A stretch of 42,776 bases of DNA from assembly GCA_022402405.1 (NCBI GenBank), contig JAKRSG010000046.1, positions 1-42,776 on the forward strand, given 5' to 3'. The position numbers were made by a program, and so were the translations under genes. The notes beneath the pieces are model-generated. The model was not told where the DNA came from. It worked only from the letters and a program-made list of their open reading frames with translations, and did no database searches. This document shows, in pieces, positions 1-42,776 of the stretch. How positions within the stretch are numbered: the first letter of the stretch is position 1; each line of letters opens with the position of its first letter. Origin of the DNA: Bacteroidia bacterium (GTDB lineage: Bacteria; Bacteroidota; Bacteroidia; UKL13-3).

Positions 1-2
1 TA

Positions 3-1163
3 GAAGCAGGTGTAGATGTAATTGATGTGGCTTTAGCTAGCATGAGCGGACTAACCTCACAACCTAATTTTAACTCTATTGTAGCTATGTTACATGGCAC
101 AGAAAGGGCCAACAAAATGAACCTTGGCTCATTAAATGCCTTCTCTAATTATTGGGAAACTGTAAGAGAATTTTATTACCCTTTTGAGCATGAATTAAAA
201 GCAGGTACAGCAGAAGTATATAATCACGAAATACCTGGAGGACAATATTCCAATCTTAGACCACAGGCTAGAAGCCTAGGTTTGGAAGACAAATTTGAAA
301 CCATCAAAGAAAATTATGAAGTGGTTAATAAGATGTTTGGCGATATTATTAAAGTAACTCCTTCCTCCAAAGTAGTTGGTGATATGGCCTTGTTTATGAC
401 GGCCAACAATTATACAGAGAAAGATATATTTGAGAATGGTGAAACCATTTCATTCCCAGATAGCGTAATTGAATTATTTAGAGGCGACCTAGGTCAGAAC
501 CCCGGAGGGTTTCCAGAGAAACTTTCTGCTATTATTTTAAAAGAAAAAACGGCATACAATGGCAGACCAAATGAGCATTTAGAGCCAATAAATTTTGATA
601 AAGTATTTGAGGAATTTAAACTGCAATTTGGAGATGATTATTCATTTTTAGATTGCTTATCTTATTTATTTTACCCAAAAGTATTTAGCGATTACGCTCA
701 AAAACGCAAGGAATATGGCGATTTATGGCACATCCCAACACCAAATTTTTTCTATGGTTTAAAGAATAATGAAGAAACATTAATTGAACTTTCACCAGGC
801 AAAAACATTTTGATAAGAATGCTAAATGTAACTGATGATGGAGAGGGTAAAAAGCAAGTATTTTTTAGATTAAATGGTCAAACCAGAAGTTTAGAAGTAC
901 TTGATAGAAGCTTTAAGCAAACAAAAGTTCTGCGAAGAAAAGTAAATCATACAAACGAAATAGGTTCACCGTTGCAAGGTAGATTATCAAAAATTATAGT
1001 AGAAAAAGGACAGAAAGTTGCCAAGAACTCTGCATTGTTTACCATTGAAGCTATGAAAATGGAGAACACAGTTGTGGCTGTAAAAGAAGGAAAAGTTGTA
1101 GATATTTTGCTAAAAGACGGCGATTTGGTGGAACAAGATGATGTAGTTGTAATTATAGAATAA
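3..1163 (+). CDS. pyc: Pyruvate carboxylase, C-terminal part (carboxyltransferase end, tetramerisation region and biotinyl domain); 5' end lies outside the window
   Basis: The reading frame is open from base 3 (EAGVDVIDVALASMSGLTSQPN...). It continues through the PC/oxaloacetate decarboxylase-alpha-like region and ends in a biotinyl-lysine motif (EAMKMEN) inside a lipoyl-like fold. Confidence 0.9.
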   Translation, partial: EAGVDVIDVALASMSGLTSQPNFNSIVAMLHGTERANKMNLGSLNAFSNYWETVREFYYPFEHELKAGTAEVYNHEIPGGQYSNLRPQARSLGLEDKFETIKENYEVVNKMFGDIIKVTPSSKVVGDMALFMTANNYTEKDIFENGETISFPDSVIELFRGDLGQNPGGFPEKLSAIILKEKTAYNGRPNEHLEPINFDKVFEEFKLQFGDDYSFLDCLSYLFYPKVFSDYAQKRKEYGDLWHIPTPNFFYGLKNNEETLIELSPGKNILIRMLNVTDDGEGKKQVFFRLNGQTRSLEVLDRSFKQTKVLRRKVNHTNEIGSPLQGRLSKIIVEKGQKVAKNSALFTIEAMKMENTVVAVKEGKVVDILLKDGDLVEQDDVVVIIE

Positions 1164-1165
1164 AC

Positions 1166-1618
1166 ATGAAAAAGAATATTATATTAAGCTTAGTAATACT
1201 ATTTATTACCAGTGTAAATAGTGGAGCCTTATCAACTAAAAAAACGCTTTCAATAGACAAATTTAAATCTATAAAATTAGTACTTATAGAACAAGAGGAA
1301 GCTTGGAATAAAGGCGATTTAGACGGCTTTATGAAACATTATTGGAAAAGTGAAAATTTGCAATTTGTATCTAAAAACGGAATCCGAAAAGGCTGGCAAG
1401 CTGTTTACGATTCGTATCAAAAAAACTATACCTCAAAAGGTGAGATGGGAAAATTAAGCTTCTCTATTTTAGATATTCAAAGTATCGACAAGAAAAATGC
1501 TCTCGTAAATGGCAGCTGGAAAGTGGAAAATAAATCTGGAGTTCATTCTGGTTTCTTTACGCTTTGGTTCAAAAAAATAGAAGGTAAATGGCTTATTGTA
1601 ATGGACCATACAAGTTAA
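1166..1618 (+). CDS. Secreted SnoaL/NTF2-like (DUF4440-type) protein
   Basis: ATG lies 2 nt after the pyc stop. There is an N-terminal signal peptide (MKKNIILSLVILFITSVNS). The EEAWNKGDLDGF...W...GKWLIVMDH pattern is typical of the NTF2-like fold. Confidence 0.6.
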   Translation: MKKNIILSLVILFITSVNSGALSTKKTLSIDKFKSIKLVLIEQEEAWNKGDLDGFMKHYWKSENLQFVSKNGIRKGWQAVYDSYQKNYTSKGEMGKLSFSILDIQSIDKKNALVNGSWKVENKSGVHSGFFTLWFKKIEGKWLIVMDHTS

Positions 1619-1640
1619 TTGATTATTTTCGGACCCAATC

Positions 1641-3059
1641 ATGAAATCTAATCTATTAGTATTTAAACACAAACAAGTTTGGGCACTGCTTTTATTTATA
1701 GTTGCATTTGTTGCATTTAAATGGGATTCCCTTTTTCTACCTTATTTTTGGGATGAAGCATGGGTTTATATGCCAGCCATTCGAACTATGGCAGAGAGTG
1801 GCCCAAGTGTAATGCCAGCAAGCATCCACCCAGATTTGTATACGGGTCATCCCCTACTCTTTTATTTTATGTCGAGTGCCTGGATAAAATTTTGGGGTTA
1901 TAGTCATTTAGTTGCCCATAGTTTACCAATGCTTATTTCTGTAGGCTTATTATTAAGCATGTATTTTGTGAATTTAAAATGGAGCGATACTCATAACCAC
2001 GCATTATTAGCCACTATGCTGTTAGGGTTTCAACCAAATTTCTTAACTCAAAGTAGTTTTTTACTAATAGAGGTATGGCTTGGATTATTATTTTTATGGT
2101 CGTTTTACTTCTATTTTAGCAAGAATTGGATTGGGTTTAGCATTACAATAATCCTTGCATTGTGGAGCAAAGAAAGCGCCTATTGTTTAATACCTGCTTT
2201 CGGGATTATTGCCATATCAGAACGCATTTTAGGTAGCATAGACAAAAAAACATTACTAAAAAGATTTGCAGGGCTGATCCTACTTTTTATCGCTGGATTT
2301 AGTTTCTTCTTCATTCAAAAATATAAGTTAGGATGGTACTTTTTTCCTCGTCATGCCAACTGGATTACCTTGGCAGATTTTAAATGGAAAATGGAGGTAG
2401 CTTTTGGTTCTTATTTCGTTTCAGATGCTAGGTCGTTTATATATGCTGCATTTGTTCTATGCATACTTATTTGTTTCTTTTTAGGATATAAACTACAGCC
2501 AAAGCAACGATTAATCATTTTTGGAAGCTTTATTTTTACGTTTGGATTTATGGTATTTGCATCTATTAACTTTTTTTCATCCAGATATTTATTAGGTGCA
2601 CATACGTTGTTATTTAGCAGCGTATCTATGGTTTTATTTTTAATACCCAATAAAAAATTTCAAGTTGCACTGCTAATAGTATTTCCATTCTTTGGAATGA
2701 ATAACATCGACAATAGTTTACGAACTAAAAACTTTAGCGATGTTGATTTGAGTTATAAATATTTGGTTCAAGCCGAAGTAGAGATGTGCCAATATTTAGA
2801 GGAAAAAAAATATGAGGAAAAGATTCATGCACCCTTTTTAATGTTGGTTAATTTAACCAATCCTTATTCTGGATTTGTAAAGACTGGCTTTACGAATATT
2901 TCTGGTAATGTATTAAGCAATAACAACAAATATTATATAAATGTGCCAAACGAACCAGACCCAGTATTTGACTCAATAAAAGTAGCTTTGAACCTACAAC
3001 TTGAGCACAAAACTGAATGCAAACAAGCTTGGGTGGAGTTATATAAACGACCTGATTAA
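1641..3059 (+). CDS. Polytopic membrane glycosyltransferase, GT-C fold (ArnT/PMT-like)
   Basis: At least 10 predicted TM helices. An acidic DE motif sits in the first extracytoplasmic loop (YFWDEAWVYMP), followed by a C-terminal soluble domain. Confidence 0.55.
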   Translation: MKSNLLVFKHKQVWALLLFIVAFVAFKWDSLFLPYFWDEAWVYMPAIRTMAESGPSVMPASIHPDLYTGHPLLFYFMSSAWIKFWGYSHLVAHSLPMLISVGLLLSMYFVNLKWSDTHNHALLATMLLGFQPNFLTQSSFLLIEVWLGLLFLWSFYFYFSKNWIGFSITIILALWSKESAYCLIPAFGIIAISERILGSIDKKTLLKRFAGLILLFIAGFSFFFIQKYKLGWYFFPRHANWITLADFKWKMEVAFGSYFVSDARSFIYAAFVLCILICFFLGYKLQPKQRLIIFGSFIFTFGFMVFASINFFSSRYLLGAHTLLFSSVSMVLFLIPNKKFQVALLIVFPFFGMNNIDNSLRTKNFSDVDLSYKYLVQAEVEMCQYLEEKKYEEKIHAPFLMLVNLTNPYSGFVKTGFTNISGNVLSNNNKYYINVPNEPDPVFDSIKVALNLQLEHKTECKQAWVELYKRPD

Positions 3060-3403
3060 TAATTCAGTAATTCGTTTATTGTTTGTTTCATTTGATTAAC
3101 TTGTGTTTTGGAAACACTGCCAATCTTTTCAATAAATCGCTCTTTTGAAATACTTCTGATATGAATAGCCATAACTTCAGATTTTTCAGTTAATCCGTTT
3201 TGAGGATTTGGCTCCAGAACTAAGTTTCCTTTATAATTTTTAAGTTTTGTGGTAAGCGGACAACAAACTAAAACGGGAGCAAAATCATTGGCTAAATTAC
3301 CGCTCAAAATCAATACTGGCCTATAACCAGCCTGCTCACTTCCGCGTGTTGGATTTAGATTTACCATCCAAATATCACCTTGTTTGAATTGCTTTTCTTG
3401 CAT
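3056..3403 (-). CDS. mazF: MazF/PemK-family endoribonuclease toxin
   Basis: GDIWMVNLNPTRGSEQAGYRPVLILS plus CPLTTK motifs. I chose the ATG at 3403. The track ORF start at 3463 is a TTG that would overlap the antitoxin gene. Confidence 0.85.
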   Translation of the reverse strand: MQEKQFKQGDIWMVNLNPTRGSEQAGYRPVLILSGNLANDFAPVLVCCPLTTKLKNYKGNLVLEPNPQNGLTEKSEVMAIHIRSISKERFIEKIGSVSKTQVNQMKQTINELLNY

Positions 3404-3413
3404 AAACAATAGC

Positions 3414-3650
3414 TTATTCGCCTGCGATTTCTCTACAATAATAATCCATACCTTCCTCGGCAAGCACCATAATGTCTGTATCCTTAACCATAGCCTTGTA
3501 TGACTGTATATATTCTGCCTTGTTAAGTTGTTCTATATACAATCGAAGTGCCTGTTCAATAATCTTATTTTTGGGCAAACTCAAATGTTTAGACTTCTCT
3601 GCCAAGCTTTGAAGTAAATCATCTGGAAGTGTACTGGTGAAGGTGCTCAT
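3414..3650 (-). CDS. Ribbon-helix-helix (CopG-like) antitoxin
   Basis: 78 aa, ending 10 nt upstream of the mazF start. The N-terminal beta-strand plus two-helix pattern (FTSTLPDDLLQSLAEKSK...IIEQALRLYIEQL) is followed by an acidic C-terminal tail. Confidence 0.65.
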   Translation of the reverse strand: MSTFTSTLPDDLLQSLAEKSKHLSLPKNKIIEQALRLYIEQLNKAEYIQSYKAMVKDTDIMVLAEEGMDYYCREIAGE

Positions 3651-3672
3651 ATTTATAATTATATTTACAAAA

Positions 3673-3680
3673 CAAAAATA
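3673..3680 (-). promoter_or_regulatory. Candidate Bacteroidota -7 box (TATTTTTG) for the antitoxin-toxin operon
   Basis: The reverse complement of caaaaata matches TAnnTTTG, 23 nt upstream of the antitoxin ATG. No clear -33 TTTG. Confidence 0.35.
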
Positions 3681-3798
3681 TAAGAATAATTACAGATTAA
3701 AAATAAAATTATACTTCCAACTGAAAAACCTAGCCTGTTTAAAGCTTATTTATTCAATCAAGTAAAATATTTGTATACTTGAACCAAATATTTTTAAC

Positions 3799-4677
3799 AT
3801 GAGTACTGCATACGTTTTTCCGGGTCAAGGTGCCCAATTTGTTGGTATGGGAAAAGATTTATACGACAATAACCCAGAGGCCAAAGCTTATTTTGAGAAA
3901 GCTAACGAAATTTTAGGATTTCGCATTACAGATTTAATGTTTGCAGGTACGGATGAGGATTTAAAACAAACTCGAGTAACTCAACCTGCTATTTTTATTC
4001 ATTCGGTTATAAAGGCTATGTGTTTAGAAAATTTTAAACCAGACATGGTTGCTGGACATAGTTTAGGAGAATTTTCTGCACTAGTTGCAGCTAAAGCAAT
4101 ATCATTTGAGGATGGACTAAAATTAGTTTATGCTAGAGCTATGGCTATGCAAAAAGCATGTGAATTAGAAGCTTCTACTATGGCTGCTGTATTGGGTTTA
4201 GAGGACGAAAAAGTAGCAGAAATTTGTGCCACTGTTGATTCGGGTGTGGTGGTTCCTGCCAATTATAATTGTCCGGGACAATTAGTAATTTCTGGTAGTA
4301 TAGACGGAGTAAATAAAGCCTGCGAATTATTAAAAGCAGCTGGAGCCAAACGAGCATTAGTTTTGCAAGTGGGTGGTGCTTTTCACTCACCTTTAATGGA
4401 ACCAGCCAGAGTTGAGTTAGAAAAAGCCATTAACGAAACTCCTTTTAACGAACCTATTTGTGCAATTTACCAAAATGTAAATGCTAAAGCAGTTACACAA
4501 GTAAGCGAAATAAAATCTAACCTTATTGCACAACTAACCGCGCCAGTAAAATGGACACAATCTGTGAGAGAAATGGTTGCAAATGGCGCTACAGATTTTA
4601 TTGAATGCGGACCAGGCAACGTGTTACAAGGACTTGTTAAGAAAATTCATAAGGAAGCCAATACAAGTGCCGCTTAA
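3799..4677 (+). CDS. fabD: Malonyl-CoA:ACP transacylase
   Basis: Full-length FabD pattern: FPGQGAQ, active-site GHSLGEFSA, and GGAFHSPLM. Confidence 0.95.
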   Translation: MSTAYVFPGQGAQFVGMGKDLYDNNPEAKAYFEKANEILGFRITDLMFAGTDEDLKQTRVTQPAIFIHSVIKAMCLENFKPDMVAGHSLGEFSALVAAKAISFEDGLKLVYARAMAMQKACELEASTMAAVLGLEDEKVAEICATVDSGVVVPANYNCPGQLVISGSIDGVNKACELLKAAGAKRALVLQVGGAFHSPLMEPARVELEKAINETPFNEPICAIYQNVNAKAVTQVSEIKSNLIAQLTAPVKWTQSVREMVANGATDFIECGPGNVLQGLVKKIHKEANTSAA

Positions 4678-4688
4678 ATTGATAAAAT

Positions 4689-4724
4689 GTATCAGGTTAA
4701 CGATGAAATACGATAACCTGATAC
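4689..4724. terminator. Hairpin between convergent fabD and the VOC gene (candidate bidirectional terminator)
   Basis: Perfect 11-bp stem gtatcaggtta / taacctgatac with a 14-nt loop. It lies 12 nt after the fabD stop and 30 nt after the VOC stop. The flanking T-tract (gtttct) is weak. Confidence 0.45.
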
Positions 4725-4754
4725 GTTTCTAATCTATACCAATGCTTTTTGCTT

Positions 4755-5171
4755 TTAATTCAATTTTTCTATTATGATTTTATCCATCTGCATCAGTTCG
4801 TAAATTACATTTGTAGATGTTTTGGGATCATTCATAAGCTTATTTAAAATAGCGGGTACAACTTGCCAAGAAACCCCATATTTATCTTTAAGCCAGCCGC
4901 ATTTACTGTAACTTCCTGATTCGCCAAGTTTGTGCCAGTACTCATCAATTTCTTCTTGCGTTTCGCAAGGTATAACTAAAGATATTGCCTCAGAAAAGGT
5001 ATACTTTGGTCCGCCATTAAGTAACATTAAATAACTGCCTTTTATTTGCAATAAAACAGCCATTGGATTAGAAGAAATAATAATCGAATCCTTAAATACA
5101 TGTAGGTAAAATTCTGAAGCCTCTTGGATATCTGTTTGCATCCAAAGACAGGGGTAAATGTTGTTTTTCAT
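4755..5171 (-). CDS. VOC-superfamily protein (PhnB / 3-demethylubiquinone methyltransferase-like domain)
   Basis: CLWM...A..FY...F and YWHKL...CGWLKDKYGVSWQVVP motifs. The ATG shares one base with the stop of the upstream gene (TAATG). Confidence 0.7.
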   Translation of the reverse strand: MKNNIYPCLWMQTDIQEASEFYLHVFKDSIIISSNPMAVLLQIKGSYLMLLNGGPKYTFSEAISLVIPCETQEEIDEYWHKLGESGSYSKCGWLKDKYGVSWQVVPAILNKLMNDPKTSTNVIYELMQMDKIIIEKLN

Positions 5172-6175
5172 TAGTTTATATTTTTAGTTTTAATTACAAT
5201 ATCTTTAATAATTTCATCTAACTCCAAAGCAGAGCTTTCGATATGTGGCAAAAATGCTAATTTTTCGTCTAAAGTAGCATGGTCGTCTGATAGTAAGTCT
5301 ATTATTCCTAGAATTCTAGCTAAAGGTGCTCTCACCACGTGAGATTGAATCCAAGCAATCTCTCTAAACTTCTCATTTTGGGCCTCAATTGCTCGCATAT
5401 GTTCCATTCTAATGGTAATGTCGTTAGCTAAAATTATCTCTGCTTTCCGCCCATTAAAATCAATAATGTTTCCAATAATCTCCGAATAAATAGTTTCTCC
5501 AGTTTTCTTTAAATGCTTAAATACTTTTGGTTCATAATTTTTACCTGTGGATTTTATGGTATTAATAACCTCTTCTAACATCGCCAATTCATCTTCTGGT
5601 CGAATGTCTTTTATAGTCATATTCAAAAACTCATCATAACTATATCCGTAATGATTAATTGCAGCCTCGTTTACATCCAAAAAATGAAGTGTTTCTAAAT
5701 CATAAACCCACATAGGTTGCGGACTTAAATGAAATAAGTCGGAGTATTTTTGTTGTGATATTTTTAAATCTAGTATAAAGTTATTTCGCTCAATATTATA
5801 AAGTATACTTTTATATAATGTAGTAGAATTTAACTCCTCTTTCAACAAATAATCAGAAACCCCCATACTTAAGGTTTGTATAGCAAACGAAGCCTCTACA
5901 GAACCTGTAATTACTATTATTGGTATATTTTCAGAAACCTCTAAAATCCCCTCAATCAATTCCTCCATCCTTTTATCAGGTAAACTTAAATCTAGTAAAA
6001 TCACTTTTATTTCATCACGATATTCGTTTATTGTTTTAACCGCATCCTTGAATGTTCTGGCATTTATAAGGCCAGAAGAATTGACATAATTCTCCAAATA
6101 TTTTTTTATTAGAAAAAAGTCAACCTGACTATCTTCCACCACTAAAATTTTTGTGTTTGTAAGATCTTTTATCAT
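5171..6175 (-). CDS. Response-regulator receiver - PAS - HisKA (DHp) protein with no HATPase domain
   Basis: REC domain (KILVVEDS...ILLDLSLPD...IIVITG), PAS domain (WVYDLETLHFLDVNEAAINHYGY), and H-box SHVVRAPLARILGIIDLL. The protein ends about 60 aa later with no N/G1/G2 boxes. I chose the ATG at 6175; the track start at 6211 is a TTG. Confidence 0.75.
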   Translation of the reverse strand: MIKDLTNTKILVVEDSQVDFFLIKKYLENYVNSSGLINARTFKDAVKTINEYRDEIKVILLDLSLPDKRMEELIEGILEVSENIPIIVITGSVEASFAIQTLSMGVSDYLLKEELNSTTLYKSILYNIERNNFILDLKISQQKYSDLFHLSPQPMWVYDLETLHFLDVNEAAINHYGYSYDEFLNMTIKDIRPEDELAMLEEVINTIKSTGKNYEPKVFKHLKKTGETIYSEIIGNIIDFNGRKAEIILANDITIRMEHMRAIEAQNEKFREIAWIQSHVVRAPLARILGIIDLLSDDHATLDEKLAFLPHIESSALELDEIIKDIVIKTKNIN

Positions 6176-6359
6176 AGCTAAATGCGTAAAAAATTGTGGA
6201 TGTTTAACCAATTTTATTTCCTTTTACTAGTTCTTCTAATACAAATATTCAACTGCAATAAATATAATTACAACCAATTAAACAAATAAAACAGCAATTC
6301 GTAAAAATATTTTTGTCGTTTAACTATTAAAATTCGTTAAAATTTAAAATTGTTCGGCC

Positions 6360-6367
6360 TAATTTTG
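6360..6367 (+). promoter_or_regulatory. Candidate -7 box TAATTTTG immediately upstream of the GH20 gene
   Basis: Exact TAnnTTTG match. Its final G is 5 nt before the A of the ATG at 6372, which suggests a leaderless or near-leaderless mRNA. Confidence 0.4.
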
Positions 6368-6371
6368 TAAC

Positions 6372-7967
6372 ATGCAAATCCACAAACATCAAAAAATGAA
6401 ATATTTAAATATTTTTTTTCTATTCGTAATTTTCAATCTAAAGGTGTTGGCTCAGCCAGTATACCCCTTAATTCCATTTCCAGAAGAAGTGACAATAGGA
6501 GATAAACTTTTCAGAATATCACCTCAGACCAACATTTTGGCTGAACCAAAATTAGAACAAGAGTTAAAATATTTGAAGAGTTACATTTTGGAAAACCACT
6601 TATTTGTTGTTAATACATCAGCAAAAATTAATAATCGCATTGTATTAAGATTAAAAACAGATTCTAATTCAAATCCAGAAGCATATCAAATAACCAGCAA
6701 CCCACGTGAAATAATTATTGAAGCATCTCATCCAAGCGGAATATTTTACGGTATTCAAACACTCATTCAATTATTTCCAACAGGAAAATTTGGGTCAATA
6801 AAAATACCTTGTGTTCAGATTAATGATAAACCTAATTATACATGGCGTGGCATGCATTTAGATTGTAGCAGGCATTTCTTCCCGATTTCTTTTATTAAGA
6901 AGTATATCGATATGCTTGCCTATTATAAAATGAATAGCTTTCATTGGCATTTAACCGACGACCAAGGTTGGCGTATTGAAATAAAAAAATATCCTAAATT
7001 AACCGAAATTGGCTCTGTTAGAAAAGGTACCATGATTGGACATTACCGCGACCAAAAATATGATAGCATAGCTTATGGTGGATTTTATACTCAAAAGGAA
7101 ATTAAAGAAGTTATTGAATATGCACAAAAGCGTCATGTAAACATTGTTCCAGAAATAGAAATGCCTGGTCATGCAGTAGCTGCCTTAGCTGCGTATCCTG
7201 AATATTCTTGCTCACAAAAGCCTTGTGAGGTTAGCATAAAATGGGGTGTAGAAACCAATGTGTTTTGCCCAAGCGAGGAAACATTTGCATTTTTGGAGGA
7301 TGTTTTAAATGAGATAATGGATTTATTCCCGGGTAAATACATTCATATTGGAGGTGATGAAGTGCCAAAAGAGGAATGGAATAATTCTGCATTTTGCCAA
7401 CAACTCATGAAAGAACAGAAACTCAAAAATGCAGAAGAATTACAATCTTATTTCATAAGAAGAGTTGAAAAAATTATTCAGAAAAAAGGCAAAACCATGA
7501 TTGGTTGGGATGAGATTTTAGAGGGTGGCTTAGCTCCAAATGCAGTTGTTATGAGCTGGCGCGGAACCGAGGGAGGTATTGCTGCCGCTAAAATGAATCA
7601 TTATGTAATTATGACTCCTGGCTCTCATTGTTATTTCGACCATTATCAAGGTAAACCAGAAAGCGAACCTTTAGCTATTGGAGGATATACTCCGCTCGAA
7701 AAAGTATATCAATTTAAGGTTTGTCCGGATACTCTTAACGAAACTGAATCTAAATTTATCTTGGGCGCTCAGGGTAATGTGTGGACAGAATACATTAAAA
7801 CTTCCGAACAAGTGGAATATATGGCTATGCCAAGAATGGCTGCATTGGCAGAGGTTCTGTGGTCGCAATCCAGCAAACGAGATTATGCAAACTTTTTGGC
7901 TAGGTTAAAAAGTCAGGAACCGTATCTAAAAAACAAAAAAATTAACTACTCCAAAACTTCCCTTTAG
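6372..7967 (+). CDS. Secreted beta-N-acetylhexosaminidase, GH20
   Basis: HWHLTDDQGWRIEIKKYPKLT and HIGGDEV catalytic motifs with an N-terminal signal peptide. An alternative start is the ATG at 6396 (MKYLNIFF...). Confidence 0.9.
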   Translation: MQIHKHQKMKYLNIFFLFVIFNLKVLAQPVYPLIPFPEEVTIGDKLFRISPQTNILAEPKLEQELKYLKSYILENHLFVVNTSAKINNRIVLRLKTDSNSNPEAYQITSNPREIIIEASHPSGIFYGIQTLIQLFPTGKFGSIKIPCVQINDKPNYTWRGMHLDCSRHFFPISFIKKYIDMLAYYKMNSFHWHLTDDQGWRIEIKKYPKLTEIGSVRKGTMIGHYRDQKYDSIAYGGFYTQKEIKEVIEYAQKRHVNIVPEIEMPGHAVAALAAYPEYSCSQKPCEVSIKWGVETNVFCPSEETFAFLEDVLNEIMDLFPGKYIHIGGDEVPKEEWNNSAFCQQLMKEQKLKNAEELQSYFIRRVEKIIQKKGKTMIGWDEILEGGLAPNAVVMSWRGTEGGIAAAKMNHYVIMTPGSHCYFDHYQGKPESEPLAIGGYTPLEKVYQFKVCPDTLNETESKFILGAQGNVWTEYIKTSEQVEYMAMPRMAALAEVLWSQSSKRDYANFLARLKSQEPYLKNKKINYSKTSL

Positions 7968-7982
7968 AAGCAACATTTACTT

Positions 7983-8990
7983 ATGAAAATTAGCAGAAAA
8001 AAATTTATTCATAGCAGCCTAATTGCTGGCAGTGCATTAGGATTAAATGCTTGTGTTTGGCCAGCTAAACCAGAAAAAAATAAACCATCAGGTAGTATAG
8101 TTAACCAACCAATTGTTCTTTCAACTTGGAGATTTGGCATAGAAGCAAATGCCGAAGCCTGGAAAATTTTATCCAATGGTGGTTCTGCATTAGATGCTGT
8201 GGAAGCAGGTGTTAAAGTGCCAGAAGCTGATCCAAAAGAAAGAAGTGTAGGTTATGGAGGCAGGCCAGATAGAGAAGGAATAGTAAGCTTAGATGCCTGC
8301 ATCATGGATCATTTGGGCAATATAGGTTCTGTAGTGTGTTTAGAAAATATAAAACATGCAATTTCTGTGGCGCGTGCCGTTATGGAAAAAACGCCTCATG
8401 TAATGTTAGCCGGTAAAGGTGCTCAACAATTTGCATTGGAACAAGGATTTAAACTCGAAAATTTATTGGTAGAAGAATCGAAAAAAGAATGGGAAGAATG
8501 GCTCAAAAAAAATGAATATAAACCTATTGCCAATATTGAAAATCACGACACTATAGGCATGCTAGCATTAGACCAATTTGGCAATCTTTCTGGTGCATGC
8601 ACTACAAGTGGAATGGCTTTTAAAATGCGAGGTAGAGTTGGCGATTCGCCCATAATTGGCGCAGGATTATACATAGATAATGAAGTGGGAGGAGCTACCG
8701 CAACCGGCCATGGAGAGGAAGTCATAAGAATAGCAGGAAGCTCTTTGGTTGTTGAACTAATGCGTCAAGGCTATTCACCAGAAAATGCTTGTAAAGAAGC
8801 TGTATCTAGGGTAGTAAATTTAATGAATCGTAGAAATAAAAACATTAAAGATATTCAGGTAGGTTTTATTGCACTTAATAAAGCAGGTGAATATGGATCA
8901 TATTGCGTGCAAAACGGATTTAATTATGCTCTTAAAACTTCCAAAGAAGAGGTACTTATCGATGCCCCATTTCATACAAAAATATCGTAG
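7983..8990 (+). CDS. N4-(beta-N-acetylglucosaminyl)-L-asparaginase (glycosylasparaginase), Ntn hydrolase
   Basis: HDTIGMLALD autoprocessing site with Thr nucleophile. GDSPIIGAGLY and GGATATGHGEE motifs. Signal or lipoprotein-like N-terminus ending in ...GLNAC. Confidence 0.9.
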   Translation: MKISRKKFIHSSLIAGSALGLNACVWPAKPEKNKPSGSIVNQPIVLSTWRFGIEANAEAWKILSNGGSALDAVEAGVKVPEADPKERSVGYGGRPDREGIVSLDACIMDHLGNIGSVVCLENIKHAISVARAVMEKTPHVMLAGKGAQQFALEQGFKLENLLVEESKKEWEEWLKKNEYKPIANIENHDTIGMLALDQFGNLSGACTTSGMAFKMRGRVGDSPIIGAGLYIDNEVGGATATGHGEEVIRIAGSSLVVELMRQGYSPENACKEAVSRVVNLMNRRNKNIKDIQVGFIALNKAGEYGSYCVQNGFNYALKTSKEEVLIDAPFHTKIS

Positions 8991-8993
8991 ATT

Positions 8994-9659
8994 ATGAGTC
9001 ACTTTTTAGAAGTTGCCTGCTTCAATGAGGCCTCTGCAATTTTGGCTCAAGAAAATGGCGCCGATAGAATTGAACTATGCGCTCATAGAGAATTAGACGG
9101 CATCTCTCCCCCACTTCAATGGATAAGTGAACTTAAAAAACACCTGCACATTCCTATGTTTGTAATGGTGCGACCAAGAGGCGGGAATTTTGTGTATTCT
9201 AATGAAGAGTTCGAATCTATGAAAATCTACCTCCAACAAGCTTTGCAAGCTGGCGCAGATGGCTTTGTTTTTGGCTGTTTACAAGCAAATTTCGGGCTGA
9301 ACCTAGACCAAAATAAAGCTCTCATTGAACTTGCAAATGAACTACCTTGCACTTTGCACAAGGCATTCGACTTATGTGATGATTTAGAAAAGACAATTAA
9401 TGAGGCTATTCAATTGGGATTTAGACAAATACTAAGTTCAGGAGGAATGAAAACAGCTCTTGAAGGTGCACAGGTACTTTCTAAATTAATTCTTAAATAT
9501 TCTCAAAAACTTGAAATCATGCCAGGTGCTAATGTAAGAAGTACTAACTTAGCAGAAATAAAAAATATTTGTCGCGCTAAATGGTATCATTCATCAGCTA
9601 TTATTGATAGCAGTACTTTACCAGATGCGCAGGAAATACAAGCGTTGAAAAAGGCATGA
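8994..9659 (+). CDS. cutC: CutC-family TIM-barrel protein
   Basis: LEVACFNEASAILAQENGADRIELC...MVRPRGGNFVYS...GADGFVFG pattern. No signal peptide. Its stop overlaps the next ATG (ATGA). Confidence 0.85.
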   Translation: MSHFLEVACFNEASAILAQENGADRIELCAHRELDGISPPLQWISELKKHLHIPMFVMVRPRGGNFVYSNEEFESMKIYLQQALQAGADGFVFGCLQANFGLNLDQNKALIELANELPCTLHKAFDLCDDLEKTINEAIQLGFRQILSSGGMKTALEGAQVLSKLILKYSQKLEIMPGANVRSTNLAEIKNICRAKWYHSSAIIDSSTLPDAQEIQALKKA

Positions 9660-12172
9660 AAATTAAATTATTTATACTGTTTACATTATTTTCTAAAATC
9701 AGTTTAGCTCAAGAAAGCAAAAATTACCTGGCTAATTTTTCTTGGCAATTACAAAGTTCCAAAACGTATAAAACAAGCATTCCAGCTTATGTTCCAAGCA
9801 ATGTACATGGGGTGTTGTTAACTAATAAATTAATTGATAATCCTCTTATAGAAAACAACTTAGCAAAGTTGGATTGGATTGAAAAAGAAGAATGGATATA
9901 TTCTACCCAGTTTACCATTACCGAACCAGATTTAAACTCTTTTTCAAACCTTACTTTATCTATAGAATCAATAGATACTTACTCTGATATATTTTTAAAT
10001 GACCAACTAATTTCGAGCAGTAAAAGTCAGTTTGTTCCTATCAACTTAGAAGTAAAAAAGCAAGTTAAAATAGGAACTAATACACTGAAGGTAATTTTGA
10101 AACCCAGCAAGGAAATAGCCAAAAATTTGTCAAAAAAATACAGCTATACTTTTCCTGGAGAAGACAGAGTATTTAGTAGAAAAGCTCCCTTTTCTTTTGG
10201 TTGGGATTTTGCACCCGAATTACCCGCATTTGGCATAAGTGAACCCAAATTAATACCATGGAATCTTGCCAAAATAAATCATGTTCGCTGCAAACAATTC
10301 GTAAATAAAGACAGTTCGGTTACCTTACAATGGTACTTAGAAATTGAAGCAAATGAAGATGCTACCACAGAACTTAATTATGGCACTACTTCACATTCGG
10401 TTCAAGAATCGGTTAAAAAGAAAATTAAACTTCAAAAAGGAATACATACTTATGAAGTTTCAAGTACTCTTAAGAAACCACTTTGGTGGTATTCAAACGG
10501 ATTTGGTTCAGCCCATTTATATAGCTACCAATTTAAGCTGATGCATCAAAAACAAATGCTTAGTACTTGGGAAGAAAAAATTGGTATACGCACCATTGAA
10601 TGGATAAGAGAAAATGATGAGGCTGGACAAAGTTTCTATCTTAAACTTAACGGGAAACCGGTTTTTATAAAAGGAGCTAATTGGGTACCTCCCAATATTT
10701 TTACGAGTGAAATAAGTACTGAGGATTATAGAAATTTACTGGTAAAAGCCGCCGATGTGAATATGAATATGGTTAGAATTTGGGGAGGTGGCATTTACCC
10801 TTCGAAAGAATTCTATAACCTGTGCGACTCTCTTGGAATACTTGTTTGGCAGGATTTTATGTTTGCTTGTGCAATGTATCCTGCAGATAGCCTGTTTCTA
10901 GATTTAGTAAAGGAAGAAATAGATGTTCAAATAAAGAAATTTCAAAATCATCCTTCTTTAGCCATTTGGTGTGGAAACAATGAAAATGCAGAAGGCTGGC
11001 ATAATTGGGGTTGGCAAAAACAATATAATTACTCTTTTCAAGATTCATCTGCTATTGCACATGCATATTATGCTCTTTTCGACTCATTAATTCCGGAACG
11101 ACTATCCCATCTGCAATCTAACACGTTTTATTGGTCGAGCTCACCCTCCATTGGTTGGGGTAAACCTGAAAGCTTAAAACGTGGAGATTTGCATTATTGG
11201 GGAATTTGGTGGGGAAATGAACCTTTTGAGAATTATCGAAATAAGGTAGGTAGATTTGTGAGTGAATATGGATTTCAATCTTTTCCTAATTACAGCACTT
11301 GTGAAAAAATTGGCATCATTAAAAATGCGGTGGTAGATTCTGCCATAGCTAGATTTCACCAAAAACATCCAATTGGATTTGAAACCATAAATCATTATTT
11401 AAAGCAGAATTATCCTGCAGCCAAAAACATAGAACAATTTGTTTATTTGAGTCAGTTATTACAAGCAAGGGGAATGGAAATTGCGATTGAAAGTCATAGA
11501 GCAGCCAAACCATATTGCATGGGTACATTATTCTGGCAGTTAAACGATGCATGGCCCGGAATTACGTGGAGTAGCATAGATTATTATGGCAAGAAAAAAG
11601 CATTTTACTATAAATTAAAAAGCAGTTATGCACCTTATTTTATAGCCGTAAAACATATACACGACTCCCTTGAAATAAAAGTTATTTCTGATGCTCCGCA
11701 AAGCATTTCTGGCGCAATACAATTTGTACATTGGAACAAAAATGGAAACGCTTTAGACCAGCAGATTAAAAGCATAAACATTCCAGAAAATAGTGCAACT
11801 ACCCATAGGTTTGCTATAAATAAGGAACTCAATATGAAAGATACGTGTGAATGGGTTATACAAGTTAACTTGTTAAACGGAGGTGAAAACATTGCTCAAA
11901 AAAACTTTTATTTCTGTTTGCCCCAGAACCTTAAATTAGCCAAAGAAAGCTATATCTTAGAAATGGTAGATGAACGTTCTTTCACTATTTATAGCGAGGT
12001 TCCTATGAAAGATATTTACATTCAATGTAAAGATTTTGATTTTGAAACCGACATAAATTATTTTGATTTGATGCCTTATCAAAAACAACTGATACAGGTT
12101 AAATCGAAGAATAATGTAAAATTTGAAAGAAAAGATTTTAACATTATCAGTTTTAATTCTCTCTTAAATTAG
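9656..12172 (+). CDS. Secreted beta-mannosidase, GH2
   Basis: Signal peptide. NGKPVFIKGANWVP, WQDFMFACAMYP, WCGNNEN (acid/base Glu) and VSEYGFQSFP (nucleophile Glu). Confidence 0.85.
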   Translation: MKIKLFILFTLFSKISLAQESKNYLANFSWQLQSSKTYKTSIPAYVPSNVHGVLLTNKLIDNPLIENNLAKLDWIEKEEWIYSTQFTITEPDLNSFSNLTLSIESIDTYSDIFLNDQLISSSKSQFVPINLEVKKQVKIGTNTLKVILKPSKEIAKNLSKKYSYTFPGEDRVFSRKAPFSFGWDFAPELPAFGISEPKLIPWNLAKINHVRCKQFVNKDSSVTLQWYLEIEANEDATTELNYGTTSHSVQESVKKKIKLQKGIHTYEVSSTLKKPLWWYSNGFGSAHLYSYQFKLMHQKQMLSTWEEKIGIRTIEWIRENDEAGQSFYLKLNGKPVFIKGANWVPPNIFTSEISTEDYRNLLVKAADVNMNMVRIWGGGIYPSKEFYNLCDSLGILVWQDFMFACAMYPADSLFLDLVKEEIDVQIKKFQNHPSLAIWCGNNENAEGWHNWGWQKQYNYSFQDSSAIAHAYYALFDSLIPERLSHLQSNTFYWSSSPSIGWGKPESLKRGDLHYWGIWWGNEPFENYRNKVGRFVSEYGFQSFPNYSTCEKIGIIKNAVVDSAIARFHQKHPIGFETINHYLKQNYPAAKNIEQFVYLSQLLQARGMEIAIESHRAAKPYCMGTLFWQLNDAWPGITWSSIDYYGKKKAFYYKLKSSYAPYFIAVKHIHDSLEIKVISDAPQSISGAIQFVHWNKNGNALDQQIKSINIPENSATTHRFAINKELNMKDTCEWVIQVNLLNGGENIAQKNFYFCLPQNLKLAKESYILEMVDERSFTIYSEVPMKDIYIQCKDFDFETDINYFDLMPYQKQLIQVKSKNNVKFERKDFNIISFNSLLN

Positions 12173-12196
12173 TTTCATTTGAAACGAGAGAAAATT

Positions 12197-14827
12197 ATGA
12201 AAAGAAAACAAGCCATACTTCTACTTATTCTTAGTTATTGCTTTTGTTTCTCTATTTATGCGCAATATCCAATTATACCAAAACCCCAAGAAATAAAGCT
12301 TGGTTCAGACCAATTTACTTTTTCTATTAACCACCAAATAGAATGTAACAGTACGGATACTATTCTCCTAAAAAACTTAAACCAATGGATAAAAAATTCT
12401 GCTATTTTGAAGGTTCAAGCCAATAAAATGGTTCAAACCAAAATAAGTTTATTATGGGTTGGACCCAAAAAATGGTCGATGTTTTTGAACAAATTACAGC
12501 TTAATAAAAACTTTGATCCAGGAATTGAAGGCTATGTTATTTGGATTGAAAAAAACAGTATCATGGTGCTAGCGCAAAGCAATCAGGGATTATTTTATGG
12601 CTTTCAAAGTTTAAAACAATTATTTAAAGCCGAACAGATTCCATGTGGTATTATTTATGATAAACCACAATTTTCGATAAGAGCTTGGCAAGATGATATT
12701 AGCAGAGGTCCGATACCCACCCTTAATCAATTGAAGAAGGAAATAGAAGTATTATCTCATTATAAATTAAATTATTTTACCCTATACACGGAGAATGTTT
12801 TTAAATACATTACTCATCCAGGTATTGCACCGGCAGACGGAATTACAGCTCAAGAAATAAAAGAATTGAAGCAGTTTGCTAAAGAACATTATGTAACTCT
12901 TATAGCAAATCAGCAGAGTTTTGGGCATATGGAGAAGCTTCTAAAGGTTCGTGGATACGAGGATTTAGGAGAAGCCAATCACATCTTATCTCCTTCCAAC
13001 GAGCGAACCTATGAACTCCTAAAAAACTTTTATGCAGAGCAAAATGAAGCCTATGGAGGCGAATATTTTCAAATAAACGCAGATGAAACTTTTGGTTTGG
13101 GAAGCGGCATAAACAAACCACTTGCAGATAGTTTAGGTATGGGAGGTTTATATTCTTTACATATAAACAGGGTAAATCAATTACTTCAGAAACATCAGAA
13201 AAAAATCATAATGTGGAGCGATATTATTAGTCACTATCCAGAAATTATTCCACAGATAAGTAAAGATATTACCTTAATTCCTTGGGCCTATCACTCAGAA
13301 GAAAGCTTTGTTCTTATGCTACAAAACATAGCTCAATCTGGCTTTACCTTTTGGGTGGCGCCAGGCATAAATAACTGGCTGAACCTATATCCTAATGTAG
13401 AAGTGTTTAAAGAAAATATTCATAACTTAATTAGAGATGGCTACCATTTAGGGGCAAAAGGAGTTTTAAATACCAGTTGGGATGATGATGGTTTTGCTTT
13501 GTTTGGTAATAATTGGCAAGGCTTTATTTGGGGTGCAGATATCTCTTGGAATGTTCCTCAAAAAAATGAAAACAGTTTACTTAGGTGGACAAATTTTCAA
13601 AAGAATTTCGATGTACAATTCTGGGAAGCTCCAATAGAACAGGAGTTAAATAAAATTTATAAACTACATCGAACAAGGCAGCTAAATCTACTCAGAAATG
13701 AAGTATTGTTTGAACCTATTTTCCCTTTACATGAATCTTATATAAGTCAAGAAAAGAAAACTGAATTACATAATCAACTAGAGCAAATAATTAGCAGTAT
13801 CAATTTTTTAGAATCGTCGAAACCCGCCAGTTTACTGGGCAAAGAGAGTATCAATTATATTTTATTAAGCTTACATTTAGCTAAGTTAAGTGCCTCTAAA
13901 AATCTTTTACGAATTGCATATGCAGATTGGAAAAAAAATATGCTAAGTAGTGTCGACATTCTTAACCGAATAAAAGAATTTGACCAAGAAATAAACCACG
14001 TAAAAAATGAATTTACAAACCTATATATTCAAGAAAACAGAAACTATTGGTTAAAAGAGAATATTAACAAGTTAGAGTTATTACGCAAGCGGGTTTTACA
14101 GATTCCATATTATTTTGAAATTGAACCCTCCCAAACTAATTCTTGGAAAGGCAGAGAGTATAAATTTACCAGAAGTATAAGTACCCAGAAAAAAGTTTTT
14201 ACTTGGGGCAAGAATCCCATCAGTATTCATTCACCTGAGTATAAAAAACCTATTTGGAGTAGGCAAAATTTACACCTTACATCCGCACATATGGATGCAG
14301 GAGAATGGAAATTCATAAGACAAGATTCGTTTATTTTCCATAAGGCAATTGGCGCAATAAAACATATAAACCTTAAACCAAGTAGTTACCACCCAAGTTA
14401 TCAAGCAGGCGGGAGATTGGCCTTGTGCGATGGCAAAATAGGTTCAAGCCATGACCTAAGGAGCGGTTTTTGGCAAGGTTATTCTGGATCGGATTTACTA
14501 ATTGATTTAGAATTTGAAAAAGCCAGTAGTATCCAATATTTTGAGATGGGCTTTTACCAAAACACACCTTCATGGGTTATTCTTCCTAAGCAAATAGAAA
14601 TTTACCTTTCAGAAAACGGTACAGACTACCAAATATTTCAAGTGTTAAAGCACGAAATTCCTCTTAATTCCGACCAGGTAATTAAGCATAGCTTTGTTCA
14701 TAAATTTGTTAAAAAGAAAATAAAGTTCATAAGAGTAAAGGCAGTTTATGCCGGACCATTACCAGAAAAACATCCAGGAGCTGGGAGCCCATCTATGATG
14801 TTTGCAGACGAAATTATATTGAGATAA
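12197..14827 (+). CDS. Secreted GH20-like glycosidase with a C-terminal F5/8 type C (discoidin) domain
   Basis: Signal peptide (MKRKQAILLLILSYCFCFSIYAQ). GH20 N-terminal zincin-like region. The TIM barrel has QSFGHME and INADETFG (D-E pair). The C-terminal roughly 150 aa is discoidin-like. I chose the ATG at 12197; the track start at 12179 is a TTG. Confidence 0.75.
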   Translation: MKRKQAILLLILSYCFCFSIYAQYPIIPKPQEIKLGSDQFTFSINHQIECNSTDTILLKNLNQWIKNSAILKVQANKMVQTKISLLWVGPKKWSMFLNKLQLNKNFDPGIEGYVIWIEKNSIMVLAQSNQGLFYGFQSLKQLFKAEQIPCGIIYDKPQFSIRAWQDDISRGPIPTLNQLKKEIEVLSHYKLNYFTLYTENVFKYITHPGIAPADGITAQEIKELKQFAKEHYVTLIANQQSFGHMEKLLKVRGYEDLGEANHILSPSNERTYELLKNFYAEQNEAYGGEYFQINADETFGLGSGINKPLADSLGMGGLYSLHINRVNQLLQKHQKKIIMWSDIISHYPEIIPQISKDITLIPWAYHSEESFVLMLQNIAQSGFTFWVAPGINNWLNLYPNVEVFKENIHNLIRDGYHLGAKGVLNTSWDDDGFALFGNNWQGFIWGADISWNVPQKNENSLLRWTNFQKNFDVQFWEAPIEQELNKIYKLHRTRQLNLLRNEVLFEPIFPLHESYISQEKKTELHNQLEQIISSINFLESSKPASLLGKESINYILLSLHLAKLSASKNLLRIAYADWKKNMLSSVDILNRIKEFDQEINHVKNEFTNLYIQENRNYWLKENINKLELLRKRVLQIPYYFEIEPSQTNSWKGREYKFTRSISTQKKVFTWGKNPISIHSPEYKKPIWSRQNLHLTSAHMDAGEWKFIRQDSFIFHKAIGAIKHINLKPSSYHPSYQAGGRLALCDGKIGSSHDLRSGFWQGYSGSDLLIDLEFEKASSIQYFEMGFYQNTPSWVILPKQIEIYLSENGTDYQIFQVLKHEIPLNSDQVIKHSFVHKFVKKKIKFIRVKAVYAGPLPEKHPGAGSPSMMFADEIILR

Positions 14828-14829
14828 GT

Positions 14830-16038
14830 TTAGGATTTTCTAACCAAACGAGCCATAAAAAACCCATCGAAACCCGATTCGCTTGGCAAAACACTTTTAG
14901 CTTCCTCTAATTCGAAATTAGCATTATTAGATAAAAACTTATCAACCTGTAATTGATTTTCCGAAGGAAGAATACTGCACGTTGCATAAACCAATTTTCC
15001 ACCCACCTTAACAATCTTAGAATACTCCTGTAAAATACTTTGTTGCTCTTCCCTTACTTTATTTACAAATTCGATACTAAGCTTCCATTTAGCATCTGGA
15101 TTTCTTTTTATAACCCCCAAACCACTGCAAGGAACATCAAGTAATAAACGATCTGCTGTATCGTATAATTTTTTTATTGTTTTTGGTCCCTCAATTAAAC
15201 GAGTATCCAAATTACTAACACCTGCCCTTCTAGCTCTTTTTTTAGCCTCATCAAGTTTCCATTGTTCAGTATCTAAACTTAAAATTCGTCCTTTGTTTAA
15301 GCTTAAAGCTGCTAGGTGTAACGACTTTCCTCCTGCACCTGCGCATGCATCAATTACGCGCATTCCGGGTTCTAATTGTAAGAACTCTGCTACCAATTGA
15401 GAAGAGGCATCTTGCACTTCAAAATAGCCCGATTTAAACTCAGGAGTAATAAACAAATTCTGACGTTGCTTAAGTAGAAGCGCATCTTTACAACCTGTTA
15501 CAGGCATGGTAATGATTCCCTTTTCTTGCAGGCTTTTTGCTAAATCAGCTTTACTAATTTTTAAGGTATTTACACGCAAAACCACTGGAGCCGATTCATT
15601 AAGGGCTTCAACCTCTTTATTCCATTGTTTTCCTAGCTCACTATAACCTAAATCATCTAACCAATCTGGTAATGAATGCGCAATTTTTCTTTGCGTTTTT
15701 AGCTGCTTATAATTATGATGAATTTTCTTTTCATCCACATTTTTAAACTCTTCCCATTTAGGTAAAGCAACACCCTTAAGCACTTGCCAAGTGCCAAATA
15801 AAGTATATAAATTGGTTTCGTTTAACTCATGCGTTTCCAACTCGGCAACAGTTCGAATTAATCGCCAATACCTAACCATATCATAGGTATTTTCTGCAAT
15901 AAAAGCTCTATCCCTTGCTCCCCATAAATTATTAGAACGAAGTATTTTTTCTAGGGCCTTATCGGCATATCTACCTTCCTCAAAAATCGAATATATTGCT
16001 CTGTTTACTGCTTTTAACAGGTTTAAATGAAACTTCAT
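14830..16038 (-). CDS. rsmB: RsmB/Sun-family RNA (cytosine-C5)-methyltransferase with a NusB-like N-terminal domain
   Basis: DACAGAGGKS SAM motif, and DVPCSGLG and YATCS catalytic Cys motifs. The stop lies 2 nt from the stop of the convergent GH20-like gene. Confidence 0.8.
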   Translation of the reverse strand: MKFHLNLLKAVNRAIYSIFEEGRYADKALEKILRSNNLWGARDRAFIAENTYDMVRYWRLIRTVAELETHELNETNLYTLFGTWQVLKGVALPKWEEFKNVDEKKIHHNYKQLKTQRKIAHSLPDWLDDLGYSELGKQWNKEVEALNESAPVVLRVNTLKISKADLAKSLQEKGIITMPVTGCKDALLLKQRQNLFITPEFKSGYFEVQDASSQLVAEFLQLEPGMRVIDACAGAGGKSLHLAALSLNKGRILSLDTEQWKLDEAKKRARRAGVSNLDTRLIEGPKTIKKLYDTADRLLLDVPCSGLGVIKRNPDAKWKLSIEFVNKVREEQQSILQEYSKIVKVGGKLVYATCSILPSENQLQVDKFLSNNANFELEEAKSVLPSESGFDGFFMARLVRKS

Positions 16039-16096
16039 ATTTTAAATGTACGCATTAATAAAGCCCCAAAGGTAAGGTATTTATCTGGCTTAAAGA

Positions 16097-17452
16097 CTAA
16101 TTTATATCCTTTAATATTCTGTACTCTGCCGGAAAGTAGTTATTTACTCGATTAGGTAATACCTTCATCCAACCCAAACTCAATCCTTTGTAACAGGCCA
16201 AATTCCAACCAATATTCCAAGCTGTATTAGGGCTTATATTGCCCTTTTTAAGATAGGTTTGTGCCTCTTCTAAACTCAATTCAACTTTAGAAAGTTGCGG
16301 ATTAACATGAACAGATAATGCCAATGAATGCTCTGGTATTAGCTGCATTTTTTTATCCAATTTCCCTAGACAAATACCTGCATATTTCAAGTATAACGCA
16401 TCACGCAAATGCTCGTAAACAGCCATTTTTTCTTTTAGAAAGGCAAACACAAAATCGTTTTCAATAAAATAATCAAACAGATTTGGTTCAGCCAGAAACG
16501 AATGAATTTCTGGTAAATGCTTTTTAGAGGCAAAGGTTAATTTGGCTGAACCTACTCGTTTTTTAGCATGGTTTACCTCCTCAGGTTTTTGAAGGATAGC
16601 AGCAAATAAACCTTCGCCTTTTACTTTATGTGGAAGAAATTTAAACTGGTAAAAATCTTCTGTATAAACAGGCCAATTTTCTGGAACCGTAACAGGAAAT
16701 GGCTTTAATTTATATTGTTCCTGAAGCATGGATACCTGGTTTTCATTCTCAAAAACATTGAATGTGCAGGTTGAATAAATAATAAATCCACCCGGTTTTA
16801 AACATGGTAAAATATCGTGTAAGATGCGAGCCTGACGAGCTTCACACAAATGCACATGCTCTAAACTCCATTCATTTATCGCCAACGGATCCCTACGCCA
16901 AAGCCCCTCTCCGCTGCATGGGGCATCCACCACAATCAAATCAAACAACTCACCTAACTTCTGAAAATGCTTTGGGTCGTTATTACTTACCACACAATTA
17001 GCCCGTCCCCAACGTATTAAATTTTCTTGCAATACACCTACTCTACTTTTAATTATCTCATTCGAAACCAATATCGAATCTTCATCTAAAGCATCTAATA
17101 AAGTAGTGCTCTTCCCCCCTGGAGCAGCACATAAATCTAAGGCTATTATCCCCTTTTTGTCTTTAGTTATGGCCTGAACCAACGCTGATAAAAACATACT
17201 TGAGCTCTCTTGAACATAATATGCTCCAGCATGAAATAACGGATCTTCAATAAATGAAGGTCGCTCAGTTAAAATTCTACCCTCCGAACACCACGGCACT
17301 ATTTCATCATTTGAAAACACATTTGACGACTTTGACTTATTGAGTCGAACAGAGGTATAGGTTTCATTATTTAAGGCATCAAAAAAATATCCTGCCTCTT
17401 TTGGGTAAAGCGACAGGATATGCTGTTTAAAATCTTCTGGCAATGGTATCAT
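16097..17452 (-). CDS. rsmF: RsmF/YebU-like RNA (cytosine-C5)-methyltransferase
   Basis: DLCAAPGGKS, DAPCSGEG and YSTCT motifs plus a C-terminal extension. I chose the ATG at 17452; the track start at 17461 is a TTG. Confidence 0.75.
   Translation of the reverse strand: MIPLPEDFKQHILSLYPKEAGYFFDALNNETYTSVRLNKSKSSNVFSNDEIVPWCSEGRILTERPSFIEDPLFHAGAYYVQESSSMFLSALVQAITKDKKGIIALDLCAAPGGKSTTLLDALDEDSILVSNEIIKSRVGVLQENLIRWGRANCVVSNNDPKHFQKLGELFDLIVVDAPCSGEGLWRRDPLAINEWSLEHVHLCEARQARILHDILPCLKPGGFIIYSTCTFNVFENENQVSMLQEQYKLKPFPVTVPENWPVYTEDFYQFKFLPHKVKGEGLFAAILQKPEEVNHAKKRVGSAKLTFASKKHLPEIHSFLAEPNLFDYFIENDFVFAFLKEKMAVYEHLRDALYLKYAGICLGKLDKKMQLIPEHSLALSVHVNPQLSKVELSLEEAQTYLKKGNISPNTAWNIGWNLACYKGLSLGWMKVLPNRVNNYFPAEYRILKDIN
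16485..16552. repeat. Inverted pair of the over-represented 9-mer (GGTTCAGCC ... GGCTGAACC) inside rsmF
   Basis: The copies at 16485-16493 and 16544-16552 are exact reverse complements, 50 nt apart. Confidence 0.9.
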
Positions 17453-17463
17453 TGCCAACAAAT

Positions 17464-17856
17464 TTAAAAGGTCTTAGCCAGAAATTTCTCAAAATCTTCT
17501 TTAAGTTCTTTATAAATCTTTAAGAAGGTATCGTGTTGATCTATTAAAGTTGAAGGAACTTCAATTTTACGATGGTCGCTAGCCACAGGATTGCTTACTA
17601 CATTATCTGTAATTACATTATCAAATTGCTTAAACTCATGACGTAAAATATCAACTACCTCGTTCTGACGGATAAACTGGTTTTGAAAGTGTTCTACTTC
17701 TGCCAATACTTCAGGCTTATTATTACTCTTAACAACCTCTTCTAATCTATTCTGAAAGGTTTTAAGTTCATCTTTGTAGAAGGCTAATTCCTTAACCCAT
17801 TCAATCATCTTGGCATGTGCCTCTGTTAAATACGCTTTGTTTTCCATACTATTCAT
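17464..17856 (-). CDS. Small all-helical hypothetical protein, first gene of the rsmF/rsmB string
   Basis: 130-aa ORF with an ATG start, ending 11 nt before the rsmF ATG. No motif I recognise. Confidence 0.5.
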   Translation of the reverse strand: MNSMENKAYLTEAHAKMIEWVKELAFYKDELKTFQNRLEEVVKSNNKPEVLAEVEHFQNQFIRQNEVVDILRHEFKQFDNVITDNVVSNPVASDHRKIEVPSTLIDQHDTFLKIYKELKEDFEKFLAKTF

Positions 17857-17882
17857 TTTTTAATGTGGTTTATTTTCTACAT

Positions 17883-17890
17883 CAAAAGTA
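17883..17890 (-). promoter_or_regulatory. Candidate -7 box TACTTTTG for the 17856 operon
   Basis: The reverse complement of caaaagta matches TAnnTTTG, 27 nt upstream of the ATG. No clear -33 element. Confidence 0.35.
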
Positions 17891-18038
17891 GTGTTCAAGC
17901 AATATTTAAGAAATGACGTATATCATAAAACTAGCTGTTAAAAATCAAATTACTTAAAAATATGTTAATAATGCTTTAGTCTTGTGCGATTGGCACGAAA
18001 ATAGTTAATTTCACAGCGGAAAAAGTTAATTACACAAC

Positions 18039-19475
18039 ATGAAAAAGAATACATTTTTTGTTTTAATCCTATTATTTTTCGGCTTCACCAGCTTGGCTAA
18101 AGATGCATATAACATCAGTATTACCATCAAAGGTGCGCCAGAAACCAAGTTTTTCTTGGGATATTATTTTGGCGATAAACAATATTTACGAGACAGCGCC
18201 ATTACAGATAAAAATGGAAAAATGGTTTTTAAAGGTGATAAACCTCTAGAAGGTGGAGTGTATTTAATTGCCACATCAGAGAAAGCTTTGTTATTTGATT
18301 TTATTGTTAGCGAAATGTTTTTTAGTTTGGAAACAGAGCTTAACAATATTGTACCAGGTATGAAAATCAAAAATTCAGCCGAAAATGATATCTTTTTTCA
18401 ATACACCCAATATACGCACAAAATTGGAAAAGACGCTGGTAATATTGAGGAAGATTTAAAGAAAGCAAGAGAAGCAAACGATACTGCACTTACCAGAAAA
18501 CTTACAGAGCAGTACCGTAAAATCAACATGGATTTATACGAATATCGTCAAGGAGTGCAATCGAAACACCCTAATTCGCTTTTAGCAAAAATCTTTAAAA
18601 TGATGACGGAAGTTCAAGTTCCAGATGCACCAAGAAATGACAAAGGCGAAATTATCGATAGCAATTTTCAGTTCAACTACTACTATCAGCACTATTTTGA
18701 TAATATGGATTTGAGCGATGAAAGAATCGTTAGAACTCCAGTATTTCATGGAAAATTTGAGAGCTTTATTTTAAAACTTACTCCACAAATTCCTGATAGT
18801 ATTATTAAATCGGCTGATATTGCCTTAGCCAAAGCCACAGGCAAAGAAAATTTCAAATACATGTTATTCTGGATTACCAACCATTATGAAACCTCATCTT
18901 ATATGGGAATGGATAAGGTATTTGTGCACATGGTAGACCAATATTATGCTAAAGGAAAAGCATTTTGGATAGACGAAACCTTACTCTTTAAAATGAAAGA
19001 CAGAGCCGACCAATTACGTAATAACTTAATTGGTTTGAGAGGTCAGAATTTAACTATGTTAGATACCAATCATGTATATCATAGCCTATATAATGTAAAG
19101 GCAAATTATACTTTATTAATATTCTTCGATGCCAATTGCGGCAAGTGTAAAGAAGAAATGCCTAAGCTTAAAAAATTGTATGATGAACTTAATGTAAAAC
19201 CAACAGTTTCGGGTAAAAAATATTTCGATGTATTTGCGGTAAGCTTAACACCAGATGCCAAAGAATGGCAAAAATACATGCGCGAACAAAAGTTTAAATG
19301 GCTAAATGTATATGATCCAAACAATGAAACTAATTTCAGAAAACTGTATGATATTTACAGTACACCAGTGCTTTATTTAATGGATGAAAACAAAAAGATT
19401 ATTGCCAAAAGATTAAACGTAGAACAGGTTAAAGAATTTATTCAAGACCAAGAAAAGAAAAATAGCATTAAGTAA
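18039..19475 (+). CDS. Secreted thioredoxin-fold (TlpA/AhpC-TSA-like) protein with a large N-terminal domain
   Basis: Signal peptide. The C-terminal thioredoxin fold has a CGKC (CxxC) motif in FFDANCGKCKEEMPKL and the cis-Pro region YSTPVLYLMD. Confidence 0.7.
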   Translation: MKKNTFFVLILLFFGFTSLAKDAYNISITIKGAPETKFFLGYYFGDKQYLRDSAITDKNGKMVFKGDKPLEGGVYLIATSEKALLFDFIVSEMFFSLETELNNIVPGMKIKNSAENDIFFQYTQYTHKIGKDAGNIEEDLKKAREANDTALTRKLTEQYRKINMDLYEYRQGVQSKHPNSLLAKIFKMMTEVQVPDAPRNDKGEIIDSNFQFNYYYQHYFDNMDLSDERIVRTPVFHGKFESFILKLTPQIPDSIIKSADIALAKATGKENFKYMLFWITNHYETSSYMGMDKVFVHMVDQYYAKGKAFWIDETLLFKMKDRADQLRNNLIGLRGQNLTMLDTNHVYHSLYNVKANYTLLIFFDANCGKCKEEMPKLKKLYDELNVKPTVSGKKYFDVFAVSLTPDAKEWQKYMREQKFKWLNVYDPNNETNFRKLYDIYSTPVLYLMDENKKIIAKRLNVEQVKEFIQDQEKKNSIK

Positions 19476-19482
19476 TATATAA

Positions 19483-20202
19483 ATGAAAGTTGACATACTC
19501 GTTTTTGCTGCCCATCCAGATGATGCAGAATTATCATGCAGCGGAACTATTCTCGCTCATAAAGCTTTAGGCAAATCTGTTGCCTTAGTAGACTTAACCA
19601 AAGGAGAACTAGGTACCAGAGGAAATGCAGAGCTAAGAATGCAAGAGGCAGCAGAAGCCAGTAAAATTCTAGGAATAGACTATAGAGAAAACCTTGGCTT
19701 TAGAGATGGTTTTTTCGTGAAAAATGAAGAACTTGAACTCAAAATAATTCAGGCTATTAGAAAATATCAGCCAGAAATTGTGCTAGCTAATGCATTATCA
19801 GACCGACATATAGATCATGGAAGAGCAGCAGATTTGGTGCACGATTCATGTTTTTTGTCGGGACTAACAAAAATCCATACAGAATATAACTCGGTGCCCC
19901 AAAAAGCTTGGCGACCAAAAAAAGTATATCATTACATACAAGACCAGCTTAGCCATCCAGACATTGTGTTTGATATCAGTGATTTTTTTGACCAAAAAAT
20001 GGAAAGCATATTGGCTTTTAAATCCCAATTTTTCGATCCTAATTCAGATGAACCCAATACACCCATTTCAGGTCCAGATTTCTTAGATTTTATTAAAGGC
20101 AGAGCAGTTGAATTTGGAAGAAGAATTGGAGTAAAATATGGAGAAGGTTTTCAAATAAGAGGCGGCAGCATAGGAAGCAATAACTTACTTCAGCAACTCT
20201 AA
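19483..20202 (+). CDS. bshB1: LmbE/PIG-L-family deacetylase, bacillithiol biosynthesis BshB1-like
   Basis: AHPDDAELSCSGT, LTKGELGTRG and HIDH motifs. Confidence 0.75.
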   Translation: MKVDILVFAAHPDDAELSCSGTILAHKALGKSVALVDLTKGELGTRGNAELRMQEAAEASKILGIDYRENLGFRDGFFVKNEELELKIIQAIRKYQPEIVLANALSDRHIDHGRAADLVHDSCFLSGLTKIHTEYNSVPQKAWRPKKVYHYIQDQLSHPDIVFDISDFFDQKMESILAFKSQFFDPNSDEPNTPISGPDFLDFIKGRAVEFGRRIGVKYGEGFQIRGGSIGSNNLLQQL

Positions 20203-21083
20203 AAATTGGCAATGTAGAATGCCTTCATTTTAGCAATAATCTGTTTAAATAGATTTGGCATTTTTAAGTTTATAGACTCATCAAATTTATTTCCCATTTG
20301 GAGCATTTCTTTATACAAAAACGATGAAGGAATGCCCCACTTTTGGGCAAAGGTTTTTCTTCCGTTATTTCTAACAACACGGCCTGTTGACTTACATTTA
20401 AAATGATACACTAAACTACTACCAATTCCCCTAAAATCGCGCACTCCCAGTTCCCATAACTTCATAGCAAAATCTGGATCAGAATAAAAACCAGGAGAAT
20501 ACGTAACATCATATCCATTTGCTTTATCCCACAACTCACGATGTACTAAACTTGGTGGCCAACAAGAGCCTAACCAATCATATTTTGAATGGGATTGTGC
20601 AAAGTCTAAAAATCCATTTTCATCGAAACTATCATAGCTTCTGCCAAAATCAAATGGTGCCAAAATAGCTTTATTACCACTATCCTCAAACTCAACCATA
20701 GTGGCAGAGTAGTAAAACAAATTATCCTTACGCTTTTCTACCGCTTCAGCCAAATACTTATCCCAGTTTTTAGCCACATACATATCATCATTTACATATA
20801 ATATATAATCGGTTCGAACCAAATCTGACATGGCATTTAAAGCGTAACAAACTCCTACATTTTCATTCGAAAAACAATAAGAATAATCCTGACTTTTTAC
20901 CCAATCTAAGGTGTTATCAAGCCCCTCATTTACATGAATGATAATTTGATGTTTGTAGAAACTATTCTTCTCTATGCTTGCTATACAAAGTTTAAGGTAA
21001 TCTATATTATTCCATGTTGGAATTAAAATACTAAACTTAGATTCGGGATGATAATCCTTGAAAACAGCCTCAATATGCGGCAT
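20199..21083 (-). CDS. Family 2 glycosyltransferase
   Basis: FSILIPTWNN...YILYVNDDM (DxD-like) GT-A signature. Its stop overlaps the bshB1 stop (CTAA). Confidence 0.75.
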   Translation of the reverse strand: MPHIEAVFKDYHPESKFSILIPTWNNIDYLKLCIASIEKNSFYKHQIIIHVNEGLDNTLDWVKSQDYSYCFSNENVGVCYALNAMSDLVRTDYILYVNDDMYVAKNWDKYLAEAVEKRKDNLFYYSATMVEFEDSGNKAILAPFDFGRSYDSFDENGFLDFAQSHSKYDWLGSCWPPSLVHRELWDKANGYDVTYSPGFYSDPDFAMKLWELGVRDFRGIGSSLVYHFKCKSTGRVVRNNGRKTFAQKWGIPSSFLYKEMLQMGNKFDESINLKMPNLFKQIIAKMKAFYIANF

Positions 21084-21095
21084 AGATAAATTTAA

Positions 21096-22778
21096 TTAAT
21101 TTTTAGCCTCGGTAGTTGGAGGGTTAACAATACCAAAGTAAACAAAAACACGCATCATTGATTTTCCTATGCCTAATTCCTCGGCAGATTGTGGATCTAA
21201 TAATACCACTACATCATCTGGAGTACCTTTTGGTAATGGACCTATAACACGTGCAAAATGCTCCTTAAAATTATCTCTGTTTACAATGTATACAAATCGG
21301 CCTTTTTCAGCTGCATTCGTATACACTCCGCGGGTAAACGACTGCTTTTCGATATACTTAGCTAAACCCGCTACCTTTTCTAACCCTACAATATCCTCAG
21401 AAGAAGTTGATTTCTTTTGCATCGTTTGAGGCAATGTTCTAACATAAGGTGAAACATCTGCTCGCTTTGAGTTAATAACCAACTCTTGTCCGGCCCTAAC
21501 TCTATAAGTTAGTAATCCATTCCAATTAATAATATCTGTTACCCTAACTTTATATTTTTTGGCAATACCTTGCAAGGTTTCATCCTTCCTAACCACATGT
21601 GTTTTTTGCACATCACCAACTCCAGCACTTTGATTGGTTGATGGAACCTCTATGGCATTTTCTTCAGCAGTTAATGTAGAAAATAAATCATAACTGTAAT
21701 CCGTTTCTGTATAATCAAAAACCCTATAAGCAACACCTTTCGGATGAATGTAATTACTATCCATCATTCGCAACATATCCATCTTTCTGCGCTTCTTTAA
21801 ATCAGCCATCATAAGCGAATCTTGGTTTACTACAACCTCCGCTTTTTTGCTTTCCATTTTGGCTGCAAGCGGACTATTTGCAGTAGTTTTTGGTTCTTGT
21901 TTTGGCTCAGAAACTAATCCAGAGGATGCTAGTTTTTTCTCTAATTTAGACTTTTCATTCACACTAGTTTCCTTAAGTGAATCAGGATTTTCTATCGTTT
22001 TAGATTCATTGATTTTAGCAATTACTACTTCCTTCTTTTCCTTTACTTTGGACTTTAATGTTGCATTAGCCAATTTTGCACTATCAGAATCTATAGTAGA
22101 CACCACTTGTGGTTTATCTATCTTGTTAGTTTCAGCTACAGGAGTTTTGGGTTCAGAACTAACTTTTGCCGTTTGAGTTTTAACTTTCTCATTTGGAATT
22201 TTCACCTTCTGACCTTCTTTTAAATTATAGTTCTTTAATTGGTTCAGTTCTATAATAGCTTCTGGTTCAACCGAAAATGCTGCGGCAAGTTGGTTTACCG
22301 TTTGCGGACTAGCCACCACATAAATTTTATATTCCTTAGAATTTAATTCTTCCTTGCTTGGTAAAGTTGGAACCTCAATAGGATCCTCGCCAATAGCACT
22401 TGATTTGACTTCCTTTTTCTCTGCAATAACTGTGGCAGGTGGTGGTAATGTTTTAGCTAAAGGTAATTTTGAAGGGGTTAAAGATTGAACTGGAGGCACT
22501 GTTACTGCTCCATATTTTGTTTCATTGATGGGGATTTTAAGAATTTGTCCAGGATAAATTTTATCTGCCACTAAAGGATTATTACTCAAAATTTCGGCTT
22601 CACTAACAGAATATTTGCTAGCCAAGTTTGGCAAGGCATCTCCTTTTATTACCCGGTGAACTATGAATTTTTTGGCACCGCGCATCTCCAAACGTATAGA
22701 ATCTGTAGGGTGAACAAAAGCCCAAACCCCTATGGATATTAAGTTTAGATAGAGTATTGTTAAAAACTTTTTGAGCAT
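21096..22778 (-). CDS. Secreted protein with three LysM domains, a Lys/Glu/Ser/Pro-rich linker and an unassigned C-terminal domain
   Basis: Three LysM repeats: HRVIKGDALPNLASKY...GQILKIP, YVVASPQTVNQLAAAF...GQKVKIP and HVVRKDETLQGIAKKY...GQELVI. Signal peptide from the ATG at 22778; the track start at 22799 is a TTG. Confidence 0.8.
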   Translation of the reverse strand: MLKKFLTILYLNLISIGVWAFVHPTDSIRLEMRGAKKFIVHRVIKGDALPNLASKYSVSEAEILSNNPLVADKIYPGQILKIPINETKYGAVTVPPVQSLTPSKLPLAKTLPPPATVIAEKKEVKSSAIGEDPIEVPTLPSKEELNSKEYKIYVVASPQTVNQLAAAFSVEPEAIIELNQLKNYNLKEGQKVKIPNEKVKTQTAKVSSEPKTPVAETNKIDKPQVVSTIDSDSAKLANATLKSKVKEKKEVVIAKINESKTIENPDSLKETSVNEKSKLEKKLASSGLVSEPKQEPKTTANSPLAAKMESKKAEVVVNQDSLMMADLKKRRKMDMLRMMDSNYIHPKGVAYRVFDYTETDYSYDLFSTLTAEENAIEVPSTNQSAGVGDVQKTHVVRKDETLQGIAKKYKVRVTDIINWNGLLTYRVRAGQELVINSKRADVSPYVRTLPQTMQKKSTSSEDIVGLEKVAGLAKYIEKQSFTRGVYTNAAEKGRFVYIVNRDNFKEHFARVIGPLPKGTPDDVVVLLDPQSAEELGIGKSMMRVFVYFGIVNPPTTEAKN

Positions 22779-22873
22779 GCCTAAAAAATTAAAAATCAAA
22801 AGTAATTATAAATTACAGGCTTAGCGAAACCTTTTATTAAAAGCCCATGTGCGAAACCCTGTTTTCTATACAC

Positions 22874-23170
22874 TTACTTAACTTTATCTGCCACAATACA
22901 ACTCCAAGCATACGGCTTATCGTTAAAAAGAGCTTTGGTTCCTTGCCATGTTGATTTAAATAATTCGGAAAATCTATACTTGTTTAAATACTCCTCACTC
23001 TCCCAATAACTGTAGGTTAAATACACATTTTCTAAATGTGCATCTCTTAACAATATTAATCCTTCACATCCTTCAAATGAAGCAATTTTATGCTTTACAC
23101 TCTCAAATAATTCAAGAAACTCTGACACTTTTGAAGGCTCAAAGCTCATTCTAACTATTCTATTAATCAT
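22874..23170 (-). CDS. Antibiotic-biosynthesis-monooxygenase (ABM, ferredoxin-like) domain protein
   Basis: 98 aa. The pattern V...F...F......I..F.GC..L.LL.D......Y.TYS.WESEE.L..YR is typical of the ABM family. Confidence 0.65.
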   Translation of the reverse strand: MINRIVRMSFEPSKVSEFLELFESVKHKIASFEGCEGLILLRDAHLENVYLTYSYWESEEYLNKYRFSELFKSTWQGTKALFNDKPYAWSCIVADKVK

Positions 23171-23174
23171 TTTT

Positions 23175-23182
23175 CAAAAGTA
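23175..23182 (-). promoter_or_regulatory. Candidate -7 box TACTTTTG 5 nt upstream of the ABM ATG
   Basis: The reverse complement of caaaagta matches TAnnTTTG. Its G is 5 nt from the A of the ATG at 23170, the same geometry as at 6360-6372. Confidence 0.4.
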
Positions 23183-23220
23183 AACTTTCTTTTAAAAAAC
23201 ACAGCTTTCAGGTAAAAGTT

Positions 23221-23372
23221 AAGAGATTCTTCGCTATCGCTCAGAAAGACGTTCTAATCTTATGTTTTACTGCAAGAATCTTTGAGGCAGCTTCGCTGCC
23301 TCAAAGATTCTTGCCCCTTAGTTTTGATTTATGGTCCTTCTGAGCGCAACGCAGTGGAGCGAAGAATCTCTT
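23221..23372. repeat. 152-bp nested imperfect palindrome (three coaxial stems), GC-richer than its surroundings; REP/MITE-like element or structured RNA
   Basis: Outer stem: 23221-23235 aagagattcttcgct pairs with 23358-23372 agcgaagaatctctt (15/15). Middle stem: 23238-23250 pairs with 23334-23346 (12/13). Central stem: 23272-23291 gcaagaatctttgaggcagc pairs with 23295-23314 (20/20, 3-nt loop). Confidence 0.8.
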
Positions 23373-23475
23373 TTGTCGAAATTAGATTTTGTAATTTTTA
23401 AAAACTTTACTTTAAATTTTAAAACACTAAAAAACAATAACTTAACACTTATTAAGGTATTTTGTATTGCATAGT

Positions 23476-23496
23476 ACTAAACAATATTTAGTTTTG
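23476..23496 (+). promoter_or_regulatory. Candidate padR promoter -7 box (TAGTTTTG, 23489-23496) overlapped by a short inverted repeat ACTAAA-n5-TTTAGT (23476-23492)
   Basis: Exact TAnnTTTG match 33 nt upstream of the padR ATG. The 6-bp inverted repeat overlaps it and is a possible autoregulatory operator. Confidence 0.4.
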
Positions 23497-23528
23497 TGCC
23501 ATACTTTGAACCTTGTTATAAATAAAGC

Positions 23529-23864
23529 ATGGATTTAGAAAACAGAAAAGCGCAATTAAAAAAAGGCATTTTAGAATATTGTATTTTATCAATCATTAGC
23601 AGAGGCGAAGCTTATGCTAGTGATATTATAGAGGAAATGAAAGAGGCCAAATTATTAGTGGTTGAGGGTACATTATATCCTTTATTGAGCAGACTAAAAA
23701 ACGAAGGACTTCTGCAATATAATTGGGTAGAAAGCAAAAGTGGTCCACCCAGAAAATATTACCAATTAAGCGATGAAGGTGCAAAATTTTTAAAGGAGCT
23801 TGCCATAACGTGGCAAGAATTAGTACTAGCAGTAAATTTAATAACCAACGAAAACAATAAATAA
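23529..23864 (+). CDS. PadR-family transcriptional regulator
   Basis: LEYCILSIISRGEAYASDIIEEM....VVEGTLYPLLSRLKNEGLL...W.....GPPRKYYQLSDEG winged-helix signature. Confidence 0.9.
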   Translation: MDLENRKAQLKKGILEYCILSIISRGEAYASDIIEEMKEAKLLVVEGTLYPLLSRLKNEGLLQYNWVESKSGPPRKYYQLSDEGAKFLKELAITWQELVLAVNLITNENNK

Positions 23865-23869
23865 AACAC

Positions 23870-25672
23870 ATGGAAAAAGTATTTCAAATTCACCTAGCGG
23901 GATTGCTCTTTACCATTGAAGAGGAAGCTTATCATCAGTTAAAATCTTACTTAGATAAATTGCATACGCATTTTTCTAATAATGCTGATATTGTTCAGGA
24001 TATTGAGTCGCGCATGGCAGAATTGTTGCAAAGGCGATTAGATGCATCAAAAATTACCATTCAGAAAAAAGATGTATTGGAGGTCATAGAAATATTAGGT
24101 CATATCAACCAAATGGATGAACACGGCGAGCCACAAACTAGTTCTGAACCAAAACCAAGTTATCAAAAACCTACCCATCATAGATTGCGCCGTAATCCAG
24201 ATGATCAAAATTTAGGTGGAGTATGCTCTGGAATTGCCTCCTTCTTTGATGTTGACCCAGTATTAATTCGCGTAATTTTTGTATTACTTCTCGTTGCTTA
24301 TGGCTCAGGCATTCTGTTTTATTTAATCCTTTGGGTAGTATTACCAGAAGCCAAAGGAGACGACTTAGTATACATGAGAGAGCAAAAGGTTAATAAACTT
24401 AAGAAGCTTTTTCGCGATTCTGAAAATAGAGTTATTGGTGGTGTTTCGGCTGGTTTGGCCGCATATTTCGGACTAGATAGAGCCTGGATTAGATTAGCAT
24501 TTGTTATCTCAGTATTCTTATTTGGAACCGGTTTCTGGGTATATATCGTGCTATGGATTATTGTTCCAAAAGCTATTACAGCTAGTGAAAAATTATTAAT
24601 GCGTGGCGAAAGTATTGATATCAATAGTATCAAAAATGAATTCTTAAATAGCTCGGCCGGTAATAAAATGAATAGCATCGCTCAACATGGCAGTAGCATA
24701 ATCAGCAAAATAGTTAGCGGATTCTTTAAATTCGTTGCCGGTATTGCTGCTTTGGTTTTATTTACAGCCGTTATTGGCATTTCAATTGCCATGGTTGCGG
24801 TGTTCTTAAACCTGAACCAAACCCATTTTCTAAACGATTTAATTGCATTTACCATTCACCAACCTGAAACCATTTGGGCAGCAAAAATTGGGGTGCTATT
24901 AGTTTTATTAGCTCCTTTACTTGCTCTTTTAGTTGCAGTTATTAGGGTATTATTTCATTTGCCATTATTAAACAAAACGTGGTTCCTATCACTAGGCGGA
25001 TTATTTGTAATAGGTGTAGTAAGCTTAGCCTATGCCGGAATTAATTTCGGTAATCAAATTAAGTATACTGAAAGTAGGCAACAAATTATAAAAACCAGCT
25101 CTTATGATACTTTGTATTTTAACGGACAAGAAATGCCATATGATGAAATAGACAATGAAAGCAATGAAGCTGGTGAAATGGCCTTTAGAGACAAAGGAAT
25201 TTTAATGGGAACTAAAGCATTCTTTTTAGAAATAGACCAGATTAATTTCAAACAAAGTAAAACAGATAGTATTGCCATTAAAATAGTGAAGCGTGCTAAT
25301 GGAAAAAATAAACAGGACGCCAGAGAGAATATAGAAATGATTCAATACGCTCCTACTATCAACTTAAATCAAATTACCCTTCCATCCTACTTTAGCTTAG
25401 CCAAAGATCAAAAATTCTCTTGGCAAGAAGTTGAAATCACCGTTTGGGTTCCAGAGAACAAAATTATGATCATCAACCCATCGGTAAGAGAATATATGAA
25501 CGAAGAAAAACTAGAAGAGGCAGATGGCACCATGTACCAATTTCAAAAGGGTAAACTCGTTTGTATAGATTGCGCCGTAGATGAAACAGAAATATGGGAA
25601 GAAAACGAAATCGACACTAATATTAACCTCAGCATTAAAATCAACAAAGAAGGAGTGAAGATTGATATGTAG
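23870..25672 (+). CDS. Membrane protein with two PspC domains (phage-shock/envelope-stress type)
   Basis: Two PspC motifs: LGGVCSGIASFFDVDPVLIRVIFVLL and VIGGVSAGLAAYFGLDRAWIRLAFVISVF. Several TM helices and a C-terminal extracytoplasmic domain. Starts 5 nt after padR. Confidence 0.85.
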   Translation: MEKVFQIHLAGLLFTIEEEAYHQLKSYLDKLHTHFSNNADIVQDIESRMAELLQRRLDASKITIQKKDVLEVIEILGHINQMDEHGEPQTSSEPKPSYQKPTHHRLRRNPDDQNLGGVCSGIASFFDVDPVLIRVIFVLLLVAYGSGILFYLILWVVLPEAKGDDLVYMREQKVNKLKKLFRDSENRVIGGVSAGLAAYFGLDRAWIRLAFVISVFLFGTGFWVYIVLWIIVPKAITASEKLLMRGESIDINSIKNEFLNSSAGNKMNSIAQHGSSIISKIVSGFFKFVAGIAALVLFTAVIGISIAMVAVFLNLNQTHFLNDLIAFTIHQPETIWAAKIGVLLVLLAPLLALLVAVIRVLFHLPLLNKTWFLSLGGLFVIGVVSLAYAGINFGNQIKYTESRQQIIKTSSYDTLYFNGQEMPYDEIDNESNEAGEMAFRDKGILMGTKAFFLEIDQINFKQSKTDSIAIKIVKRANGKNKQDARENIEMIQYAPTINLNQITLPSYFSLAKDQKFSWQEVEITVWVPENKIMIINPSVREYMNEEKLEEADGTMYQFQKGKLVCIDCAVDETEIWEENEIDTNINLSIKINKEGVKIDM

Positions 25673-25693
25673 AACTCGCAGAATTTTAAACAT

Positions 25694-25725
25694 AAAAAAA
25701 GCCACTAAAATTAGTGGCTTTTTTT
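25694..25725. terminator. Bidirectional intrinsic terminator shared by the pspC-domain gene (+) and tRNA-Lys (-)
   Basis: The A7 run (25694-25700), the hairpin gccactaa/ttagtggc (25701-25718) and the T7 run (25719-25725). Confidence 0.8.
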
Positions 25726-25726
25726 G

Positions 25727-25799
25727 TGATCCCGCTGGGACTCGAACCCAGGACCCCTACATTAAAAGTGTAATGCTCTACCAGCTGAGCTACGGAATC
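25727..25799 (-). tRNA. tRNA-Lys (anticodon UUU)
   Basis: A 73-nt cloverleaf folded by hand. Acceptor GATTCCG/CGGGATC. D-arm GCTC-AGCTGGTA-GAGC. Anticodon arm TTACA-CTTTTAA-TGTAG. Variable loop GGGTC. T-arm CTGGG-TTCGAGT-CCCAG. Discriminator A. No encoded CCA. Confidence 0.95.
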
Positions 25800-25842
25800 G
25801 TTTTCGTTATTGTTAGCTTCGTTGCTGACGTCTAACGGGGTG

Positions 25843-25873
25843 CAAAGATATACTTCTGACCTTATCTCGCAAA
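25843..25873 (-). promoter_or_regulatory. Candidate tRNA-Lys promoter: -33 TTTG and -7 TATCTTTG with a 19-nt spacer
   Basis: On the minus strand, TTTG lies at 25870-25873 and TATCTTTG at 25843-25850. This matches the Bacteroidota TTTG-n19-21-TAnnTTTG architecture, about 40 nt upstream of the mature 5' end. Confidence 0.5.
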
Positions 25874-25931
25874 CCTTTTTGAATTTATTTTCAACTTATT
25901 TCTTAGCGTACTGAAAACCAAGTTGTATATT

Positions 25932-26675
25932 TTAATTTTTTGCTCGATTAATTAATTCCTCGCCAAAAGATTCAGCTAATTCATCGAGGGTAAAGGCTTC
26001 ATTTAGGCTAAAATTCCCAATATTTGTTCTACATAAGCTCTCCAAATAAGCTCCATTATTGAGCAATTTTCCAAAATCTCTGGCTAAAGAACGTATATAG
26101 GTTCCCTTGCTGCAGGTGATTTTAAAATACACCAGTGGCAACTCTATGCTGGTAATTTCAAACTCATGAACCATAACTTTACGAGATGGCAACTCCATTT
26201 CTACACCAGCTCTAGCAAACTCATAAGCGCGTTTACCATCTTTTTGAATAGCCGAAAATAATGGTGGCACCTGATCTAATTCACCACTTAATTTATTAGC
26301 AGCATCGTAAATCATTTCAGCTGTAATAGTATCTATTGAGAAACTTTCGGTAACTTCTGTTTCTTTATCAAAACTGGGCCTAAATGCACCTAAAAAGAAA
26401 CTTCCGGTATATGTTTTTGGCAGTCCCATATACTGTTCAATATTCTTAGTTTCTTTTCCAATACATATTATAAGTAATCCAGTTGCAAGAGGGTCTAACG
26501 TGCCGGCATGACCAACCTTCACCTTTCTTTTAATGCCATCTTTGGGCTTAGGCATTTTGCTTAATTTACGAAGTATGAGCCTTTGAATCTTCTTTGTAAC
26601 GTCGAAGCTTGTCCAGGTATAAGGCTTGTAAACTCGCAGTACCGAGCCTTTCTCTAAATCCAATAAGTCTTTCAA
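25932..26675 (-). CDS. truB: tRNA pseudouridine-55 synthase
   Basis: KPYTWTSFDV and the catalytic GHAGTLDPLATGLL motif. It apparently starts at a TTG, since no nearby in-frame ATG exists, 5 nt after the uppP stop. Confidence 0.9.
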   Translation of the reverse strand: MKDLLDLEKGSVLRVYKPYTWTSFDVTKKIQRLILRKLSKMPKPKDGIKRKVKVGHAGTLDPLATGLLIICIGKETKNIEQYMGLPKTYTGSFFLGAFRPSFDKETEVTESFSIDTITAEMIYDAANKLSGELDQVPPLFSAIQKDGKRAYEFARAGVEMELPSRKVMVHEFEITSIELPLVYFKITCSKGTYIRSLARDFGKLLNNGAYLESLCRTNIGNFSLNEAFTLDELAESFGEELINRAKN

Positions 26676-26680
26676 AAAAA

Positions 26681-27481
26681 TTATATTATCTGTAGGTTGA
26701 AACCCATGAAATGCAATACCAATATCACTAAGCCAACAATAATTCTATACCAACCAAATACCTTAAATCCATTTTTTGTAAGAAAACTAATAAAGCTTTT
26801 AATGGCAATCATAGCCACAATAAACGCTACTATGTTTCCAATAATTAAAACGGTAATATTAGAAGAAGCCTCTGGCGAGCTAAATCCTCCGTCTAAATAG
26901 AACTTTAACATCTTGTATGCAGTGGCAGCAAACATCGTTGGAACAGCTAAGAAAAAAGAAAATTCAGCTGCATTTTTACGGTTCAACTTTTGGCTCAAAC
27001 CGCCAATAATTGTAGCTGCCGAGCGAGATACACCCGGAATCATGGCTAGTACTTGAAAGAACCCAATGCTCAATGCTTTTTTGTAGTTTATATCCTCTGA
27101 TTCTTGCTCATTTTTGGCGAACCAATTATCCACAAACAACAAAATAATTCCTCCTAATAACAAGGAAACAGCCACTACAATAATGTTTTCTAACATGGCG
27201 TCTATAAAGTCGTTGAAAAGGAAACCGAGCACTGCTGCCGGTATAAAGGCAACTATTAACTTATAATAAAAATCTAAGGATTGAAGAAATCTCTTCCAAT
27301 ACAAAACAATTACGGATAAAATAGCTCCAAATTGAATGGCTACCGTAAACATTTTAACAAAATCACTGCTTGCAATACCCATAATAGAGGAAGCTATAAT
27401 CATGTGCCCAGTTGAAGAAACTGGAAGATACTCTGTAATACCTTCTACAATAGCAAGTACAACAGCCTGAAAAATATCCAT
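26681..27481 (-). CDS. uppP: Undecaprenyl-diphosphate phosphatase
   Basis: [14 protein letters not shown] and [10 protein letters not shown] motifs with 8 TM helices. I chose the ATG at 27481, 1 nt after the upstream stop. The track ORF extends a further 12 codons upstream. Confidence 0.9.
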
Positions 27482-27482
27482 A

Positions 27483-27716
27483 TTATTTTGATTTGCGCAT
27501 GATGGCAAAAATGCCAACTACAAAACCTACTAGAACCACAATAGGTGCTAGAGTTAATTTTCTAAAATCAAAAATATCCTCTGAACCAACCATTAGTGCA
27601 AAACCAATGAAAACAATGGCAACAGATGCAATCATTAACAGGTAATTTTCTTTTGAAAATACAAAATTCTTAGTTGTTTGTACTTCTTTTTTTGCGCTCA
27701 ATCTATCTTTACTCAT
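27483..27716 (-). CDS. Small two-TM membrane protein (DUF3098-like)
   Basis: 77 aa from the ATG at 27716 (the track start is a TTG). It has two hydrophobic helices and occupies the conserved position between ftsX and uppP. Confidence 0.55.
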
Positions 27717-27769
27717 GCCTGCAATATTCAAATAATCTTTTAAAATTAAAAATATTTAATCAATCTGCT

Positions 27770-28633
27770 TTAATACAAATCTTCTAGCTTTTTATATAAG
27801 TACTTTCTGGTGGTAAAAAAACTACTACTTATGCTTATTAGTAGTCCAAGTATTAACAAACCCACATACAATAACATCAATGAATCTGTTCTATTAAAGC
27901 CTGCCCATTCCGGAAAAAACTGTGGTAAAAACTGGTTTAAGTTTACCAATAAAATAAGGGCTATTATCCAACCCCATATTCCGTTTTTTATTCCTTGCCA
28001 AACAAAAGGCCTTATAATAAACCAAGGCTTGGCCCCTACCAATTGCATACTTTTTATGATAAATCGTTGTGCATATAGGTTTAATCTAACCGTGTTATAT
28101 ATTAAAACCACAGCTATGATTCCGAAGATAGACGCTAAAATAACAAATATTAATGCTATATTTTTCACGTTCTTTTGAGCCATTTCAAAAGCATTTCTGT
28201 GATAACTAACCTCACTTACTTTCTCTTTAGTTTTAAGCATTTGCTCAATTTTCATTAGATTTTCAGGGGTATTATAGGCTTGGTTCAGCCTAATTTGAAA
28301 AGATGCCATTAGCGGGTTGAACCCAAGAAAATTTACAAAATCTTGCCCAAGTTCGTTGCTAAATTCTGAAGCAGCTTGTTCTTTGGAAACATATTGAATA
28401 CTCTTTAAAAATGGCTCGTTGGCAATAGAACTTCTTACAGCTTCAATTTCTTCTGGCATAGCATCTGAATGAAAAAACACCTGCAAAACCATGTTTTCTT
28501 TTAGGTAGGTTTCTATGTTCTGACTGGCAATAACAAGAAAGCCAAACAAGCCTAACATTAACAATACCATTGAAATGCTAACCACTGAAAAAGCATAGCT
28601 AAACTTTTTCTTTCTTTTTATATTGGTGCTCAA
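27770..28633 (-). CDS. ftsX: Cell-division permease-like protein FtsX
   Basis: One N-terminal TM helix, an extracytoplasmic domain, then three C-terminal TM helices (FtsX fold). Apparent TTG start. Confidence 0.75.
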   Translation of the reverse strand: MSTNIKRKKKFSYAFSVVSISMVLLMLGLFGFLVIASQNIETYLKENMVLQVFFHSDAMPEEIEAVRSSIANEPFLKSIQYVSKEQAASEFSNELGQDFVNFLGFNPLMASFQIRLNQAYNTPENLMKIEQMLKTKEKVSEVSYHRNAFEMAQKNVKNIALIFVILASIFGIIAVVLIYNTVRLNLYAQRFIIKSMQLVGAKPWFIIRPFVWQGIKNGIWGWIIALILLVNLNQFLPQFFPEWAGFNRTDSLMLLYVGLLILGLLISISSSFFTTRKYLYKKLEDLY

Positions 28634-28653
28634 AATAGTTTAAATTTAAAGTA

Positions 28654-28661
28654 CAAATTTA
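28654..28661 (-). promoter_or_regulatory. Candidate -7 box TAAATTTG for the ftsX operon
   Basis: The reverse complement of caaattta matches TAnnTTTG, 21 nt upstream of the ftsX start. Confidence 0.35.
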
Positions 28662-28701
28662 TAAAGGAAATCACCGCTTGCAACATAATTTAAACCACAA
28701 C

Positions 28702-28733
28702 TTTGGAAAAGCATGGCAAGCCGTCTATTTTTG
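28702..28733 (+). promoter_or_regulatory. Candidate leuS promoter: -33 TTTG, 20-nt spacer, -7 TATTTTTG
   Basis: TTTG at 28702-28705 and TATTTTTG at 28726-28733, about 68 nt upstream of the leuS ATG. Confidence 0.5.
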
Positions 28734-28800
28734 CAGACTTTTAAAAATAGAGTATCCTACAAATATTGCTTTTATTTGTTGGCAGAACCTGAATTAAATT

Positions 28801-31698
28801 ATGAGAGACTATAAACACAAAGAAATTGAAGCCAAGTGGCAGAATTATTGGCAAAAAAATAAAATATATAAAGTTCAAGAAGATCCTTCCAAACCAAAAT
28901 ATTATGTATTGGACATGTTTCCGTACCCAAGTGGCGCCGGACTTCATGTTGGTCACCCATTAGGTTATATTGCCAGCGATATTTACAGTAGATTTAAACG
29001 TTTAAAAGGGTATAACGTTTTACATTCGATGGGATACGATGCCTTTGGTTTACCTGCAGAGCAATATGCCATTCAAACAGGTCAGCACCCTGCTATTACT
29101 ACAGCCAAAAATATAGAAAGATACCGCGAGCAGCTAGATAAAATTGGCTTTAGCTACGATTGGGATCGACAAGTAAAAACCTCTGATCCTTCATATTATA
29201 AATGGACACAGTGGATTTTTTTAAAGTTGTTTAATAGTTGGTATAATCCAATTAGCAATAAAGCCGAACCTATCGAATCTCTTATTCATTTGTTTGAAAA
29301 TGAAGGTTTCAAAGGGGTTGATGATAGTATATTAACGGGAGGCATTGAATTTGATTTCCCATCGTTTACCGCTCAACAATGGCAAGAATTTTCGGAGGAA
29401 ATAAAACAAAAGATATTACTTGGATTTAGATTAGCATACCTAAGTGAGGCTTATGTAAATTGGTGTCCTGCCATGGGAACAGTGCTTAGCAACGACGAGG
29501 TAAAAGATGGAGTAAGTGAGCGCGGTGGATTTCCGGTTGAACGCAAAAAGATGAATCAATGGAGCTTACGTATAACAGCTTATGCCGAAAGATTACTTCA
29601 AGATTTAGAAACTATTGATTGGACACCTAGTTTAAAAGAATCCCAAAGAAACTGGATAGGCAAATCGCAAGGAGCTAGTTTGCATTTTAAAGTGCAAGAC
29701 CAGCTTTTTGATATTGAAGTTTTTACCACTAGACCAGATACGCTATTTGGGGTAAGCTTCTTAGCCATCGCTCCAGAGCATGAAATGTTGAAAGAAATTA
29801 TTACTCCTGAGAGATTAGACGAAGTAATGAGCTATGTGGAAGCCGCCAAAAACAGAAGCGAACGTGATAGGCAATCTGATATTAAACGTATCAGCGGAGA
29901 GTTTACTGGAGCTTATGCTGTGCATCCTTTTACCGGAAATGAAATTCCAATTTGGGTAGCAGATTATGTTCTTGGAGGATACGGAACAGGTGCCGTTATG
30001 GGTGTTCCGGCTCACGATGCTCGCGACTTTGGTTTTGCCAAACATTTTAATTTACCTATCCTTCAAGTGATAGAAGGTACTACCAAACATAATTACAACG
30101 AATCGGCATTTGAAGCCAAAGAAGGAAATTGCATAAACTCCGGCTTCTTAAATGGATTAGGTGTTAAAAAAGCTATCAAAAGAGCTATTCAAGAGATTGA
30201 AGAACGCGGATTTGGTAAAGGTAAAACCAATTTTAGATTGAGAGATGCGATTTTTGGTCGCCAACGTTATTGGGGTGAACCTATTCCTATTTATTACAAA
30301 AATGGTATTCCTTATCCTGTAGAAGAACAAGATCTTCCAATTATTTTACCAGAAATTGAAACCTTCTTACCAACAGAATCAGGCGAACCTCCGCTAGGCA
30401 GAGCTAAAGATTGGAAATATAAAGGAGAGTATGATTTTGAATTATCTACTATGCCTGGTTGGGCCGGAAGTAGCTGGTATTTCCTTAGGTATATGGATGC
30501 TAATAATACCAATGGCATTGCCAGCCAAGATGCATTAAACTACTGGAAACAGGTAGATTTATATTTAGGTGGTAGTGAACATGCAACCGGACATTTACTC
30601 TATGTTAGATTCTGGACAAAGTTCTTATATGACTTAGGATTAATCCCAGAAAATGAACCAGCCAAAAAGCTTATCAATCAAGGGATGATTCAGGGTAGAA
30701 GTAATTTTGTTTTTAGAGTAGATTGTTACAGAAGTGAAGAAAAAGTATTGAGCTTTTTTGTTTCTAAATCATACTTAGATGAATCGGAAAAAATAAAAAA
30801 TATACCTCAAGTTTTTGAACAGTTTAACGCGCAAAATAATCAACAAAGTGGATTCGATTACAGTAAAATAAATGTTGTAAAGCTAAATGTAGATGTAAAC
30901 ATTGTTGAGAATGACGTGCTGGATATAAATGCATTTAGAAATTGGAGAGACGATTTTAAAGATGCCATGTTTGTGTTAGAAGATAACAAATATGTATGCT
31001 CTTGGGAAATCGAGAAAATGTCGAAATCTAAGTGGAATGTGGTAACTCCTGATTTTATAATCGACCAATATGGTGCAGATACACTGCGTTTGTATGAAAT
31101 GTTCCTGGGGCCTCTAGAACAAAGTAAACCTTGGAATACTCAAGGTATTGAAGGGGTTCATAGGTTTTTAAAGAAACTATGGCGATTATTCTTTGATGCT
31201 AATGGGGAAGTAAATTTAGATAAGAATGAACCTAGTAAAGAGGCGTTAAAATCTTTGCATAAAGCCATTAAAAAGGCACAAGAGGATATTGAAAACTTCT
31301 CCTTTAATACTAGTGTAAGTACTTTCATGATTTGTGTAAATGAACTAACCGAAATTAAATGCAATAATTATCAAATCTTAAAAGACTTTGTTATTATCTT
31401 ATCTCCATACGCTCCTCATATTTGTGAGGAACTATGGGAGGTTTTGGGAGAAAAAGAAAGTATTTGTTTGGCACAGTTCCCTCAGTTTAATCCTGAGTAT
31501 CTAGTAGAATCTAGCTTTAATTACCCAGTTTCTATCAATGGTAAACACCGTACCAATATTGAGTTTAACCTCGATGCTACTCAAGAATATATTGATGAAA
31601 CCGTTCTTAAAAACGAAATTATCCTTAAATGGTTGGAAGGAAAAGCTCCTAAAAAAATCATTTTAGTGAAAGGCAAAATCATAAATATTGTTGCCTAA
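28801..31698 (+). CDS. leuS: Leucyl-tRNA synthetase
   Basis: HVGHPLGY (HIGH), the CP1 editing domain, and KMSKSKWN (KMSKS). A roughly 100-aa insertion lies ahead of KMSKS, giving the 965-aa length. Confidence 0.97.
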
Positions 31699-31702
31699 TA
31701 CT

Positions 31703-31742
31703 AAATGGAGGCAAGATTAAAATAAATATCTTGCCTCCATTT
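31703..31742. terminator. 15-bp perfect hairpin shared by convergent leuS and the barrel gene
   Basis: aaatggaggcaagat (31703-31717) pairs with atcttgcctccattt (31728-31742) across a 10-nt loop. The right arm is the last 8 codons of the minus-strand gene. Confidence 0.6.
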
Positions 31743-34700
31743 TCCCTGTATGTATAATCGGAATCTCTCCCGATTTTCTACCTTCATAATTGAAGTTAAT
31801 CTGCAAATTTTGTCCAATCCTCTGTTGCCATTGAAAGCTCAGGATTTGATTATTACCTTTGCTTAAGCCCTGCAACATATCATACGCTAAAGGCGAATTT
31901 AAATTGCCATTAAACTCAACCTGGAATAAACTGTATTTGGCAGTTACAACCCCTATTTTAGGAAACGAATAACGTAGTTCAACTCCTCCTTGTTGTAACT
32001 TGCTTTGTTCGCCTCCAAGTTCTGGAATGTTAAATGATTCAATATAATTATAATCCAAACTTACTCGCCATATTTGCTGAAATTGATAGCTAATTTTGGG
32101 CTTATATTCATTAAAATTATACCTAAAATCGTTTGAGCTAAAAAACTCCGAACTCGTTCTTTTCTGACCAAAAATATAATTACCAGTTAAAGTCCAATTG
32201 GCATTCCAAGAATACCTTGCTCCAAAATTGTAATCCATCTTATCTCTCGATTCATATCCATTGGTTTGAAATGCCTTAGAACGCTGATTTGAATAGGTAA
32301 AGTCAAATCCATATTTTGGATCGTTTCTATTAAAAAACAAGGTGTTTCTTACTAAAGATGATAAGCTTACTATACTTGTATCTAACCAATTCCAATTAAT
32401 CAAAGGATTAAACTCTTTAGTACTTAATTTGCGTTCTAATCTGAGTGCTGCCTGATTACTAAATTTATTCACAAATCCTTTAAAACCAGAGTACCGTTTA
32501 GCACTAAATCCGTTAATCGTAAAAGTCTGACTAAACTGTGTACTTTGAATGCTAATTAAACTCGTTGTTGGCAAAAAAACTTTAATATAGTTGGCTAAAT
32601 TCCTATCTGCAAAGGATGCTATTTGAAATTCATTTAATTGCTTTAAACCATCGCCGTTAAAGTCTTTCCAAACGTAAAATCCCTGACCAATTGGAACCTC
32701 TACATATTGAAAATCTCTTCTTAACTCGTTTCCAGAACCTAGCTGTAAATAGGTATTGGCAGTAATTAATCTTTTAAAAAATGAATAATCATAGGTAATA
32801 CGTGCCAACAAAATTCTCTCAGGCTTCACCCCTGCTTTTGAACTATCTAATAACTGAAAATCTCTAAATGAAAAATCAATATTTAGTTTATTAAAATTCT
32901 TCTGAAACACATTCAACCCAAGCTTTAATTCTTTGGCCAAGCTTTGATCCTCAAATCTATCTGCCATTGGCAATTGATCGTAACGTACATTAGCCTCTGC
33001 ATAGTAACTTATATGCGAACTATCTTTACTTCTAAACAATAATGAATATTTTTGAAACGCATAACTTCCACTCAATAAAGTATCGTTACCTCTTTTAAAA
33101 TTACTTTCTTCGGTTTGCCAAGTTAAACCAATTAATAGCCATTTAACATCCCTAGTATAGGTGCTCTGCAAATTCCTTACTTCGGTTTGAACCGATGTAT
33201 TTAAAAGCAATTCAGCTCGTTTACCTGTTAACCATTCCACTTGTGTTTGCAATCTATTCTTTTCATTTTTCACATCCACTTGCAAGTTTTGGTTCAGCCC
33301 GGAAAAGGAATTTGTGTTTTTATTATAATATGAAAATTGATAGTTTATAAATCCATTTTTAGGACTAACGTAACCTAATTTCCATTGTAAAATATGTTCT
33401 TTATTGCCAGTATCAGAAGCAGATTCGTTGGATAATTGTCGGTTCCAAATTCTATTAAACTCCACATTTCTATAGCGCTCAACATATCTAAAACGTTGGC
33501 TGGTAAACTCATAATTTACAAATGATTGTATCTTAGAACCTTTATTTCCTACTACTAATTCATTGGTAGAACCAAGTAAAACAGCATAACCTGCATCGTC
33601 TTTTTTATCTAGCTCGCTAAATAAATTTTTATCAAGGCTACTGCGAGAGAATTCTACTTTTAGTTCTTGTCCTTTTTGCCAATTATAAACCGTACCAAGG
33701 TTTAACATTTGCATTCTATTAGGTGCTACCAATTGAATAATGGGTTCAAAATCTCCTTGCGGCACTCCGTTAATTGGTTCAACCCAAATAAATACACGCC
33801 CGTTTGCCGCGCTGGCCCCTTGTTTATAATTACCACTATTAGCCCCCACAAACGAAAATCTAAGCTCATAAAAAACAGAATCTTCGCCTTTATTGGGGGC
33901 ATGCACATAAACACCGTTATACCCTAAGGTATCTATTTTTCTGTATAAAGTTGATTGAGTGTTAAAGTCATTAACCTTCACTTCACTAAGAATTCGTGCA
34001 TTAGAAAGTTGGTCGCCCACAGAAGCCAATAACAATTTATTACTATCGCTTAACACCTGTTGAAACGACTGATTTTTATTATCCTGCTCGGTAAAATAAT
34101 TCAGGTAAACCTTTGCATTTTTCGACTCCCATTGGGTATTAAAACCCAATACCGTTCGGGCATAATTTCTATCCGAATATTGAAATTCAACGATAATTCT
34201 AGAGAATTGGGTTATGAGCTTTTTAGGCATAAAAACTATCTCACCTGTATTATAATCAATGGTATAATCATTCTGCTCTCCTCTTGTTAACTTTTGCCCA
34301 TCCAAATACACAGCTTCCGTTCCTGATATAATAATAATAAACAACTCTCCATTGGCGCCTTGTAGTCGGTACGGACCTTGATTTCCCTCCTGCCCTTGAA
34401 TTACATTTCTGGCAAACCTACCTCTCGATAATGCAGCTTCGCCGTTTACTCTTAGTAGTTGTTTTTTATTCAAAGCTATCTCATTATAACTGGCCAATCC
34501 ACGCGATTTTTTATAATAATTCAAGAAATAGCTAGGCTCTGGTTTTAACATTAAATAATCGCCCACAATCAACTTATGATTTAGCTTAGAAAACTGAATA
34601 AATACTCTATCAAAATCTTGCAGCTCTTGGGTATTTCCCTCCGGTTGTATCGGATTATTCTCGTCGCTAATAGCGGCTAAAACATCAATTTCATTATTTA

Positions 34701-35193
34701 ATTTTCCAGCCAACTGTAGGTTTAAATTTGCATTAACAATCGCATTCTGCGTATTGCCAATGCTTAATCCACGCATAATACTACCGCTCGTTTGTAAGCC
34801 CTCATTGCCAGCAATAGGATTAAATGCAGTGGTTCCAGCGGGTAACCTATATGGGTTTACTGTTTCCATAAATTCTGGCTGAACCAACCCTAATTCTTTC
34901 CGCTTTTGTTTGGATGGAAGGGTGTATCTAAAGGGTAAATATTCTATACTTAAAAGTGTTTGTTTGGGGATGTTTAGGTTAATAAATGTACCCTTATAAT
35001 AGTCAATTTTATAATCTACTCCCTCTTGGTAATGTAAAACCTTAACACTCCCCTTAACCACAATAAATGTATCTAAAACAAAGGTATCTGCTTCTAATAA
35101 AACTTGTTTAAATTGAGGCCTTCCAGAACTTACTTGTTGAGCTCCGAGCCTTAAGAAAACCAAACATATTACCCATGTAAAAATCCATTTCAT
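31717..35193 (-). CDS. Large (1158 aa) predicted outer-membrane beta-barrel protein (putative porin-like), function unknown
   Basis: Signal peptide (MKWIFTWVICLVFLRLGAQQ). Alternating beta-strand pattern rich in Y/F/N/G/S throughout. C-terminal aromatic ending ...ARYLF. The ATG overlaps the kinase stop (ATGA). Confidence 0.6.
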   Translation of the reverse strand: MKWIFTWVICLVFLRLGAQQVSSGRPQFKQVLLEADTFVLDTFIVVKGSVKVLHYQEGVDYKIDYYKGTFINLNIPKQTLLSIEYLPFRYTLPSKQKRKELGLVQPEFMETVNPYRLPAGTTAFNPIAGNEGLQTSGSIMRGLSIGNTQNAIVNANLNLQLAGKLNNEIDVLAAISDENNPIQPEGNTQELQDFDRVFIQFSKLNHKLIVGDYLMLKPEPSYFLNYYKKSRGLASYNEIALNKKQLLRVNGEAALSRGRFARNVIQGQEGNQGPYRLQGANGELFIIIISGTEAVYLDGQKLTRGEQNDYTIDYNTGEIVFMPKKLITQFSRIIVEFQYSDRNYARTVLGFNTQWESKNAKVYLNYFTEQDNKNQSFQQVLSDSNKLLLASVGDQLSNARILSEVKVNDFNTQSTLYRKIDTLGYNGVYVHAPNKGEDSVFYELRFSFVGANSGNYKQGASAANGRVFIWVEPINGVPQGDFEPIIQLVAPNRMQMLNLGTVYNWQKGQELKVEFSRSSLDKNLFSELDKKDDAGYAVLLGSTNELVVGNKGSKIQSFVNYEFTSQRFRYVERYRNVEFNRIWNRQLSNESASDTGNKEHILQWKLGYVSPKNGFINYQFSYYNKNTNSFSGLNQNLQVDVKNEKNRLQTQVEWLTGKRAELLLNTSVQTEVRNLQSTYTRDVKWLLIGLTWQTEESNFKRGNDTLLSGSYAFQKYSLLFRSKDSSHISYYAEANVRYDQLPMADRFEDQSLAKELKLGLNVFQKNFNKLNIDFSFRDFQLLDSSKAGVKPERILLARITYDYSFFKRLITANTYLQLGSGNELRRDFQYVEVPIGQGFYVWKDFNGDGLKQLNEFQIASFADRNLANYIKVFLPTTSLISIQSTQFSQTFTINGFSAKRYSGFKGFVNKFSNQAALRLERKLSTKEFNPLINWNWLDTSIVSLSSLVRNTLFFNRNDPKYGFDFTYSNQRSKAFQTNGYESRDKMDYNFGARYSWNANWTLTGNYIFGQKRTSSEFFSSNDFRYNFNEYKPKISYQFQQIWRVSLDYNYIESFNIPELGGEQSKLQQGGVELRYSFPKIGVVTAKYSLFQVEFNGNLNSPLAYDMLQGLSKGNNQILSFQWQQRIGQNLQINFNYEGRKSGEIPIIHTGKMEARYLF

Positions 35194-38100
35194 TCAGATT
35201 CTCTTAACGGAATTCGAACTCTAAAACGTGTCCCCTCTCCTAATTTACTTTCAAAGCCAATATCACCACCACCGCTCTCAATCATAGCTTTTACAATAGG
35301 TAAACCCAATCCCATACCAATAACTTTTGTACTAAAATAGGGCATAAAAATCTTAGATTTTTGTTCGTCAGATATTCCAGTACCATTGTCCAATACTTCC
35401 AAAAATAAATAATTATCTGCTTTGTAAACCTCTATCATTACTTTGCCTTTTTTATCTTCTGGTATAGCCTGACAAGCATTTTTAATAAGATTGGTGAGTG
35501 TTCTATTTAAATAACCTAAGTCGAACCACAATTGAGTATCCTCTTCACATGTATAATTTATCTCTCCATCAAAATTTTCTCTTTGTAAATAAACAAGCTC
35601 TTCTAATAAATTATTTACGTGAATCCATTCATATTGTGGAGCAGGCATTTTGGCAAAACTACTAAATTCAGTAGCCAAATTACTTAGCGTATCTATCTGT
35701 GTAATGAGGGTTCTGGTTACTCGCTGAAAGGTTTCTGGCAATTTAGGTGATTGATCTTTCCATGCTCGTTCTAGATGCTGCACGCTTAATTTCATAGGAG
35801 TTAGCGGATTTTTTATCTCATGTGCAATCTGTCGGGCAATATCTCTCCACGCACCTTCGCGTTCGCTTATAGCCAGTTTTTCTGCACTCTCAGCAAGTTG
35901 GTCAATCATCAAATTATATTGCTGAACCAAACCTCCTATTTCGTCGTTGCGCGACCATTGAATAGGTTCATTCTGTTTACCAAAAATTGTTTTGGCCATC
36001 TGTTGTTGGATCAGCATAAGTGGATAAGAAATATTACGCGAAACCAACCATGCAATTATTCCAATAACCATAAACAGCAAAGCATAAAGATTAATAAAAC
36101 CCACGATTATACTAGATATCTCAGAGTTTAAATCGATGTTTTGATAAAAATTAGGAAGTTGAACATACCCTAATAGCATTCGATTTTTGCCAAATACTGG
36201 CACATAAGCTCCTGTATACTGAAAGGTTGCTATTCTTTCTTGCTGTACATATTGTGATTCACGTAAATTATGTAAATGGTAATAAGCTTGTGCATCCATC
36301 AATGGTGCAACAATCCCCTCGGTATATACTTTTTTAATAGTAGAACTCAACATTTCTCCATGCGAGTTAAAGAAAGTTATATCTGTATTGTAAAAATCTG
36401 CAATCTGATTGATACTAGCTTCGGCATCACTTTGGCGTTTGTTAAAGTTTATTTCCTGACTTTCATTCTCAATAGCACTAACTACACTGCGCAATTTTTT
36501 AACTAACTTTTCTTCCTGTCTAATGGCATTTTGTTTACTAATAAAGCTAATGGTAAAATAGGCTGTACTTCCTAAAGTTAAAAATACTATTAGCAATATC
36601 CCCAGTTGAATTCGAGTCCTAATTAGCGATAATTCAGTTTCTTTTAGGGTTATAAATGAGTTTAATTTATGCTGTATAAAAAGATAATACGGATGATTTT
36701 TAATATAGCTTAGTCCAAGCCACCTGTTATTAAAAAAAGTATAAATGGCAATCACTATCAAAAATAAAAACGACAATAAAGTAAAGCTCAACGAAAACAA
36801 TCCTAATGGTTCATACCATGCCGCTTCTTTCCTACTTACCACTACATATAATTGGTCGTTTTCTTTAAACAATAAATGACTGTATCCATTTTCCTCAAAA
36901 ATACCACTCTTCCCATTTATATCATTGAAAGTAAAAGTGGTTCTATAAGCATATTCACCACTCTGACTCAACAATCTCATATCACGGTATAAAGCAAAAG
37001 AATAGGATCGGTGACGGTTATAATGGTTTCTAAACCCATCAATTAATAATTCATCAAATCTGGTCTCGTCTTGAACCAATTTAGGTTGCAAGTGAATAAA
37101 TATATAACCAGCTATTCCATTCTCATTTCGAACAATAAATCTTCCTAAATAACCTTTTAAATAGGCGTTATTCTTGAGAAATCTAAAGTATTGATTAATG
37201 GTAGTGCTACCTAAATTTTGATAAATATAATTTACCTGATTATAATGATAAATATTTCGTGTTTGATAATGAGACTTATTAGCATTGTAATCGTAAACGG
37301 TAATATCGTATTTGCCCAGATAGCCCGAGAAATATAGCTGTCGTAGTTTTTTTACCATTTGAGATTTAAATGCAATAGGATTAGAAAAGTAATTTTTTAG
37401 AATCTTCTCTGATTCTATTTTCTTTTCAATATCTTCTAAAAAATATTCAGCATTAACATCATTTTGACTAACCAATTTAGCCGCATATAGAAACCTATTT
37501 TCCTCTTCTTCGATAGTACTATAATGATATAAGGTAACAGAGGTAATCACGCTCAATAACATTATAAATACAAAATACCTCTGAAACCTCTTTAAATAGT
37601 TAACTGCAAAGTTTTCGTATAGGATAAAACTGAATAATAAAATGCTACTAGAAAAGGTATATGAACTATTTCGCTCAAATAAGTATTGAACCAAAAATGG
37701 GTGAAGAAAGAAAAAAACCAAACCCACTACAAAGAACTTTTCATAAAAAGAAAGGCTTGCTAATCGCAAGAAAACATACCATTTCTCAAACATTTTGTAA
37801 CATAAAAAAAGCAGTAAAAATGCTAATAGAATTCCTAAAAAGGTAAATCCATTAATACTGTATATATTTTTTACATCAAACGATATCTGAGAGTCAAAAA
37901 CTAAACTCTTAATGCTGTCAAATGCTGCATCTGCCAAAACCATCGATAGCCAAGTAAGAAATATAAACTTTAACAAGAGTATGGGCTTCGTGCTTTCTAC
38001 CCCAATACTTTCTTTTCTAATTAAATTAAAGTACCAGAGTAATAACAATACTGAAATCAAAAAATCTCCCAATGAAGGATGATAAATGGAAGATGCATAA

Positions 38101-38906
38101 ATATCCGGACCAAACAACTTTTGGTTATATAAAAAAACGGGTAGTTTGTTTACCATTAATAACCATCTGGTTAATTGCGTAAACCCTATGAACACCACAC
38201 TTCCTAGTAAAAAGTGCTTATTTATCAACTCTTTGCACAACAAATGAAATAATATTAAACTCATTCCAAATGTTAGGATTATTAGTAATCGAAGCCAATC
38301 AGGTGTAATCTTGGGGAAACCAAAAATTTGTATTGAACACAAATAATTCCCTTTTCTATCAAATAAATCTTGAAAATCTTGAATAGGTGATGGACTAAAT
38401 AGTGCCGAACCTAAAAAGCTAAGGTCTTTGTTTATGTGATTTTGTATATATTGATTTTGAAATTGATAATTCGTTTTAAGTTGATAAAATATGGCTACTT
38501 TAAAAGAATTCTGTTGCAGAAATGTTACCAAAAAAGAACCATTGTTGGTGTTTAAATAAAAGAAACCAGGTTTTAAAACAGGTAAATATTTGGAAGAATT
38601 AATAGTATTATCCGTCCACAACACCAATGTATCTTGCTTAAATAAATGTATAATCACCTTTTGCTGTTGAGCTAATTCAAGATAATCTGTCCACTTGCGT
38701 GCAATCTGCGTGGTGTCTTGAAGTACTTGATAAACAAGATCTCTACATTCTGCTTCTTTATCTAGTATTACTTGCTGAATGTGCTCATAATTGTTTTGAG
38801 CCTGTTGTTTAGTATCTTGTAAAATACCTATTTCTGAACCTATAAGCGAAAATAAAAAAACGATGCTTATAACAAACCAAAGTAGATATTTAAGTAAATT
38901 ATTCAA
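35190..38906 (-). CDS. Very large (1238 aa) polytopic NtrY-like sensor histidine kinase
   Basis: More than 12 TM helices in the first roughly 970 aa. A HAMP-like segment is followed by the H-box ARQIAHEIKNPLTPM, N-box LIKNACQA, G1 LDNGTGI and G2 GLGLPIVK. Apparent TTG start. Confidence 0.85.
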   Translation of the reverse strand: MNNLLKYLLWFVISIVFLFSLIGSEIGILQDTKQQAQNNYEHIQQVILDKEAECRDLVYQVLQDTTQIARKWTDYLELAQQQKVIIHLFKQDTLVLWTDNTINSSKYLPVLKPGFFYLNTNNGSFLVTFLQQNSFKVAIFYQLKTNYQFQNQYIQNHINKDLSFLGSALFSPSPIQDFQDLFDRKGNYLCSIQIFGFPKITPDWLRLLIILTFGMSLILFHLLCKELINKHFLLGSVVFIGFTQLTRWLLMVNKLPVFLYNQKLFGPDIYASSIYHPSLGDFLISVLLLLWYFNLIRKESIGVESTKPILLLKFIFLTWLSMVLADAAFDSIKSLVFDSQISFDVKNIYSINGFTFLGILLAFLLLFLCYKMFEKWYVFLRLASLSFYEKFFVVGLVFFFLHPFLVQYLFERNSSYTFSSSILLFSFILYENFAVNYLKRFQRYFVFIMLLSVITSVTLYHYSTIEEEENRFLYAAKLVSQNDVNAEYFLEDIEKKIESEKILKNYFSNPIAFKSQMVKKLRQLYFSGYLGKYDITVYDYNANKSHYQTRNIYHYNQVNYIYQNLGSTTINQYFRFLKNNAYLKGYLGRFIVRNENGIAGYIFIHLQPKLVQDETRFDELLIDGFRNHYNRHRSYSFALYRDMRLLSQSGEYAYRTTFTFNDINGKSGIFEENGYSHLLFKENDQLYVVVSRKEAAWYEPLGLFSLSFTLLSFLFLIVIAIYTFFNNRWLGLSYIKNHPYYLFIQHKLNSFITLKETELSLIRTRIQLGILLIVFLTLGSTAYFTISFISKQNAIRQEEKLVKKLRSVVSAIENESQEINFNKRQSDAEASINQIADFYNTDITFFNSHGEMLSSTIKKVYTEGIVAPLMDAQAYYHLHNLRESQYVQQERIATFQYTGAYVPVFGKNRMLLGYVQLPNFYQNIDLNSEISSIIVGFINLYALLFMVIGIIAWLVSRNISYPLMLIQQQMAKTIFGKQNEPIQWSRNDEIGGLVQQYNLMIDQLAESAEKLAISEREGAWRDIARQIAHEIKNPLTPMKLSVQHLERAWKDQSPKLPETFQRVTRTLITQIDTLSNLATEFSSFAKMPAPQYEWIHVNNLLEELVYLQRENFDGEINYTCEEDTQLWFDLGYLNRTLTNLIKNACQAIPEDKKGKVMIEVYKADNYLFLEVLDNGTGISDEQKSKIFMPYFSTKVIGMGLGLPIVKAMIESGGGDIGFESKLGEGTRFRVRIPLRESE

Positions 38907-38928
38907 GATTAAAATTCTTTGGGTTTAC

Positions 38929-39897
38929 CTAGCATCTGCTATCTTTCTCTAAGTAATTTTGAACATAATCCTTCACCCCTTCCTCTATACTTGTAAAGGG
39001 CGTTGTGTAACCACTGGCATGTAATTTATGCATGGTGGCTTCAGTAAAATATTGATAAGATTCTCGAATATCCTCTGGACTAGGGATATAATTTATTTTA
39101 ACAGGTTTATCCAACGCACTAAAAATAGCACTGGCCAGGTCATTCCATGTTCTAGCATTACCACAACCTAAATTGTAAATTCCAGAATTCTTTCTGTGGT
39201 GCATTAAAAACAAACATACATCGCACAAATCTTTTACATAGATAAAGTCGCGCATCTGCTCGCCATCCTTATATTCTACTCTGTGCGATTTAAACAACTT
39301 CACTTCAGATGTCTGTTTAATCTGATGATATGCATGAAAAACAACACTTGCCATTCTACCTTTATGATACTCATTCGGACCATAAACATTAAAGAATTTT
39401 AGTCCAGCCCAAAAATAAGGCCTATTCTCTTGGCTTAAAACCCATTTATCAAAATCGTTTTTAGAATTACCATATGGATTTAATGGATGCAGTACATCTA
39501 ATTTAGCTTCATCATCTGTATATCCATTTTCACCCGCTCCATAAGTAGCTGCACTGGATGCATACACAATTGGTATTCCCTCACTCGCACAAACTCCAAA
39601 TAATCTCTGGCTGAACCAAAGATTTAATTCATTAAATATTTGCACATCTTTCTCACTGGTATCCGTTCTAGCACCTATATGAAAAACAAATTGAACTTCG
39701 TGCGCATTTTTATCTAACCAATCAAAAAAATTCGGGCGGGTAACTAACTCTTTATATTTTTTTCCTTTGAGATTTTTGGCACGTTCAGGTATATCATTAA
39801 AATCGTCTACTAGAACTAAGTCAAAATATTGGTTAGCATTTAAATACGCCACCAAACAACTTCCAATAAAACCTTCGGCTCCTGTAACAATAATCAT
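38929..39897 (-). CDS. hldD: NAD-dependent sugar epimerase, ADP-L-glycero-D-manno-heptose 6-epimerase (HldD/RfaD)-like
   Basis: MIIVTGAEGFIGS Rossmann motif, YASSAATYG, and the NPYGNSK (YxxxK) catalytic motif. Confidence 0.65.
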   Translation of the reverse strand: MIIVTGAEGFIGSCLVAYLNANQYFDLVLVDDFNDIPERAKNLKGKKYKELVTRPNFFDWLDKNAHEVQFVFHIGARTDTSEKDVQIFNELNLWFSQRLFGVCASEGIPIVYASSAATYGAGENGYTDDEAKLDVLHPLNPYGNSKNDFDKWVLSQENRPYFWAGLKFFNVYGPNEYHKGRMASVVFHAYHQIKQTSEVKLFKSHRVEYKDGEQMRDFIYVKDLCDVCLFLMHHRKNSGIYNLGCGNARTWNDLASAIFSALDKPVKINYIPSPEDIRESYQYFTEATMHKLHASGYTTPFTSIEEGVKDYVQNYLEKDSRC

Positions 39898-39971
39898 ATT
39901 AGTAGATTAGAAAACGAAAGTAAGGAAACTAAAGTTAATGTGAAAGTTTTGGAAGTAAACTAGTGAGTGTT

Positions 39972-40397
39972 TTATTCACCAAAGTACTCCACAAAATTAT
40001 TTTCCGTTTCTATCAACTTTATACTGTGCAAATTACCATTTTCTATTTGAGGGGCTATGATATCCCAAACAGCCACCACAATATTTTCTATAGATGGCAT
40101 CATATTTTGTAAAAATGGCACATCCTCATTTAGATTTTTATGGTCTAACTGCTCAGTAACCGATTCTTTAATAATTTTCTTTAATTTTTTTAAATCCATT
40201 ACCATACCTGTTTCTGGATTGGCAATACCTTTAATAGTAACAAAAAGCTCAAAGTTATGACCGTGGTAATATTTATTAGAACACTTTCCAAAAAAAGCCT
40301 CGTTTTCTTCCTGCGACCAATTTTTGTTGTACAATTTATGAGCAGCATTGAAACGCTCTCTTCTAGTAATATATACTATTTTCTGTTTTTCAGCCAT
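39972..40397 (-). CDS. queD: 6-carboxytetrahydropterin synthase (6-pyruvoyl-tetrahydropterin synthase family)
   Basis: FNAAHKL, GKCSN and HGHNF zinc/catalytic motifs in a 141-aa protein. Confidence 0.85.
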   Translation of the reverse strand: MAEKQKIVYITRRERFNAAHKLYNKNWSQEENEAFFGKCSNKYYHGHNFELFVTIKGIANPETGMVMDLKKLKKIIKESVTEQLDHKNLNEDVPFLQNMMPSIENIVVAVWDIIAPQIENGNLHSIKLIETENNFVEYFGE

Positions 40398-40419
40398 ATA
40401 GCTTTTAAAAATTCGGTCG

Positions 40420-40452
40420 CAAATATATCCATTTTATCTGGTAATAAACAAA
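40420..40452 (-). promoter_or_regulatory. Candidate queD promoter: -33 TTTG, 21-nt spacer, -7 TATATTTG
   Basis: On the minus strand, TTTG lies at 40449-40452 and TATATTTG at 40420-40427, 23 nt upstream of the queD ATG. Confidence 0.5.
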
Positions 40453-40479
40453 TGTTTTGGTTCAGACAAGAGTAAAAGA

Positions 40480-41397
40480 CTAATAGCTATTATCTGCGTT
40501 TACTAATATATTTGGGGCATAACAAATCTCTTCCGAAACAGGGAGTCTGTTTATAATTCCCAACGATTTGAGGTCGTTTAGGATAGACAACAACTGAATT
40601 TCATCTATCTCTTCAGAATAGGCATACTCCAATTCGCTGAACCATTGTTTGGCATCCTCTAACTTTAGTTGATATCTCCAAGCTACCATTTGAGTGGCTT
40701 CTTTTTCTTTGAATTTAAGCTCGTAACAACTTTTGTTAACGATATCTAAAACGGTATTTACTAAATCTGGATTTTCTTCTATAAATTGATTTCGAGCAAC
40801 TACTGCAAAACAAGGCCATGGGGTTCTGCATTCTCCCAAAAACTTAAACTCACCAGCATCTACGAGCGGTTTAGTCATATATTTCTCCCACATAAAAACA
40901 TGTGGTTCACCTTTGGCAAGCAATTTCCTTGCACCATCCATATTCCCTACTACCTCAAAATCTAAAGCTGAATCTATGGTAAATCCCAAATTTCTGGCAT
41001 TTACAAACGACATCAAATGAGAGCCTGAACCATATCTACTGATGGCATATTTGGCACCGTTAATTTCGCTTAATTGGTTAATCGGGCTATTTTTACCAGT
41101 ATATATCCCCCAACGTAAAGGAGAATTAACATAGAACTGAACAATTTTACTTGGATTTCCATTTAATATATCGGCTACAATTCCTTCTGTAAGTGTAATA
41201 GCCATATCGAGCTCATTAGCTCGCAAAGCGTTGCACATTGCACCTGTTCCTCCCGGTATATCTTGCCATTCAATTGAGATACCTTCATTGGCAAAAACCC
41301 CGTTCTCATTGGCTATGTGCCATGCTAAGTTAAAGTGTTCTGGCACACCGCCCACCCTCACTAACTTTTTCATGCTAGTTTGATCTAATAAATCCAT
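40480..41397 (-). CDS. Cytoplasmic periplasmic-binding-protein-fold protein (NMT1/THI5-like substrate-binding domain)
   Basis: The RVGGVPEHFNLAW...GGTGAM...ELDMAI pattern is typical of the type-II PBP fold (NMT1/THI5 family). No signal peptide. Confidence 0.55.
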   Translation of the reverse strand: MDLLDQTSMKKLVRVGGVPEHFNLAWHIANENGVFANEGISIEWQDIPGGTGAMCNALRANELDMAITLTEGIVADILNGNPSKIVQFYVNSPLRWGIYTGKNSPINQLSEINGAKYAISRYGSGSHLMSFVNARNLGFTIDSALDFEVVGNMDGARKLLAKGEPHVFMWEKYMTKPLVDAGEFKFLGECRTPWPCFAVVARNQFIEENPDLVNTVLDIVNKSCYELKFKEKEATQMVAWRYQLKLEDAKQWFSELEYAYSEEIDEIQLLSILNDLKSLGIINRLPVSEEICYAPNILVNADNSY

Positions 41398-41493
41398 CGA
41401 AATTTGAAATTAAATATAGGTTCAGACCGTAATTAAAAATGCAGCAACAAAAATAGATAACACTAAATTATAAAAAATGATTTAGATTATATA

Positions 41494-42483
41494 TTATTTA
41501 TTTGATTCTTCATTTATCTCCTCTAAAAAAACTATTCGATTTTCTTCACTAACTTGGATATTTCGTTTTCTTGCCTGGGATAAAGCCCTCTCAATAGCAA
41601 CATTTACATCATAGCCAAGCAACAAAATAAATGTGTTTATGTAAATTAGCATCATAACTACTAACAAAGCTCCAATAGAACCATACAACTTATTATAGGA
41701 GTTAAAATGATTTATGTATTGTGAAAAACCATATGTAGTTAGCAAAATAATGAGAGTAGCACTAATCGCACCAACGCTAAAAAAGTTTAATTTCCTGCTT
41801 CTAGCAGGAGCATAATAATATATAGCACTTACAATCCCTAAAACAATCAACCCAGCAACTATCATATTAAAGCCCGCAATTAATGTGGGAATGGTTGAAC
41901 CTGGGAAGTATTTTACCTTCTCTAAATATGAAATCAAGACGGTTCCGACGGTTACCATTAAAACAGATACCAAAATCAAAACAGTTGCAAAAAGCGACAA
42001 GCCAATAGCTACCAATCGTTGCTTTAAAAAAGTTCTATTCTCATTTTCATAATTGAACTTATTAAGTAAATCCATTAGGTTATGAAAACCATTCGTAGAA
42101 AAATACATGGCAGATATAAAACCAACCGATAATAAACCACTTCGTTGATTTTTTAAAATATCAGACAAAGTTTCTTTTATCGTTTCAAATGTACTAGGAG
42201 GTATGGCTTGCGCAATGAAAAACAATATCTCGTCTGGCTTATATTTTAATGGGAGATAAGCTATCAGGGTAAAGAAAAAAATTACTGTTGGGAACAAGGC
42301 TAGAAAAAAATTAAAAGCTAATGCAGAAGCCCTTAAATTCAACTCACTTTTTCCCATATTTCTGATAAAAAACTCCAAAACCGCATATAAAGAAACCTCT
42401 GGGGTTCCGGGCATACTAATCTCTGATGCTTTTTTTACCAGCCATTTTACAGGTTTTAGAAAAAGTAGTTTATTAAAAATCAT
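41494..42483 (-). CDS. YihY/BrkB-family inner-membrane protein
   Basis: RASALAFNFFLALFP motif, six TM helices, and a GSIGALLVVMMLIYINTFILLLG terminal helix. Confidence 0.8.
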   Translation of the reverse strand: MIFNKLLFLKPVKWLVKKASEISMPGTPEVSLYAVLEFFIRNMGKSELNLRASALAFNFFLALFPTVIFFFTLIAYLPLKYKPDEILFFIAQAIPPSTFETIKETLSDILKNQRSGLLSVGFISAMYFSTNGFHNLMDLLNKFNYENENRTFLKQRLVAIGLSLFATVLILVSVLMVTVGTVLISYLEKVKYFPGSTIPTLIAGFNMIVAGLIVLGIVSAIYYYAPARSRKLNFFSVGAISATLIILLTTYGFSQYINHFNSYNKLYGSIGALLVVMMLIYINTFILLLGYDVNVAIERALSQARKRNIQVSEENRIVFLEEINEESNK

Positions 42484-42488
42484 GCCTC

Positions 42489-42776
42489 CTAATATTTGTC
42501 AAAATAGGGTTTTAAAGCGTTAATTAACTTTTCAGGAGCATCGCACGGCCTTTGAGTTTTCATGTTAATACAAACTAAAGTAGTTTCCCCTTGGTTCAGC
42601 AAAACACCTGCCTCATTAAATATCTCATATAGAAACTCAATACGCACCGAAGGGAACTTTTTTATTGTAGTTCTTACCGTTAATAAATCATCGTATAAAG
42701 CTGGTTTTAGATATTTGCAACTTAAATGCAAAACGGGCATCATGATACCTTCGTCTTCAAACAATTTATAACTTAA
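42489..42776 (-). CDS. Hotdog-fold acyl-CoA thioesterase (YbgC/4HBT family); N-terminus lies outside the window
   Basis: The frame is open to the window edge (the listed M is a TTG inside the ORF). The pattern ...LHLSCKYLKPALYDDLLTVRTTI......IEFLYEI is typical of the 4HBT family. Confidence 0.7.
   Translation of the reverse strand, partial: LSYKLFEDEGIMMPVLHLSCKYLKPALYDDLLTVRTTIKKFPSVRIEFLYEIFNEAGVLLNQGETTLVCINMKTQRPCDAPEKLINALKPYFDKY

Follow-up and report, generated by a model that had tools for sequence, protein, structure and literature searches.

The window, the whole 42,776-nt stretch analysed here, comes from a MAG of uncultured freshwater (lake) Bacteroidota. Its GC content is 0.34, close to the one-third assumed in the first-pass annotation, and its gene content is housekeeping only. 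The 9-mer GGTTCAGCC, or its complement GGCTGAACC, was found in ten exact copies, all where that annotation had placed them: four start on the plus strand (10505, 16485, 28282 and 33291) and six on the minus strand (6539, 9295, 13377, 16544, 34877 and 39609). Each fits the 11-mer consensus T-(T/A)-GGTTCAG-C-C. The motif is sharp and asymmetric, with an information content of about zero beyond the 11 positions. The flanks had been described as conserved; TT or TA does precede the core in every full copy, but nothing outside the 11-mer is conserved. The 14-mer TTGGTTCAGCCAGA is indeed common to three copies, at 16483 on the plus strand and, as the complement, at 34874–34887 and 39606–39619, although both complement ranges had been given one base too long.

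The full 11-mers occupy eight unrelated genes. In the GH20 gene (6372–7967, plus strand), TTGGTTCAGCC lies antisense at 6539–6549 on the minus strand, over L-A-E-P. An antisense TAGGTTCAGCC in cutC (8994–9659, plus) at 9295–9305 on the minus strand covers G-L-N-L with a rare CTG codon and is kept in the 95% relative (L226 16737). The GH2 gene (9656–12172, plus) carries TTGGTTCAGCC in sense at 10503–10513 on the plus strand (F-G-S-A); this copy and the one at 16470–16493 have 22 of 24 nt in common. The GH20-like gene (12179–14827, plus) has an antisense TAGGTTCAGCC at 13377–13387 on the minus strand (W-L-N-L). Two copies in opposite orientations stand 50 bp apart in rsmF (16097–17461, minus): TTGGTTCAGCC, with the 14-mer, at 16483–16493 on the plus strand (antisense, L-A-E-P), and TAGGTTCAGCC at 16544–16554 on the minus strand (sense, V-G-S-A). 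The antisense TTGGTTCAGCC of ftsX (27770–28633, minus), at 28280–28290 on the plus strand over R-L-N-Q, is unique to the window's genome, and several point substitutions mark the orthologous sites in L001, L002, L003 and L054. The 1158-aa ORF (31717–35193, minus) holds two TTGGTTCAGCC copies. One, at 33289–33299 on the plus strand (antisense, G-L-N-Q), is common to L003, and the site reads TTGGTTCAAGCC in L001 and L002; the other, at 34877–34887 on the minus strand (sense, L-V-Q-P), has the 14-mer with AGA and is common to L002 and the 95% relative (L217 9335). The epimerase (hldD-like) gene (38929–39897, minus) contains the last TTGGTTCAGCC, again in the 14-mer with AGA, at 39609–39619 on the minus strand (sense, W-F-S-Q); all four aligned genomes have the 9-mer at this orthologous position.

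The 7-mer GGTTCAG occurs 24 times in the window, 10 times on the plus strand and 14 on the minus strand, and every reported copy was recovered in its place. Beyond the full copies, sense cores lie in the GH20-like gene (ttGGTTCAGac, 12302–12308, plus) and in rsmF (ttGGTTCAGgc, 17174–17180, minus, L-V-Q). The LysM gene (21096–22799, minus) has two antisense cores on the plus strand, tgGGTTCAGaa at 22150–22156 and ttGGTTCAGtt at 22241–22247, and the pspC-domain gene (23870–25672, plus) has two on the minus strand, ttGGTTCAGaa at 24144–24150 and ttGGTTCAGgt at 24812–24818; the second core in each gene uses CTG-AAC. A minus-strand ttGGTTCAGag (27581–27587) lies outside the listed ORFs, between uppP/bacA (26681–27517) and ftsX. 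The histidine-kinase gene (35190–38906, minus) carries two sense cores on the minus strand, ttGGTTCAGca at 35922–35928 and taGGTTCAGaa at 38834–38840; both are unique to the window's genome in the ortholog alignment, and the 95% relative has the first as well (L217 8292). Two plus-strand cores are intergenic, ttGGTTCAGac at 40459–40465 (in 40397–40480) and taGGTTCAGac at 41419–41425 (in 41397–41494). The NMT1-like gene (40480–41397, minus) has two minus-strand cores in sense, atGGTTCAGcg at 40637–40643 and atGGTTCAGgc at 41025–41031, the latter common to L002. A plus-strand ttGGTTCAGca at 42593–42599 is antisense to the partial thioesterase-like ORF at the contig end, the homologue of which is L217 1322–1744.

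Both words exceed expectation under each null model. Dinucleotide shuffling gave 0.20 copies of the 9-mer (maximum 1 in 100 shuffles) and 3.05 of GGTTCAG (maximum 9). An order-3 Markov model of the window predicts 0.19 copies of the 9-mer and ranks the motif word as the most over-represented at each k from 6 to 10. The codon-aware null, 1000 synonymous-codon shuffles made per gene or pooled, yielded 0.34 ± 0.57 copies of the 9-mer (maximum 4) and 8.7 ± 2.0 of the 7-mer (maximum 15). Expectations over the models range from 0.2 to 0.34 for the 9-mer and from 3 to 9 for GGTTCAG; the 9-mer is over-represented 30–50 fold and the 11-mer still more. On average, an 11-mer occurs every 4.3 kb and a core every 1.8 kb, the spacing is random-looking (CV 0.88), and the copies have no link with terminators or inverted-repeat pairs.

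These tests support the earlier proposal that selection acts on the DNA word and not on a peptide. The distribution on which that proposal was based is correct throughout: eight host genes, five of the six reading frames, four sense and six antisense copies, and CTG-Leu, with 6 of the window's 56 CTG codons inside motif copies. A codon or peptide effect is rejected because five of six frames are used, the rare CTG-AAC is recruited and synonymous shuffles never gave more than four copies; nucleotide retention, described below, agrees. The coding sequence of a conserved peptide can contain the 9-mer, as seen for GGTTCAGCCCATATTTT at one conserved site in homologues of ORF 1641–3059 from distant taxa, and TTGGTTCAG occurs in some tRNA D-arms (L220). 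However, the window's only tRNA (Rfam, ARAGORN) has no motif copy, and the same enrichment recurs in independent NCBI, ENA, JGI and Logan assemblies. A mobile-repeat origin, raised as a possible refutation, was rejected: flank comparison in the window revealed no longer repeat around the copies, which lie at orthologous indel-free sites and are gained or lost by point substitution. Chance, a codon or peptide artefact, mobile-repeat remnants and an assembly or adapter artefact are thus refuted by shuffles, frames, flanks and independent assemblies, and we give this explanation almost no weight.

The sequences compared all come from a single chromosomal neighbourhood, roughly 60 kb long. The clade is made up of the window's MAG and those relatives that reach at least 78% LeuRS identity and at least 88% RsmB identity. 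Per 10 kb, the window has 2.3 copies of the 9-mer and the seven relatives (145 kb) have 1.3; a single copy was found in 1.12 Mb (65 loci) of outgroup Bacteroidota. In 68.6 kb from relatives, the motif was again the top 9-mer (13 observed, 0.39 expected). The density is uneven among relatives and regions; one 21-kb locus (L228) has seven cores and no full 9-mer. In this neighbourhood, close relatives show the enrichment that had been suggested as a check, and the word is specific to a single narrow clade within the uncultured Bacteroidota of fresh water.

Point substitutions create the word from near-matches anywhere in ordinary genes, in both orientations and in any frame free of stops. Among 22 orthologous indel-free sites, the word is present in one genome at 12, in two at 7, in three at 1 and in four at 2. 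Once formed, copies outlast the neighbouring sequence by far. Of 57 pairwise comparisons, 30 (53%) preserve the motif 9-mer, compared with 10.2% for other 9-mers; where the peptide is identical, 56% of motif windows and 18% of others have the same nucleotide sequence. Third-codon-position identity among the compared genomes is only about 50%. The word is a probable genome signature, maintained at the level of double-stranded DNA. The apparently frozen synonymous sites and the origin from near-matches would also suit a repair or mutation bias that recognizes specific sequences, for example very-short-patch-like repair or gene conversion biased around a modification site; near-matches would then be converted into the word as a by-product, and the word itself would have no function. 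For HIP1, a repair-drive model has been put forward (PMC4390886). The window contains no methyltransferase or Vsr gene among its genes. Known VSP effects are about two-fold changes in word frequency at 4–5-bp palindromic m5C sites, and we know of no repair system that recognizes an asymmetric 11-bp site, which makes this origin very improbable.

The 4:6 strand split had been read as evidence against a polar signal. The split itself is too weak against a Chi-like polarity of 60–70%, but strong polarity is disfavoured by the enrichment of both orientations, each about 40-fold or more (about 0.1 expected per strand) on a single contig. The pooled copies lean to the window's minus strand (54 versus 33), which a rough inference from GC skew split by gene strand suggests is the leading strand. 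This lean, the rank of GGTTCAG as top 7-mer, the conservation of the word in core genes, and the core's length of 7 nt and frequency of one per 1.8 kb, both close to those of AddAB Chi sites, would fit a recombination hotspot that has only a moderate replication-strand bias and is recognized by an AddAB or RecBCD-type enzyme of the clade. However, copies in plus-strand genes split 16:16, and the minus-strand excess is mostly a sense-strand excess (53 sense, 30 antisense), as expected from the stop in the antisense frame C-TGA-ACC and from G-rich sense strands; once orthologous copies are collapsed, the full 9-mer sites divide about 6:8 by tally. Wrong-orientation Chi in E. coli is near expectation, whereas the supposed inactive orientation is itself enriched here, and to our knowledge no described Chi approaches a specificity over 11 positions and an enrichment above 100-fold. 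The tests thus argue against a strongly polar Chi- or KOPS-type signal, with weak polarity compatible with the pooled data, and we consider a hotspot improbable.

The best reading, which we hold tentatively and by analogy, is that of an uptake-sequence-like word for self-recognition, read on double-stranded DNA; the nearest known parallel would be the uptake sequences with which Neisseria and Haemophilus recognize their own DNA. The most likely force would be the one that builds DUS and USS in Neisseriaceae and Pasteurellaceae. A surface DNA receptor of the natural-transformation machinery would prefer word-bearing fragments, those of dead relatives would more often be taken up and recombined, motif-bearing alleles would spread by molecular drive, and cells would preferentially take up DNA from their own clade. 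The likeness to uptake sequences proposed earlier stands for length, density, use of both strands, clade restriction and point-mutation origin, a mode also described for DUES (PMC1939737); it fails for terminators, because about half of DUES lie in predicted terminators in a 177-genome survey (bioRxiv 10.1101/2025.10.24.684340) and the present copies lack this link. The random-looking spacing and the variable density also count against it. In favour of its plausibility in this phylum, ComEC-domain proteins occur across Bacteroidetes lineages except endosymbiotic Blattabacterium (PMC6299819), and Riemerella species show natural competence with a preference for their own DNA, although they have yielded no DUS (PMC7965970). 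Their transformation machinery, the one studied in Bacteroidota, is described as unique (PMC8459023), and a ComP-type pilin receptor should therefore not be assumed here. As the first-pass annotation had stated, no uptake sequence is described for Bacteroidota in the literature searched (PMC7965970; bioRxiv 10.1101/2025.10.24.684340), and an uptake-sequence-like word is probably new for the phylum.

The same statistics fit any other process that reads the word on duplex DNA. A HIP1-like but non-palindromic recognition word unrelated to uptake, serving for example an abundant protein that organises the nucleoid or chromosome, or as a 'self' mark for a defence or repair system, is a possible though rather doubtful explanation. 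Orientation independence, intragenic sites in all open frames, clade restriction and synonymous-site maintenance fit it equally well, and the absence of terminator association and the random spacing resemble HIP1-type words (PMC4390886). In contrast to the present word, those of the HIP type are palindromic and linked to methyltransferases, and this explanation names no mechanism for making new copies. The matS, SBS, NBS and parS systems use tens of sites per genome, and we know of no nucleoid, partition or occlusion system with hundreds of strict 11-bp asymmetric intragenic sites.

Compared with known word systems, the motif resembles KOPS/AIMS as a short over-represented chromosomal word, but those are by definition strongly skewed to one strand per replichore, whereas on this single 42.8-kb contig the strand ratio is 4:6 for the 9-mer and 10:14 for the core. 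With Chi (RecBCD/AddAB) it shares a 7-nt over-represented core, conservation in core genes, lineage specificity and a frequency of roughly one per 2–5 kb; it differs in its strong two-orientation enrichment, its lack of clear replication polarity (the even split in plus-strand genes), its 11-nt specificity and its far larger enrichment. HIP1 (GCGATCGC) of cyanobacteria, the function of which is still unknown (PMC4390886), is likewise a very abundant, lineage-specific short word inside and outside genes and not a mobile element; HIP words have cognate methyltransferases, and no such link was seen for the asymmetric word here. DUS and USS belong to Proteobacteria and are unrelated in sequence, the CTGAA common to DUS GCCGTCTGAA being a chance match. 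They occur about once per 1.1–1.5 kb, so that the present word is 3–4 times less dense on these figures; it lacks terminator or inverted-pair association and, compared with USS, the flanking AT-tract structure. The likeness to DUS and USS extends to a short (9–12 bp), non-palindromic, clade-specific word that is tens- to hundreds-fold over-represented and top-ranking in the genome sample, is common within genes in both orientations and several reading frames, arises by point mutation at orthologous sites and not by insertion (PMC1939737), and is retained beyond neutral expectation.

The 9-mer GGTTCAGCC occurs ten times in the 42,776 bp of the window, at 10505, 16485, 28282 and 33291 in plus orientation and at 6539, 9295, 13377, 16544, 34877 and 39609 as the complement, exactly where the first-pass annotation had placed it. 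Dinucleotide-preserving shuffles of the window contain 0.20 copies on average and one at most. The 7-mer core GGTTCAG is present in 24 copies, as had also been claimed, compared with 3.05 expected and a maximum of 9 in the dinucleotide shuffles, and the GC content of 0.34 agrees with the value of about one-third assumed in the earlier estimate. In an unbiased k-mer screen of the window with an order-3 Markov model, the word ranks first at each k from 6 to 10. The excess persists under the codon-aware null proposed at first pass, here 1000 synonymous-codon shuffles, per gene and pooled, that preserve proteins and codon usage: the 9-mer reaches 0.34 ± 0.57 copies (maximum 4; 10 observed) and the 7-mer 8.7 ± 2.0 (maximum 15; 24 observed).

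The ten full copies are spread over eight unrelated housekeeping genes (GH20, cutC, GH2, the GH20-like gene, rsmF, ftsX, the 1158-aa ORF and the hldD-like epimerase), four in sense and six in antisense; hosts, frames and strand split are all as first described. The peptides across these copies are LAEP, (G/W/R)LN, GSA, LVQP and WFSQ. CTG-Leu accounts for 56 codons in the window (4% of Leu codons), six of which lie within motif copies. Aligned core sites, 58 in all and drawn from the window and five of its relatives, define a T at -2 (49/58), T or A at -1, GGTTCAG, and then C (31/58) and C (36/58), with approximately zero information content outside these 11 positions. The T-W prefix precedes all ten window 9-mers, and the core's one-mismatch variants show no enrichment. 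The word is a strict asymmetric 11-bp DNA word, read irrespective of gene, frame or orientation.

ORFs contain 20 of the 24 cores, and a further one sits in an incomplete ORF where the contig ends; three are in intergenic DNA. Regular spacing was not detected and the distribution is near random (CV 0.88); the sole close inverted pair, 16485/16544, lies within rsmF. Terminator-like structures in the window occur at chance level, and none is made of the motif. A hairpin with a perfect 20-bp stem and a 3-nt loop at 23272-23314, in the gap between the LysM and PadR/PspC genes, is probably a bidirectional terminator and contains no motif copy. A repeat search of the window revealed nothing longer than ~20 nt around the copies, with one exception: 10490-10513 and 16470-16493 have 22 of 24 nt in common (TAWTCAAACRGATTTGGTTCAGCC), 13 nt beyond the motif. 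The genes of this pair are unrelated (GH2 in sense, rsmF in antisense), and either chance or a short tract of conversion could explain the similarity.

A tRNA origin was considered, as the core resembles a D-arm and, loosely, a T-loop, and was rejected: the one tRNA detected in the window by Rfam and ARAGORN, a tRNA-Lys, has no motif copy, and the full copies are all coding. Three putative D-arm sequences, GCTCAG(C/T)TGGTTCAG(A/G)GC, which contain (C/T)TGGTTCAG, were observed at 6336, 6672 and 7030 of L220, a locus of 'Bacteroidetes bacterium B1(2017)', where they adjoin small GIY-YIG ORFs. The likeness between motif and D-arm is probably coincidental.

Two other peculiarities of the window were observed. 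The palindrome TAAGCTTA, which contains the HindIII-type AAGCTT, has nine sites (1185, 4835, 8284, 13866, 15298, 19163, 19240, 25020 and 32362) compared with ~1.3-1.4 expected, corresponding to a both-strand count of 18 versus 2.6-2.7. Over-represented palindromes are unusual, and this one is nearly missing from close relatives (0-1 per locus), so that its enrichment looks species-specific. In addition, the Val codon GTC is nearly unused (7 of 774 Val codons across all window ORFs), an extreme codon-usage quirk; CGG is used only six times in all window ORFs, and the GTC/GAC trinucleotide overall occurs in the window at 0.56 of expectation.

The orientation of the copies on the window contig is 4:6 (plus to minus) for the 9-mer and 10:14 for the core. 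The first-pass annotation took the 4:6 split as an argument against a polar signal of the Chi or KOPS type. Signals such as KOPS or AIMS have a strand skew above 80% within a replichore, and no such skew was found in the window or the pooled loci; strong KOPS-type polarity is excluded by these data from one ~60-kb neighbourhood. The 4:6 split by itself involves too few copies to reject a bias of the Chi type. Unique core sites, pooled before loci with plus-strand genes were added, are distributed 26:14 toward the minus strand (65%), and a rough GC-skew decomposition by gene strand suggests that the minus strand is the leading strand, a combination that would favor a weakly polar Chi. Plus-strand genes were then covered by fetching relatives' loci through RsmB homologues. 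In the resulting pool of ten loci (188 kb, orthologous redundancy included), the copies are distributed 16:16 in plus-strand genes, which counts against Chi, and 14 on plus versus 37 on minus in minus-strand genes. Over both gene sets, 53 copies are in sense and 30 in antisense. A sense excess of ~60% is expected, because one antisense frame, C-TGA-ACC, is closed by a stop codon and because sense strands are rich in G. The bias thus tracks the sense strand and not the absolute strand. Chi is enriched on the leading strand in its active orientation and stays near background in the inactive one; here, each orientation of the full word exceeds expectation ~40-fold or more on a single contig, unlike the prediction for an orientation-dependent single-strand signal. 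A weakly polar Chi is therefore improbable, although a weak polarity below about 65% may be compatible with the data, which come from this one ~60-kb neighbourhood.

The window spans a whole contig of its NCBI MAG. Its nearest relatives by LeuRS (L001, L002, L003, L054 and L039; 78-86% identity) are MAGs whose sample names are of the lake or pond type, and RsmB and YihY homologues led to a 95-96% relative (L217, L226) on a Logan contig of 107 kb, to L225, from the L001 species, and to a third species (L228). L225 (JGI 3300071567, Ga0621872_00010, 1,280,315-1,301,523) lies on a 2.88-Mb contig that looks complete and belongs to the L001/GCA_947459415.1 species, and its synteny with the window is broken between the LysM block and pspC/truB. 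The 9-mer and the core occur at 2.3 and 5.6 per 10 kb in the window and at 1.3 and 4.35 per 10 kb in seven relatives (145 kb), compared with 0.009 (one copy in 1.12 Mb) and 1.0 in 65 loci of outgroup Bacteroidota with LeuRS identity no higher than 70%. The enrichment in close relatives, which had been proposed as a check, is thus present, and the top 9-mer in the pooled relatives is the same word (13 observed versus 0.39 expected). The enrichment is a heritable trait of a narrow clade. It recurs in assemblies made independently and taken from four sources, which excludes an artefact of assembly or adapters. Density is uneven: over its 21 kb, L228 carries seven cores and zero full 9-mers, and in B1(2017), the next outgroup, any core excess is weak at most. 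Sister lineages yielded no dialect of their own; CATAAGC looked mildly enriched in three of their loci (L004, L012 and L026), 20-kb samples that are too small to judge a dialect. From the one ~60-kb chromosomal neighbourhood sampled, the density extrapolates to several hundred copies per 2.9-Mb genome. For practical purposes, the word sharply marks this clade's contigs in binning.

When ten syntenic genes are aligned by codon across the window, L001, L002, L003, L054 and L039, the motif copies fall at orthologous, indel-free positions. Where a genome lacks a given copy, its site departs from the motif-bearing one by one or several point substitutions, as with TTGGTTCAGCC versus TTGGTTCAAGCC or CTGGTTCAATT. 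Well-covered genes hold 22 sites: 12 occur in a single genome, 7 in two genomes, 1 in three and 2 in four. Turnover is by point mutation, not insertion. The compared genomes have 73-80% DNA identity and ~50% at third codon positions; the motif 9-mer is intact in the second genome in 30 of 57 comparisons (53%) versus 10.2% for other 9-mers of the same genes, the genome pairs being non-independent. When only peptide-identical windows are considered, 56% of motif copies versus 18% of the others are nucleotide-identical (Fisher P = 2e-8, with pairs that are not phylogenetically independent). This excess, which is large and holds also at identical peptide, indicates that the word's synonymous positions are preserved, or formed anew time and again, at the level of DNA. 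As the underlying force, a drive from repair or mutation is very improbable. The signal is real, strong and evolutionarily maintained at the DNA level. The earlier claim that selection acts on the DNA word and not on a peptide is borne out by the codon shuffles (which never exceed four copies), the five frames and the retention at identical peptide. A dispersed repeat of the REP/MITE type was rejected, as the copies lack extended flanks and are gained by substitution; the flanks, the repeat search and the indel-free sites likewise rule out that the copies are parts of a longer mobile repeat, the outcome named at first pass as refuting. An origin in artefact, peptide effect or mobile repeat is effectively refuted.

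The first 6500 nt of the window contain no core copy, compared with ~3.6 expected at the mean window density (P about 0.03), which is suggestive only. This region holds a MazF-family toxin-like ORF (3056-3463) and two ORFs without a family match. In relatives, fabD directly adjoins the GH20 gene, so part of this region may be accessory DNA. Metagenome homologues of ORF 1641-3059 (13 loci, the best 72% identical) contain little motif, and homologues of the pyruvate-carboxylase fragment are only partial proteins on short contigs. In L204-L214, distant homologues of ORF 1641-3059, some of which have 53% GC, GGTTCAGCCCAT(A/C)TT occurs at one conserved peptide site (G-S-A-H) ~340-415 nt into the gene and is absent from the ORF of the window. 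The 9-mer can thus occasionally come from protein conservation alone, and these occurrences, confined to a single conserved peptide site, were set aside as irrelevant to the clade signal. For the 14-mer TTGGTTCAGCCAGA, only single chance matches were found among the at least 120 matches listed from IMG/VR. One viral locus, L150 (IMGVR_UViG_3300020048_000531), has three GGTTCAGCC copies at 605, 3345 and 3841 on a 4.1-kb piece of a 28-kb contig (40% GC), beside a gene for a C5 DNA methyltransferase. Of the three, one served as bait in the search, and the two further copies are unexpected (~0.02 expected).

We know of no other characterised process that yields this pattern than that of uptake sequences: biased uptake of word-bearing DNA followed by homologous recombination would build up copies. 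By analogy with DUS/USS, such a process is a serious, if tentative, candidate for the force behind the word. Another function read on the duplex, HIP1-like or a self mark, appears somewhat less likely; a HIP-type element is a palindrome with a methyltransferase target, whereas the word is not palindromic and the window has no methyltransferase gene. Should it have no role in uptake, the word would stand as a conserved genomic word, strongly enriched irrespective of orientation, and as a non-palindromic counterpart of HIP1 equally worth explaining.

As regards the uptake-sequence reading, MAGs are the sole source for this uncultured lineage, and no competence or pilus genes were found in the window or the fetched flanks, one ~60-kb neighbourhood. 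The DUS/USS receptors are the minor pilin ComP in Neisseria and, by prediction, ComN in Pasteurellaceae. ComEC-domain proteins occur across Bacteroidetes lineages except the endosymbiotic Blattabacterium (PMC6299819). Riemerella is naturally competent and prefers its own DNA, and a k-mer search there returned only A-rich words, hence no DUS is known in it (PMC7965970). Its machinery comprises ComEC, DprA and ComF together with proteins reported as unique, and four transformation genes are Riemerella-specific (PMC8459023). Given this reported uniqueness, an uptake receptor of the lake lineage would probably be unrelated to the neisserial ComP pilin. Searches on the word itself found only primers. 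In agreement with the statement that no uptake sequence is described in Bacteroidota, the literature searched, including recent surveys, places DUS/USS in Neisseriaceae and Pasteurellaceae, two proteobacterial families, only (bioRxiv 10.1101/2025.10.24.684340, 10.1101/2025.06.16.659825).

With somewhat more doubt, the word may represent the first uptake (self-recognition) sequence outside Proteobacteria and point to sequence-selective transformation in uncultured, genome-streamlined lake Bacteroidota. Uptake sequences are, to our knowledge, the sole case in which DNA-import machinery reshapes a whole genome. If the reading is true, sequence-biased uptake evolved independently at least three times, and the third case would show that the phenomenon is general. 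Natural competence would be predicted in an abundant uncultured freshwater lineage, the 11-mer added to donor DNA would offer a simple handle for genetic tractability, and the search would open for a new type of DNA receptor.

By analogy, the word is best described as uptake-sequence-like, none having been described in this phylum in the literature searched. The resemblance to DUS/USS proposed at first pass holds for word-level traits and not for placement, and uptake itself is suggested by analogy. The frequent terminator placement of DUS/USS, often as inverted pairs, was not found in the window; the word of this clade also differs in having no flanking AT-tract structure and a density 3-4 fold lower than that of DUS/USS. 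Like DUS/USS, it is a short specific word that is strongly over-represented, here in a sample of ~190 kb, less than one genome, and it is specific to its clade, with 1.3-2.3 copies per 10 kb compared with the single outgroup copy. Its copies arise by point mutation in existing sequence, as described for DUS/USS (PMC1939737), and are preferentially retained.

What the first reader, a model, noticed from the sequence alone, without database searches (positions are those of the whole stretch)
23221..23372. 152-bp nested three-stem palindrome between two divergent promoters
The element has three coaxial stems: 15/15 bp outer, 12/13 bp middle and 20/20 bp central with a 3-nt loop. It is visibly GC-richer than the AT-rich spacer around it. 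The word AAGAATCT(C/T)T appears four times in alternating orientation across the outer and central arms.

The element lies between the candidate -7 box of the ABM gene (23175-23182, minus strand) and that of padR (23489-23496, plus strand). Neither mRNA should therefore include it.

Possible identities are a REP/MITE-like dispersed palindrome, a cruciform or protein-binding insulator between divergent promoters, or an independently transcribed structured sRNA. The TTCTGAGCG...GCGAAGAATCTC arm reminds me of dispersed palindromic repeats seen in other Bacteroidota genomes, but I cannot verify that here. There is only one copy in this window.
Basis: partly seen in the sequence, partly recalled or inferred. 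Interest (0 to 1): 0.6.

Follow-up and report, generated by a model that had tools for sequence, protein, structure and literature searches.

The report
Decayed copy of hairpin mobile element
The 152-base palindrome is a worn copy of a roughly 210-base gene-less mobile DNA element, scattered about 30 times through this Bacteroidota genome; its hairpin modules resemble the repeats recognised by the recently described Ssn single-strand DNA nucleases, so it is a DNA parasite or relic rather than an RNA gene or promoter insulator.

Summary
The three nested stems are real and far beyond chance. They are not unique: the stretch is the core of one diverged, right-truncated copy (window 23198 to about 23390) of a ~210-bp palindromic repeat with about 30 near-full copies in this genome, all intergenic. 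Orthologous sites in sister genomes lack it, both here and at seven other copies, so it is an insertion. Intact copies have 20-bp terminal inverted repeats and 5-bp flank duplications, and often sit in heptamer arrays.

Each copy has two inverted hairpin modules (GTC-stem-GAGCG..AGCGAAG-stem-C) around a variable central hairpin that is nearly always perfect. That hairpin changes only by Watson-Crick double substitutions, and its 3-nt loop flips between GAA and TTC. This is DNA-level behaviour, not RNA behaviour.

The module recurs across phyla and brackets small GIY-YIG nuclease genes, which are homologous to an NTS-flanked gene of the published Ssn type (Chenal 2025). The published SRM search pattern misses this module class.

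No partner nuclease gene is assembled in this genome.

Earlier notes of this scan report similar GIY-YIG/hairpin systems on other DNA.

Verdict: new variant of a known kind, moderate interest.

The parts
23198..23390 (+). Whole decayed copy of the ~210-bp palindromic non-autonomous element. The right boundary is uncertain and could lie anywhere from 23390 to about 23419.
   Evidence: The nhmmer profile of the family matches 23199-23390 (model positions 2-195 of 211, E 5e-45). The alignment with 20 other copies is. The block is absent from the orthologous ABM-padR spacer of G001, G003, G004, G005, G010 and G020.
23198..23217 (+). Degenerate left terminal inverted repeat (AACACAGCTTTCAGGTAAAA; family consensus ATCACTGCTGTCCGGGATAA).
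   Evidence: Alignments. The matching right terminal repeat (consensus TTTTCCCGGACAGCAGTGAT) is missing in this copy.
23223..23250 (-). Short hairpin module. Its sense strand is the minus strand: GTCTTTCTGAGCGATAGCGAAGAATCTC (GTC, 5-nt stem, GAGCG-AT-AGCGAAG, stem', C).
   Evidence: It has the same frame as the cross-phylum module. Local-stem pair counts are (helix 2).
23272..23314 (.). Central perfect 20-bp hairpin with a 3-nt loop (TTC orientation). This is the hypervariable, always-paired part of the family.
   Evidence: I1. One search shows 21 of 30 copies with a perfect stem of 19 bp or more despite different sequences. Searches show 98.4% of cells paired and 13 of 21 pairs with changes on both sides.
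23334..23370 (+). Long hairpin module: GTCCTTCTGAGCGCAACGCAGTGGAGCGAAGAATCTC. It contains the cross-phylum 23-mer GAGCGYAACGNAGTGRAGCGAAG at 23342-23364.
   Evidence: Exact motif match. The local stem covaries: columns 145-172 read CG in 16 copies and UA in 5.
23371..23390 (+). Right subterminal remnant (TTTTGTCGAAATTAGATTTT). Similarity to the family ends here, and the right terminal repeat is deleted or replaced.
22874..23170 (-). Flanking gene, ABM-family monooxygenase. The element starts only 28 bp upstream of its start codon.
   Evidence: Pfam PF03992, E 1.5e-11. ORF list.
23529..23864 (+). Flanking gene, PadR-family regulator, followed by a PspC-domain gene at 23870-25672.
   Evidence: Pfam PF03551, E 1.4e-18, and PF04024.

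Best explanation
SHOWN. The palindrome is the core of one diverged, right-truncated copy of a ~210-bp gene-less palindromic mobile element that has multiplied in this uncultured Bacteroidota lineage. It was inserted into the ABM-padR spacer after the split from the sister species. The element is modular. It has 20-bp terminal inverted repeats, then a short and a long hairpin module in opposite orientation (each GTC + 5-bp stem + GAGCG...AGCGAAG + stem' + C), and between them a hypervariable but almost always perfect GC-rich hairpin.

INFERRED. The modules are a previously unlisted class of Ssn-related motifs, meaning recognition hairpins of small single-domain GIY-YIG single-strand-DNA nucleases (the Ssn family, Chenal et al. 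2025). Such a nuclease binds each module when the DNA is single-stranded and cuts a few nucleotides 5' of GTC. Each strand carries one sense module in its 3' half, so the two predicted cuts fall on either side of the central hairpin. Snap-back or template-switch repair there would explain two things: why that hairpin stays perfect while its sequence drifts, and why its loop flips. The terminal repeats and 5-bp flank duplications show that whole elements are inserted at AT|TNNNA|AT-like sites, which abound in the genome's heptamer arrays. This particular copy has lost one end and is most likely an inert relic. It may have reshaped the -33 region of the ABM promoter, which now lies inside it.
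For: Copy number: 44 profile hits, about 30 near-full, all intergenic.

Insertion: the block is absent from the orthologous spacer in six congeners. Seven further copies (C401, C294, C27, C187, C57, C168, C28) have empty sites in G001, G005, G015 or G017.

Ends: the terminal repeats are 81.9% paired across 21 copies. The 5-nt flanks match at 4/5 or better in 17 of 23 copies, in register only, and this includes copies outside arrays (C215, C168, C187).

Structure: 90.4% of cells are paired against 37-45% with slid partners. 25 pairs have changes on both sides, reached by 0 of 500 shuffles.

DNA-level signature: central-stem changes are GC to AU, UA or CG with virtually no G-U intermediates. The loop is GAA in 13 and TTC in 5 of 21 copies, and near-identical copy pairs (C294/C168, C28/C185) differ by the flip.

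Module: it is conserved across phyla with a covarying 5-bp stem. The same whole layout, including the terminal repeat, is found in Bacteroidales MAGs.

Nuclease link: a small GIY-YIG gene is bracketed by module pairs in 4 motif-selected loci from different phyla. In the reverse test, 40-41 of 80 loci chosen only for the protein have a module within 400 nt and 17-18 have one on both sides, with 86 near hits against 23 far hits. Within the genus the only strong hits to this GIY-YIG subfamily are in G001 and G019, both element carriers. There the gene is embedded among module-hairpin-module elements that match the element profile at E 5.5e-10. The protein is PF01541 and 43% identical (E 7e-21) to a gene flanked on both sides by canonical NTS repeats.

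Published biochemistry: the GTC before the palindrome governs cutting and the C after it governs binding, and only ssDNA is bound, not dsDNA or RNA (PMC11893778). Both positions are conserved in these modules.
Against: No GIY-YIG gene of this subfamily is assembled in the window's own genome. Its four GIY-YIG genes are of other types and have no module nearby. That genome is a 423-contig MAG, so the absence is weak evidence.

The published SRM search pattern matches none of these modules, so filing them as SRMs rests on frame, context and protein homology rather than on the published definition.

The nuclease-module link is by association only. The gene could instead be a homing element that targets the repeats.

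A GIY-YIG nuclease alone does not explain terminal inverted repeats with 5-bp duplications, which are the hallmark of DDE transposases.

The 5-bp duplication is confounded by the 7-bp periodicity of many flanks.

Assignment to CDD cd10448 could not be run. The cut-site geometry is extrapolated from Neisseria SsnA. No expression data could be obtained.
Confidence: 0.72

Rival explanations
1. It is an ordinary MITE. A DDE transposase encoded elsewhere, or now lost, recognises the 20-bp terminal inverted repeats and makes 5-bp staggered cuts. The hairpin modules and central hairpin are cargo that hitch-hikes, for example a captured REPIN-like doublet, and the GIY-YIG nuclease plays no part in moving it.
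For: The terminal inverted repeats are conserved from this genus to Bacteroidales MAGs. The 5-nt flank duplications are in register. There is a preference for AT|TNNNA|AT-like sites. Miniature derivatives keep the ends but lose the interior (G019 L038; G000 C42). The module-pair elements next to the GIY-YIG gene in G001 lack these outer repeats.
Against: No longer element with these ends exists in G000 or in the partial hits of G005 and G019. IS630-type DDE_3 is not found over its cut-off in any of the 25 genomes of the genus. This reading does not explain the perfect-but-variable central hairpin or the loop flips. MAG assemblies often drop IS copies, so the absence is weak evidence.
Confidence: 0.3
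2. It is a family of structured non-coding RNAs, either an sRNA or a cis-acting RNA such as a terminator or stabiliser. The stems are kept by selection on the RNA fold.
For: The folding energy is very strong and there are compensatory changes. In most copies the GC-rich central hairpin is followed by TTTT on one strand, which looks like an intrinsic terminator. 9 of 13 copies in tandem gene contexts are co-oriented with the genes.
Against: Rfam has no hit at gathering scores, and only sub-threshold chance-level matches appear at E up to 10. Both strands fold equally well. The central stem lacks G-U intermediates, and the loop appears in both orientations, which is a DNA inversion. Copies occur in every gene context, including between divergent genes as here. 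The window copy lacks the T-run. The 9:4 orientation split is not significant. Empty sites and flank duplications show mobility rather than a conserved gene.
Confidence: 0.06
3. It is a locus-specific regulatory device, a cruciform or protein-binding insulator that separates the divergent ABM and padR promoters.
For: It lies between two TAnnTTTG words. The element starts 28 bp from the ABM start codon, so it must overlap that promoter's upstream part.
Against: About 30 other copies lie in unrelated contexts. The spacer works without it in six congeners. This copy is truncated.
Confidence: 0.04

Closest known systems
NTS / Ssn-related motifs (SRM) with Ssn single-domain GIY-YIG ssDNA nucleases (Chenal et al., Nat Commun 2025, PMC11893778)
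   Same: Both are short hairpin repeats with GTC(A/T)(T/C) directly 5' of the palindrome and a C directly 3'. Both are dispersed in tens to hundreds of copies, mostly intergenic, often as inverted doublets, and both bracket a gene for a GIY-YIG protein of about 95 aa. The associated protein here is 43% identical to one flanked by canonical NTS repeats.
   Different: The inner stem is GAGCG...AGCGAAG, with predicted tandem G.A mismatches, instead of CCCGCG...GCGGG. A long-loop form carries a conserved 11-nt insert (TAACGNAGTGR). The published degenerate SRM pattern finds none of them. Here the modules are built into a larger element with a central hairpin, terminal inverted repeats and flank duplications. 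The paper's main text mentions no Bacteroidota, cyanobacterial or MITE-like versions.
REP / REPIN doublets with RAYT (Y1 HUH) transposases
   Same: Both are inverted pairs of short hairpin repeats around a spacer. Both are non-autonomous, persist as sequence populations, and have the putative enzyme gene bracketed by the same repeats.
   Different: The associated enzyme is GIY-YIG, not Y1 HUH. RAYT genes in this genus are flanked by other REPs, such as TTCCCTACGGGAA arrays. REPINs have no terminal inverted repeats or target duplications.
Bacterial MITEs such as Correia/NEMIS (Neisseria), ERIC/IRU and RUP
   Same: All are 100-250 bp, gene-less, palindromic and intergenic, with terminal inverted repeats, target duplication and lineage-specific bursts.
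   Different: No cognate IS was found. The duplication is 5 bp, whereas Correia elements duplicate TA (from my own knowledge). The interior holds nuclease-type hairpin modules and a self-correcting central hairpin.
Neisseria intergenic mosaic elements (NIMEs: RS elements flanked by dRS3)
   Same: These are mosaics in which NTS/dRS3-type hairpins flank variable inserts. The background on dRS3 is in PMC11893778.
   Different: NIMEs are arrays rather than a single defined ~210-bp unit with its own terminal repeats. This comparison rests on my own knowledge and was not tested here.
Small dispersed repeats and nested MITEs of heterocystous cyanobacteria (Elhai et al. 2008, Genome Res 18:1484)
   Same: The same long module occurs in Nostoc, Brasilonema, Calothrix and Microcoleus, nested inside other palindromic repeats. 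Heptamer tandem arrays are also a cyanobacterial trait.
   Different: The paper was not available, so identity with any named SDR family is unverified.

Membership tests
Ssn-related motif (SRM/NTS) repeats | A hairpin-forming inverted repeat of about 20-50 nt | tested here: met
   The local module stems pair in 87-100% of cells. The long-module pair at columns 145-172 covaries, CG in 16 copies and UA in 5. The stem covaries across phyla: ATTCT/AGAAT, ATTGC/GCAAT, ATTAC/GTAAT, ATCCT/AGGAT.
Ssn-related motif (SRM/NTS) repeats | Conserved oriented flanks: GTC directly 5' of the palindrome (needed for cutting) and C directly 3' (needed for binding) | tested here: met
   GTC...C is present in both modules of the window copy (GTCTTTCT..AGAATC on the minus strand, GTCCTTCT..AGAATC on the plus strand). 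It is also in the family consensus and in the cross-phylum set. The requirement comes from PMC11893778.
Ssn-related motif (SRM/NTS) repeats | Matches the published degenerate pattern HGTCWYN(0-2)YYVSBRHN(0-5)WNVSBRGN(0-2)RNCYNB | tested here: not met
   There are 0 hits in the element and 1 in the whole genome, against 2-11 in shuffles. There are 0 hits within 1200 nt of 80 GIY-YIG genes of this branch. Canonical NTS sequences do match my implementation of the pattern.
Ssn-related motif (SRM/NTS) repeats | The repeats flank genes of single-domain GIY-YIG proteins of the Ssn family | tested here: met
   Across phyla, 40-41 of 80 loci have a module nearby and 17-18 have one on both sides. In the genus this holds in G001 and G019. 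The protein is homologous to an NTS-flanked gene. It does not hold in the window's own genome, where no such gene is assembled.
Ssn-related motif (SRM/NTS) repeats | The associated protein belongs to CDD cd10448, and the repeat is bound and cut as ssDNA only | not testable with these tools
   No CDD search or biochemistry is available. Pfam gives PF01541 only. The nearest solved structures are the UPF0213 proteins 1ZG2 and 1YWL.
MITE (non-autonomous DDE-transposon derivative) | Terminal inverted repeats | tested here: met
   The 20-bp ends are 81.9% paired over 21 copies. The window copy itself has lost the right end.
MITE (non-autonomous DDE-transposon derivative) | Target-site duplication of fixed length | tested here: inconclusive
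   The 5-nt flanks match at 4/5 or better in 17 of 23 copies, in register only. A shift of 7 scores alike because many flanks are heptamer arrays. Copies outside arrays (C215 TCATA, C168 and C187 AAAAA) support 5 bp. The C401 empty site fits a duplication of about 4-5 nt.
MITE (non-autonomous DDE-transposon derivative) | Presence/absence polymorphism at orthologous sites | tested here: met
MITE (non-autonomous DDE-transposon derivative) | A cognate autonomous IS with the same ends | tested here: not met
   Only two stray end-like matches lie outside the short copies, and neither is next to a transposase. The partial hits in G005 and G019 are truncated or miniature copies.
REP/REPIN-RAYT system | The repeats flank a Y1 (IS200-like) RAYT gene | tested here: not met
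   RAYT genes in G000 (C18) and G001 sit in other REP arrays. Only one stray short-module-like word lies near the G000 gene.
Any Rfam RNA family | A covariance-model match at gathering score | tested here: not met
   Nothing in the window region at E up to 10 comes near a gathering score. Nothing is found in 8 loci with canonical modules.

The most novel reading that the evidence does not exclude
The element family is the non-autonomous partner of an uncharacterised, cross-phylum branch of Ssn GIY-YIG single-strand nucleases. Its recognition hairpins (GTC-stem-GAGCG..AGCGAAG-stem-C, in short and long-loop forms) escape the published motif. Two oppositely oriented modules direct one ssDNA cut on each strand, on either side of the central hairpin. 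Snap-back or template-switch synthesis then regenerates a perfect but drifting palindrome and flips its loop. That would be a nuclease-driven hairpin mobility and maintenance mechanism distinct from both DDE and HUH transposition.
Probability: 0.2. Interest if true: 0.75.

Novelty: new variant of a known kind. Interest (0 to 1): 0.5.

Why it matters
The biological role of Ssn nucleases outside Neisseria is open, and the authors say so themselves (PMC11893778, Discussion). If this reading holds, a large branch of that family, found in Bacteroidota, cyanobacteria, Chloroflexota, Planctomycetota and candidate phyla, has its own recognition hairpin that current search patterns miss. These hairpins are also assembled into defined mobile units that insert, duplicate their target and maintain a perfect internal palindrome.

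That gives three things:
- A concrete nuclease/substrate pair to test in vitro: the G001 protein with the short and long modules.
- New specificities for ssDNA tools.
- A tractable case for asking whether Ssn genes spread their repeats, as RAYTs do with REPINs, or merely live among them.

For annotation it explains the recurrent spurious small ORFs and strong 'RNA-like' hairpins in intergenic DNA of these phyla. For this locus the practical point is modest. The ABM gene's upstream promoter region was replaced by element sequence in this lineage.

Tried and rejected
- **Rfam.** I scanned the region at E up to 10 and 8 canonical loci at gathering score, and found nothing.
- **RAYT/REPIN hypothesis.** Y1_Tnp genes exist in 19 of 25 congeners, element carriers or not, and sit in other REP arrays. 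Rejected.
- **IS630/Tc1-like DDE.** I considered it because the end CACTGCTG..CC..AAAA recalled Tc1 ends. DDE_3 is not found over its cut-off in the genus and the flanks are not TA. Rejected.
- **Autonomous element with the same ends in G000.** None found. The C42 hit is a ~70-bp miniature and the C333 hit lies inside a gene.
- **G000's own four GIY-YIG genes as partners.** No modules lie within 600 nt. Three sit beside tRNA genes and one has a different hairpin.
- **Literature search by sequence strings.** It returned only primers.
- **Elhai 2008.** Not held.
- **Supplements of the Ssn paper and of the 2024 MITE census.** Not held.
- **Searches for GIY-YIG with REP/REPIN/MITE terms.** No paper links them other than the Ssn paper.
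- **Class-level co-occurrence test.** The exact long-module motif is in 0 of 150 other genomes of the class, so the sample was uninformative and I did not run the paired protein search.
- **Base-level target duplication from array-embedded empty sites (C27, C294).** Array length differs between species, so these are uninformative.

Full report
**Observation.**
- central: 23272-23291/23295-23314, 20/20, 3-nt loop
- outer: 23221-23235/23358-23372, 15/15
- middle: 23238-23250/23334-23346, 12/13

Either strand folds into the nested hairpin at -76 to -79 kcal/mol, z about -10 to -12, with no shuffle folding as well. GC is 0.38-0.42 inside against 0.20-0.28 outside. The word AAGAATCT/AGATTCTT occurs four times in alternating orientation. 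The neighbours are an ABM-family gene (22874-23170, minus strand) and a padR gene (23529-23864, plus strand) followed by a pspC-type gene.

**It is a dispersed repeat, and longer than 152 bp.**
The window's own genome is a 3.2-Mb, 423-contig MAG. A search of it found about 20 full-length matches at 68-78% identity. BLAST and a profile raised this to 44 loci, about 30 of them near-full.

Alignments with flanks show that conservation runs beyond the 152 bp. The family consensus is ~210 bp and is bounded by ATCACTGCTGTCCGGGATAA ... TTTTCCCGGACAGCAGTGAT.

The window copy matches the profile over 23199-23390. Its left end is degenerate (AACACAGCTTTCAGGTAAAA), and similarity stops before the right terminal repeat. 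All copies are intergenic and lie in convergent, tandem and divergent gene contexts without obvious bias.

**It is an insertion.**
The ABM and padR genes are adjacent in most congeners. In G001 the two matches are 16 bp apart where the window has about 218 bp. G003, G004, G005, G010 and G020 also lack the block.

I joined the flanks of eight other intact copies into pseudo-empty sites and searched five relatives. The joints were spanned, or the flanks were collinear without the element, as follows:
- C401, C294, C27 and C187 in G001
- C294 in G005, G015 and G017
- C57 in G005 and G017
- C168 and C28 in G005

At C401 (flanks 86% identical) an A-run is duplicated by about 4-5 nt.

The 5-nt flanks of 23 intact copies match at 4/5 or better in 17 cases. 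Shifting by 1-6 nt abolishes this, while a shift of 7 does not, because many copies sit in heptamer arrays such as ATTACGG/ATTACGA. Copies outside arrays still show TCATA/TCATA or AAAAA/AAAAA. The genome has 368 tandem arrays of period 7, so the arrays are a general feature that supplies AT|TNNNA|AT-like targets.

Distribution is very patchy. Within the genus, G000 and G001 have many copies, G005 and G019 have fragments or miniatures, and 20 others have none. The exact long-module 23-mer occurs 27 times in G000 and in none of 150 other genomes of the class.

**Anatomy and how the stems evolve.**
Each copy reads, in order:
- terminal repeat
- short module (antisense)
- spacer
- central GC-rich hairpin
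- spacer
- long module (sense)
- terminal repeat

I tested a structure with local module hairpins, the central hairpin and terminal pairing on 21 copies. 90.4% of cells are paired, against 37-45% when partners are slid. 25 pairs have changes on both sides, and no shuffle reaches any measure.

The central stem is 98.4% paired. 13 of its 21 pairs show double changes (GC to AU, UA or CG) with essentially no G-U intermediates. 21 of 30 copies keep a perfect stem of 19 bp or more although the sequences differ.

The 3-nt loop is GAA in 13 copies and its reverse complement TTC in 5. Near-identical copies (C294/C168, C28/C185) differ by that flip.

Strict Watson-Crick replacement together with loop inversion is what DNA-level palindrome processing gives, through template switching or hairpin-primed repair, or through inversion between the arms. 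Selection on an RNA fold would not give this pattern.

In the long module the stem positions covary locally: ATCCT..AGGAT or ATTCT..AGAAT, with columns 145-172 reading CG in 16 copies and UA in 5. The corresponding position of the short module stays T. The unit under constraint is therefore each module's own small hairpin.

**The module is ancient and cross-phylum.**
An exact scan for GAGCGYAACGNAGTGRAGCGAAG returned more than 115 stretches. They came from Cyanobacteria, Bacteroidales, Planctomycetota, Acidobacteriota, Dehalococcoidia, Patescibacteria, Proteobacteria and archaeal MAGs.

The common form is GTCAT + 5-nt stem + GAGCG...AGCGAAG + complementary stem + C, and the stem covaries. Modules usually come as inverted pairs around a spacer. 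Bacteroidales MAGs show the whole layout seen here, including the variable perfect hairpin and ends such as TATCGGACAATAGTGAT. Rfam has nothing.

**The enzyme lead.**
RAYT transposases were rejected, because they sit in other REP arrays. IS630-type DDE is not found in the genus. No longer element shares the ends.

I clustered ORFs from 80 motif-selected loci. One recurrent neighbour emerged: a GIY-YIG protein of about 95 aa, 9-233 nt from the module and bracketed by module pairs on both sides, in a Saprospiraceae MAG, a Dehalococcoidia MAG, a Nostoc genome and a Bacteroidetes MAG.

I then ran the reverse test on 80 loci chosen only for encoding this protein. 40-41 have a module-type motif within 400 nt and 17-18 have one on both sides. 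There are 86 hits within 400 nt against 23 in the outer zone, which is twice as large.

Within the genus, the only strong matches to the subfamily (over 120 bits) are in G001 and G019, both element carriers. There the gene is embedded among module-hairpin-module elements of a sister type (GTCATTTCGAGCGAAGCGAGAAAC with GTCATTCCGACCGNAGGGAGGAA), which the element profile detects at E 5.5e-10.

The window's own genome has no such gene assembled. Its four GIY-YIG genes are of other types.

**Comparison with what is known.**
After I had found the association, the scan's earlier notes pointed me to Chenal et al. 2025 (PMC11893778), and I read the paper. Its main points are these:
- Ssn proteins are single-domain GIY-YIG nucleases of about 94 aa.
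- They bind a hairpin repeat (NTS, CGTCATTCCCGCGMAVGCGGGAATCYRG) as ssDNA only and cut a few nucleotides upstream.
- The GTC before the palindrome matters most for cutting, and the C after it matters most for binding.
- 71% of homologues have such a motif nearby, and 42% have one on both sides.
- The authors liken NTS-ssnA-NTS to IS elements and to REP/RAYT systems.

The modules here share the GTC-hairpin-C frame and the gene association. A module-associated protein is 43% identical (E 7e-21) to a Sphingorhabdus gene flanked by canonical NTS repeats at -98 and +110.

The published degenerate SRM pattern, however, matches none of these modules, whether in the element, in the genome above shuffle level, or near any of the 80 GIY-YIG genes. 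The paper's main text mentions no Bacteroidota, cyanobacteria or MITE-like composites. I therefore file the modules as a new class of a known kind of repeat, and the ~210-bp unit as a composite that also has MITE features.

**Mechanism, shown and inferred.**
Shown:
- multiplication of the element
- insertion
- terminal repeats and flank duplication
- maintenance of the local and central hairpins at the DNA level
- association of the module with Ssn-type genes

Inferred:
- An Ssn-type nuclease recognises each module in ssDNA.
- The two predicted cuts, one per strand, bracket the central hairpin.
- Repair there regenerates a perfect palindrome and flips the loop.

Unresolved: what makes the terminal-repeat-bounded unit insert with a 5-bp duplication. 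This is the main support for the plain-MITE rival.

The window copy has lost one end and is most likely inert. It begins 28 bp upstream of the ABM start codon, so it now supplies that promoter's upstream region.

**Limits.**
- A CDD assignment was not possible.
- The genomes are fragmented MAGs. The closest named relatives are uncultured Bacteroidota, one of them deposited as 'Chitinophaga pinensis' GE-03apr19-111.

Noticed in passing
G000 genome-wide; e.g. L035 (G000:C28:18727-21574) around locus positions 1450-1800. None of note in the window itself.: The genome has 368 tandem arrays of period 7, a sharp peak over other periods. Units include AGTCCAT, CTATGGT, GTTGGTC, GAATTAC, AATTTCG and ATTCATA. 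This resembles the STRR heptamer repeats of cyanobacteria. The element inserts preferentially into the ATTNNNN-type arrays.
   Followed up: partly
G000:C18:5700-6800 and L183 (G001:C354:1-1300): Y1 (RAYT/IS200-like) genes are bracketed by their own REP arrays, for example CCGAAATATATTCCCTACGGGAAATTTGATTT repeated more than 10 times in G001, and GCCCTGAAAGGG-type hairpins in G000. A classical REP-RAYT system therefore coexists with the element family.
   Followed up: partly
G000:C6:10283-10537, C65:3222-3446, C352:3786-4031: Three small GIY-YIG genes of another subtype are wedged directly beside or between tRNA genes. This is the arrangement that earlier notes of this scan describe in other genomes.
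   Followed up: no
L278 (G000:C178:4507-7740), about locus positions 1270-1480; also G000:C185:1008-1100 and C32:19937-19970: A second hairpin module, CCGGTGGTTGAGCGNAGYCGAAACCACCGG, has 6 copies in the genome. Three are directly downstream of the C178 GIY-YIG gene and three are within 300 nt of copies of the main element.
   Followed up: partly
L273 (G001:C445:577-2684): The GIY-YIG cassette is flanked by a direct repeat of about 90 bp. The repeat includes a module, the sequence cacccttcaaaagaaaaag..aaaaacccATGAAAA, and thus the start of the downstream host gene. It looks like a long target duplication or a recombination footprint of the cassette's arrival.
   Followed up: no
G000:C215:2261-3171 versus G001:C223 and G001:C10: Both flanks of this one element copy are 99% identical between G000 and G001, whereas other shared regions are about 75-87% identical. 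The G001 contigs break inside the element. This points to recent transfer between the two lineages or to cross-binning of one population.
   Followed up: no
L038 (G019:C32), locus 1455-1550; G000:C42:3387-3460: Miniature derivatives of 70-90 bp keep both terminal repeats but only one module or none. In G019 the interior reads GAGATTCTGAGCGTCAGCGAAGAATCT.
   Followed up: partly
window 23031-23084 (minus strand): A weak Rfam hit to RT-6 RNA (RF03027, 22.8 bits against a gathering score of 46.7, E 0.014) lies inside the ABM coding region. It is probably chance.
   Followed up: no
G000:C18 about 6075-6090; flanks of copies on C77 and C214: The word GGTTCAGCC, which an earlier first-reader note (e1-3677180) flags as over-represented in this window, also turns up in unrelated contigs that I read.
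   Followed up: no
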